The notes: generated by a model not told the origin, from the letters alone. DNA of 64,000 bases from Protoeuglena noctilucae (GCA_958009085.1 OY253683.1:124001-188000); one strand, 5' to 3'; counted from the stretch's first letter, positions 1 to 64,000 are shown. Made by a program: numbers and translations.

Positions 1-523
1 AGTATCCATTACCATGTTCAAGCCCTCCTTGATGAAGGCACAGGAAGCTCCTGGGGGAATAAAAACCCTCTTTGATGAAAGTTTTAGAAGCATATAGAAG
101 AGACAATGCCGGCTGCGTCGTAATCGAGCGGCTCCATCGCGGCTCAATCGCGGGCCGAGCTTTCTCGACGGCCCCGCCTCTGCCGCTCACGTTTGAGCCA
201 GCAGGTGACGTGATCCCACACATGGCGCAAAGAACGCGCCATTCTGAGCCAGTAACAGGGTGGCTTGGGCTCGAAGGGGGCTCGGGAGCCGCCGGGCAGC
301 CAACACGTCTTCAGCAGTTGAGGAGGGGTGCTGCTTAGTCCGTGGTGGCATCTGCGGCGACCGGAGGCCTCCACCGGCGCCTTCATAAGAATAATGTCGC
401 TTCGATGCACCCACATCTAAGGTCCCCCTTTCAAGTGGCGGTCTACAGCAGCGTTTCAGTCATTTTCCTACAAGCCAAGCCAGGGCGCTCCTCGCAACAT
501 CAAGCGAACTGACCGCCGTCAGC

Positions 524-3500
524 TCAGTCCAACCAGACTTGCTCGCCGCGCATGACGCTGAGGAGGGCGTGCACAAGGGTGTTCTTGAGGACGGGTTTGG
601 AGATGAACCCCGTCATCCCCGCCTCGCGGCAGGCCTTGCGGTCGCGCTCGCCGGCGTTGGCGGTCATGGCTAGGATGGGGAGGCCGATGCGCCTGTCGCG
701 GATGGCCCGCGTCGACTCGAGGCCGTTCATCTCGGGCATGAGCATGTCCATCAGCACGACGTCGAAGCCCGACGGGTTCCCGGCCACCATCTCCAGCGCC
801 TCGAGGCCGTTCTGGGCCACCTGCACCTGCACGTTCAGCTGCCGCAGGACCTTGCACGCCACCTTCTGGTTGATGTGGTTGTCCTCCACCTGCGGACCCA
901 AAAAGCATCGCCGATTCCCTCCAAACGCCGCTTTCTTTCACGCTACCGCGTTCTTCACGCCAGAACCAGTCGCAATGCTCGGCAGGTCACTCACGAGCAG
1001 CACGCGGACGCCCTCCAGCTTGTCCACGCCTCCCGCATCACCCGCGCTGGCCGGCCCCGCTCCTCCGCCGGTGTCTCGTGCAACCGACAGGCTCGACCGG
1101 CCCGGGCTCATCATGAGCGGCGACGCGGCGTAGAGCGACGGGCGCGGGGCCTCTTTGCCCGAAGACGCCGGGTCTTGCGGATGGGGCCCTGCCGCCCCAC
1201 CTGCTGCCCCACCTGCACACGCACTAGACGATCGCCCCGTGGGCTCCTCTGCGAAAAGAGGAGAGCCGTGCCGCGATTACCGAGTGCTGTGACTGGACAA
1301 CGCAGCGCAGTCGTTCCCTGCGACCAACCCAAGCATCACATGCGCACCTCGGCTGCTCCCTGCCGGCGTCCTCGACGCCCGCCACTCCGACAGCGCCTCC
1401 GCCAGACGCGCCGACGCCTGCCCCGCCCGCCCACCCGCCTCCCCTCGCGACCCTCCGCTGTCGTGGCTCCCTTGGGAACCCCCGCTTGACCCCACCCCCA
1501 CCGCCTCCGTGACGCGCCCGTCCTGCCCAGCGCCGCCCCCGCTCGCGCCCGTCCGCGTTCCAGAGCAAGACCCCTCAGATCGACTCACCCCCACCGGCAG
1601 CTGCCCGGGGGAGTAGAGCGCCGATGCCGCTTCGACCCCGCCGGTCCCAAACGCCCCGTGCCCCGTCAAGAAGCCCTCGTGCATGCTAATGCTCGCTTTG
1701 CCCTCGCGCGGGAGACCCTGTCCCTCCCCCGTGGCATCCCCGGCGCCCCACCCGCCCTGCCCAGACACATCCACGCTGTGTCGCCACCCGGACCCCCTGG
1801 CGCGGTCGAGAGACTCTAGCATTATCGACCCGTCCTGCTGCGCCGCGCGGGGTGCCGGGCTGGCTTCGGAGGGCCAAGGGCTGCGGCCCTGCGCCTGGGC
1901 AGGTGGGGGCGCAGGTGGGCCTGCCATGCTGTGGAGGTTGATGACGATACTGCGCGCGTCCCAGGGCAGGGGGCCCTCTAAGGAGACCCGATGCGTCGGC
2001 ACCGGCCCCTCCAATGACACCCGGTGCGCTTGGGCTGTGCCGTTTGCCACCCCCTCGCCCCTCCCCGCGCCCCACATGTCCCCCGCTTTGCGCTGCTGCT
2101 GCTTCTGCTGCTGCTGCGCGAGGATGCCCAGGTGCGCGGCGCGGAGGGACTCGGGCGCAACCATCCCGGCCACTCCCAGGGGCAGCAGGGCACCCGTGCC
2201 GTAAGGACCGGTGAAAGGGTCCACGCTGTCGGACCTCAGGTGGGTGGGCGTGAAGTCCTGGGGACGCGGCGGGCGGTCCACGAGGAGCGTCTCCCGCACG
2301 GCACGGTACTGCTCGAAGGTCCAGAGGGACGCGTGGCGCTCCGGGAGTATCAGAGGGATCGAAAACCAGAAGGTCGACCCGTCGCCCAAAAGCGAGTGCG
2401 CCCCGATGCAGCCGCCCAGGAAGGCCACTTGCTTGGAGCAGATCGAGAGGCCCAGGCCCGTGCCGCCCGTCGACCGCGGCCGCAGAGCCTCCTCCTGCAG
2501 GAGACGGCAGTCGCAGTGCAGTGGAGTGTGGCGGCACAGCACGGCAAGCACGACAGGCGCGTTTGGTGGTCCACGAGTCGCGCCGAGCGCCATGCGCAGC
2601 GTGCATTGCACCATCGTCCACACAACCAAAAGACGATCGGCGTTGCACCACACATGTCAGCATAGCAGCACGCATGTCAGCATAGCACCTCAGCATAGAA
2701 CCGCTTACCTCGGATCCCTGGACGAAGGCGTTGAAGAGGTTCTTGAGACCCCCAGGCGGGATGCCGACCCCCGTGTCGACGACCTCGAACACCAGCCAGT
2801 GCTTGGCGTCTTCGGAGTCCCTTGCAGCTGCCACCACCGACGCACGCATGGGGCCACCCTGGGCATCCTCCGGCGCAGTGGCCTTGCGAATCTCCAGGGA
2901 CCCTTTGCTGGACGACTCTGCGAGAGTGGCACGGCGAGCAAGCATGGACTGGTAGGGCAAGGGTGTGAGGTGGCAGAATGTATATGATACGACACCAGGC
3001 AAAGATTTCGGCAGCACACTGGGCAGCGGAGTGAACAGAGCGTGAGACGGCATCCGCCGCTGATATCGGCAAAGCTCAAGGCTGCGTGGGTGATTGGTCC
3101 TGAGTTGCCCCGCCCACCTGACACGCTGCGCCCCTTCCCGCCCTTGGCCGTGGCGCTCTCTGCGGCCGAGGGACTGTGCATGTCCGACGTCTCCGTGCGG
3201 TCCTCTGGCTCGTGCTCCACCACCTCGTCGATGCTCCTCATCTGCCCCGCACGGTCCCGGTACGTCCTGCCAGGAGAGCGCAAAGCACGATTCGGTACCC
3301 ACCACAATCACTCATCCCCATGGAATCTCTCAGGACTGTAAGTGCGCTTTGAAGAGCATGTCCGTAAAAGCATCTTCCATCAGTCCACACTGACGGCTCA
3401 TCTCGTGACTGTCATGTGACCGGCCATCACCGCGCCCACCTGTTACCAACACGCCGCCACCACGCCACCCCTGCGCTTACCTCCCCTGCTTCTGCATGAC

Positions 3501-6500
3501 CGGCACGTCCATGCTCTTGGCCATTCGCGGCTTGGGCGCGCCCCCCATGTCCTGGTAGGCACCTTTCCGTGGCAGGGAGAAGCTCTCTCGCGTCCGGCAG
3601 ATGTACGAGTGCCGCTGGTTGCGAACCACGTTGTAGCGCACAGGGAGGCGCCTGCGTGACAGGCGAACGAGTCGATGGGTGGTGCAGTGCCGCTGCATGC
3701 TCTTGCATGCTCGGTGAAAGCTCTGGTCTGCCATTGCCACACAACACAGCGTACCCAACACATGACGTGTGGCGGTGTGACGCACCGGTCTGCAGCGCGC
3801 TGCCTGTGGCTGGCCTCCTGCGGCGCCTCCTCCGGCGCATCGGCCTCGTCATCCGAGGAATCCCTCTCCTCGATGGCGTTCTCGGGAACCGGGTACTGCC
3901 CCTGCTTCATGATGGTCACGCGCACCGCAATGTAGCCCCTGCATGGCATAAAACGCGAGACGCTCATCTTGCGTGGTGAAGTGGAACAAGCCATGCTGAC
4001 CAGGCAGTGCTGTGTGACGCGGCTATCGATTGACAGCCTCGCCGGGTCCCTCTTTTGGTGTAACAGAAAGACACGGTCGCAGCGGCGGGGCAAGGCTCCC
4101 CGCTGCCCAACTCTGCCCTCCTCTTCCCCACCAACCCCGCTCTCCCAGCCCATCGTGCCACACCTCTTGGTGAACTTGGCCGCGTTGGTCATGAGGTTCA
4201 GGAGCACCCCCCTGACGCGGTCGGCATCGGCAAGCACGACCTCGGGAAGCCCGGCCATGTCGGGGGCCTTGAGGCGGCAGTCCCCCGTCTGGTCAATCTG
4301 CGATGTATGAAGCATGAGGGATTACACAGCGACATATAAAGCAGCCAGGTTGATATATATGCGACATGCGATGGGGACTGTCCACGCAAAAGCCCACGCA
4401 TCCTGAAAGCATGCAGGACAGGAGTGAGGCTGCAAGGTTCTCGCTACGTGACAAGGCGAGCAATCCGCTGCCGCTGCCCCCCACACCATCTCCTGGCTCT
4501 CTTGCCTCACTCACCATGGCGTGAATGGTCAGGTGGATGTCGTGCATTTTTATCTCATCTCATGGCTCATAGCTCACCATGGCGTGGATGATGAGGTGGA
4601 TGTCGTGCACCAGCTCCCGCAGGTTGACCTCCTGCCGCACCACGTCGAGCTGCTTCCCAGCCTCCAGTTTGAAATAGTCCAGGAAGTTGCTCACGGTCGA
4701 CAGCAGGATGGACCCGGAGACGCGGATCGTCGACGCCAGCTCGAACTGGTCGGGCGTCAGGGGCGAATCCAGGAGCATCTCTGCAGACGCCAGGCACCCG
4801 TTCAAAGGAGTGCGCACCTGCGTGGGAAGAGAGGCACAGCGTTGTGCATCTCGTTGCTTCCCACCTTTCCCAGCATAGCAACAAGGCTTTGCACCAAGGG
4901 CCTTGTATGTGTGACCAACACGCGGCTCATGGTCTCATTCGCGCGCCCCCCGGCCAGCTGGCTGGTCATGTGAAGCAGACCAGACAGAGAGAGATGCGCC
5001 TCGCCATGTGCCATGCTGCGTCACCTCGTGGCACATGAGGCTCATGAACTCTGACTTTGCCTCGTTGGATGCCTTCTCTCGCTCCATCATCACCAGGCGT
5101 GTCGCCGCCTCACGCTGCACCCGGCTCAGGTCCCTCTGGGCCTTGATGCGCTCCTGAGAAGGGCAGATTGAGAAAGCAGAGGATCACGACACGCTCATGC
5201 CCGGGCCGCGTGCAGAACGTGCTGTGGGTATCATCCGCATCGTGCTTTGTGCCTCGTGCGTAACGTGCTGGGGTGCCTCCCCTGCCATGAGAGCTTCTCA
5301 CCTTGGCCTGCATGAGCTCCCTGGCCGCCGCGTCCGCTGCTAACTTGTGGTTGGCGAACATCTGCCGACGGTACGTCTCAGCCAGATACGACATGAGGCA
5401 GCCGATGCTCCATGCCATCGCCACGTGCTCGCGGAGGTGGCGGGGGGCGCGGCCGTCCGCAGAGGCCATGCCGAGGGTCCCATTCGAGTGCCAGTAGAAG
5501 CTCAAGGCGGTGGGGACGGCGAGGCTTCGGACAGGGACAGGAACAGGCGCCGTGCTTGGCCGAGAACGTCATGCAGCACGTCCCATGCGCCTGACTCGGC
5601 CACTGCTTGCATGGGCTAGAAAACGGTCAGAGTTCTCACCAGATGGTCCCGAGCCACCACCGCACTTGCATGAAGGTCGAGATGCATATCAGGAAGAAGG
5701 CGAACAGCACGTAGTCCTCCGACTTGTCGGGGGGCAGGTTGCGCAGCATGAGGGTGATGGCCGTGGCCATCAGCACTGCGGGACGCGAGCAACACAACGC
5801 GTTCTCGCGACTGAGGCGGCTGTGATGGCGGCAAGGGACGCCTCAGTCACTGCGCCCACCTGTCAGGATGGCCTCTTCGTGACGAGCGATCTTGGTCTTG
5901 TAGCGCTTGGAGCACGAGTAGATGAGCAGGAGGACGACGTAGAGCACAATCATGTTGCCGAACTGCTTCGTGTATTCCAGCACGACGTCCAGGCGGGGCT
6001 TCAGCGGCCGCGCGAGCTTGTACACGAACCGGGACACGAAGGCGACCAGGTCGAACATGACGATGAACATGAGCACCGGCCACCGCCGCGCTGCCACCTC
6101 CGCCAGGTACTGGTCCTCCACGTCGCGGTCCCTGCGAGGCGGGGCCCGGCCGGTGAGAGCCCCAACGGTGCGCAGCGCTGTGTTGCACGCAGCGAGACGT
6201 AGCGCGCAGTTGCGCGGGGTGCTGTCTCAGCCGCGCACCTGAACGTCAGCGTGATGTTGTGTATGTGGATTGCCGCGGTGCTGGGGAGGAGGTCGCGTTG
6301 AATCTTGAGCTCGTCGAGCATATCCCCGTCTGCAAGGGCAGGGTCGCCGCGGCGTGTATAGGTGCCACGGAATGCGGGCGCAAGTCGCGCGCCAGCAGAC
6401 AAGTGTCATTCACTTAGCCAAGGACGCACCGCTGAGTCGGCCAGCGAGGGCGCCGAGCGCGACCTCTTCGCTCGGACGGATGGGGGGCCCCGAGGCCTGG

Positions 6501-6565
6501 GTGGACCTCCTGCGCGCTTCCTTGCTGCGTGCGTTGGAGGGGTCTTTCGTCGAAACCCATCGCAT
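524..6565 (-). CDS. Multi-exon hybrid histidine kinase: 6TM sensor, coiled coil, HisKA, HATPase_c, long linker, C-terminal receiver domain
   Basis: The spliced translation starts MRWVSTKDPS (ATG 6563-6565). It contains the H-box KSEFMSLMCHE|VRTPLNG, N-box DADRVRGVLLNLMTNAAKFT, G1 FEVVDTGVGIP and G2 TGGTGLGLSICSKQVAFLGG..GSTFWFSIPL. The receiver reads VLL|VEDNHINQKVA..VVLMDMLMPEMNG..AMTANA..FISKPV, with TGA at 524-526. Six hydrophobic segments lie at ~5350-6130. Confidence 0.92.
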
Positions 6566-7191
6566 GGACTAGAGAGGTAGACAAGTGAAGCAACGCGAGA
6601 CGCCGCGAGGAGCGCCAACGGATAGAAGGCACTTCGTTTCCGCGCGGCCAAAGGCTTTCGCGTCGTGCCATCCATACCCGTAGTTCCACAAGACCGAATC
6701 AAAGCTTCAGCAACGCGCTCAAGCAATACGGTCCATCGTGCCGCGCGGGCCGGCACATGACTGCCCGCGCACCTGTCGCGTTTGCGCCTCCCCGCGGGCG
6801 GGAGGCCGATTTCGTAATGCCGGGTGTCTTGTGCCCATGAAGCGCTGTTGTTTTTGCCGTTAACAGCCTTCACGCCGGTCCCCGCCTTCCCCGACCTCCC
6901 GGTCCCCGTCTCGAACCGCACCTCCAGCGGACTGCCGTCCCTGAAGTGAGCCCGCCCGCGCGGGCGTGGTGGCGACGACGGGAAAGCATCTTCCTCAGAG
7001 GATACCACCATCAGGCGCGTCGTCGTGCCCGCACCCTTCAACTGTGCACCGTGCCCGGCTAGACACGCCCACCGATCCACGCGGTGCGGCTCGGCACGAT
7101 CTGCGCGCCCACGGATGGCCTAAGAAGGCGCAGAAGTGAAGCATGCGATAGACGGGCTGCAGCGTCATGCAGCTGCAGCCGGCCCGCAGTG

Positions 7192-10100
7192 TCAGTCCCA
7201 CATCTTGATGGCGCCGTCCCATCCGCACGTGAACACGCGCGACGTGTACATCGGGTGCCACGTGACACCGATGCAGACGCCCTGGTGCGCCTTGATGGTC
7301 CTCGCTATTTTGCAGTTCTTCCAGTCCCAGAAAAAGACCCGGCCCTCGCCATCCCCGGAGCTCACGAACTTCCCGTCCGGCGAGCTGCTCACCTACAGAG
7401 AGCACGAATAAGAGCAAGAAGTCACGGCGGGTTAGGGGGCTCAGTGGCAGTCGCCCGCAAGGCCGACGTGAAACGCAGCGCCCGTACCGACGCAAGGCTG
7501 TCTGTTCACCTGGCAGGCATATCCGGCAGTCAGGTGGCCCGAGAAGGTCTTCTTCTTGAAGCGCGTGAACCGGTCCTTGGCTCCGTATGCCATCACCTCG
7601 TTGCTCTGCAGGAACGCCAGCGCAGCGACCGTTGCGCTGCTCCATGCACTGTCCACAAGCGATGAGCCAGGGGCTGGCAGGGCGCAGCGCGTGCCCGTGA
7701 GGTGCCCCGTCTCACCAGCGACTGCATGAGAACGTACTTGTCGTCAGGCCGCTTCGACACGTAAGGCATGGACTGCATGGATGGGTCCGCGATGTACTTG
7801 ATCGAGAAAGGGATACCGAAGTCCCACACGCGGATGCACTTGTCGTCCGACGTAGTGACGAACCTCCTGCAGACACGCGGGCGGGTGAGACGGGAGGGTT
7901 CCAAGTGCCATCTTGCCATCGCAGCGACATGGACCGCAGCCATAAGTCAGGCTTGCGAGCACAGGGGCGGCCCCAGTGATACACACGCACGCACGCACCG
8001 GTTGTCGTCCACGAACGTGACGGTGTTGACCGCCGCCTGGTGCTGGTCGTACTGCTGCACGATCTCCCCCGTGTTCATGTCCCACTGGTAGACCTGCAAG
8101 GCAGGTGCAGTGGTGAGTTCATGCTGTCGCAACACTTGACTATCAGCATCAACTTGTTACACCGCAGCGCAGGCAAGAGGCCTCACCTTGCGGTCCTGGC
8201 ACCCGGCCATGAGCACGTTCTGCTTGTCGTCATCCGGGTGCATCTTCCCACAAAAGAACATCTTGCCGATGTCCTTGCCGAACGTGCTGATGCACTTGCC
8301 GGACTCGGTGTCCCACAGTCGGATCGTCTTATCAAACGCCGTGGACAGGAACCGACGACCGTCGTTGGAGAACTGCGACGGTAACGACGGAGGGGCGGAT
8401 GAGCTCGTGCAGTCCGGCGCCACGCACCGGCCCCGCCTGCCGGTCCATAAAACCGCCCCGCATCTTGTGTGACCATTCGCGTCACTCACGTGGACCCCCC
8501 GGACACCCTTGTCGTGCCCCGCGTAGGTGCGCACGCATTTGAACCCGTGCGCGCCCTCCGTGTCCCATATCTTGACCTTGCCGTCCATGCCCGCCGAGAG
8601 CAGCAAGTGGCCCGTGTTGGGAATGAGCTCGATCGAAGCGACACCCTTGGCATGGCCGGCGTACTCGCGAATCACCTTCTGCACGGATGCCAACCAGACC
8701 CCGCATTGCTCGTCACCAAACCGAGCCCAGCAGAGACAGCCAGTGACACGCTACTCTTCACAGCCAGTCACCATCTGCTCATATGCACGCTAGTTCCATG
8801 AACAAACACCCTTCCGGCACGCCACACACCTTGGGCAAGTAGCACGACAGGTCTTCCTTCTTCAGGCTGGCCGGCGGCTCCACCCAGTCGCGGCCCTGGT
8901 AGTCCTTCCTCGATTTGAGATGGAAGAACGACTTCTCCCCCGTTGCTGACACTGCATGGCGCAGCCAATGACAGCCGGGTGAGTCGGCCACCGTGCCAGA
9001 ACGACACGCCAAGGCGCCACGACGAGCAAAGCACGAGTGATCAACCACACAACACCCATAAACACTCGCCTGTGACCTTGTCGTCCTCCCGCGCCTCCAC
9101 GCCGCCCTCCCCGGCACCCCCCTCCCCGTCGCCCCCAGCCCCCGCCTCCCCGGCCTCTTTCGGGGGCCCCGACAGCGCCCACTTGGCACGGTCCATCCAG
9201 GAGTGCCCCTCAGTCTTGAGCCGGAAAGGCATGCCCATCTGCGACGCGCCGACGATGCGCTTTGGAGACGATATATGAATGCCATCACGCCACCAGCGTC
9301 GCGTTCTCAACACGACCAACGCACCTCTGCCAGCGCCTGGGCTTCCCGTGCCAGCTCCTCCTCCTGTTGCTTCTCTAACTTCTTCTCCGCCGCCGTCTTG
9401 CGCCGCTTGGCCTGGGGCAGCGCGCCCTCGATCCCAGGCTTGGTCGGCACGTACCCCAGCGACACCGTGCCCTGCCCCTGCGGTGCTATCGCCGTGCCCA
9501 TCGTGTCGAACCGGTTGTACTGCTCCTCGAAAACAGATGGGTTCATGTGCGTGACCTGCACGATGCCCGTCCGGTGGTTTTTGGTCGAGATGGGGAGCAT
9601 GGGCACGGGAGTGACCTCCGGGCGTGCGGTGGGACCGACTTCTGCGGGCGCGCTCGCGAGAGGCGACGTTGCTCGCACATGTAATGCCGCTGAAATGCAC
9701 ATTGCTACGCGGAAAACTCGCTGGCGTCCAAAATGGCAACCGCGAGCGCGCAAAAGCTCCCCCCGTCCCCCACGGAGCCCGGCGGCGCCGGCAGCTTCAC
9801 CTGGCGCGTTCATGTCATCGTAAGACATGTTGTAGTACAGGGACCTCTTGGACAGGGCCGCGAGATCGCGGGTTTGTTCGACCGAGACCACCCTGCTCTC
9901 GTCCAGCGCGAGGCCGTTCGTCAACACCTTCGGAGCGGCTGCGATCACGAAGAAAGGGCTTGATGCTTGCGCGCGTTGGCAGCGCCTGGCCGCGCGGGGG
10001 AGCACGGGGCCCACAGCAGGCGAGCAAGTTGCCGCTCTCGCGGCCTTCGCCATCCGCCCTTCAGCTGGGAATGGCATCTCGTGCATGACCGCGCTCTCAA

Positions 10101-10205
10101 TCCATCCGTTCGCTGGTTACGCGGTGGCGCACCTTGGACCGCCATCGAAGGCGGCGGCAGCGAATCCGACTCGCTTCCGCTCCCATAGCCCGCCAGCGTG
10201 TCCAT
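7192..10205 (-). CDS. CDC40: Pre-mRNA-processing factor 17 (CDC40/PRP17), WD40-repeat protein; multi-exon
   Basis: Motifs include [92 protein letters not shown] and the C-terminal [14 protein letters not shown]. The likely start is [14 protein letters not shown]. Confidence 0.95.
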
Positions 10206-10571
10206 CGCGCCCCCAAGCGCCCCCCCTCCAATCCCAAATTCCTTGCCCTTCGCTCAGAATAGGTATCTGCGACTGTGGCCTCCGCGCCTCGCGAGGGAGC
10301 TCTGGCTGGCGCACCAAACCAACCAGCAGTTGTTGCGAGCGATCAGCGCGTGCACATGCGATTTGTTCTGCCCCGGGTCATGCGCTTTTGGCCCAGATTG
10401 CCAACGGGAGGTCCCAGATGGGCCAGGAGGGTGACAGGGAACAACCCTGGGTGCCAGAGGTGTGTCAACCCAGGGCCAGGGCCAGAAAACATGCATCAGA
10501 ATAGTACTGATGCAGTTGTCAGACTACAGCGTGTGTTCAAAAGTATCCCCCCAGCACGGGGACGTCTTGTC

Positions 10572-11649
10572 TCATACTCCCCTCGCACCCGCAGGCCTGC
10601 CGTACGCGATCAGCTTTGGCACGATTTCCACCACGAGGTCCGTCGGCAGCGCGAAATTTACACCGCTCCCGCCGCCCGTCCCCTTTCTCGTGAACGTGGC
10701 CGTGTTGATGCCCACGACCCTCCCCCCGCTGTCGATGAGGGCACCGCCCGAGTTCCCCGCGTCAATGCGCGCGTCCGTCTGGATGGCACCCGGGATGAGT
10801 TGGCCCGTGGGGCTCGGGATGGAGCGCCCCAGGCCACTCACCACCCCGGCGCTCAGCGTGTGCCGCAGCCCGCTCGGGTTGCCGAGCGCGTACACGGTCT
10901 GCCCGACGCGGATTGCCCCGCTCGTGGCGAAGCGTGGAGGCTTTAGGATGGATGGGTCCGCGTCCACCTTCAAGACCGCCAAGTCATTGGATGGGTCTGG
11001 AGGCGCAGGGGAGGAGGGGGCAGTCGGTGGCCCGCACCAACACCAAGGGAGGCACACGCTCTGTGCTCAGTGCGAGGCAAATACACGCACCGGTGCCGAC
11101 GATGGAGGCGATGAGCTCCAGGGTGTCGCCTGAGGGCGTCAGGATGCCCACGCGCGTCCCCTGCTGCCCGGTGCGGTCCGTCGCCAGGCGCTCGATGCAG
11201 TGGTAGTTCGTCACGACGTGCCCAGCGGTGTCCCACACGATCCCGGACCCCACGCCCTCCACGTCCTCTCCTCCCTTGCCATCCGAACGGAATTCTGGGA
11301 CCGGGGCAACGCGTCACGGCAGTGACTGTCCCTCTGCTGCGTGCCCCACCTCGCCAAAGCGTCAATTGCTGCTCCCGACAGGACCGTCACCTGTGATGGC
11401 GACAACACTGCGCTGCACGGCGCTGAAGACCCTCTCCGCCTCATCCTCGTCGACGATGACCGCCCCAGCGGGGAGGGGACGTGCGAGATGGACAGCGACG
11501 GGGATTCCAAGGCTCGCGGCGAGCAGCGACTCTCGCCGCCATGCGCAGAGAGCCTGGGAGCGCCCTCGGGGACCGGCCCCAGGGACAGCGCTGGGCCGGC
11601 GGGGCCGAAAGAGGGGAACGTGTGAAGCTGCTAAGCCCACACACGGCAT
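10572..11649 (-). CDS. DEG5: Deg/HtrA serine protease without a PDZ domain (Deg5-like), probably thylakoid lumen
   Basis: The catalytic triad motifs are VVTNYHCI, DPSNDLAVL and IQTDARIDAGNSGGAL. The protein ends right after the protease domain (LIAYGRP..). The N-terminus has RR-ESLLAASLG..LPAGA, which resembles a twin-arginine lumen signal. Confidence 0.85.
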
Positions 11650-11956
11650 CAGCGCGCTTCGGGCCAATTTTCGCAAGCTTGGACATCCGATGGATACGCT
11701 TGAGAATGTAATAGGCAGGCTCCTGATTGCATCGGCGACCTCTGGGCTTCAGGGCAGATGTTTCTGACGCGTCAAGTCGGGCTCGCGTCGGCGCGGATTT
11801 GACGCTAGCGACGCGTACACTCCTCGCATATATCCGGACTTGGGAGCTTCTCATCCCCTCTGACCCCGAAGTCAGCGAAGCTCGGTGGCCGTCCCCCGTT
11901 TCTCCGCGCCGGCCGCGTCTGCGCGTCTCTCGCAGGCGGCGACCGGTTGATCGAAC

Positions 11957-14603
11957 ATGTCGGCTTCGGTATCGCGGGCCGTCATGCCCGCTGGGGTCGT
12001 CCTCGGGAAGCCGCCGGGTCCGGCGATGACCAGGGCCAGCCAACGGGTGTGCGCGCGCGCCGGCCGCTTTTCCTGCGCCGCTCGGTGTGCACTTGGACTC
12101 TCGTGTACGCAAAGATTTCCGCTGCGGCATATCTTTGCGCGGGACGCGACCCGCAGAGCTCCCTTGCCCCGTGGCCTCCGCAGCCGGTGTTTGCCGTGGC
12201 AGCTCAGGCCAAGGCCATGCCGCGCCCGACCAGGAGGGCCACCATGGCGGCTCAGGACGTCCCCGACACGGCCGCTGCCGGCGCCCCCGCGGGTGCGGCA
12301 GCTGCGGCCGCCGGGCTGCCTCCGTCCACATCCACTCTGCGCCTGCGTGCCCCGCCGTTTCGGAGCGCCGCCGTCGCTTTCTCCCCGCAGTTGACGCGCG
12401 TCCTGGCCCCGTGACTGTGAGCGTGGACTTGAGCAGCATCGACGAGAGCTCCATGACGCTCGACAACTTCCCCCTGTCGGCCGTGACGTTAGAGGCCCTG
12501 CAGGCCCGCGGGATCACGCACCTCTTCCCCATCCAAAGCGCCTGCCTCGAGCCCGCCCTCCAGGGCCGCGACATCGTCGCCCGCGCCAAGACCGGCTCGG
12601 GCAAGACCCTCGCCTTTGCCATCCCCATCGTCGAGAAGCTGCTCACCGGTGCGGCCCCTGCCCGCACGCTGTGGTCTCTGCCCGCATCGCCGCAAGTGCG
12701 CTTCCGTCGCCTCACCGCCAACCTGCCCTCCCCTCGCAGAGCGCCCCCGGCAGTCCCAGACGCACCGGGACCGCCCGCGATGCGTCGTGATGTGCCCCAC
12801 GCGGGAGCTGGCGATGCAGGTGGAGCGGGAGATCGAGCAGTCGGCTCCCCAGGCACGGTGCATCACCGTGTACGGCGGCGCTCCCGTGTGGAAGCAGGTG
12901 GACCAGCTCAAGCGCGGTGCGGACCTGGTGGTGGGCACGCCCGGGCGCATCATGGATCTGCTGGAGCGTGGCTCGCTGGACCTGAGCGAGTGCGGCTTCG
13001 CGGTGCTGGACGAGGCGGACATGATGCTCGACATGGGCTTCCGCGAGGACATGGACTGGATCCTCGAGCGCATGCCGTCCGAGGGGCGGCAGACGATGCT
13101 CTTTTCGGCCACGCTGCCCCCCTGGGTGCGCAAGCTCACGCGCACCTACCTGCGCAACCCCGTCACCGTCGACCTCATCGGCGAGGCGGGCACGGGGCGC
13201 GTGGCGGACGACGTGACGGTCCTGGCCGTGTCGGTCCCGGAGGACGGCAAGCGGTCCCTGCTGTCCGACCTGATCAGCGTCTACGCCCCCCGCGGCAAGG
13301 CCGTGGTCTTCTGCCAGACCAAGCGCGAGGCGGACGAGGTGGCAGCCGCCGTGGCCTCCTCGCACCCGAGCGAGGTCATGCACGGCGACATCGCGCAGCA
13401 GCAGCGCGAGATCGCCATGGACCGGTTCCGGCAGGGGCGCGTGCGCGTGCTGGTCGCCACGGACGTGGCGTCCCGCGGCCTCGACATCCCGCTGGTCGAC
13501 CTCGTGGTTCACTTTGACCTGCCCCGGGACCAGGAGACGTTCCTGCACCGTTCGGGACGCACGGGGCGCGCGGGCAACAAGGGCACCGGTGAGCGATGGC
13601 AGGGTTAGCAGTTGCGAGCGCACGCGTCGCGGCTGCCCGAGTCATTCACCCACACCCCACATCTCTGCTCCTCGCCTGCAGCGGTGGTCATGTACACGCC
13701 CCAGGAGCGCCGGCTGGTGGCGCAGCTGATGCGCGACACGCAGACGCCCTACAGCAGCATCGGCGCCCCCACGCCCTCGCGCGTGGTCGAGGCCATGGGC
13801 ATCGACCTCCACCAGCGCATCTNNNNNNNNNNNNNNNNNNNNNNNNNNNNNNNNNNNNNNNNNNNNNNNNNNNNNNNNNNNNNNNNNNNNNNNNNNNNNN
13901 NNNNNNNNNNNNNNNNNNNNNNNNNNNNNNNNNNNNNNNNNNNNNNNNNNNNNNNNNNNNNNNNNNNNNNNNNNNNNNNNNNNNNNNNNNNNNNNNNNNN
14001 NNNNNNNNNNNNNNNNNNNNNNCCGTGCTCGCCCTGGACCTGGCCGAGGAAGGACTCCAGGTCAACCAGCCGGACCAGCTCAGCCACGACGAGCTCTCCT
14101 TCCAGGACCTCTCGGGCGCCATCGGGAACCTCGGGGAGGGGCGCGGGCGTGGCGGGCGCGGCGGGCGCGGGGGCCGCGGCAGGAGGGACGACAGGCCAAG
14201 GGGGTCCTTCGGGGACCGCTCGGGTCCCCGCGATGGCGGCTTCCGCGATGGCGGCTTCCGCGACGGCGGGTTCCGCGAGGGTGGCGGCCGCGGGTGGGGC
14301 CGGGGCGGGGGTGGCCGGGGCGGCGGGCGCGGGTCGGAGCGGACGTTCCGCGGCGAGGGCGGGAGCTGGTCGGGTGGCGCCTCGGGGAGGTCGAGCAGCC
14401 GCGCGGGCGACCGCCGGAGCGGCGGGTGGGAGGACTGGGCGGGGGGCAGTGGCGCCGGGGCGGAGGGCGACGGGCGCCCGCGCCGGCCGAGCCGCCCGCC
14501 TGCCCGGTCCCGGGGCGGGGACGGCGCCGGCGCGTGGGGTGCACCCGCGGCTGACAGCGGGTCGGGTGCCTTGGGGAGCGGGGGCTTCACGGACGCGTGG
14601 TGA
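11957..14603 (+). CDS. Organellar DEAD-box RNA helicase (RH3/RH9/RH53 type) with an RGG-rich tail; spans an assembly gap
   Basis: Motifs are Q (GITHLFPIQ), AKTGSGKT, PTRELA, TPGR, DEAD, SAT, ATDVASRGLD and HRSGRTGRAG. The N-terminus is transit-peptide-like and the C-terminus is G/R-rich, ending in TGA at 14601-14603. Confidence 0.92.
13823..14022. other. Assembly gap (200 N)
   Basis: Run of N inside the helicase gene. Confidence 1.
14229..14285 (+). repeat. Coding 15-bp tandem repeat (RDGGF x3 plus REGG) in the helicase tail
   Basis: cgcgatggcggcttc cgcgatggcggcttc cgcgacggcgggttc cgcgagggtggc. Confidence 0.9.
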
Positions 14604-14949
14604 TTGCGATTGGCATGGGACGGTCCGAGCCGAGGTGCCGCGTCATGTTGACGGGACGCAAGATCGTGGTTGCGGTGTTTTCGTGACTGTGGAGGTCACC
14701 GCAGCCGCGTGAGGGGCTAGCGAGGCAGGTAGCGGATGAGGACGCTGGCAGGCCATCTGCAGGGATAGGTCCACTTGGGGTGCTGGCAATGCTGCGCGTG
14801 TTGGTATGGTTTCATTCTTGTCTAGAGCCCGCTAGGGCTGGAAGGGGCGGCAGCATAGCGCACCCGCGTGGGACTGGGATTGTGAACGAAGACAAGTGAA
14901 CCCTAGCCAAAAGCATGCTCAAGCCAAAGCATGCCGAGAGCTGCTGTCA

Positions 14950-16030
14950 TCACAAAGGGCCTTGGGCCGTGCCGTCCTGCACCATGGCCATCGCCTCGGC
15001 CTTTGTCGGCGCGGGCTGGATGCGCAGCCGAGCCCGCAACTCCTGCAGGTCGTCGGCGAAATGTCGCTCGTAGTAGATGCTCATGAGGTCGGCGCAGCGC
15101 AGACCGGTGCGGAGGGCCCAGGGCATGTAGACGCCCCAAAGAGCCTGCCGGTTCGCTTTCTCCAGTCGGAACTGCGCACCCGCCACCGCCAGCAGGCCCA
15201 CCGGCATGCCCGTCTGCGTGACACGGCAGGGTGCGTGGTGCGTGGGCGCAATGACACATCGTCCCCTCTTTTGTGTGCGGAAATCTCCACCTGCGGACCA
15301 TCTCCGCAGCGCAACTTGACGCTCACCTGAGCCAGCTCGACTCCCTTCAATGCCAGCTCCCCCAGCACCGTGGTCGGGCACCCAAAGAGCACGTGCCAGA
15401 AGTCGTGGGCCTCCCTCGCCCTCCGCGCCACGTACGCCAGGTCGGGATCGTCGACAAAGCGCACGGCGGGCCGGTCGTCCGGACTGAAGCCCCGCTTGGC
15501 CATGAAGGCATGGTAGGCGCCGCCAAAGGTCGAAGGGGGCAGAGCCGCGAGCGCCCGCGCCGTCTCTGACGTCACCGTTGGCCTCTCGCGCAATATGGCG
15601 GCTCCCTCCTCCGACGCAAGCATCCGCGCCCGCATCTTCGCGAGCGCTGCGGCCCCTGTGGCCAGGGACACAAAGCACCCTGCTGGTCTCGCCTTGCCAG
15701 TTCGCGAACCCGCATCTACGCGGTCGTGCGCGACTCACCGGTCGTCTCTCCGACGGCAGCGACGAGGTCGGCTCGCGCTGGGTTGAGGACGGCGCCCACG
15801 GCGCTGCCCGCCGCGACCGCAAGCTTCCCCAGCGCCGAGAGCGGCACGTGCGTCGGATACAGCTGCTCCCTGTGCTCAGCGGACCTTCGATGCGTCGGTC
15901 TGGCGAAACCGCACGGCTCGGATGCTCGCGACGCGCTCTCTAGGCGGCCCCTCACCGTGCCCACAGCTCCGTTCCTCGCCCAGACGAGCTCGCCTGCCCT
16001 CCCCGCGCCTCTCCCGGTGCGGACTCCCAT
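14950..16030 (-). CDS. COQ4: Ubiquinone biosynthesis protein COQ4 (mitochondrial)
   Basis: Motifs are [34 protein letters not shown], the Zn motif [31 protein letters not shown], and [11 protein letters not shown]. The start is tentative. Confidence 0.93.
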
Positions 16031-16329
16031 CTACATTGTGAGTATGGAAGCAAGGACACCACGCCTCCCCTCTGCGCTCCCCAGGCCTTCAAAGCCCTGC
16101 GTGCTATGGCCATGGCGCTGACACGACCCAGTCTGCTCCTAGATAGCGGCTGACACATTTGTCACGTGGCTGCAGCCCGCCCACCCATCACGAAGGCCTG
16201 GAGCCCTAAAGCTGCTTCCTGGCGTGCCGCAGCTGCCGTGCATTTCTTCTGGCTGTCGTGCGAGCCTGCGAACGCGAGAATGGCGTCGGTGGTCCCGTCC
16301 CTGCGCTGCGGCGTCGCCATGCTTTGGCA

Positions 16330-17416
16330 ATGACGTCGTGTTGCACGCTCCGGCGGGTCGTTGGCCATCCCTTTCCCTCCTGCCGCCTCGGGAGCCCTGC
16401 GCGCGGACACACGCCGTTCTTCCGCCTCACACGCGCCCATGGAGAGGGCAGGGAGACCGGTTTGAGTGTGGAGGCGGACAACGGGGCCGACGCAAGCCTA
16501 TCCACCGCGGTGGACGCCGTGCGGGCGAGGTTCCGAAGCAAATACGCGAGGGACCCATGCGATCAAGAGGACACGACCTCTCGAGGAGCGAGTGAGGGCT
16601 GGGGACCTCTTGCTTTGATAGCACGAACGAGGCAGCCAGAGAACTGCGGCGAGCTCCGAGCCCAGGCGTAGCGCGCGCAGGGCGGAGAGGGACGAAAGGC
16701 GACGTGTTCTTCCGAGCCATCGGAGTCGACTTCGGGCGTCAGAGGACGGGCGTGGCCGTCAGCACAGGCGGGATGTCGCCCCGTCCTCTGGAGGTGCTGC
16801 AGACGGGGGGCTGGAGGGCCGGGGGCTGGAAAAAGACGGCGCAGCGCATCGTGGAGATAGCCGTACAGGAGGCCGCTGACGGCATCGTCGTGGGCATCCC
16901 CGTGACGAGTGAGGGTGGCCGAGTGCACGCACGCGCCTGCGCTGAGCCCGCCAGTGCTTCCCTTGCTTAGTCGAGCATATGATGTTGCCTTCTCGCAGGC
17001 GAGGGTTCGATTAAGGACAAGAAGACGGATTCCGAGCAAGGGCGCTTCTGCCGGTACTTTGCACGGGAGGTGGCAACGGCGGGTGAGCCTAGACTGACCA
17101 CCAGTGGCAGCCTGCCATGGCCTGTTTCATGTAATGTAACAGACTGCCCTGCGCCCCCGCCGTAGCGAGCGAGGCGGGTCTCCGTGTGGTTCTGGCGAAC
17201 GAGGCATGCACGAGCGCCGGGGCGGTGGACGCGCTCGCGGCTTCGGGGCGCCGGCGTTACAGCAGCTTGGATGACGTGGCTGCCGCGGTGCTGCTGGAGA
17301 ATTACTACGCGTCGAATGGGGAGGAGACGGTGGCGGTGAAGCCACCGAGGGCGCCGTGGGGCGCGCGGCCACGGCCGCCCAGTCGGGGGCAAGCGCGGGG
17401 CACGTCACCGACATAG
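16330..17416 (+). CDS. YqgF/RuvX family nuclease (pre-rRNA processing or resolvase-like), probably organelle-targeted
   Basis: Motifs are AIGVDFGRQRTGVAVS, IVVGIP, LANEACTS and LDDVAAAVLLENYY, spread over four in-phase exons after a transit-like N-terminus. Confidence 0.85.
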
Positions 17417-17500
17417 CGCATGTCACGCATGATCACCAGCGACCACATTGGTGAATCAAAGCACGGTTGCTTGAAAGCAAAGAACACGGTTGCGCTGTTC

Positions 17501-20424
17501 CTACGTGCGAGTGATGCCCGGCAGCCGCACCGTGGACTGCGTGGGTGCCACGGGCCACCCCTCAGACTCGAGTTTGTGTCGGAAGAGCTGGGGGTACCTG
17601 CGCTCCCACTCCGTCCGCGTGTCCTCCTCCCACCGCGGCTTGTCCGTCAGGTAGAGCGGCTCCTGCATCGCGGCATGCGAGAGAGCCTCACACCAAGCAT
17701 GAGCATCGCGACACAGCGACGGCACTCGATGGCACCGCCGTGCTCGTAAAGAATCTCTGCAAACTAGCACAGCCATCGTCTCCCTCACCGTGAAGTCCTT
17801 GTTGAGCCAGTCCGTGGGCATCAGCCGGTGATCCACGATGCTTGCCAGGTACGCCCTGGCGGCATCCCTGTCGCCCAGCAGCGCCAAAGCCTCGTCCCGC
17901 ACCTCCTGACTCAGGCGCGTGCGCTCGTAGCCCTGGGGGGTACCCACGTCCCACCTGCGACCCGCAGGCAGCCCCACCTCACGCCAGGGCTAGCGTAGGG
18001 CTGGCGTACTATGACGGAGCTAGTGCACATCGCACGTCCTCTATCCACCCATCGCAGCCCACACACCTGGCGTCCTTCCCTCCCGCGGCCGTGCGGATCA
18101 GGAACTCTCTCGCGTCCTTCAGGCCCTCGCTCTCAAACGCCCAGTCCTCAATCGCCCTCGACAGCTCCAACGCATCGCTCTCGGTCGGCGCACCCCGGTC
18201 ATCATCGATCATGGCGACCCTGTAAACGTAGCAGAATGAGACGTGGTCTGTATGAGCACGTTGGGAGCCGTGCTGATTGGGTTTGCAGGTCGCCAGGGCT
18301 AGCAACTAGCAAGGACGGGGCAAGGGTAACTATGACCGATAGTAGCAAAGACCCACCAGAAAAGCAGATGGCAACAGATTTCGCAAACAGGCGATGATTG
18401 GTAGCAACCATGGCAGTCATGGGCGGTCCCCTGTTCTTACACACAGCGAGCCTGGCACTCGCCTTAGCAGCGTGGCGGGCATGCCCTTAGCATCGGCCGA
18501 GAGGACTTGGGCGGAGAAGAACCAGTCCCGGGGGACGTAAAGCGCGTCCCCCGGGCGCAGCACGCACGTGCATCCCCGGACGTCGGCGCTCTGGGGCCAC
18601 GAGGCCGTGTCGGGGGCGCAGAAGTCGACCATGGGGTGTCTGTCGTAGGGATGGCGTGTCGGGAAGGGGTAGCACCCGGACAGCGCGTGCTGGGGCGGGA
18701 CCAGGCACACCCGCAGGCGCCCGTGCGTGCACACCACGAAGGCATCCTCGCTGTAGTACTGCAGCACGACACGACAGCACGACATGATATGATGGGCCGT
18801 GGCAACATAGCAATTGTCGTTGCATGTCCAGCCGATAGATGCAAACAGAGGTCTATTGTGACTACTCAAGTGACCCATACCAAGCCCTGACCAGGCTCTC
18901 AGTCACCTTGAGTGGGGCGAACCCCAGGTCCGGCAGCACCCACATCTCCACGACCCTGCACCCGTCGTAGCCGAGCGTGAGTGCCATGCGGCCGAAGAAG
19001 GACCACTGAACGCCGTCCATGAACCCCTGGGGGCACACCGTTGTCCTGGCCAGCATACGCAGGCCGGTGCGGTCGCGGGGCACATCAAATGGCAGAGCTC
19101 TCCCCGACGTGTCGCCGTCCACTGTCGAGGCACCGAGCGGGTCCACGCAGGCATCGCTCGCGTCGTCCTCGTCACCCAGGGGCACACTCTCCAGCGACAC
19201 CATAGACATGAGAGCATCCAGGCTCAGCTGGTCGATGTCGACTGCAGCACGCGCGCCGTCATCCCCACCCCTGCTAGACGCCCCCTCGTCTCCATCACCC
19301 ACGCCTGGTTTGTTCAATACTTCTCGGTGCTTGTCAGAGGCCTGCTCGCCTGCCGGGCCACCCGCCTGCTTGGCAGCGCCCTTTGGCATGGCCACGGCCA
19401 ATGGCGTCTTCATCATCACCCCCGTGTCCCTCCAACTGAGGCAGCAGTCGTAGAACTCCCTGCGTTGTGAAGGCAAAGCAGACAGGGTCAAGGGTCACAC
19501 AACACCAGTCAACATCGCCACATCAGATTGACTGTGACGGCCACGACCCTCACTCTGTGGTCATGGCCCTCGCGGAACTGAGGGGCTCTCGGACGTGAAA
19601 GACGCTTCCAAAGACGTTCTTCTCCGCCTCAAGGTCGTAAAAATCCTTCCGAGACTTGGCCGCAGCAATCATGCACCGCACCTTCCCATCCCTGCAAGCA
19701 CACAAGATGTCTTGAATGATTGCAGGACATTCTGCGGACCAGGACGTCGTGTTCTATCATGTGGATAGATATGTGTCTGGATAGAGATGTGGCCTCCCCC
19801 TCGCACTCACCCGAAATCCCTCGCCACGTCTTGGGCCGTGCGCCAACGCTTCATAAGGCCGTCCGCCACCCCGGTGCCCTCCATCACGACCGGGGAGCTG
19901 TCGACCATGAGCCGGTGAGCCTCGTGCGCGGGGGTCGAGTCCCAGCCTGCCGCTCCGATGCTCTTTCGCGGCACCCACGATGCGTAGAGGGGCCTGCAAG
20001 CAAGCAGCGTGGGGGAAAGCTGGGACATTTTGCTGTAGTCGCGACACGAGGCAGCAATGAAGCATGCCAGTAGTATGGTTACATACATATCTAATGTCTC
20101 GCCAGCTCGCCTATGCATGCGCCGCGGCGGGTCCGTCGGGAGCTCGCCGTGAAGGCGGGCCTCCGAGGCGCTGGGGTCCGTGGCGACGCTGGGGGTCCTG
20201 TGGGAATGCGGGGGGTTGATTTTGTTGAACTAAATGAGCAATGTCTTGGTGAATCGTGGAGCGTGTGAATAAGGTCGCGAGCGCGGCGGTGGAAGGGCGA
20301 GAAGTCACCTGCGCAGGACCACGCCCTTCCCCCTCGCCCCGCCATCTACGACGATCCTGACGGGCGGCGTAGCGACTTCATTGCCCGCTTTGTCCGTCAC
20401 ATGCAGCTCCTTGCCGTCCACCAT
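17501..20424 (-). CDS. FIH/HIF1AN-like JmjC (cupin) domain protein, apparently catalytically inactive
   Basis: PVVMEGTGVADGLMKRW and CYPFPTRHPYDRHPMVDFCAPDTASWP..VLRPGDALYVPRDWF match the FIH-type JmjC core, but the metal ligands are absent (see findings). The start is tentative. Confidence 0.8.
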
Positions 20425-20716
20425 CGCCTCGTGTCGAGGGATGCGGTCACAAGCGTCTGCCTCGCAACCGTGCCTGCGCAGCCTCCTGAGCGCGATAACA
20501 CCCAATCACAGGGCAGGCAGCACTATTAAAATAGCTGTATGCATTGGGGTTCAACAAAATACAGCCAGTCTTTCGCCAGTGCCCTCGCGCCCGCGCGGAA
20601 GACGAGGGGACATTCGCCAGGCTGCTCGTTCCTCGCCGGCTCCTTCAGCTCATCAACGCCGCTGATGTTATCTTCAATCGTTGGTGAGTTTCTGGCCAAT
20701 TCATGAGCTACAACCA

Positions 20717-23700
20717 TCAAGAGGCCTGCGCGCTCTTGCCCCGCTTGGCCAGCTTGCCGAGGTTGACGAGCTCGGGGCGGCCCATGCCGCCAAAGGCAAC
20801 TGCGGCGAGGAGCATGACTCCGGAAACGGCGCACGCCGCGAAGCCCATGCCGAAGCACCCGACGGGGCCCATCCCCGCTGCGACCGTGGCGTCCGACAGC
20901 TGGCCCGCCCAGAGGTTGCCGAAGAAGAGGAATCCAGCGGAGATGATGTCGAAGATGCTGCGGATTGACAGGAGATTAGCATGTGTTGTATGATATGCAG
21001 CATTCCAATGCAACTGACTCACTGTTAAAGATGATGCAGCATTACCCTGCTGATAACCATAGCACGTTGCGCCTCGCCGCACCTGAACGCCGTGCCCGAG
21101 AGGGAGTCCGGGGCGTAGGACTGCAGCGTGGCCCCGATGAGCGAGTGCGTGAGGCCCATGTGGAGCCCGACCAGCGCCCACCCGGCCCACATGCCAAGCG
21201 CGTTGCTGGCCAGGCCAAACGTGGCGTGGGCTCCCAGGAAGGCCGCGTAGCCGATCGCGAAGGCCACGTTGCGGCGCTTCACGTGCTCCCTCGCAATGTC
21301 CTCGGGCCTGCGAGTGTGGCTCCAAACACCGCCTTGCAGATCGATGGCTCATGAGGGCGGCACGTGGCTTAGGGAAGTTATAAGGGTAAGGAAGCGGTTC
21401 ATTGCCCCTCACCTTCCGCCGGCGAGGTCCGCGCACGACACCCACGCGCCCGACAGCTTGCCCGACACTCCGTTGATGAGCATAGACATGGCGACGAGCG
21501 TGGGGACCAGCACACGGTCGACCCCGACCGACGCCACCCGGATGCTCACGAAGGAAGGCTCGAAGCGGGCCAGGTACAGCACGGAGAACTGCGGGGCGCG
21601 GGCGACACAGAGGTATTTACATGCGCAGCCATGGCTTGTGGTACAATACGCATGCCTTGCGTCACAACGCCACTCACGGCTGCGGCCGCCTGCCAGTAGG
21701 GCCCCGGGAGGGTGAGGACCTTGGATGCCCATTCCGTGAAGGCCCGCGTGTTGCGCTGGATCCACGACCCACCCTTAGCAGCCGCGGCAGGGTCAGCCGT
21801 GGGGGTGGCGTGCTTAGCAGGGACTGTGTCAACTTTGGCAGGGGCTGCAGCCGTCGCCCGCTCCTCAGCCTCCTCCTCTTTGTCCTCCGGCTGCGTCGCG
21901 CACGTCGCAGCGGTGAGAACACGAGACGTGGTGGCAAGAAAATGCGATCGCAGACCATGCGTGGCATGTGCCCCTCACCAGGCCCGCGCAGATGAAGCCG
22001 GCCAGCACGGCCGGGACGATGGCGATGGTGAAGCAGGTGACGTAGGACGCACCGGAAGCAGCGAAGATGAGCGAGGCGGCCACGCAACCAAAAGCATTGG
22101 CCAGGGTCTGCGGTCACACAACGCGGGGGTGGGTGGGTCGACAGACGCCACCATGTCTCGCCATGCATGTGGCAGGAGACTCGACTAAGACTTGTACCGC
22201 CACGAGTGACACTGCCAGACTGTCACACACTGTCACCTGGTAGGCGGCCTTGGAGGCGAGGGCGGCGGCCTTGTTTGGCCCCGTCACTTTGGCAATCAGC
22301 GCCTTCATGGGGGTGTCGCGGAACCCCTTCGTGACCTTGTCAAGCAGGCGAGCCATGGACACCCACCACAGCACACCTGCGGGCAAGGCAACCCACGCAC
22401 GTGCGGTGCCTGAGCTTCACCACTCGCACCAAACAACAGTGTTTCAGAGACAACCAAACAACGACACCAATAACGCTCTTAAGCATCAGTGCACACACCA
22501 CACGTCTTCTTAGTGCACACATCCATTTGCAATGAGCACGGCACGTCACCTGCAGCCCCGGCGGCGGCGTGCACCCATCCCGTGGCGGCAAACATGGGCC
22601 TCCCGGCGGCGAACAGCACCGCGCCGAAGACCATAAGACGCTTGTGGTCCCACAGGTCGCCCATGATGCCGCTGCCGAAGTTGAACACCTTCTGCGACCA
22701 GCCAGGCACCCAGGCACATCACGATCGTCAGCCCAACACGGGGTCACGTGGTCGTGAGACAGACGACCTGATGTACCCTGTCTCATTGGACCCGGTGGTC
22801 AGATATAAGTTAGCATCGCTAACATCAACAACACTCGCCTGGGCCAGCATGGAGAAGCTCTCGAGTTGCCCGATGCGGCCCATGGAGAGCTGGAGGCTGT
22901 CCTTCAGGTACAGCGGAAGGTATGAGGTGACCATGATGCCACTGAGGATCCAGAGGGCCTGGACGAGGCAGAGAGAGCCGACGTAGAGGGACGCGGCGCG
23001 GTCGCCGGGCACGGGCTCCACCAGGGACTGCAGGAAGCGGCTCAGGGCGCCCGGACTGGCGGGGGCGGCCTTGGATGGCCTGGGAGAGGACGCCGCGTCT
23101 TTGCTGCGGGTACCCCGCTTGTCAGGCTCGTAGTTGGGCATCAGGAGCATGTCGTTGGGGTCCGGGCGGAATTTCTCGGGGAGGTGAGGGGCGGGCAGGT
23201 CATCCGAGTCCGAAGCATCGCTCAGGTGCGGGTCGATGGCGCTGACGTCTACGTTGGACACGTTGTCTGCACGAAGGAAGACAGAGGGGCGGGGTGCTCG
23301 GGGCCGGGCGTGCGCGCGATGCGGCGAGAGGCGAGGCCCTCGTGCACGCAGGAAGGCGAAGAGACATGGGGCTATGCCGCCCATCCCGCCCACGACGCCC
23401 TTAGCCCGCGCTCGCCACCAACGCAGAAATGTATCCTCGTGGCGACATACGCGCGGGGGGGCCCAGGGACCGCTGACATATGAATTCAGCGCCCTCCAAA
23501 GTTCGCGCCCCCCCACATCTCGCCTGTGAACATCATGCCTGGGTCCCCGAACGCTGCAGCACACTTCCGCGCCCTGGACAGTTTGGCCGACGCGCTGCGC
23601 ACCGTCGGCACGGCCGGAGCGGGCGCGCCGAGGGGTGTCGACAGCAGCCTCCTAAAAAGGACCGCGGGCCGCGCGTCCCCGAGCCCGCATGCCCTCATCG

Positions 23701-23740
23701 CTCCGGAGCTGGTCCTCCATGCCCCTGATGTCTGCATCAT
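20717..23740 (-). CDS. Major facilitator superfamily transporter with an N-terminal extension (possible plastid transit peptide)
   Basis: Motifs are MVTSYLPLYLKDSLQLSMGRIGQLES, a motif A-like SGIMGDLWDHKRLMVFG, ARLLDKVTKGFRDTPMKALIA, LYLARFEPSF and ALVGLHMGLTHSLIGA. There are many hydrophobic helices. Confidence 0.85.
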
Positions 23741-24383
23741 GGCCGCGGGTCCGCTCGCCAACATCCTTTCGAGCCAAGTGAGCCACGCAGTGGCTACTCT
23801 CGCTGTCTCGACACCAATATCGAGCGAGGACACGTTAAGTTATCCCCGCCATGCCATGCTGTCGCCCTCGTCGCGCTGCGCTGCCCTCGTCGGGTCGAAA
23901 CTGAAGGGACGCAGCTGCACCCGAAGCTTTTCGACCCGCCGACGGTGTGTGCGTGCAATAGGTACAAAACGCCATCGATATATGCTTGTATTTTGCTGAA
24001 TGGCACTCACTTTTACCAGACAGCTTTCTGGTGCGGACGCCTGGCACCAGTCTTGCCACGGTGGAGCCCCCAGCTGCGGCATTTTGCTGGCGAGGCTACC
24101 GCAGACCCCCCTGTCGTCGTCGCCTCCCCTTGGACGCGTCTGTCCCGCGCCGCTTCTCTCACGCGTGCCCTGTCTGGCCGGCAGGGTCCAGAAGATGTGC
24201 CCCATCCATGTCGGGGCACCGTTGTCGACGTTAAATGCGCCATCCGTTGACCCGCGCCGGAATCGGCTGCTTCTCCGTGGCGCCATGCAGGTGGGGAAGC
24301 CACGCCGCTTAGGTGATGGGCCAGGAGGGGATGGATTTCGCAGACGTGTGGCATTTCGTAGAACTTTGGTTGTCACCTATGCG

Positions 24384-26920
24384 ATGCGCCGACTGCGAGC
24401 ATCGGGGTCCCGCGCTCCGTCGCTGGCCGCCCTTCGTCCCATGGGTGCGGTTGGGAATGTCGTCTGGGAGCGCCTTCCAGCACATCCCGGCGGGACGTGG
24501 CCACATCCACAGTACATGTTCCGCATCGAGTCCTCTGCCCCTGCACGGGGGCCCTGGAATCCCTCGATGCGACCTCGCAACTGCCGGCCGTGGGGACGCA
24601 GGTCCGGCGGAGCGCGTCCATCGACGCCCCGCCCAACGCGCCCCCCGTATGTCGGGAGGATCTCTTGGCCTTCATGAGATCGGGGTGCAAGACCAGGGAC
24701 AAGTGGCGCATCGGGACCGAGCACGAGAAGGTGGGCCGCTGGGCAGCCCCACCCCCCTCGAAGGCCGCGGCGGGCGCTATATCGCCGCGAGGGCCACAGC
24801 GCTGAGAGAATGAGACACTGTGCGTCGGATCGCGCCCTTCTAGGGGCGCCCGCGTCGCACCAGCCGCGCGGGCAGGCACATCTCTCTCCCCGGATGCGAG
24901 CGCGACTGCTCCGGCCGGCGCCGCGCTCGCAGCTGGGTTTCGACCTCAGGACCAAGCGACGGCTGAATTATGACCAAATCAAGGCGCTGCTGGAGGGGCT
25001 GGTGAACCGCTTCGGGTGGCAGCCAGTGATGGAGGGCGGCAACATCATCGCATGCAAGCTGGACGGGCAGAGCGTGACGCTGGTGGGTCGCGCGGAGACT
25101 CTGGTTGACGAGCCGAAATGTCCTGCTTGCGCTGCATCACGCGCGCCCGCCCCGCGGCCGCAGGAGCCCGGCGGGCAGTTTGAGCTGTCGGGGGCGCCGC
25201 TCGAGTCGCTGCACCTGACGTGTGCGGAGGTGAACAGCCACCTCTACCAGGTCAAGACGCTGGCGAAGGACATGGGCATCGGGTTCATGGGCGTCGGCTT
25301 CGATCCCGTGGTGCGGCACGGGCGGTGCGAGGGGCGGCGTCGCGTCTTGGTTCGCTGTGCGGCAGGCTGACGCGCCCGTGCGGCGCCGCGCTCGCAGTGG
25401 GACCTCCCCGACGTGCCCGTGATGCCCAAGGAACGTTACCGCATCATGAGGAACTACATGCCCACCAAAGGGTCCCTGGGCCTGGACATGATGTTCCGCA
25501 GCACCACCATCCAGGCAAGCCATGCCGCGTGCCCAGGACTCGTCTGCAGTATGCTCTGCATCTCTGGGAACGACGCCGGGGTCGCTGACGGGGCCGCTAC
25601 GGCCCTGCAGCTGTGCAGTCATGGAGACGGGCAGATGGTTGTGTTGCTAAGCCTGAGAGGCGCGGTACCTCGATCTCTGCCTCCCCGTGCCCTGCAGGTG
25701 AACCTGGACTTCGAGTCGGAGCAGGACATGATCGAGAAGATGCGCGTGGGGCTGGCCCTGCAGCCCATCGCCACGGCGCTCTTCGCCAACTCGCCCTTCC
25801 GCAACGGCAAGGACAGCGGGTACCTCTCCTGGAGGCAGCACGTGTGGCAGGACACGGACCCGGACCGGTGCGGGAACCTGCCGTTCGTCTTTGACCAGGA
25901 CTTCACCTTTGAGCGGTGCGTGGGTGGGTGTGTGTCACCCAAGCAGCGCCGCACCCTGCTGCGCCCTGCTGCACCCGGCCCCGCGCTCACGGCGGCCGCT
26001 TGCCCGCCCGCAGCTACGTCGATTACGCCCTGAATGTTCCCATGTACTTCATCTACCGCGACGGCAAGCTGATCGAGGCGACGGGGCAGACGTTTGGGGA
26101 CTTTCTGGAGGGGCGGCACAAGGCGCTGCCGGGGGAGCGGCCCAACATCACCGACTGGGAGAACCACCTGACGACCATCTTCCCGGACGTCCGGCTGAAG
26201 AGGCGAGCGAGCGGAGTTGGCATCATTGACGGGTCCGACCATGCGCGGCACACCGGATGGCCCGCGACTTGCATGAGTGTATGGTGTCCACGGCTGGCCA
26301 GGGCTCTGTTCCTGACACGCGCATGCCTTTCTCGCCGCCGCCCGCAGGTTCATCGAGATGCGCGGGTCGGACGGCGGGCCCTGGCGCAACATCTGCGCCT
26401 TACCGGCGCTGTGGGTGGGGCTGCTGTACGACGAGCAGGCGCAGCGCGACGCCCTGGACTTCATCCAGGACTGGACGCAGGTGCGGTTGGAGGGCTGGAG
26501 CGGGGAATGGCTAGTGCACTCTGCAACAGAGGCCGTTGTGACGGTGGGCGTCGTGCTGCGTGGCTGCAGGAGGAGCGGGACTACCTGCAGCGCGAGGTGC
26601 CGCGCACGGCTTTGAAGACGCCTTTCCGGGACGGGACGGTGCTGGACGTGGCGCGGGAGGTGGTGCAGATTTCGCGAAGGGGCCTGATGAACCGAGGGCG
26701 GAACGAGGAGGTGTTCCTCGGGTGAGCGGGCGCGGAGCCGCGAGCGCACAACTGCAAGCGGAGCTACTTGGTCTGGCCTCATCGACGTAAGCCTTTTCCG
26801 CGCAGGTCGCTGGAGAAGACCTGCAAGCTCGGCAAGTGCCCGGCAGAGCTCTTGCTCGAACGATTCGACACCGAGTGGGGCAAGTCGCTCGACCCTCTGT
26901 ACTCGGAGATGATTTACTGA
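24384..26920 (+). CDS. GSH1: Glutamate-cysteine ligase, plant/plastid type
   Basis: Motifs are [60 protein letters not shown] and [28 protein letters not shown]. The protein ends YSEMIY* at 26920. The start is tentative. Confidence 0.96.
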
Positions 26921-27250
26921 GCAGCAGCGGACGGCACTGCGCGGAGATCGCGCAGGTCACTCCCTTAGCGCCGCGTAAGTGCGGGTCTCTTACACCCCGG
27001 CCCCCGGCCCAAATGCAGCACGCAGGCCGCCTGGCCTGGCGCTCCACGCCGCGCGTTTTGACATAGGAGCAGCGTAGAGAGAATAGGCGAGTCTCGTGCC
27101 ATCCGTTTGGCGGGCATTTTTGGGGTAGCGATGAAACTGCAAGTCCAGGAGCACGTTTCTTGTGATTGGCCGTTGTGCGCACTCACAGTCCCTGCGTCGT
27201 GACCCCGTCGTGGACATCGCGGCGTGGGACCCACACCGCTGTGCGCGCCA

Positions 27251-29126
27251 ATGCAGTGGCGAAGGGCTTGGCGGCTAGCGCTGCAGGGGCGAGCCTGGGA
27301 AGGGTCGCGATGTGGCTGTGAGGTCGACAGGGTGCCGCAGCGGCAAGGGAGATGGCACTCGGGGCGAGATTGCTCGAGCACAACCGGGTTCGTCAAGTGC
27401 CCCGCCGCGGCTCGGAGCGATCTCGGATGCGCCGCTCTCTGCGCCCCACGTGCAGCTGTTCTCACGAGCATGGAGACAAGCATGGCAAACGGAAGCTCCC
27501 GGACGACGGGAGGACGCTGGGCGACTTCCTGCGCCTGTCGCGTGCCGGGGTCGCGCAGCAGCAGCCCGTGATGAATCCGAAGCCCGTGCCGGGCGTCGAG
27601 AGAGTCGTGGCCGTGGCGTCAGGTAGCGGCCTGGCTCTCCTGTGCTCCATATCGCGCTGGCGCGCAGGACACACGCTTGCATCGCGTGCGTCGCTCCCTG
27701 CCCGCGCCGCGATGAGGTTCCGCACGCACCCTGGCCGCAGGGAAGGGCGGAGTGGGCAAATCTACCATCGCAGCCAACCTGGCGGTGGCTCTGGCGCAGC
27801 GGGGCTTGCGCGTGGGGCTCATGGATGCCGATGTGCACGGTCCCTCTCTCCCCATCCTCATGGGCATTCCCTGGGACGTCCGCCCGGACGCAGACGAGCA
27901 GGTTAGGGTGGTTAAAGTGCTGGCGGGGCAAGCAAGGCCGGAGAGCTTCTGCACTTGCTGTTGATGCGCACACGCTGTGTCGTGTGGCCGCTGGTCATGC
28001 GTACCACCCTTACCAAAGGTCTACCAAGGGTGGTGCTTGTGCTGCCGCGCGCAGAACCGCATCGTGCCCATCTTCGCGCACGGCGTGGCCTGCGTGAGCG
28101 TGGGCCTGCTGGTGAGGCCGGAGCGCGCGGCCGTGTGGAGGGGACCGATGGTGTCATCGGCACTGGACAAGATGGCACGGGGGACGGCGTGGAAGGACCG
28201 GCAAGTGCTCATCGTCGATCTCCCGCCGGGCACGGGCGACGCACAGGCGAGGGGGCTGGGGGGGGGGGGGGGTGTCTGTGGGGGGTTGCGGTACGTGCGA
28301 TGGTGTGCCTGTGTCGATTGCACCATACCATCCGTTCCTTTGGCAATAGAGATATACTGTGAATGCCGTGCTCCCCTCATCACACCCGCAGTTGACGCTG
28401 AGCCAGCGCGTGCGCATTGACGGGGCGGTCGTGGTCTCCACCCCCCAGGACGTGGCGCTGGCAGACGCGAGGCGCGGGGTGGACATGTTCGGGAGAGTGG
28501 GGGTGCCGGTGGTGGGGCTGGTGGAAAACATGTCGCACTTCCAGGTGACTGGAGGGTACTACAGCACTCAGCTAAGGGTGTCGTGTGGTGGGGTTGGTGG
28601 TGCTGAGGGTGGTTGTTATCATAAGTACCAAGGGAGAGCCATTACCATTGGGTTACTAGTCTCCTACCCCAGTTAGGTTTGCCACCCCTGAGTGGCTGTG
28701 CCACGCATATCGCACGCTCTCACATCCCCACGCATCGCACCTCTCGTCTCTCTCTCTCTCTCTGCCCCAGTGCGCCAATTGCGGCCACGAGGACCACGTC
28801 TTCGGTCACGGCGGAGCGAGGATGGCGGCGAATGAGTTGGGGGTGCCCTTCCTGGGGGAGGTGCCCCTGCGTACTGACGTGCGTCTGGCGTCAGACAGGG
28901 GGATGCCGATCGTGCTGTCCGGTGAGGGAGATCGGAGTGATTAGCTAGCTGGGAGGATCGGGGTGTCGCGCAGTAGTGTGCGATCGTATTGTTGTTGTGG
29001 ATGGCATACTATGGTGCAACCATCGCACCGCCCTCTCTTTGTGACGCAGACCCGACTGGCAGTGCCGCCACGGCACTGCGAGGCATCGCAGACAAAGTGG
29101 CAGAGACGCTGAGACTGGGACAATGA
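27251..29126 (+). CDS. NUBPL: Mrp/NBP35 family Fe-S cluster carrier ATPase, IND1/NUBPL type
   Basis: Motifs are [52 protein letters not shown] and ENMSHFQ|CANCGH (CxxC), with TGA at 29124-29126. An alternative start is ATG 27352. Confidence 0.9.
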
Positions 29127-29333
29127 TGGGGCTGAGTAGACGTTAACGATTTGAATTATGAATGGCAGCGACAGCTCGCTTGAACCACGCTTACAATTGC
29201 TTTGCCACCACCCCTCCCCATCTCCCCCACCGCCACCCACACCACCACCACCCCCAACCCCTGCTGTCACTCACTCCCACCCCACCTCTACCATACCCCA
29301 CCTCCTTGCCCCACCCCAACCCCCCTCACTCCC

Positions 29334-32300
29334 TCACTCCTCCCCCTCTCCCCCCCTCTTCCCCGCCCTCTTGCTCGCCCTCTGTGCCTTTTGCAGCGCC
29401 TGCATCCCAGGCATCGACAGCTTGGCGTTGGCCACCTGGCAGGCAGCTATCAGCTCCGTTTCTCCGTTTCTGGCATGGCGCGGATGAGGTCACGCTCCCG
29501 GGCGCCGGCGCCGGAGTTGAGAGAGGGAGTGAGTGAGTGAGAGAGAGAGAGAGAGAGAGATGCTTGACAGCCTTCCCCTTCTTGAGGCTTGAGGCTCCCC
29601 GGCGTCACTTTGATCTTGTACTTGTAGTTCACCAAGGCAGAGTAGGGGCCGCAGACGGGCACGGCAAACATCAGCACATCACCCGACTGGGGGGGAGGGG
29701 GGAGAGCGGGGTGGGGGTGAGAGGTGATGAGATGTGAGAAGTGGCACGAGGGAGAGAGGTGGGGTGAGACGATATGAAGAGGTGGGCGGCACAGGGCACG
29801 AGACTAGGCTCTATTCAAATGCAACCCCACCCATCTTACTCATCCCACCCCCACTGAGCCCACCTTGGGTATGCCCGTGAGTGCGTCCAGTTGCGTCAGT
29901 TGTGCCTTCTCCTCCTCCCCCAGCTCCGTGATGCCCTCCTCCTCCAACAGACGGGCCGTCTAAGGAGGGGGGGAGGGGGAGGGTGACATGCGTCGTCAAT
30001 ACATGTTGTTGCTAGTCACTAATAGATGGGAGAGACGCCAGACACACACCGTTACGCCTCTCGGCATGGATATCCCGAAAGCATGAGGCACGCAATGTCA
30101 ACGCGTGGTGCTACTTCTCGATTTCAGTAGTAGGCAAGAGCATAACATGACGCTACCACCAGACGTGTAACACAACACTGTTGCCTCCTCTTAATTCTCT
30201 CCCACCACCCCCGCCCCACCACCCCTCACGTCCTCCGCCTCCCTCCTCTCCTCTCCCTCTCCCTCTCCCTCTCACCCCATTACCCCATCCAATCCACCAC
30301 CACCACCACCCCAACCCCACCCCCCCTCACCTCCTCCGCCTCCCTCCTCTCCCTCTCTCACCAACCCCATCACCCCCACCCCCCTCACCCCATCTCTACC
30401 TCTCACCTCTTCCGCCTCCCTCCTCTCCCTCTCTTTCCTCTCCCTCCTCACATCCGCCCGGCTCCTGCCCCCCTTCCCACCCACCCCCTCCACCCACTCC
30501 CCACGCTCCTTCTTCTCACGCACCCAGGCAGGCTCCTCATGGCCCGTCCTGCGAATGGTGAACAGTAAGTAGAATGTGAGTATTGTTAATAATATTGAAT
30601 GCAATGTTCGTGTGCTTTGTGCAAGGCAAGCAACCATGACTCCCCACCACCACCGATGCCACCCACATCACCACCACACACTACCACCCTCACCCTAACG
30701 ACACCATCACACCCCCATCACCCCACCCAGGCTCTCACCTCAGCCCCGCCTCTTCCGCCGCCCTCTTCACCTCCTCCTCCGTCACCCTCACACATCACCC
30801 CATCACATCCACTCGCTACCACCCTCACTGCCACCCTCACCCACCATATATCCAGTATCACCCATATCACGCCCTCACCTCAACCCGGCTTCTTCAGCAG
30901 CTCTCTTCACCTCCTCCTCCGTCACCCTCACCCCCGCCCTCCCCTCCCTCTCCAATCTGTCCAATTTACGACGCTGCATGCGCTCCTTGCGCTCCTCCCT
31001 CTTCTGGTCTCGGTCCTTCTTGTGGCCCTGGGGGGGTTTGTATTAAAAGCAACTGCATCGCCAACTCAACACCACAAACACTCTCACAATCACTCTTACT
31101 ATCACTCTATCACCATCACCATCACTCTCACCTGGCTCCCCAGCAGCTGCNNNNNNNNNNNNNNNNNNNNNNNNNNNNNNNNNNNNNNNNNNNNNNNNNN
31201 NNNNNNNNNNNNNNNNNNNNNNNNNNNNNNNNNNNNNNNNNNNNNNNNNNNNNNNNNNNNNNNNNNNNNNNNNNNNNNNNNNNNNNNNNNNNNNNNNNNN
31301 NNNNNNNNNNNNNNNNNNNNNNNNNNNNNNNNNNNNNNNNNNNNNNNNNNCCCATACACCCCCTCACCTGCACCTTGAGCCTCCTGGCTCCCCCCCCGTC
31401 GCTGTTCCTGTCGCTGCTGCCAGAGTCGCTGCCAGAATCGTCCCCGTCCACCGACGCTTCAATTCCTCGGTGGGGTCGGGCAGCAGCAGCGTCACACGAT
31501 TGGAGCTGAGATGGAGGTCGTGGATCAGAGCAGCCACTGCGACGGGGGGTTACAATGGGTGGTTGAGATGAGGGCAGTTGATGCGATAAGAGATGGTGGT
31601 GGTTGTTTGATGTAAGGGCAGCCAATGCGATTGGAACTCAAATGGAGGTCGTGGATCAGAGCGGCCACTGCGATGAGAGATGGGGTGGTTGTGGTGGTTT
31701 GATGTGAGGGCAGTCGAGGCGATGCAGAGGTGGGATGGAGATGGCAAGTGAAGGCCAAAGTCACAGTTCACCCCACCACTCCACTAGCCGCTCCATCACT
31801 CCACAACTCCACCCATCCCCCCACCCCACCACTCGCCCGGGTTCCCCGCCCTCTTCTCATCTCAAGTAACCGAACGACACATCAGAGGTTAACAACACCA
31901 CAACTCCGCCAATCTCTCACCCGGGTTCCCCGCCCTCTTCTCGTCCCCGATCATCCTCCTCAGGTCTTCCCAGTCCATCCCCGACGCCAACGCCTGGTTG
32001 ACGGCTGCGATGGCCGCGTCTACCTGAGTCAAGCTGCACTCGATCGCCAAGGCGTGACTGGGGGGGAGGGAGAGGGGTGGGGGTTAGTGGGCATGAGAAG
32101 AGCAAGGTGGGAGGTGGTGGGGTGATGGGGATGAGGTGTGAGTCAGGCTGCACTCGATCGCCAAAGCGTGACTGGGGGGGGAGGGAGAGGGTGGGGGGTG
32201 GTGGGGTAGTGGGGGTGACGGTGCGTGATTGCTTGTGTTGTTTTCCTGGTACTGAGTAGCTTTACCGCAGTCACACCACCACCACCACACCAATCACTGC

Positions 32301-34359
32301 CCACCCCATCTACCACCACCCATCACTCACCGGCTCGCCCCCTCCGCCTCCTCCCTCAGCGCCCGCACGTCCACACTCACTCACTCCCTCACCTGCTCAC
32401 TCACTCACACGTTCACTACCCCATTCATGGATCACTCACCGGCTCGCCCCCTCCGCCTCCTCCCTCAGCGCCCGCGCCCGGTCCCCCTGGTCCTCCCGGA
32501 TCCGCTCCAGTTTCGCCAACACCGCACGCTCCCTCTGCCGCCGCTCCGCCTCCGCCCTCTGCTCGTCTAGCTTGCTAAAGTACTCGTCCAACGCGCGATC
32601 GAAGTCCCCCAGCTCCCACACCTCAGGCTCAGGTGCAGCGGGGGGGGTGGCGGTGGGAGCGTTCGCGCGACCGCGCTTGGCGGCAGCGGGTGGCCGGTTG
32701 AGCCTCAAAGGATCGACTTCGAGGAAAGTGACGAATGCATTTGATGGTGGGGGATTGGTGCCTGGCAGGGCAGGCGGGGGCGGGGCGGCGGGGTCGGCGG
32801 TAGGCGGTGGGGTTGCGGTGGTAGCAGCTGGGGTGAAAGTACTGAGGGTGTCTGTGGTATAGGCGATGTAGCCTCGGGGCATGGTGGTGGACAGCGCGTC
32901 GAGCCAGTCGTCCACGTCGGCCAGGGCGCGCGTCAGACTGGCAATTTCGCTTGCAGACAGGGGGTGGGTGTCGAGGGAGCGGGGGGGGTCGAGGGACGCT
33001 TCCTGGGGAAAGGAGAGGGGAGAGTGGGTGTTGGTATGTTGTGTAATAGTGCTTGGGAAGACGAGGGGTGGGTGTCGAGGACGCTTCCTGAGTGGGGAGG
33101 GAGAGGTGGGTTAGATGGGGTGAGAGAGAGAGATATAGCAGAGTGGCTGAGGTAGAAATAAGAATACTCACTCAGTCAACACAATGAACCAATCAACACC
33201 CCACTCAGAGACTCACCCGTATGCAGTTGTCGACAAACGCAGGTCCCCACGGCAGCACCCGCGCCACTGCCCCTCGGAGACTCAGCCCCCCGAACCCAGA
33301 GCCGCCCGCGCCCTTGCCGCGATCCTTCCCCGCAGCGCTCGCCGTGCCCGCAGCCGCGTCGGTGTCTGCCTGGGAGGCAGCATCGGGTGCGGGTGCAGGT
33401 GCGGGCTGCAGTGCGGCGGCCAGGGCTTCCGGGGTCACTCGCTCCCGGAACCTGCGAATAGATAACAGAAAGCGATTTTATTGCAATTAACGCGCTGCTG
33501 TGGAGATTTCCGGTCGTCTTGCTTGGCGCAGTTGTGCCACTGCAGCCAACTTGGCTCGCCACCGCAACGCAACGCACACCATACCTGCCGACGTGGATGG
33601 GGTACGGCTGCTTGGGCATGAAGGCGGTGCCCGTGCGCTCGTCCTTGAAGGTCCGCAGCAGCACGAGGATCTCGTATTTATAGTCCGTGAGCACGATGTT
33701 GCCGTGCGAGTAGAGCTCGAGGATCAAGTGGTGCGCCTGGTCGCCGGTGCCAAAAGTGAAGACGCAGACGCGGTCCACGCCCAGCTGCCGCACGTCCTCC
33801 ATCCGCCGCGTGCGGATGTGCTTGCGAAGCTTCAGCGTGAAGTTGCTCGGATGGTCCGGGGCGTTGCGGGCGTACAGGCTCGTGTGGAAGCGCACGCCCG
33901 ATTCGAGCAGAAGGAAAACCTTTTCCGCCTCCTTGCTCGCATCTGGGAGGGGCAGAAGACACACGGAGCGTTCACTGCGTACTGGGTTGAAGAAACACCT
34001 TCTCGTCGCCACCCGCGAGGGCCGAACGTGACTCGCCTCCGCCAGCCGAGCGAGAGAGCTTGATCTGGTACGTCTTGGCATTGAGGTCGTACACTGCGGC
34101 GGGAGAACCGAGGGGTCGCGGCTCGACGAGGCTCGCGTGAATGCAACCCGTGGAAAGCACCCGTTTATTCATGGCACGCAAAGCACTAGGACGAGGCCTT
34201 CTCTCTGTAACCTGTCCACATAATATGTCTCCTTCCGCGACTGTGAACGAACGCGCCATCGCGTCCCTCACCGTTCGCCACACGCATCCCGATCAGCTTC
34301 TGCCTGAGGCACGCCACCTCCCCCGCCACGTCGGCGGTCGTCATGCGCTGCTTCACCAT
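29334..34359 (-). CDS. NEMF: Ribosome quality-control subunit NEMF/RQC2; spans a gap and has apparent frameshifts near the 3' end
   Basis: It starts MVKQRMTTADVAGEVACLRQKLIGMRVAN|VYDL. Further motifs are LLESGVRFH, PSNFTLKLRKHIRTRR, HHLILELYSHGNIVLTD, FDRALDEYFSKL, ALASGMDWEDL and the C-terminal AVPVCGPYSALVNYKYKIKVTPG. Confidence 0.92.
29539..29560. repeat. (GA)n microsatellite preceded by (GAGT)3
   Basis: Directly visible in the 3' part of NEMF. Confidence 0.95.
31151..31350. other. Assembly gap (200 N); probably hides the central NEMF exons
   Basis: Run of N. The expected central NFACT-R RNA-binding segment of NEMF is not visible on either side. Confidence 0.95.
32322..32475. repeat. Identical 45-bp direct repeat: a NEMF exon end plus splice donor duplicated into the intron
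   Basis: atcactcaccggctcgccccctccgcctcctccctcagcgcccgc occurs at 32322-32366 and at 32431-32475. Confidence 0.95.
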
Positions 34360-34632
34360 CTGCCTTTGCTCAACCGACAGACCGCCGCGGCGGGGCTGAC
34401 GAAGCCCTGGAATCAGCTCCTAGCTCGTTGCCGCTGTTCGCAATGTCAACGACAAGGCTTCTCCTCTCAACGGCTCGACCGCGGAGCCCGCGATCATAGT
34501 CGCAACATCCCTGCCCGTGATTGGATTTCAACCACCTAGTAGCCTAGTAGTCTCTGGCACCTGGCGGCGTCGGCGACGCAACAGTAAGCACCGCGCGCCC
34601 AGTCACAGCCACTTATACTAGCTGGCATATAT

Positions 34633-36613
34633 TCACATGTCCTCGTCCTCTTCCTCGGACCTCCGGGCACCCCCCGGGTCGGCCTTGGTGAGCGCGTGCT
34701 TCAGGCGCCAGTACCTGACGTACCACGCCCGCAGGCTCTCCTTCTCGGCTTTGGTTGCCTTGCGCCCCATCTGCTGAATGAACTCCTTGTCCACCCCCTT
34801 CAGCTCCACCTGCGGGGTCAGACGAGGTAGTGGATGCACACAGTGGGAATGAACTCATTTGTCCACCCCTTGAGCTCCACCTGTGCAGGGTCATGGTGTC
34901 GCAGGCGTGGGCGTGGGTACACACAGTGTGTCTGCCTGTTGAGCACCCAAGACAGGCACACGAAGGCGTCAGTACGCTACGTGCAGGCATCGGTATATTA
35001 TCACCCACACCCACGCCCTGAAATGGGCGCACCTTGAGCTCGTGCTTCTCGGCCTGGATCTCCGGCACAGTCATGGACGCCACGGGCGGGCGAGTCAGGA
35101 AGTCCTCCCTCAAACTGAAGGCCAGGCCGGCCACCAGCACGGTGCGCTGGGGGTGCCGGGCGGCCGCGGGAGGGGCGGCTGCCGGTGTCCCCGCGGCCCC
35201 GCGCTCTTTGAGGCTCTGGTACGCGCTGGCGTAGCCCCCGTGGGAGGACCGGGGCCGCTGGGCCTGGAGAGCAGCGGCAGTGGCGGGGCCTGCGCTTGTC
35301 GTGGTGGTCGCTGCCTGCGCCGACCCCGGTCGGACCTCGGCGGCCGTGCCTGGCTCTGCCGCGCGGTCGGTCCCCATGAACCGCCCCTCGATGAGCAGGC
35401 GGAGGCATTGCTCGGATGCCGACTCGGTGCGCGTGGATGGGCTGCTGGCGCCGCTCGACGAGAAAGACAGGGCGAAGAAGGAAGCTGCGGAGAGAGAGGG
35501 GTAAGGGGTGCGGCATGGTACCCTTAGAGGGTGTTGCTACTGCTACTATCTGTATGCCGTCTTGTCCGAGTCTCTGCATGTCACGTGGGGCGTGGCCAGG
35601 CCATATGCGCGATGGCCGTGAGCAAGGCCGCCTCGCTCTCTCACCGACGACCTGGTCGGACTCGTCCCAGAGATCGTCGGGGATGGTGCCGGGCTTGACG
35701 GGGGACGAGCAGGACGCGAGGAGGAGGGGCTGGGCGTCGCCGTGGAAGTGCGGGGGCACGAGGGACGTGACCCCGCGGGGCGGCGTGCGGGGCGAGTGGG
35801 GGCTGAGGGGCGGGGTGGCCGAGACGGCGTGGACGCGGCTGAGGGGCGACCCGGGCGCCGGCAGAGCCACGCGCCTCGGCGACGCGGGCTCGTCGGGCGC
35901 GGCCCCGGCCCCGGAGGCGTCCGCGCGCGAGCCCTTGACGGAGGCGAGGCTGACGAGGCCCACGGACCGGCCCCCGTCGATGGCGGCGGCATCCGCGGGG
36001 CCTAGGTCCGGCAGCTGGTGCGGGGCGTGGAGGCCCCGGGGCGAGAAGGAGTCCTCCGGCCGCAGCTGGGACCACCACTTGGCCTTGCCCTCCGAGGGAG
36101 CCCCCGCTGTCTGCGGCAGCGACCCCGTGCTCCGCCGCAAAGCCGCGTCCCCCGCCCCTGCAGGCGCACAGCCGCGGCCGACGTCAACACCGATGCTATG
36201 CATGCGTGCAGGACCCTGCAACCCTGCTCGCGCTCACGCGGCCACAAGCACTGCACACGCGCCGGCACCCTGCAATCCACCCTGTAACGCAAACCCCACT
36301 CGCGCTCGCGCCCCGGCTCACCCTGGCTGTCCGCGGACGCCTTCCCGCCCCTCGCACCCAGCCCGGCGTCGAAAGATGCCGAGACGTCCAGCGTCACCCC
36401 GACCGGTCGACCCCCTGAGGACCGCCTCTCCCCCTGGTTGCTATGGTTAGAGGACCCCGACTCGCGCCACGACCGGAAGATGGTACTCCCGCCGCCCTTC
36501 TGCGTGTAGAGCTTCTTGGAATCTGGGGAGTTGACCGAGATGTTGCCCAGTGCTGTGCCCGTGCCGGTCTTGGCCGCGCCGGCCTTGTGCCCGTCGACGC
36601 GTAGCTCGGACAT
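34633..36613 (-). CDS. Low-complexity protein with a C-terminal FAM13-like helical domain
   Basis: Spliced S/P/G/A-rich exons end in MTVPEIQAEKHELK|VELKGVDKEFIQQMGRKATKAEKESLRAWYVRYWRLKHAL. This resembles the recalled FAM13 C-terminal pattern EK..L+..L..F+..F....GR...K.++..+...Y..Y..LK. The 5' end is uncertain because an acceptor-like site precedes ATG 36613. Confidence 0.6.
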
Positions 36614-38749
36614 CTTCAGGCCGACGACTGCGGGAGGGGGAGAGAGTGCTAGTGAGCGTCGACGGGGGCGCACCCAGGCATGAGAGGCGCACCCACCCTG
36701 GGTGGCCAGCGCAGATGAGGCAGGGGTGCATGGGACACCCGCGCGGCGCACCCGACCGGGAGATGCCGCGGTCGTCCGTGAATCCCGACATCGGCATGTC
36801 GCTCCCGGTGCCGTGGGAGGGTGCCGCCCGGGCGGTGGCGCCGCGGGGGGAGGCACACCCACACCCGTCTGCGAGGTCGGTCGAGGCGGACGACTCGCTG
36901 CCCCGGGCCGTGCTTGCCTCCGAGTCGGCGGGTCCGCAGAAACCGCACCCCTCCCCGCACTCGACGGCACCGCGCTCTCCGAGCAGGGCCTGCGGCGGGC
37001 GGGCGCGCGGTGTTTGAAAGCTCGTGGCGGCAAGGGCACCCGCGCGCGAGCGATGCGCTGGCCGACGCGATCCCCGGCAACTCCCGTCGCGTCCCTGCAT
37101 CGCCGAGTTATTCCATGCCCTACTTCGCGGGAAGGCCTCGCGGGGAAGCGGGCCCGTCCTGCACCCAGCATGCGCCAACACCGGGCCCAGCCGCGCGAAG
37201 GGGCCCCCGGGAGCCGCTGGGGAGAAAGCCACATGTGCACTCCCCAGACAGAACGTCACCTGGCTATCGGATGAGGGCTGGAGTGGCCCAAGACCTGCGG
37301 GAACGGGGCGGGAGCGACGGTTGGAGGGCGGCCGACCCACGGGCGATCGCTGCGGATCTGAAACACGGCAGACGACGAGATAATCGAACGTAGATGCCGG
37401 AGGTGTCCTCCATCGGGCCCCCCCACGCACAGCCGAGCGCGTGGTCGTGGCACGACGGGGTCGCGCACGAGGGGGTCGTGCGAGCGGCCCGAGGGGTCGA
37501 AGCGACAACATAAAGGCAAGAGAGTGAAAAGGAGGGGTCGGATACGCCATCGCCTCGCGCCTTCGTTCGACATCCTCCCCCAAAGCGCTTGTGGGGGCCG
37601 GGGAGCGGGTCTCTCGACGTCCAGGAGCGTCTCAAGCGACAAAGCGCACGGAGGCGCAGGGACAGGGACGCGCGGCGTCCGGCCGCCCGCAGTCGGCACC
37701 AAGAAAGGTCTCTCTCCCCGGGTCCGGGCCGTGCGCGGAGTCCCTGGTTAGCAAACGCCACGAGGGCGCGGCCGGCGCTCTCCGGTGCCTGGGCAGGCCG
37801 GGACGGCTCAAAGCGGGGACCCCACCGACGGTGTCAGCCGACCGGGGGCGGTAGCCGCTCCGTCCGCGACCCGCACAGCTGTGTCACAAGAAAAAGGCGC
37901 GGCGGGAGCCCTCCCGGGCGCGACAGGGACGGCTTCTCGCGGGGGAAAGGGCTAACAACAGCAAGAAGGCAGGGCAGCGAGAAACCCGGCGGACCTCAGC
38001 GCGGTCGTCTTCGCCGTTCCGCCAATTCAGGAAGTAAGGTATCACCTGCGACTGCGCGAATGGGCGCAGGCCTTCCCGGCGCCGCAGTCAGCCCGCCGTG
38101 GGTGTCGCCGCGACTCGCCCTCGCTGGTCTCCCCAATCCCCGCGCTAATTCACATGCGAACTACGCTAGCACACTGCGCGGCTGCTTTCCGGCGCGCTGA
38201 ATTCCGAATAATTACCCGACAGTTCGTCGGGCAGCCCCCTGTCAGACGGACCCCACACGCCCCCGAAGAGATTTGGCCGTCCCATTTACTTCAGCAGGCC
38301 CAAGTCATAGCCTGGGGGGTGGTTGTCCTTCGAGATGGGCGCGAATCTGAGGAGGAAAGGTCACCATGCCATCGCTGAGACCGGAGGCGTGCGGCAAGCA
38401 CCAAATTCCCCGCCTGGGAAATGCAGACAATTGGCACCTGTCCCATCCCTCGGCCTTGACGCGCTTCTGACGCTCGGCCTCGCGCCGGGCCCTGCGAGCG
38501 GGGGCAGGTAGGCACGGTCCAGTGTGGTTCCCAGCCGCAGCCAAGCGCGAGGCAAAAGCACCTTCCCACCGCTAAAGACGCCGAGATCCCTCTGCCCCCC
38601 CAACCTCCTCTCACCTGACCTCCGCCAAGCGCTCCATATCAGAGCGTCGCTCGCGAGCTGTCCTCCCCATCTCCTCGTCCTCCTGCGCGAGCGGACTGGG
38701 GCCAGCTTGGTCGACACCCGCCCCTTTTGCCGCACATTGTCTGGCTACA

Positions 38750-39448
38750 TCATATCGAACACCAGTCAGGACTCGCCTTGCTGGGCTTCTTCACGTCCTT
38801 GACCTTTGCCTGCGAAGCAAACATGGCCATCAGCTCGGCGTCTCCGCCCTCGGAACTATCGTCCGAGTCGCTCTCCTCCTCCTCCTCCTCTTTCTTCGCC
38901 TTGGCCCCCTTTCGTGCCGCACGTCGCCCACCCGCCTCCTCCCCGGCCTTCTCCGCCCCCTCCTCCTGGATTTTCGGCATCTCCCGCTGGACGCGATCCC
39001 GGAACTCCTCGCGAGTCTGCGCAGGCAGACGCAGGGGCGGCCCTTGCTCCGGCGCGGCGGGTCGAGGGCTCGCAGTGCAGCGCCCGCAAACATCCTGGCC
39101 GCCAGGTCGCTCCGCCGCCGCTTCCGGCGGCGCCGCACCTCCCCCTCCTCGCTACTGTCGCTGTCGGCTTCGGCCTTGCGATCCGGGGCCGCTGCCTCAA
39201 CGGGCTCGCCCCACTCGCCGCCCTCGTCCCAGCCCCCGCGCTCGCGGGCCCCCCGGCGATGGTCCTGCGCGCGTCGACAGTCGCGGCACGATGGCGGGAG
39301 GACACATTTGCCAACGGCAGCCCCCGCGACTGCCGCATCGGCCCAAGGAGTCGCGGTTGGGCCGCTTCGTCCGGAGCGCACAACGCACCTTTTCCCTGCC
39401 CTTCCCCTTGCGCGGCGGCGTGTCGCGCTCCTTGCCACCTCTGCCCAT
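38750..39448 (-). CDS. Small, highly charged hypothetical protein (~150 aa, 3 exons)
   Basis: MGRGGKERDTPPRKGKGREK|DHRRG..SEEGE|TREEFRDRVQREMPK..KKEEEEEESDSDD..PDWCSI*, joined by phase-0 GT-AG introns. Confidence 0.55.
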
Positions 39449-39955
39449 GGCTTCCGCTCTCCCTCGGTCACAACTGCGTCTATGGAGACGGTCGCAAGCT
39501 TCGTCTCGACCCACTCGACCTCACGCCGCTCCTACCGACCATCCCCAATGCAACGGCCATCTACACTCCATACTTAACCCACAAGTACGCACTGGAGCCC
39601 ATTCCACGCTCCCTCTCGCCCAGTTCACCTGGTCTTCCCTGCCTGAGTCGCGGGGTCCCAGTTCGACGACGGTCCCAGCGCCGCGTTGTCTTGCCGATCA
39701 CACATACGCGGGAGGGGCATTCATAGCTGCCCGGCCCTGAACGCTGGGGCGTACCCTACCCTGCCAGCAAGCCCGGGACCTCGAGAACCTGTATCTTTCC
39801 TCCCCATCTCGATTGTGGGATAGCCGGCACCGCAGGGTGGGAAGACCATTCATAGAATTCCTCTCCCGGGGTCCCTGGTGTGCCAAGACGGGCCGGGAGA
39901 GAGCCACTGCTAATCTAGCTCTCCTCTCGCTTGTTGGTTGCTTGGGTGTGTCGTC

Positions 39956-42245
39956 ATGGTGCCGGCTCCCGCGTCTGTCGCCCCGGCGGCCGGCGGATTC
40001 GGTGCGTACCTCTGGAACGTCGCACGCTGGGGGCTGGCCGCCACGATAAGCGACATCAAGCTCCTCGAGCGGGTGGGGGAGACCTTCCGCGCCTACCATG
40101 GCCGTGGCATCGTCGAGGTGAGGCCCGGGAACGACGAGGGAGTGGGCCCCGTGTCGAACGAGGACGCCTTGTCCTGCTCACACGATAGGGACTCTTCTCT
40201 GGATCAGCTGATGCCGGCCGTGCGTATGCGCGCATCCTCGCTCGTCGGCTATGCTCGGTCGCGCTTCTCCCCGCAGGTCTTGCTCATATGCACGATTGTT
40301 TACCTCTTCGTGATGAAGCCGACCGAGCGGGCGCCGCGGGGCGGGGTGGAGGAGCTGACGGAGCAGGAAATCGACGATCTTTGCAAGGAGTGGCAGCCGG
40401 AGCCGCTGGTCCCCCCCGCCCAGCCCGCGGCCCCGCGCCACGCTGTGGTGATGGACGGTCCGCCCCTCCCGCGGTGCGCCGCGCGGCAGGGGACTCCGCG
40501 CGCCCATTCCGCCAGATGTTCAGTGCGCAACGTTGTACCTCACCGCGCCCGCGCGTCCCTGTGGGTCTCGCAGGGTCCGCATCGAGGGGCGTTCTCTGCT
40601 GAACATGGGCACGAGCAACTTCCTGGGCATGTCGGGCCGCGACGACGTCCAGAAGCGGTGCGCGATGACGATCGAGCGCTACGGCATGGGCGCGTGCGGC
40701 CCTCGCGGGTTCTACGGGACGATTGACGTCCACCTCGACCTGGAGGCGAGTGCACAAAGCACGCTGTGCCTTTTGTCAGGTAGTCGGCGCCCCACCGGTC
40801 GCGCATGCGATTCCTGCTTGTCGCGCAGAAGCAACTGGCGGACTTCCTGGGCACGGAGGAGTGCATCATCTACTCCTCCGACATCGCGACCGTGTCGTCC
40901 GTCATCCCGGCGTTCGCCAAGAGGCTGGACGTCGTCATCCGGTGCGGGCCGCGGGCTGCGAGTTCCCCAGCCGCGATGCCGGTGCATGGCGGCCACGCGG
41001 GAACGGCGGCGCGCGAAGCTGGTCCGCTGTGCCTTTGGACGCTGCAGGGACGAGGGGTGCAACTACGCGATCCAGCAAGGGTGTCAGCTCTCCCGCGCGC
41101 ACCTCGGGACCTTCCGGCAAAACGACCCGGGCGACCTGGACGCGGCCATTGACAAGATGGAGCGGCGTCTCAAGGGCCGGCCCCTCACGCGTCGCTTCGT
41201 GGTGGTGGAGGGACTGTACCAAGACTGGGGCGACCTGAGCCCGCTGCGGTGAGGCGGCCCATGCGGGGCAGTAGCAGTTGCGGGCAAGCGTGCCGGGGGC
41301 TCTCCCAGGCAATCGCTGGGGGCGCAGCTGTCATCGACGCGCCCTCATGCGTGCCGTCGCAGGGAGATCGTGGCAGTGGCGGAGCGGCGCAAGTACCGCG
41401 TGATTCTTGACGACTCGTTTGGGATCGGGGTGCTCGGGAGGACGGGGCGGGGCTCCTTGGAGCACCACGGGATGCGGGCGACGTGAGCCTGGGCCGGGGT
41501 GCTGCTCGCGTGCTTGGCCTGGCGACTGCGTAGTTCGCGCACTGCGCTGCGCCCTGCGACGGCAATGGCGAAGCTCACGGCTGCACAATCCCCGTGAGCC
41601 CTCAGGGACGTGATGGCGGTGGTGGGGAGCATGAGTGGGTCGCTGGGGAGCATCGGGGGTTTCTGCGCAGGCAACGTCGAGGTCGTGGACCATCAGAGGC
41701 GAGCTGGCTATCGGGTCGCGCGTCTGTCTCGCCGCCAAGCACCTGTCACGTGGCGCTCACCGGGGCTGTTGCCACCCTGGACGCGCAGGTTGGCGGGGGC
41801 CGGGTACTGCTTCAGCGCGGCGCTGCCGCCCTTCCTGGCGACGGCGGCGTCCGCCGCGCTGGAGCTGATCCAGGCGCAGGAGGGGCAGGAGCTCCTGCGG
41901 CTGCTCCGGCGCAACGCGGCGCGGCTGCGGGCGCTGCTGCGGGGGTGCCCGGGGCTGGAGGTGCACGGGGAGGATGAGGAGTCGCCGATCGTCATGCTTT
42001 TCCTGGAGGCTGAGGGCGAGAGGGCGCGGGCGGGACGGGACGAGCAGGTGGCGATGCTGGACAGGGTGGCACAGGAGGCCATGGCCCGCGGCCTGCTCGT
42101 GTCCGTGTCGCAGCTGTCGTACTTCGACGTCACGACGGCGCCGGTGGCCCTCAAGCTGCAGCCCATGGCGCTGCACACGGAGAGGGACCTCGAGGAGGCG
42201 GCCAGGATCGTCAAGGAGGCCGCGGGGATTGCCCTGAAGGGGTAG
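39956..42245 (+). CDS. LCB1: Serine palmitoyltransferase subunit 1 (LCB1/SPTLC1)
   Basis: An N-terminal TM segment is followed by EIDDLCKEWQPEPLVP, NMGTSNFLG, YGMGACGPRGFYGTIDVHLDLE, VVEGLYQDWGDLSPL and HQR|LAGAGYCFSAALPP. The PLP lysine is absent, as expected for LCB1. Confidence 0.95.
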
Positions 42246-42400
42246 ATGGACCGACTGACGCGTGAAACTCGCTCGCACCGCAAGATGACGTTGAATGCAC
42301 AAGGCTCGGGAGAGTGGCACGGTTGGAAGGGCACGGCCGACCCTGCACGCGGGTCTGATTGGCGCGGGCATCGCATCTGAGCAGGTTTCTGGGGCCAGCA

Positions 42401-44435
42401 ATGCGGCACCTCGGCCTGGCGCCAAGCGCGGAGCTCGCGAGCGCAAGCCATAGTGTTTGCGCCATCCGCTACGCTCCTTTCCGTGCGGTGGGGACGCGCC
42501 GGGTGTGGCGCGCGCGTCCGGAGGCGAGGCTGCGGCAATGCAGGGCAGTGCCTGCGGCGAGGGACGAGAGTGGAGCGTGCAAGCGCAATTTCGAGTGCCG
42601 GGGTCGCGACGATGTTGTCGTTGGCGTAATTGGCGATCTGCACCTCAAGGATGCCGAGGAACATCTCTTCTCGGAGGCGCAGAGGCAGATGCGCCGCATC
42701 CTGGGGTGAGTGAGTGCCGAATCGCACCCCGGCATCGGCCCGCGCCGCGCCTCTCATGGAACCGCCTCCTCCCGCAGGTCTGCGCCGGTGGGGCGCGTCG
42801 TGCAGCTCGGTGACGTGGGATCCGGCAAACTCTCGGGCACTCGCGAGGCGTTCCTGGCCGCGAAGGGCTATCTTGAGGGGCTAGGTGTGCCTTTCATGGT
42901 GATTACGGGGAACCACGACCTCGAGGGCCCGATGTTTGAGACAGACGAGGAGAACCTGGCCGCCTGGGCTGACGTCTTCAATCAGAGGTGCGCAAGTCGA
43001 GTGCGTGCCGGGGGCTGCGGCGTCATGGGCCAGCCATGTGCCTCAGCCACGTGCCCGCCGACGCTCGCAGGCACTTCTGGTCGGCCGACGTGGGCCCTGC
43101 GGTGCTGGTCGGGCTGAGCACCGTGCGATACCGCAGCAACCCGCAGAGCCACCACGAGGTGTACATCGACGAGGAGCAGATTCGGTGGTTCGAGGACGTC
43201 GTGCGGCGCAACAGGTGCGCATGAGCGGCAGCGCTAATGCAGAGAGACACCAGTACGTGCTCACCACTGACGGTCGCTCCACGCCTGGTGTGACTCTGCA
43301 GGGACAAGCCTGTGGTGGTCTTCTCGCATGCCCCGCCCCTGGGCTGCGGGCTCAAGGTGGTCCAGGACTTGCACGTCAAGAATCGCTGTTGCTGGCTCAA
43401 CCACTCGGGGGACGCCCTGCGCTTCCTGCGCATCTGCCACGAGAACCCCAACATCCGCGTGTGGTTCTCTGGCCACTTCCACCTCTCCCACAACTACCGC
43501 GAGTCGATCTCGAGCGTCGGGACGTGCACGTTCGTGCAGACGGGCGTGCAGGGCAACTGCAACCGGGGTGAGAGGCGGTGGGCACTGCATGGCAACGGCA
43601 GCCGGCGACGCAGGTGAAGTGGTGGCCCTGCCATGGCAACTGCAACCGGGGTGAGGCGGTGGGCGTGGCAATGACGGCCCGGCGCAGGTCACGTGGCTCT
43701 CGCATCGCTGGCGCCGCTCGCCATGATCACTGGCAACTCGTCGCGTCGCAGATGGGCTGAGGCAGAGCCGCCTCCTGCGCCTCACATCCCAGGGTTACGA
43801 GGTCCAAACGCTCGACCACGAATCGGGCCAGACTCGCGTCGACGTGCGACACGACTGGCAGGACATGTCTCCCGCCGTGTCCCTGCTGGGGGAGGTGAGA
43901 CCCGCTGCCAGTCATTGGTGGGAATGGCGTACGCTTTCCCACGCCCTCACAAGACACGCTCTCATGTGTCTTGCCCAAGTGTCACGCCCGCCTGTCTCCG
44001 CTCGCCCAGGAGGAGCTGCTCTGCGACCCTGACGCCGGGTGGCTCTGCGGCCGGGACTCGTGCGCGATTGGGGAGGACGTGGATGGCGTGAGGTGGTTCG
44101 CTGCGGGTGGGGACTGCATGCTCGCACAGCAGGGGGGCCTGCTGGTGGAGTACAGCGTCGCGGGGCGCGCCCCCGTCGGGGTGGTCACGTTGGACGCGGC
44201 GCTGCCGAAGGACGGCCGGGGTTGGGACTGCTGGCTCGAGGACGCGGCTGGCAAGGCCGTAGTCACGGGGGACGGGTTGGACGCGGCGTTCGTCGTGCTG
44301 CGCGATGTGGCTACGGGCGAGGAGCAGCGGTTTCCACGCAACGAGCAGGGCACGTTCTACCGGATCTTCCAGCCCAACAAGTGGCAGAAGATGTTGCGGC
44401 AGCGTCAGATCTCTGGCGCTGAAGTGCTCGCTTGA
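42401..44435 (+). CDS. Calcineurin-like metallophosphoesterase with a transit-like N-terminus and a C-terminal extension
   Basis: All five MPP motifs are present: GDLH, QLGDVG, GNHD, FSHAP and SGHFH. Confidence 0.88.
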
Positions 44436-44772
44436 TCGAAGGGACCCGTGACAACGTTTCGCTGGCTCACATTTGAACCGTTCCAGTCCCGCTGGCCGTC
44501 TGCGCCTGGGCAGGCGACGCGCGATTCGCTGGGGGTCGGGTGCGCACGCGCGCCTAACACCCCTTCCGTTGGGGCGAGCGATGTCGGTTCCGCTGGTCGC
44601 GACCAAGCTTGCGGCAGCGGAGAGTAGGCAGGCGCTGGGCTCGTGCCCCTGGGTCAGCGCGAGGCGATGGAGGTGAGCATTGATTGCGCCTCGTCGCGGC
44701 CCGCGCCGGTCCCGGGCCCGGCCTTGGCTTCCCGGCGATCCACTGCCCGTGTTACCTGAATCGACCCGAGAG

Positions 44773-47700
44773 ATGATCGCGACTGCAAAGTCTCGCCCAT
44801 CCGCGCGCCCTCGCCCGCCCCCGGCCCTGCTACAAGCATGCCCCCATCTCGCCTCCACGGTTCGCGGGGTGGATAGGTACGGCCCCACGATCCCCGCAGG
44901 TCTCCACATGAAAGCAGGATTGTGCGTTCGCCGACGTCTCTGACGTCGCTTTCGACGGGGGGCCGCCGCGGCACGGCGAGATGCAACGCCCAGCGCAACG
45001 ACAGCGCCCAGGTGTCGCCGGGCATCTTCCCCGCGGGTCGCAAGCAGGCGTCCGTCTCCATTCCAGCTCTGTTTATCGAATGCACGGCGGATGAGGTCCT
45101 GGACGACGCGGAAACCGCAGGAACGCTCGACGAGGCGATTCAGGCCGGCGCGACGGCCGTGGTTCTGGGAGGCGAGCACGCGGACGCCGCCGCCGCTGTG
45201 CGCGGAAGATAGTGTGTCGATGCTCCGACTGCCTGGGCGACTGGGAGGAACCGCGGAGCTTCGCTGACGCCGCAGATCCGATGGGGGCTCAGGGTGGGGC
45301 TCGGCTGTACGAGGCGGCAGTCCAACTGAAGACCCTCCTGCGTGGGCGCGCCACGCTTCTCGTGCGTGACCGCGCCGACATGGCGAACGCGGCGGAGGCC
45401 GACGGGCTGGTGCTGAACGCGGGCGGGGTGCCAGTGGTGGTGGCGCGGCGCATGATGGCCGGTGCTGGGGTGCTGGTCGGGGCCACCTGCCGCACGGTGG
45501 ATGCGGTGGCGACGGCGGCCGCGGACGGCGCGAACGTGGTCCTGCTCACGGACACCTCCGCAACGTCCATCGCGGACGCCCGGCGTGCCCAGCGCGCCGC
45601 GTCGATCCCCGTCGTGGTGCAGGTGGGCAGTGCTGGTTGCTTGTAATGCAACTGCCTGACTTCTTGCGACATTCCCGGTTGCGAGCTGTCTTCGCGTCGC
45701 GTGCAGGTCGACGCGGTTGCTGTGGCGGAGGAGGTGTGCGCAGCGACGCAGGTGGACGGCGTGGCGCTGCCGCTGTCGTCGGTACGGCAGGACACGAGCG
45801 CCGTCGTCCGGCGGCTGCTGGCCCGCATCGAGGATTCTGGGGCCCCGCAGCCTTTGCCTTCGTCCGTGGACTTCTTTGGGCACGAGTCGGATCCCACCCG
45901 GGCGCGCATCGCCGACGCCGACGCGGCATCGACCGGGTTCCGCCCGGGCCGCGGGCAGCTCCTCTCCGACGAGACGGAGGCGCTGGTGAGGGAAACGAAG
46001 CGAGAAACGGCTCGATCGCGGCGCAGAAGTGTCCTCTTTGAGGGTTGCAGTCTCGCCCACCTTGACTGTGCCTGGAGCTTGTAACCCGGCGCTTGCGGCC
46101 GGGACGCTCGACGATCCGGTGGCTGTACGCAGGTTGTGAGGGAGAAGCGGACGCTGGGGACGGTGCAGGAAGTGCTGCAGGCCGCGTGCCCGGCGATGCA
46201 GGAGCTGGCGCTCCTGAGGGACGCCCTCCTGCAGCTGGACGAGCTCTTTCTGGTGGTGGTCGTCGGTGAATTTAATTCGGGGAAGTCGAGGTGAGGACGC
46301 GGTCGCGCACGCGTGCCGGGGCAGCGATGTCCTCGACCGTCGTCGTCGCCCTGCCCGACGCGCCTGCCTGCTTGGACGCACCCCCGCAGCGTGATCAACG
46401 CCCTGTTGGGGGGGAGCTTCCTTCCCACGGGCATCTTGCCGACCACAAACGAGATCAACGTGCTGAAATATGCGAGCGAGGAGGACGCGGCCGTGACCCA
46501 GGCAAGAGCGCTGAGCGCGGGCGGGGCATGCCTCGCGACGAGTGCGCAGGCTACGGTGCACGAACGACGATGGTTCGTGCTTATGTTGATTCGCCACGGC
46601 GCGTCCCTCGTCTGCGACCTCTCAACCTCGTATCGCGTCGCAGGAGGCGGACGGCCTGTACGTGCGCACAATCCCCGCCGAGCTGCTGAAGGAGCTGAGC
46701 GTGGTGGACACTCCCGGCACCAACGTCATCCTCGGCCGGCAGCAGCGCCTGACGGAGGAGTTCGTCCCGCGCGCGGACCTGGTGCTGTTTGTGCTGTCGG
46801 CCGACCGGCCCTTCACCGAGTCCGAGGTGCGAGGCTGACGTGACGCAGCTCACTGGCAAGCACAATCACTGGCGAGCTTGAGCACGTTCATTCATGTCGC
46901 TGCATAGTTGATAGTACTTTGGGTATCGCAGGTTGTGGCTGCAGCTGCAGCATGCACCGTCAGCTCCTCTCCCCATCGCAGGTGACCTTCCTTCGGTACA
47001 TCCGGCAGTGGGGCAAGAAGGTGGTCTTCGTGGTGAACAAGGTGGACCAGCTGGGCGGGGAGCAGGAGGTGCAGCAGGTGGTGCAGTTCGTGTCAGAAAA
47101 CGCCGCCAGTATCCTGGGGGTGCGCGACTCGGCCGTCATCCCCGTCTCGGCGCGCAAGGCTTTGGCGGCCAAGAACGCCGTGCGGGACAGTGACGGGGAG
47201 AGCAGCGGGGTGCTCAGGTGAGGGTGTGAGAGCAGCGGGGTGCTGAGGTGAGGGTGTGAGGGACAGGGACGGGGAGAGCAGCGGGGTGCTAAGGTGAGGG
47301 TGTCTCTGCAAATCGACGCGGCAATTCACATGCACCTTTCTTCTCCCCTCCTCTACTGCATAAGGTCCCATGCATGCCATGCCATGCGCACCTACCACCA
47401 GAGGGTTTGTAACCCTCAACCCCCCTGCCGGGCTGCATGTCTTCTAACAGCTGCCCTGCGCGTGCGGCCCCCCCGCAGCACGGTGGACGTAGACGAGCTG
47501 CGGACGTCCGAGGAGTGGGCAGAGTCGCGCTTTGAGAGGCTGGAGCAGTTTTTGGTTGTTTTCCTGGGCGGCCAGGGCGGGGGCGGGGAGGTGGTGCGGC
47601 TCAAGCTGCAGACGCCCATCAGCGTGGCATTGGCGCTGCTCGAGGCGGCAGAGAGACAGATCGCCGGGCAGCTGCGGGCGGTGGAGGGAGACCTCGCCGG

Positions 47701-49412
47701 GGTGGAGGGCGTCAGGCGCGTGCTGGTAGCAGTCACGGCTGATCGCAGTCACGGTGTGCAGTGAGGGCTGCGCCTGCGGTGCACTGCTGGAGGGTCTGAA
47801 GGGATGCGTCGTGTGAGTCTGTCGTTCGCAGGAAGAACATTCGGGCGTTCTGGGACAGCATGGCAGAGGACTCGGGGGTCCAGGTGGACCGGGTGATGGA
47901 GGCGATTGAGGGGATGTATCAGGTGAGTGGTCGTAAGAGTTGACCACATGAAGAGGGGATGTATCAAGTGACTGGGCACGGGGGTAGGGTGGGGGTGTCG
48001 GAGGCGGTTGCAGTGACAGACAAAGACTAAGCATTGCTCACGCGGCACCGGTCTTTAAGCATCAGGCGTACCCGCAACGCCCCATGTGCCATGCGATGGC
48101 GTCCCTTGCACACATGCACCCCGCCCAGCTGCTTGCTTGGTACGAGTGGTACGATCCACCCCGCTGTCGCTGCGCAGTGTCTCGAGGACGCGGTGGACGA
48201 CGTCCTTCAGATCCAGGCGTGGGGCAAGGCGGCGCAGTACCTGTTGGGGACCAACGACCCCTCGGCCCTCCCCATCGCGCGCGCCCTCAAGGGACAGGTG
48301 TTTGGGGGAGCGGTGGACCAAGTCGAGGCCGTGGCGGCAGAGCACACCGACTTCGTCCGAGAAAACAGGCGAGGGCCGCGTGTTGAGAGCTATAGCGCAG
48401 CATGGGATGTGACGTGCGATGTTGAGTGCATTGCGTGGTCGGCTAATGGGGTGCCTGACCGGGTGCTCCCACCCGCCTCGTCCCGCAGCTTACAGCAGCT
48501 TCAGAACTACCAGGCATGGGCACGCGCGAGGGCAGAGAACTGGGGGATCGAGCTGCCACCCGCGGACGTGCCGGCTGAGCTGCGGCCTGAGTCAAGTCCC
48601 AGGGAGGGCCCGAACGCTTTGGCCCGGGGTATCGTGTCGGCCATCCGGTGAGGCACGGGGAGGATGCGACACACTGAGTCATACTCAGCAGAGCAGCAAT
48701 GTCCCATCACAGGCGCCCCTTTGCGTGAGCGCCGGATGGAGCGGATGTAGCCTCGCAGCTGGGAACTCCCAGAATGCCCGCTCCCTCGCAGGGAGTTTGA
48801 CCAGGAGGCGGCGGTGGTGGAGCTCGAGGCGGGGACCAAGGAGGCGGTGGTGACGACCGCCACGTACCTGGGAGGGGCGGTGGCGGGGGTGTTCCTGCTC
48901 ACGTCCATCATGCAGACGGGGATGGAGGACTTCCTGTCGCTGGTGCGCAACTTCTGACTCGGGGCCCGTGGCGCGCGTGCTGCCCTGCCTGAGCAGCTGC
49001 GACGGGTGCGCCGCTCTTGCCGCAGTGTCTGTGCGCGGCTGCGGCGTACGCGGGGATCATCACGCTGCCCCTGCGGCGCGCCAAGGTCAAGGCGTCGGCC
49101 CGGGGGCAGATCCAGGGCATCAAGGACCGCGTCGCGGGGCTGATGGCGGAGGAACTGGAGACGGGGGTCTCGGCGGTCGAGCGGGCCCTGGAGAAGGTGC
49201 GCTTGCCGGCTGGCTCGTGCGATGCTTGAAACGCAGCGCGATTCTCATGATGCGCTGCGGAACGAGCGCGGCGGTCGCGTCCGCAGGCGCTGCGGCCCGT
49301 GGAGGAGCGCGCCCAGTTGGAGAAGCAGCGCGTCGAGGAGCTGCAGGAGATGTTACGGGAAGCAAAGATTCAGGTCGAGAAGCTTCAGGATGACGTCAAC
49401 AGGATCCAATAG
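44773..49412 (+). CDS. FZL: FZO-like chloroplast dynamin-related GTPase FZL
   Basis: The N-terminal region reads IFPAGRKQASVSIP and RLYEAAVQLKTLLRGRATLLVRDRADMA (thiamine-phosphate-synthase-like barrel). The GTPase motifs are G1 GEFNSGKS, PTTNEI, DTPGTN and NKVD. Two C-terminal TM segments and a coiled coil follow, with TAG at 49410-49412. Confidence 0.93.
47192..47303 (+). repeat. Triplicated FZL exon end plus donor (gagagcagcggggtgctnag|gtgagggtgt)
   Basis: Copies lie at ~47192-47227, ~47228-47257 and ~47268-47303. Confidence 0.95.
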
Positions 49413-49677
49413 CTGCTTAATAGCAGCTTATTGGATCCTCTGTGAGTGCTGGAAGGGCAGGGTAAAGGGGGCGCTGTTTCGACACCGAAGGTTCTTCGGC
49501 TGGCCCGGGACTGCCTCCGCGGCACTGCTTGAACACTGCCTTTCGATCACGGTGTACACTCAGACGACTAGACCATTAGGGCGCTGATCGTCTTCGACAA
49601 CAGAGCAGCGGCTCCCCGGCGCACACACCGCTGAGAAGAGGAGGCGGCTTTGCATGGACTGAACTGTAGAGCAACAG

Positions 49678-52238
49678 ATGTCCAAGGGCAAGAGCCGCAG
49701 GGCTCATCGTCGAGGCGCAGCGCGGGCAGCGACGGGCGAACATGGGAGCGATGACGCTGCGGTGAGGTGGCGCGATGAAGCTTATTTAACGCAACTGCCG
49801 TCGCATTCGCTCCGACGAATTCGAGCTGCACGGGATCGTCGCCACAGGACGACGTGGCCGAGAGGACGGTCGCAACCGAAGGGCCGCCCCCCCCGCTCGA
49901 CGCCCGCGCCCTGGTGGTCGCCGGCGAGGCACAGCCAGCAGCGCATTCGATGGATGGCATGCACGAGGTCAGGGATTCGCGGCCAGCGGCGTCCGGGGAC
50001 ACCCAGGAGGTCGACGGCGAGGACGCTGTGCATCGCGAGGGCCAGCAGGACGCCGCCTCGGAGCCACCCTCGCCAAGCGCTGCGCGCGACGACGTGGACG
50101 ACGAAATGATGTCTCACGTGACGAGAGCGGGGGGGCTTCGTTGGCTAGCCGCCCTCTGCAGGTGGCGACCGTGCATGCGCACGAGCGCGCCCGCTTCCGC
50201 GAACCCCCTGCCCCCCCCGCGCGCCCTCTCAGGTGTCCTTCGGAAGTCACGTGTCGGCTGCGGCATCCAACGACCTCGACAGCCTGCCGGCGTCGCCTCG
50301 CAGGCCCGGGCCTCTTCGCAAATCGCCTTTAGGGAGTGCCCGCGGCCCCGAGAGGTCCTTTTCTCAGGGCAGCTCCGAGTCGGGTGCCGAATCAAGCGGC
50401 ACAGACCGCGGGGGGGACACCGCGGCGACGGGGCCTTCGCCAGGGCCTTCGGATTGCTCTTTGCAAGACTCCCCTGGCCGGTCGTCGCCCCCTCCTCCAC
50501 ACGAGGCCCCGCGAGTCCTTCCTGAGGCGCCGAGCGGGGGTAAAAAGCCGCCTCGCAAGACGCAGTCGATGCCCGCGCAGCGGATGGCCCCTGCGGCCCT
50601 GTCCCGGTCTCGGAGCGGGTCGGGGGGAGAGGAGGGCCCCCCTGGCCAGCCCCCGCCCGGTCGAGACGCGGAGCGGGAGAGGAGGGGCGGCCTGTTCGGT
50701 CTCGCGTTCCGCGCCGCGTCGGGCGTCCTCCGGGGCGCGGCGGGCGCCGTGTTGCAGCCGGCGCGGTCGCTACGGTGCGCATCGCACGCTTGCACGCGCC
50801 TGCGAGAGCTGGGAAGGAAGATGCCGCCAGCAAACTCGTATCCCGTACCGCTCTCCGCAGGCGCATGGCCAGCCTGGGCAGGACGAACTCAGCGGGGGCG
50901 GAGGAGGCGTTGGGTGTGGGCACGAAAGACGACGGTGGCGGTGCAGCTGCCCCAGCAGACGGGGCCAGGGCCCAGCAAGTGCGACGGAACGACTTGGTGG
51001 TGCATGCTTTGGACCTGAGTCGACTGGATGAGGAAGAGGACGAGTCCCGGAGCAGCGTGGAGGTCCCTGACTCGGGGCGAGGGTCGGCGGGCTCTGTGAC
51101 GCTCAGCCCGGGGAGCCGGGGTGGCGCGGACGACGCCACGTCGCCCGGCAGCGCCTTCCTGTCATCGGCGTCCAACGCAATCAGCCTGTCCCGAGGCGGG
51201 GGCGAGTCTGCGCTGGGGGCGGGGGCGAGCGGGGACGGCGTGGAGGCGACAGCGGAGAGCCCCGCGCCTCTGCCTGCCGCGGGGAGGTCAGAGGAGGGGC
51301 GCGGGCGCTGGGTTCCAGCCGCAGCGGGGCCCGCAGAGAGCCTGGACTTGGGGGGTGCAGGGGCAGGGGCGGGGGAGGAGGCGGGGGGCGCAACAGTGCC
51401 CACGGTCGCCCCTGCGATTGGCGGTTCAGAGGCCGCAGCGGTGGATGGGCTTACGGCAGAGGAGGCCGACGCTGCTCCTGGGTCGGGCAGCCGGTGGCGT
51501 TGGAAAGCCCTCGACCGCGGTGCGACTGGGGTCGCTGGTGCCAGGTCCCCCCGAACACCTTCGCTTCATCAGAGCCCCGCGAGTCTCGGCTGGGGCTCCC
51601 CGGCCGACTCGAACGGATACCTAGCCGATGAGCCAGGGCCAGAGGACGAGCGGTGGGGGGGCGACGGTGCGGGAGCGGGGGCGGGGGGTCTGGGCCAGGG
51701 TGGGCCAGCGCACGCGGCGTCTGATGAGGAGAGGGAAGAGAGGGAGGCGGGGCACGGGGTGGCGTGGGCAGCGGGGGCGTCTCCGGGGGGGCTGAGCCCT
51801 CGTTGGTTGCAGCCGCTGCATGCGTCGCCCGCGGGGGTGGCGCACCGGCCGCGCGTCGAGTCCGTGTCGAACTGGAGCGTGAGCACGGCGTCCCGCGCGC
51901 GCAAGAGGGCCGTCGGCAAGGCGCTCCTGCTCTACTCGCTCGGGGTGGCCGGGGAAGAGACGCCCACGGAGCGCGGCGCGTGGCAGGGGGGCCGCGAGAG
52001 GTGGGCGCAGGACGGGGCGCCGGGTGCTCATCGCTCATCGCAGAGCGGGGAGCGCGCTGAGTCGCCGGTCCCGACGACGCCGGTGTCGGGGCGCCTTAGC
52101 GAGATGCTGGCGGAGGGCGAGGCGCTGCCGGCGCGCCCCCCGGCGCGATTCGACGTCAGCGTGTTCAGCCCCCTGCCGCCCGCGTTCCAGGGTCGCGGGC
52201 CCTCGTGGGAGCCCGGCCCGTTGGTGGAGGGCGGGTAG
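49678..52238 (+). CDS. Hypothetical, probably disordered S/P/G/A/E-rich protein (4 exons)
   Basis: MSKGKSRR..DDAA|DDVAERT..EMMSH|VSFGSH..ARSLR|RMASLG..VEGG*. The GT-AG junctions are in phase and no domain is recognised. Confidence 0.6.
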
Positions 52239-52554
52239 GTACCGCCCTTGACCTTCTGGTGGTTCATCTCTCAATGATTCGGCTGGAGGTGGTGGGGGTG
52301 AGGATAAAACATTAAATTTGTAGATATTTTTTATCGTCCGGCGCTGTTTCTGACTACTCGGCGGTCTCCTGGCACTTGCGCTCTGAAAATCAGCGACTAT
52401 TGGTGCCGTTCGCCCTGCTTGGACATCGCGAAGTTCACCTGAGCGCGACTGCGCACGGGTGTCCTAGACTTTTGCACCGTCCCAGTGCACCCTGGGCCAT
52501 GCGCCGGGCAAGGCGCTCGGGGAGCGTGGACGCAGTGTCAAGCGGCCCTACGTC

Positions 52555-55500
52555 ATGCCCGTAAAGGGCGCGAAGTCCCGCCAAAAGGCGGGCGGATCCA
52601 CCAACCCCGAAGACCCAATCTTCGAAGCCTGCGGAGGCGAGGGAGCAGCTCGCCCTGCGGGTGCCCGAGGCTTGCCAGCGCGCCTCAAGTCTCCGATGCG
52701 CAACTCAATGCGTTCTATCGACGCTTTGGAACCGCAGAGATTGCAAAACGCTTCGGGTCGACGCCCAGGGGGCGCGCGACCGAGCGCGACGTCGGCGGGG
52801 ACCTCCGCCGGCTTTCCGACCTCCGTGAGCACCGGCGCAGCATATTCGCTGCATGCGCCTATTCCAAGCGTCAGTATACGCGCGGTCTGGCAAGCGGCCC
52901 CACGAAGGATGCTCTGAGTCGGGAGCATGTGGTCCTTTGGGGCTTGGCGGAAGCGGTGCTGTCGTCGTCCGTCCTCGACGCGGACGTGGCCATCGCGCGG
53001 GTCAAATACGGCACAGACTGGATGCCGAATGGAGGCGTCGACTTGATTCGCAACGCCGTGGCGCTGATGGCGCTGCTGGGGACCGCGGAGATGGACGCGG
53101 CGTGGGGCCATGCGCCCGGCTCCGTGGCGCATTGGCTAGGAGGTCCCCAGCTGCGGGACCTGTGCAAGGAGACGGCGAAGCGCGTCGATGAGCTGTTCTT
53201 GGTCCCCGGCATCGACGCCAAGGACTACACCAAAGGTGCGCAAGCGCTTTGCTCGACCTCACCACTGTGCGTCGCCACTGTGCTTTGCTGGCCTGCCGCC
53301 GATTCGCATCGCTCGCGCCGCGTGATTTCGTGACGCGCCGCATCGCGTGATCCCGCCCGCAGTGCACGAGTCGTGGTGGGCGCTTGCAGCGGTCTGCCTT
53401 GCCGTGGCGGCCGTGCCCTTCGCGATGGAAAAGCCTCTCTTGGAGATCGGCAACGCAAGCACGCATTACGAGCCATCCACGGCGACCGATCCGTGGAAGG
53501 TCTGCGCGCTGACGTCCACCACAGCCGTGTGCGTGCACCCGTGCTGCACCCGCATGACCTTTGGGGTCGACCCAGGTGCGCTTACTGGGGCTGGCAGGTG
53601 GCAGGACACAGCAATCAGACACAGCAACACTGCGCTTGCTTCATGACTGAGCATCTGACAGCTGACGCTAACCCTGTCGTCACGCAGACGTGCTGCCTGG
53701 AGGGAGCACGGAGGTCTGGGACCGTGTGATGAACACGGGCTCTGCGGGCGGGTGAGCGACGGATGCTGCGACAAGCGATGGGCAGGGACCTTGTTGGATG
53801 AGATGAGGCAGATGGATTCACGTGCTTCGTGCTTTGCTCCGCGCCACGCAGGTTCGGCGAGCCGTCCCTCATTCACGACATTCGGACGGAGATCGCCTGT
53901 CCCGCCCTGCTCACTTCGTGCTTTCTGCTTATCACGGAGCCCCTAGACTTCATCAGTGCCAGGTGCGGGGCTGCGGCAGGGTCGCATGCGTGATGATGGG
54001 CATGACGCCAGCCTTACTGTGACAGCGCAGCAGCACGAGCGTGGGTGGCATGACACCACAGTAACACTGAGTTTTGCTCGTAACACCACCGCCACTTAAC
54101 CAACGCAGGCTGGACGCCTGTGGCATCCCGCTCCCCACTTCGGAGTTGGGGATCGCGCGTTGGCCCGTGGCCTTCCTGAGGGCGTGCCTGTGCCGGAATC
54201 GACAGGACCGGGACATGACCGGGTTCTCCCAATGGGCCTTATGGTCCGTGGCGGGAAGTGAGTGGGGCTTGTGGGCTGTGGTCAGTGTGCGTTGTGAATC
54301 GCAGGCCTGTCTAACAAAATGTCTGCTGTAATGTTTCATCCTCCCTGCTGTGCTGTGTTTGGGTCGCCGTGCCCCTTGCCACCCCGCGTGCCACCCACCC
54401 CGCATGCCAGCCACCCCGTGTGCCAGCCACCCCGCATGCCAGCTAATCTACTCGCACCTGCACGCAGAGTTCACGGCGCTGTGCCGCGTGCTGGGTGCCT
54501 TTTCGAGAGTCCAGTCCCTGTCAGCCGGCCAGGACATCGCCCCTCTGGTCGACTTCCAAGCCGACCCCTGGGAGCACAGGGCCAGGCAGCCCGATGAGGT
54601 GGACACCGCCATCGGCACCACAGCTAACGTGGAGTCCATTCTGCGGTGAGTCACAGAGTGGCATATGACGTGTGGCATGGTATGGCTCATGGTATACCCT
54701 GTATGGGGTGCGGTTGCGGCCAGGGTGGCAGGAGTGGTGGCGTGAGCTTGGACGCATGGCACGCCCGAGCCTGAGCGAGCCCCGCCTAAGCTTGGGCCAC
54801 GGACCACGCAGCAACCACATCCCGCGCCCCTGCCTGCCCGCAGCATTGCAAAGCGGGAGGCGACCACGGGCGGTCACATGGTGGTGGTGGTGACTAACCC
54901 GGCATACAAGCGGCGCCCACCCGCCGCCGGGGGTGGCCTGGATGTGACCCAGAGCATGGCGGATCTCAAGAAGCGCCTTGTGAAGTACATCGACAACGCG
55001 GTCGTGTTTGCGAGGTGCCCTGAGGTGAGAGGACTGTCACTGCAAGGCATGCCCGATGCAGCTTGTGGCAAGCAGGTTTGCACGGATGCGGGTGCCACGA
55101 TGGTTGTGTTGACAGCCACTGCTGTCCCCGTGCTTTGCAGACCTTCGAGTTGTCTTTCTGGAGGAGGGCGGAGATCGAACTCACCGTGGCGTCCCGTCCG
55201 GGCCCTATGGTTATGGTGAAGGACCTGGCAGAGGCGATGCCGCACCTGGTGAGGGAGTGACTGTAACTGGGAGTGTAGCGATGCCGCACCTGGTGAGGGA
55301 GTGACTGGAATGGTGAAGGATCTAGTTGAAGTGATGCCGCACCCTGGCCCTGACTTTGCTGACCATAACCGTGCCACCCTGACTATCTGCCCGCGTTTCG
55401 TGCTACAGGTGCGGGTGGAGGAGCTGCGGCACGTGATGCAGGTTTTGCTGAGCTGCGTGGGCGAGGCGAGGCATACCCGCTGCGACTGCGAGCCGTGCTG

Positions 55501-58500
55501 GGCCCAGGAGTACGGGCTGTCGGACGGTTTAAGCGAGGGAGGCAGCGACTGCGAGGGGTCGCATTCAAACGACATCACCCAGGGCATGGTGCTGAAGGCC
55601 CTGCTGGATTCCCTGTCGGACGAAGAAGAGTTCCCCATGTGCATCGACTGCCTGCGGTACGCCTGCATGAGGGCCACAGGTGAGGGGCTGACGGGGGGCT
55701 CTGGCATATGCGCGCGTGGTTGGTTGCGACATGTCAGCACCGATCGCCTGCTTACTTGTCAACACCGATAGCCTGCCTGCATGTGATGCTAAGATCATAC
55801 CACGGCTGCCGCTGGGCTCGATCGCTCGTCCCATCGTTGGTCGCAGCGGGCCGGCTGTCTGCGCCGCCCAGCGTAGGGCCGGCGGCGCAGGGGGCATCGC
55901 GGCTGACGTACGAACACCTTAAGAGCCATACAGTCGGCACGGGAGAGGTGAGGGACGGGCGGCGGGTGCGGGTGCGGAAGATGGCCCACCGCCTTTGGCG
56001 CGGGCGGAGGCAGTGGGCGGGTGGTTGCGTGCGAATCGATGCCGAAGCATCTCGACTCGCTCTCTGCAGATGCTCTTGCCGTGCTTAACGGTGGTGCAGT
56101 AACACCTCACCTCGCTTCCCCCGCTTCCCCCACAGATGCTCGCCCTGTGCTGGGCGTTGTGGCTCCTGCACCTCGGCATCTCCCTGCAGGAAGTGAACCC
56201 ATCGTCGCTCATCCCACCCAACACGCTGGTGCGTGCGGGCGTGACGAGGCTGCCGTGCACAACGCACTTTGTGTACACACATGTCGCTCCCCGCCATTCA
56301 CGTTGCAACATCAGAACACAGCACAGTTCGCTCCCGTGGTGTCCCGACATCGCCGCCCATGCCTTGCCTCGCCCCGCCTGCGCCCACCTTCTCTTCCTCT
56401 CCCTCCCACGTGCCGCCCCTCGTCTCCTCCCGCAGTGGGTGATGCACGGTCTGTCCGTGGACCGCCGCCTGCTTGAGACCTGGCCTGGGAAGCCCCCCTG
56501 GGCCCGCCTCTGGCCCGCCCTGTGCCTCACCGACCGCCGCGTCCTCGTCGCCCTCGGCGCGGCCACCTTGGCTCTCTTCTCAGACCCAGAGTCAGCGCGA
56601 TACCTGGAGCCCGAGAGAGACTACCCACCGGGAGCCGAACCCTGCCTGTGGAGCGAGCAGTGCGGCTGGGCCAACCTCATGCTGTCGGCTGCTCTTGCGC
56701 CGGAGCCTGAAGCCGAGATGGCGCTGCGTTACGCGGTGCAGCGGGTGGTGCTGAACGCGTGCGCGCACTACGCCTTTGTCCGCACGAGAGAGAGTGAGGA
56801 TGAGAGTGAGGATGTGGGGGAGGATACGGGGGACGAGGAGGACTGGGACACGGGCACCATCAAGAGCGAAGTGGTGGTGCGGTCACTGGAGGACATGGTC
56901 GAGGACTTGGACCTCATCCGGCCCTACGAGGTGAGAGTGTTGTGAGAGTGATAGAGGGCATGGTGAAGGACATGGACCTCATTCGATTCGACCCTACGAG
57001 GTGAGAGCGTGGGTGACGAGGCGGCGCACAGGGGCAGCAGTGGTGGCGGAGTCTGTGCTTGGGCAGTCCATGCCGTTCATGTGATTGGGCAGTGCGTGCA
57101 GCCGTGCAGCCTGTGATTCTCCATCTTCACCTGCCAGCGAAGATCCTGTCGGCTGCCTCAACGCAGATGGTCATGTCGCAAGAGAACATGATGCTGGGGG
57201 CGTACCGGAGCTGTGCCCAAGGGACAGCCGTGGTGTCCAAGGACCGGTCAGCGACGGAAGAAGCGCAGATCGCCATGTCGAGGCTGATGGCCGTGTGCGA
57301 CAAAATGTGCCCCGGTGAGTGCTGCTGCAGCTACCAACACCCGCACAGGCCCACCGAACCCGTTTTGCATCACCGCCACGCTCATCCAGCGTCACCACCG
57401 CGCTCATCCAGCACCACTGCTGTGCTCATCCAGCACCACCGCTGCGCTCACCCGCCCCGTTCTGCCGCGCGCAGGTCGCCTCTCTGCCTTCACCTGCACG
57501 TGCCCCTGCTGCGTGCTGTCCTTGGCCCACAAGTGCGTGGCCATGCGATCGTTTTTGGAGAAGGTGTTTGCCCTGCAGGGCAAGCGCAGTGGCATCCACT
57601 TGCCCGACGTGACGGTGAGGGATGGATGTTGAGGACCGGTCGTTTCGAATCGGCAGCTCCATCGAACAGGCACACCTGCACCTCGCATTGGCACTGCCGT
57701 CTGTGGCATGACGCGCCTCTCTCCCCATCTCCATTGACTGACACCCGTGACAGCATGACGAACCTCTACTTCCCGTCTGTGTTCAACCCATGACTGCATG
57801 GCTTGCTCTACTTCCCCTCTGTGTTACAACCCATGATTGCGTGACATGCCTCACTCTCTGTCCCCACCGCAGCCAATGATTGCGGAGGTGGCGGTGTTGG
57901 TCGCCTCCATGTCCTGGGTTGTCGACCTGCCGTGGAAAGAGCTCATGGCCATGTCGACGACTGACATCAACCAATGGTGACCACCACAAACTCGACCATC
58001 GCAACTTGTGTGCCGGACACGATATGGGCCCTTTGCCTTCCTGTGACCGAGCAGCCCACACCCCTCTCGCCTGCCCCTCAGCTAGCCAGCACTCACCCCA
58101 CACCCCACTCGCTTGCTACCCACCGACGGCACGGCACTCACCTATCCATCGCTCATCCCACGCCCCTCTCGCCTCCCCGCAGCATCCCCGGCGCCGAGGT
58201 CGTCTCCGAAACCATCTCCACGCTGCAGCGCGAGCGGGCCAGGGTGACCCTGCAGGGCATTAGCGACAACTTTGATCGGTACTGCCGGGACAACGGGGTC
58301 AAGGCGAACAGCGTCGCGCCAGGGCGCACGAACCGCCTCGTGGGCGCCATGATCGCCCTCCTCGTCACCGCCGTTGCGGGGGGGTATGCCCCCACCGACC
58401 CCTACCCGGGACTGGCGTACTCAGTGCGCGTGCCCAACGGGGCATGGAGGCACGGGGAGTGGCCGAAGGCGATGGGGGGCAAGCGGTGGCACACGACACT

Positions 58501-61500
58501 CCTCCCCATCAACGAGTGCTCGTACCTCGTCGGCATGCAGTGCCGCCGGCTGGTCGTCCCTGACCTGCGAGAGTCAGGTGCGTCGGCACACCCACGCGCA
58601 ACGTGCTGTGCATGTGCTATGCATGTGCTGTGTATGTGCTCTGCATGTGCTCAGGCTGTGCTGTACTGTGTATGTACGATGCATTGCTGCGAAACGCCTC
58701 TCCCACCTCAGCTCATCGCGTCCTTCCCTGGGTGTTGTCCTGTAGCCCAGCCTCCGCTCAGCTCCCGCTCGCTTCATCTGTCGCAGTGGCGTCGTGGTTC
58801 CGATTCCTGGCGCACAGCGGGTGCCGAGTTGTGCCGGAGGACGGGGACATGTCGCCCGTGCGAGTGGCGACGGAGGTGGTGGTGAGGATTGATGGGTGGA
58901 GATGGGTGGCAGTGAAAGTAGAGATGGGTGGCCCAAGTCGCCCACCTCTCCCACTCTCCCTCTACCCGCAATCCATGCCCGCCCACCTCTCCCTCTCCCC
59001 CTCCCGCAGTCCGCGCACGTCCGCCTCACGATCGGCTTCCTCTCCCACATGCACGAGATCGCGCGGAGGGCGGGCAGCTCCTTCCGCGACCTCATCCGTG
59101 CGATGTGGTCCGACATCCCGTCCACCGCAAGGGAGACGGGCCCCTCTGAGCCCGCCGCCAGCGACCAGCCCGGCACCGACGGAGATCTGCAGCGCGTGCT
59201 TGCGGCTGCGGCTGCTGCCAAGGACAACAGGACCCCGACTCTGTGAGTCGCGAAGAGCGAGGGGAGCGCGTGACATGCCTGCGCGCATCGACTGTGGTGG
59301 ATCGTCACGCTTGTCGACTGCCGTCGCCTGTTGTGGACCGTCACACATGTCGTGTCGACTGCCCTGGGCCGTCTCTCGCCAAGCAACGGACCTGCTTGGT
59401 GCGTTGCGTTGCTCGCTGCTCACCCCCACGACCCGCTGTCGACTCAGGGTTGGGAATTTCGGGGAGGAAACAGTGAGGATGGCCTGGGTTTTGAAGCGGG
59501 AAGACGCCATGGAGGCGCTGCCGATGATAGACAGGTGAGGGGCGGCATGGTGAGAGGGGTGAGAGGTGAGAGGTGGCATGTGAGAGGGGTGCGAGCAGTG
59601 AGAGGTGAGACTTGGCGTGGCACCTGCCGAGCGAGAAGAGCTGCTGGACGCACGGCCGCCACACACGCGTTGCGCCCAGTCCGTCCTATCTGCGCCTTGA
59701 CGGCCCCCTTGTGGCTCTGTTTTATCGCAGAAAAGAAGCCAAGACCCTGCAGGTCTTCATCTCAGAAGAGGACCCTGGGAAAGAGGACCCAGAGTACATG
59801 AAGGACGTCGCGGAAGTCATGAGCCGTTTTACCACCGCCGCCGGGGTCATGCGCAGTGTGCTGCGGGCGCTCCTGGTGGGGAACAACCTGGAGGGAGACT
59901 GGGGGCAGGAGGGGCGGAGTGCCCTGGCGCAGGCCCGCACACGCCTGCTCATGCCGCCAGCAGGGGCGCCGGAGCTGTGGGTCGAACCCGTGTGGGGGAC
60001 GGTTACCAATTTCTTCCACTGGCAGCCGGCACAGGGGGGCGCGGCGATGCTGGGGGATTGGATGGCGGCGTTTGGCCTGGCGACTCGGATCGACTACGCG
60101 GAGCTGTGGAGGGTGAGGGGTATGTGGGGGTGACGGGACGTGAACCGTGCAGAGCTGTAGAGGGTGAGGGGTGTGTGGAAGTGAGGGCCGGTGTCATCGC
60201 CATGCCGCGCCGCACCCCAGACGCTCACCGCGTCCCGGCCCGGCACGACGAGGACCGCCCCTGTCACTGTGACATGCTTCACACACCAGACGAGCACCCT
60301 GTCTCTGTCGTCCCTCGCAGGCCTTCCAGGACCGCCGCCTCGCGACCCTCCTCGCCTCCCACCACCCCTGGGAGCAGCACGGCGAGGGCGAGAAGCCGCC
60401 CGCCGGCCCCGTCAGCGTCTTGGAGTTGGTCGCCGCCGTGCCCTCGAGCGTCATGGTGCCCGCCGTCGTCTCGCAAGTGGCAGATGCGGTGCAGGTGAGC
60501 GCGGCAGTGGGGCACAAGGCGGTTGCGCGTGTCACAGTGAGACGGGGCAGGTGCACGTGGGCTGCGTGGCGCCTGATGGCTGGGCTTAAGTGGGCTTCTT
60601 TGGCATCAAATGGGCTTCGCTTGTAACAATCAGGCTGCTTTGGTATCTCGCCACAGCCTCGCTGCCTCGCACACGCGCAAGCGTCCGTTCCCTGCTCCCA
60701 CACAGGCCATCGACTCTGTCCGCAGGCCCCGGTGCGGCCGCAAGGACACGGCCTGGACTTCCTTCTGGGTCCGACTGAAGCGTTTCCTTGACAGCAGCGC
60801 CGTGCCTCGCCCCAGTGCCGAGCACTGGATGGGATTCTACGACAGTGTCTATGCGGGAGAGGAGGTCGGCGCAGCCGGCCTCGAGAGGACGCGGTGAGAT
60901 GCGAGCCGTGGAGCAGACGAGCGCAGACCAGGCCAATGCAACCAGCGATAACACGGCTCGCCCCCATCGCCCGCTGCCAACGCTGCCGCCGCTGCTGGAC
61001 CACGCTCCTCTTCTCCGCTCTCAGGTATTACATCGAGCAGGCCCTCCTGAGCGCCGATGACGCCAAGGTGCCGCTCCTATCGCTGCTGGCCGCGCCCGTC
61101 AAAGGCCTGCCGGGCACGTTGACTGGCCCGGCACCCTTTGCCGAGTCTCTGCGGTCCTTCGTGCGCAACCCGCCGCTGCCCACCTCCGCGGAAGTGCACC
61201 CCTGGGAGATCACCGTGCTGGCGGTGGCCGAGGTGCGGGGGGCGGGGCGGCGTGCTGTGGGGGTAGGATGTTGGAATGTGCTGCACTGGGTGGGGACGCC
61301 GGAACGTGCTTTGACGCGGCGCCGACGGGGCGACACGAAAGCCCCGCGACAGCCCCATCACAGCCCCACGACCCTTCCGCTCTCGCACTGCTGAAGCTGG
61401 GCTCCGTTATTTGCGCGCTCCTTGGCCTCGCCTTGCGGCACCGGCGCTGCGCCCTTCCCCGCAGATATTCTCGTTAATCTACAAATTCGCGAAGAACTTT

Positions 61501-63790
61501 ATCGAAGCCGCGGGCGGCCTATCGGGTCTCTTCACGGACCCCGTGCAGCACATCCCCTGGCCGGGGCGGGACTGGCCGGTGATGACGGACCAGCTGGAGG
61601 GCAGGGCGATGCTGCGGGTGGCCTTCCTGTGCCTCATGGACCCTCCCGCGAACGTGGTCGGCAGCGCGGGCGGCAAGAAGAAGAAGAAGGCGTCGGTTCC
61701 CTGGCCCGCCAGCCCCGCATCGGAGGCGTGGCTCTTCTACTTTGGGTGCGTAACGTGACTTGCGTCTGCATGTAGCTGGGGTGCGTGCGGTGTCCTGTCG
61801 TGTCGTGTCGCCAGCCTGAGCGCTGAGCGCACCCGTGCCCTAGTGAAAGCGACCCTTGCGGCAGATGACGAGGCTCCCGTTTTGCAGCTGTGCGGCCGTG
61901 TTGCTGCCGCCTTGAGCGTCAGAGCTACATGGCTGCCCGTCACCCATCCAAGCCACATGCCTGCCCATCACCCGCGCCCTCACCATCGCCCGCAGGACCG
62001 TCAGGACCTCCAATGAGCGCTGGGCCGACCTGGGACTCCACGTGCAGCGCGTGGCGGGTCTGCTTAAGCCCAGCCGCGCTGGGTACCTGCCCCGCGTCGC
62101 CAACCTACCCCCGGGGACATCGGAGGCTCTGCTGGTACAGCAGGTGGCGCAGGCGCTGGGACCGCACGTGACGGCGGAGGAGCTGGTGAGGGTTGCGTGA
62201 CTGTGGCTGTGATTGTGATGGGTGGAGAGTGCGCGCAACTGTTACGGTGGTGGAGCTGGTGAGGGTGCAAGCAGGTTAAGCTCGCGTTGTATGTGCAATG
62301 TCGCACTCCTGTCGCCTCCCCCGCAGCTGGACGACGACGGCCGCCGCGTCCGCTCCCAGTCGCGTCCCCTGGTGGACCTCTTCCTGTCCGTGCGTGCCTT
62401 CGTCCCATTCACGCGACTGCGCTTCCTGCCCCTGCACCACCGACCCTTCGTGGACGCCTATGCCGAGATGGCCGAGGCTGTGTGGTGCGTGCCTGTGCGG
62501 GAGGGGCAGACGATGGCTGTCTATAGAGCTCTCTAATGGTCATTGTTGACGATGTCATGTTCCTTGCGAGCCAATGCGACTAAGTGGGTGCGACCCAGCT
62601 TGCAACACGCTCGGCCCGCCGCAGCATGGCAATGGCACACAGCCTCTCTTGCACGCAGCGCGGCCCTGGCAGAGCCCCTGCCGAAGCTGCCGGACATTCT
62701 GGGAGATCCGAGCGGGGAAGGCGAAGTGGCGCGGGCGTTCGCGGATGCGCGGCGCTCTGCGGTGGCGAGGAGGGCGGTGGGCGCCGCGTTCCCCGCCCTC
62801 TTCCTCTACCTCCAGGAGTGCTCGACGCTCACCGCCGTCATGATGCTGCTGGTGCAAAACCCCAGCGCGGCGGTGGCCCTGATTGACGCCCCGGTGAGTC
62901 ACGCAGCGCTCTGTGGTGCTTGGATAGCGCTCTGGCATGCCCTCTGTTTCTCTGTCACAATCGATGTCATGCTGTCGCTGCCACCTCACAGCGCCCACCT
63001 CTCAATGGCCACCTGTCGGCCCTCCATCGCAGGTCGCCCCCGCCTACGCTACGGTGATGGAGACGACCCTCTTCAGAAACTGCCAGCAACACTTGCAGAA
63101 GCTGTGGAGCGGTGAGGGCTGCCGTGACATGCCTTCCTACCTCACAGACTGTGAGTCCTCGTGCTGACCAATTCAACGCTGCCTGCCACTCAGTTCATTA
63201 GAAGGACTGAAACCCTCGCCATGTCCCATCCAATGTACGCGACCGTTCTCTCAGCCCCGCATCCCACGCCCTCCCCACCGTACTCTGTGCGCCCAGCCCC
63301 GAGTCTCGACTCCCCCCAAATCGTGGCAGACTTGACCAACATGACCCAAGGGGCTTTCTTGCATCTCTCTGTCATCATGGCCGTCGCCACCCTCACCTCG
63401 TTCGCCACCGTGCCCCCACTGACGGTGCCCAAGCGCGACATCGCCGCGGCTGCTGACACGGGGCCGCTGCTGCGCGGCGCCAGCAACTTCCTGCATTACC
63501 TGGAGGAGAGGGTGGTCCTGGACCCGGGCCTCCTCACCACGTGCCCAACCGCCTTCCCCCGAAAAGACGACACGATTGAGGCGTACCAGCCGCAGCCGGG
63601 CGCGGGCGGGGATTTCTGGGAGCTCTCCGAGCAAGGGGCCAAGTGCTACGCGCAGTTCGCGATCTTGCGGTTCCAGATGCTGGCACCCAACGAGCCAGGC
63701 ATCGACGGGCTGCTGCCGGTGCGTGTGGATGAGAATAATATAATGCAATGTCTTATGGTTGAGAGTATCCATACGTGGTGGGAGCTGTAG
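52555..63790 (+). CDS. Large multi-exon (~29 exons, roughly 2,000 aa) protein of unknown function
   Basis: A continuous phase-compatible exon chain runs from MPVKGAKSRQK (52555) to ..ESIHTWWEL* (63790), with strong gtgag/gtgcg donors and Ycag acceptors. No family is recognised. Confidence 0.65.
55213..55343 (+). repeat. Duplicated exon end plus donor in the large orphan gene
   Basis: gcgatgccgcacctggtgagggagtgactg is identical at 55234-55263 and 55278-55307. A further diverged copy of 55213-55246 lies at 55310-55343. Confidence 0.95.
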
Positions 63791-64000
63791 CTGGCGGCTC
63801 CACTGTTGCTAGCAGTGGCTGCCGGTGCGCTCAAGACTGAAGATGATGCATGGGAGTCGAGCAGCCGTCCGTCCTTGTACGCAGGGCTTGGCTGCGATCA
63901 TGGTACTGGGCTGGATGCACGCTTCCGCTCGGGCCGTGTTCCGGAAGGAGGGCAGGGACTCCGCCAACCCTCTCATTCCTGATGCCGACCTTCTGTGGTG

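What the first reader, a model, noticed from the sequence alone, without database searches (positions are those of the whole stretch)
4510..62266. Window-wide splice-junction echoes: introns carry diverged copies of the neighbouring exon end plus its splice site
Seen in sequence: about 14 cases in six unrelated genes, each a ~23-60 bp copy spanning an exon-intron junction and lying ~30-140 bp away in the same intron. Donor echoes (real/copy): kinase 4573-4609/4510-4546; NEMF 31916-31942/31832-31858 and 32431-32475/32322-32366; phosphoesterase 43552-43583/43635-43664; FZL 47192-47227 (three copies) and 47908-47930/47953-47975; orphan 55234-55263/55278-55307, 56894-56937/56959-57007, 60101-60127/60152-60178 and 62171-62193/62244-62266. 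Acceptor echoes: NEMF 32025-32083/32139-32198 and ~32962-33008/33065-33097; FAM13-like 34776-34812/34847-34883. A likely further NEMF pair is ~30765-30790/30905-30931. The copies range from identical to clearly decayed, which suggests a continuing process. Established: tandem duplication is a proposed route to intron gain. Inference: either a strong local-duplication mutation process filtered by selection (junction-spanning copies leave one intact exon), or a junction-targeted mechanism that lengthens introns and creates decoy or alternative splice sites.
Basis: partly seen in the sequence, partly recalled or inferred. Interest (0 to 1): 0.72.

Follow-up and report, generated by a model that had tools for sequence, protein, structure and literature searches.

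The report
Copied splice junctions inside algal introns
In this small green alga about one intron in fifty carries a second copy of the neighbouring exon end and its splice signal, usually set off by a short stretch of new filler DNA, most likely scars of sloppy DNA repair that survive because splicing uses the outermost signal; it shows one way introns grow and which of two competing splice signals wins.

Summary
Real. All 15 listed pairs are in the sequence; read-derived contigs carry 8 of 9 laid echoes unchanged. In 1.04 Mb of this genome, 53 of 2,047 predicted introns carry one (41 donor, 14 acceptor sides; swap control 0-2 each), clustered in long-intron genes. Twelve are plain tandem copies. 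Forty-three are spaced: about 24 exon bases, a median 8 intron bases, then 10-82 bases of unique G/T-rich filler. RNA contigs use the outer site in 2 of 2 testable cases; no new intron is made, and mRNA, telomerase and mobile-element origins failed tests. Best reading (0.45): polymerase-theta-type repair duplications whose copy degrades into filler on entering the intron, filtered by selection. Rivals: old tandem copies with fast intron turnover, scars between diverged haplotypes, a junction-coupled process. The scan noted plain tandem echoes before in a sea-urchin gene and an invertebrate LIG1. New variant of a known kind.

The parts
4573..4609 (-). Histidine-kinase gene: functional exon end (32 nt) + GTGAG donor of intron 4298-4577
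4510..4546 (-). Donor echo, 34/37 identical, 26-nt spacer (4547-4572)
30326..30434 (-). NEMF: functional exon end + donor 30402-30434, echo 30326-30358 (1 synonymous difference), 43-nt spacer; second echo 30202-30251
30734..30931 (-). NEMF: functional 30874-30931 (53 exon + 5 intron nt), echo 30734-30791; 6 differences, all synonymous; 82-nt spacer weakly similar to the post-echo intron
31497..31673 (-).
   Evidence: present in read contigs
31832..31942 (-). NEMF donor pair: functional 31916-31942, echo 31832-31858 (GTGAG to GCGAG), 57-nt spacer, single-copy in the genome
   Evidence: read contigs
32025..32205 (-). NEMF acceptor pair: functional 32025-32091, echo 32139-32205, 47-nt spacer; 2 synonymous differences
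   Evidence: read contigs
32322..32475 (-). NEMF donor pair, 45/45 identical (36 exon + 9 intron nt), 64-nt spacer; skipped in read contigs (repeat collapse or real absence)
32962..33097 (-). NEMF acceptor pair: functional AG 33004-33003 used in RNA contig; decayed echo near 33065-33097
34776..34893 (-). Acceptor pair in gene 34633-36797: functional 34776-34820, echo 34847-34893 with indels, 26-nt spacer
   Evidence: read contigs
43549..43664 (+). Phosphoesterase-like gene: functional donor 43568 used in RNA contig; echo 43632-43664; spacer alignable to post-echo intron (28/40)
47180..47303 (+). FZL donor 47218 with two plain tandem echoes (periods 30 and 46)
   Evidence: read contigs
47908..47975 (+). 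FZL donor 47923 with echo 47953-47975, 22-nt spacer
   Evidence: read contigs
55213..55343 (+). Orphan gene donor 55249: echo 55278-55310 (11-nt spacer) and older exon-only copy 55310-55343
56889..57010 (+). Orphan gene donor 56931 with echo 56954-57010, 13-nt spacer, indels
60101..60178 (+). Orphan gene donor 60113 with echo 60152-60178 carrying a stop codon
62171..62266 (+). Orphan gene donor 62186 with echo 62244-62266, 50-nt spacer

Best explanation
The echoes are repair-born local duplications sieved by splicing. Inferred steps: a break or nick 12-53 bases inside an exon is repaired by extension of one end across the nearby splice site; the copy is faithful through the exon and the first few intron bases, then degrades into slipped, A/T-richer filler once it enters the G/T-rich low-complexity intron end; the extended end is joined back (polymerase-theta-type end joining) to the original end. 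The product is exon - new exon end + splice site - filler - original exon end + splice site - original intron. Shown: the layout, its mirror image at acceptors, normal intron length from the echo donor onward, and use of the outer site in two RNA contigs. Only events that restore a whole exon end survive, and only where the first donor or last acceptor is used, so the inner copy becomes intron and decays neutrally. About one in five events is a faithful plain tandem copy. The junction bias comes from where copying fidelity and selection change, not from the spliceosome aiming the damage.
For: Layout: 43 of 55 echoes have a spacer >=10 nt; intron overlap <=12 nt in 35 of 43, longer than the exon part in 4 of 43, against 35-38% and 44-46% in uniform-placement simulations. 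From the echo donor onward the intron has the gene's usual length (+6 nt, n=26), so copy + spacer is the addition. Spacers are G/T-rich on the exon-to-intron strand at both donors and acceptors, A/T-richer than the post-echo intron (46 vs 41%, n=37, p=0.007), single-copy in the genome in 3 of 3 searched, and weakly resemble the post-echo intron in 11 of 38 (controls 5% and 15%) but with a transition:transversion ratio like chance alignments (28:52 vs 707:1310), unlike the 70:40 of decaying tandem copies. Spaced and tandem classes have the same exon divergence (87/1096 vs 21/262) while the intron side is 11% diverged in one and mostly unalignable in the other. Repeated echoes in one intron often start at nearly the same exon base (24/24 in L090; 25/21/20 in L073), as iterative priming from one end would give. 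A POLQ-type gene is present (HTH_61 upstream of DNA_pol_A on C11) and no second HTH_61 gene (HELQ) was found; in C. elegans loss of HELQ gives tandem duplications with templated and patchwork insertions through polymerase theta, and plants lacking HELQ show patchwork fillers (PMC8654963, section 12 and passages). Selection: acceptor echoes are three times rarer than donors (14 vs 41; symmetric in simulation) and weaker than the functional site in 11 of 14 (p=0.004).
Against: Spacers are only modestly self-repetitive or locally templated (6-mer self-cover 0.31 vs 0.21 shuffled, but control introns of the same genes give 0.25 vs 0.21; spacer vs post-echo p=0.27), weaker than a true patchwork should be. 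Acceptor echoes do not show the normal residual length (-54 nt, n=8). Synonymous differences are in excess (46:40; p=0.006-0.065) and are not lower in events with no replacement difference (23/100 vs 23/127 sites), which needs an error-prone new functional copy. Twelve exon-only copies lack the splice site. No ancestral (empty) site was seen: both metagenome scans found nothing. The HELQ absence rests on one exon-by-exon search, and the trait is shared with plants, so it does not explain why this alga is rich in echoes.
Confidence: 0.45

Rival explanations
1. Ordinary tandem duplications spanning the junction, old enough that the intron halves have turned over, while the exon-derived half decays more slowly or is homogenised with the real exon by short-range gene conversion. 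The short intron overlap is then an ascertainment effect.
For: Simulated tandem copies with intron sequence changing 3-5 times faster reproduce the overlap (median 4-6 nt, 78-86% <=12), the exon divergence (7-9%) and the lack of internal copies. Residual spacer similarity in 11 of 38; 43549 and 31497 look like decayed tandem copies. In the PsbY repeat gene (L087) repeated exons are nearly identical while their introns are unalignable.
Against: The same simulations give as many donor-less copies as junction copies (91:88; observed 12:43) and 2-3% exon divergence in the tandem class (observed 8%). In the 12 tandem echoes the intron side is only 1.4 times as diverged as the exon side (94/829 vs 21/262). 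With equal rates the overlap is a median 11-16 nt and tandem outnumbers spaced. No transition excess in spacer alignments.
Confidence: 0.22
2. Scars of aborted recombination between diverged haplotypes: a broken exon end copies the other haplotype's exon end, splice site and intron start, cannot re-anneal because the introns differ, and is end-joined. The spacer is then the other haplotype's intron start.
For: Explains similarity ending at the splice consensus, invisible intron-internal events, normal residual intron, weak spacer similarity and the synonymous excess that is uncoupled from replacement changes (NEMF 9 synonymous, 0 replacement). Failed SDSA plus end joining is a described route to tandem duplication (PMC8654963 section 12).
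Against: No diverged haplotype is seen: wild RNA contigs show no listed substitution over the laid stretch, a wild contig's product differs at 1 of 261 residues including a read-through intron, NEMF is single-copy. Spacer alignments lack a transition excess; spacers are A/T-richer than the post-echo intron. Overdispersion of the synonymous share is not significant (p=0.17).
Confidence: 0.17
3. A process tied to splice sites themselves (breaks at R-loop or nucleosome borders set by splicing, or repair primed at the GTGAG motif) places one end of the duplication a few bases inside the intron.
For: Uniform and microhomology-only models all fail. 36 of 41 donor echoes sit at GTGAG donors against 41% of all and 51% of same-gene donors. 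Only two coding-end copies were found, one ambiguous.
Against: Echoes are confined to genes with long, strand-skewed introns (other introns 166 vs 110 nt, p=5e-12; 26 same-gene pairs vs at most 15 in 2,000 shuffles) although all genes are spliced. Echo tails match the intron, not the next exon, so spliced RNA is not the template. Acceptor echoes mirror donor echoes on the other strand. No sign of selection to keep or destroy echo donors.
Confidence: 0.12
4. Assembly artefact (haplotype or consensus stutter).
For: The one perfect 45-base pair is skipped in read contigs; echo-rich loci often lie near assembly gaps; the DNA runs are probably the assembly's own sample.
Against: 8 of 9 laid echoes are in one read-derived contig at full depth with no substitution; copies differ from each other and carry unique spacers; differences respect codon structure.
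Confidence: 0.02

Closest known systems
Human F7 intron 7 37-bp VNTR with 5' pseudo-sites (Borensztajn et al. 2006, PMC1557585; abstract and outline seen)
   Same: Repeat whose first unit spans the exon-intron border; intact downstream pseudo-donors stay silent and the most upstream donor is used. Echo donors here score as well as the real ones (13 weaker, 15 equal, 13 stronger) and the first is used in the one donor case covered by RNA.
   Different: F7 is one head-to-tail minisatellite. Here it is a genome-wide class (about 2% of introns), at both intron ends, and 43 of 55 are two copies separated by unrelated filler.
Repair-mediated duplications and 'doublets' (Pace et al. 2009, PMC2671141; abstract, introduction, start of results and passages seen; Thomas et al. 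only as cited there)
   Same: Short, nearby, non-tandem duplications with filler of 1-68 nt and microhomology, some copying exons and splice sites.
   Different: Those are 50-619 bp, on average 1.2 kb apart and not reported as anchored at splice junctions; here copies are 15-65 nt, 30-155 nt apart, with one end 3-12 nt inside the intron. No empty site could be checked here.
Tandem duplications from polymerase theta joining of failed SDSA ends (Kamp et al. 2021, PMC8654963; section 12 and passages seen)
   Same: Duplication of the stretch copied from a break end, with templated or patchwork insertion at the joint; POLQ-type gene present here.
   Different: Experimental C. elegans events are about 100 bp to 10 kb; dependence on POLQ is not shown here and the patchwork signal is weak.
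Intron gain by tandem duplication (Rogers model tested by Hellsten et al. 2011, PMC3265369, passages seen; potato RdRp case, Ma et al. 2016, PMC4974935, abstract seen; repeat-flanked new introns, PMC2809761, passages seen)
   Same: Duplication involving splice signals; the potato case also crosses an intron-exon border.
   Different: Those create a new intron. Here the copy is absorbed into an existing intron and intron number does not change.

Membership tests
Intron gain by tandem duplication (Rogers type) | Duplication creates a new intron using GT of one copy and AG of the other | tested here: not met
   Copies lie inside existing introns; RNA contigs join outer donor to normal acceptor in 2 of 2 cases
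Junction-spanning minisatellite (F7 IVS7 type) | Head-to-tail units without spacer | tested here: not met
   Met by 12 of 55 echoes, not by 43 of 55
Junction-spanning minisatellite (F7 IVS7 type) | Most upstream donor used, intact pseudo-donors silent | tested here: met
   RNA contig uses 43568, not the echo (1 donor case); echo donors as strong as real ones; low-level use not measurable from contigs
Repair-mediated duplication / polymerase-theta end joining | Filler templated from flanks or patchwork | tested here: inconclusive
   Above shuffles (p=0.008-0.03) but control introns are also above; 11 of 38 resemble the post-echo intron
Repair-mediated duplication / polymerase-theta end joining | Empty pre-insertion site showing what was added | not testable with these tools
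   No relative genome or metagenome contig found; length argument only
Repair-mediated duplication / polymerase-theta end joining | POLQ encoded | tested here: met
   HTH_61 at C11:229876-230154 upstream of DNA_pol_A at C11:224953-226137, same strand
Repair-mediated duplication / polymerase-theta end joining | Events depend on POLQ | not testable with these tools
   Needs genetics
Introner or other mobile element with target-site duplication | Inserted sequence repeated elsewhere in the genome | tested here: not met
   3 of 3 spacers searched match only their own place (3 of 43 tested, search skips simple repeats)
Reverse-transcribed spliced mRNA insert | Copy continues into the neighbouring exon across the intron | tested here: not met
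   Run of match to the neighbouring exon 0-3 nt in 42 of 43; the one exception was a tile-edge artefact
Telomerase healing | Filler made of the telomere repeat | tested here: not met
   Telomere is TTAGGG; 0 copies in 1,700 nt of spacer

The most novel reading that the evidence does not exclude
A mutational process coupled to exon-intron borders rebuilds the functional splice junction itself: the working exon end and splice site are the new copy, the old junction is pushed into the intron, and the filler is either de novo synthesis or the intron start of another lineage. Repeated rounds would build the long, strand-skewed introns of about a tenth of this alga's genes and leave roughly a thousand natural splice-site competition experiments in one 26-Mb genome.
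Probability: 0.2. Interest if true: 0.8.

Novelty: new variant of a known kind. Interest (0 to 1): 0.55.

Why it matters
How introns lengthen in compact genomes and how the spliceosome chooses between two near-identical sites in short introns are both open and rarely testable at scale. Here about 2% of introns (40 of 1,903 outside the window; roughly 1,000 genome-wide by extrapolation) hold a matched pair of splice sites 30-155 bases apart, so deep RNA-seq would read out the choice rule directly (first donor regardless of strength; last acceptor only if stronger). The spaced layout, anchored a few bases inside the intron at both ends, is not what random tandem duplication predicts, and one more strain genome would show what is added. 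Practically, such echoes mislead gene predictors (seen at L056, L028) and collapse in short-word assemblies.

Tried and rejected
Global alignment of spacer against post-echo intron (5 of 43 at p<0.1 vs echo-intron controls) lacked power; local alignment found weak similarity. Uniform copy+filler and uniform paste models and seven microhomology-only paste settings (junction copies 15-33% of detectable events, overlap <=12 nt in 25-42%) do not fit. Equal-rate tandem decay does not fit. Selection to disable echo donors: not seen (7 changes in 196 positions +1 to +5). Frame-preserving use: distance modulo 3 is even (18/17/20). Regression of intron excess on copy and spacer length was too noisy. 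Stop-codon borders as a test of splice specificity gave 2 hits, one possibly a donor: inconclusive. Depth bins cannot tell whether the 32322-32430 loop is covered by another contig. Both metagenome scans were empty. No second NEMF copy. The careful tree did not finish; only the quick tree is reported. Ten literature searches found single-locus cases and general mechanisms but no genome-wide report of spaced junction copies; the library lacks most subscription papers, and no supplements were read.


Full report
Setting. The window is C16:124001-188000 of a 26.3-Mb, 27-contig genome, 65% G+C, with TTAGGG telomeres. A NEMF exon is 53-63% identical to core chlorophyte and plant proteins, and a quick tree of the N-terminal part places it with the pedinophyte YPF-701 (SH-aLRT 98, both rows on long branches, the partner flagged for odd composition). 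So: a marine green alga, probably a pedinophyte.

The observation. All 15 named pairs are there. I built a self-training gene model on the window plus 98 tiles of 10 kb from 22 contigs (1.044 Mb; tiles chosen by me, not at random). It predicts 2,050 introns, median 119 bases. Of the 12 RNA joints shown (15 of 52 rows shown, 3 of them DNA rows), 7 were training seeds; of the other 5 the model matched 4 and missed one donor. A composition-aware self-alignment then found, at >=22 bits, 41 donor and 14 acceptor echoes in 53 of 2,047 gap-free introns, plus 12 exon-only copies. Intron swapping gives 0-2, 0-2 and 1-2. A read-derived DNA contig covers 31351-32321 and 32431-51350 without substitution, confirming 8 of 9 echoes laid; the perfect 45-base pair is skipped, which cannot be told from repeat collapse. 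The DNA runs are one sample, probably the assembly's, so this checks the assembler, not the species.

Distribution. The window is rich (13 of 144 introns vs 40 of 1,903; 22 of 98 tiles have any). Echoes cluster by gene (26 same-gene pairs, shuffle mean 4, maximum 15) in genes whose other introns are longer (median 166 vs 110) and more G-rich and C-poor at the 5' end. 36 of 41 donor echoes are at GTGAG donors (41% overall, 51% in the same genes).

Which site is used. RNA contigs from a marine metatranscriptome (one study) use the first donor at 43568 (piece 43299-43566, then a 142-base piece fitting the next exon) and the last acceptor at 33003 (piece 32593-33001). Only 6 of 55 echoes would be in frame and stop-free if used, and copy distances are even modulo 3. 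Echo donors are as strong as real ones (13/15/13), echo acceptors weaker in 11 of 14 (the model's own choice of site may add to this). Acceptor echoes are three times rarer though geometry is symmetric. This fits position-based choice of the first donor, as reported for the F7 minisatellite (PMC1557585, abstract), and purging of strong upstream acceptors (inference).

Two classes. Twelve echoes are plain tandem copies: exon side 21/262, intron side 94/829 different, about the ratio expected when one exon copy is constrained. Forty-three are spaced: exon part 5-53 bases (median 24), intron part 3-33 (median 8; <=12 in 35), then a spacer of 10-82 bases; exon side 87/1096 different. Of 16 spaced intron-internal pairs, 5 overlap an echo, 2 belong to the mis-modelled 31497 acceptor echo, 2 to mis-modelled acceptor echoes in L028 and 1 is a microsatellite, leaving 6. 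Implanting the same geometries uniformly in these genes' introns gives 1,520 detected internal against 690 junction copies (copy + filler) or 1,108 internal, 612 exon-only and 499 junction (paste), with intron overlap exceeding exon part in 44-46% (observed 4 of 43). Microhomology-driven pasting also fails.

What the spacer is. G/T-rich read from exon into intron at both donors (G 0.42, C 0.10) and acceptors (C 0.50, G 0.06 on the sense strand); A/T-richer than the post-echo intron; not telomeric, not mRNA-derived; single-copy in 3 of 3 genome searches. From the echo donor onward the intron has its gene's usual length (+6, n=26), so for donors the echo looks like the old junction and copy + spacer the addition; acceptors (n=8) do not show this, and length bias blurs the contrast. 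The spacer resembles the post-echo intron in 11 of 38 cases (5% for other introns of the gene, 15% for adjacent pieces of one intron); a true copy 25% diverged would be caught 82% of the time. The mismatches in those alignments show no transition excess, unlike decaying tandem copies.

How the exon copies differ. Third positions carry 58 of 109 differences; replacements include stops, so echoes decay. But synonymous differences are in excess in the spaced class (46:40; p=0.006 to 0.065 depending on the transition ratio assumed), are as common in events with no replacement (23/100 sites) as in the rest (23/127), and the functional copy more often has the A/T base than in the tandem class (18 of 46 vs 1 of 10). 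This is suggestive, not settled: overdispersion p=0.17 and the clock simulation assumed uniform ages.

Mechanism. Shown: layout, mirror symmetry, clustering, outer-site use in two cases, failure of random placement. Inferred: a break in the exon, extension across the splice site, loss of fidelity in the low-complexity intron end, end joining. Precedent: tandem duplications with templated insertions from polymerase theta acting on failed SDSA ends, and patchwork fillers where HELQ is missing (PMC8654963, section 12 and passages); short nearby repair duplications with filler in vertebrates (PMC2671141, parts read). The genome has a POLQ-type gene, one clear Ku match and no second HTH_61 match. 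I give this 0.45. Old tandem copies with 3-5 times faster intron turnover reproduce the short overlap but predict too many donor-less copies and too young a tandem class; the PsbY repeat gene shows that exon repeats can stay alike while introns diverge in this genome: 0.22. Scars between diverged haplotypes explain the synonymous excess but no such haplotype is seen: 0.17. A splice-coupled break process: 0.12. Artefact: 0.02.

Against what is known. It works like the F7 pseudo-donor array in outcome and like repair-mediated duplication in form. It is not intron gain by tandem duplication (PMC3265369 passages; PMC4974935 abstract; PMC2809761 passages), not an introner, not a retro-copy. Ten searches found no genome-wide description of spaced, junction-anchored copies; Gao and Lynch 2009 on internal gene duplication was seen only as a citation and may bear on this. 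Earlier notes of this scan describe plain tandem echoes in a sea-urchin gene and in an invertebrate LIG1; they are unchecked leads and do not mention the spaced class.

Verdict. Observation confirmed and extended to about 2% of introns; interpretation partly supported; new variant of a known kind; interest 0.55, with the filler's origin as the open point that one more strain genome would decide.

Noticed in passing
window 31460: One base is missing in the assembly inside a NEMF exon: RNA contig X1 and DNA contigs X5, X8 all carry an extra letter, so the apparent frameshift is an assembly error.
   Followed up: yes
L087:5537-6357 (G000 C21): PsbY polyprotein gene with internal repeats: repeated exons differ at about 6 of 220 bases while the introns at the same position (105 and 83 bases) are unalignable; differences gather near the intron borders.
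   Followed up: partly
whole sample: GC-AG introns look common: GCGAG starts 249 and GCAAG 48 of 2,047 predicted introns; 3 of 12 RNA joints shown fit GC donors.
   Followed up: no
whole sample: Introns are G-rich in the 5' half and C-rich in the 3' half, extremely so in echo genes, so the halves are compositionally complementary; possible end-to-end pairing was not tested.
   Followed up: no
window 13823-14022 and 31151-31350; L003, L028, L031, L075: 200-base gaps often lie in or near echo-rich, purine-skewed genes; read contigs run on past 31351 with a further short repeat, so the NEMF gap may hide more echoes.
   Followed up: no
L035:6661-6738: Intronic (CCCTCA)n array, the complement of the donor-like word TGAGGG and one letter from the telomere repeat.
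   Followed up: no
L056:6405-6542; L028:1759-1971: Acceptor echoes (single and triple) that misled the gene model into a micro-exon or a skipped exon, so true echo counts are a little higher.
   Followed up: partly
L010:7691-7805; L075:5548-5734: Spaced copies of a coding end placed in the downstream non-coding region; one may be a donor echo.
   Followed up: partly
window 52555-64000: Predicted 2,000+ residue, 30-intron gene with no Pfam match in 8 exons tested; runs off the window.
   Followed up: no
window 57367-57454, 57764-57849, 54378-54443, 58602-58688: Plain intron-internal tandem repeats (periods 22, 42, 16, 11) in the same orphan gene.
   Followed up: partly
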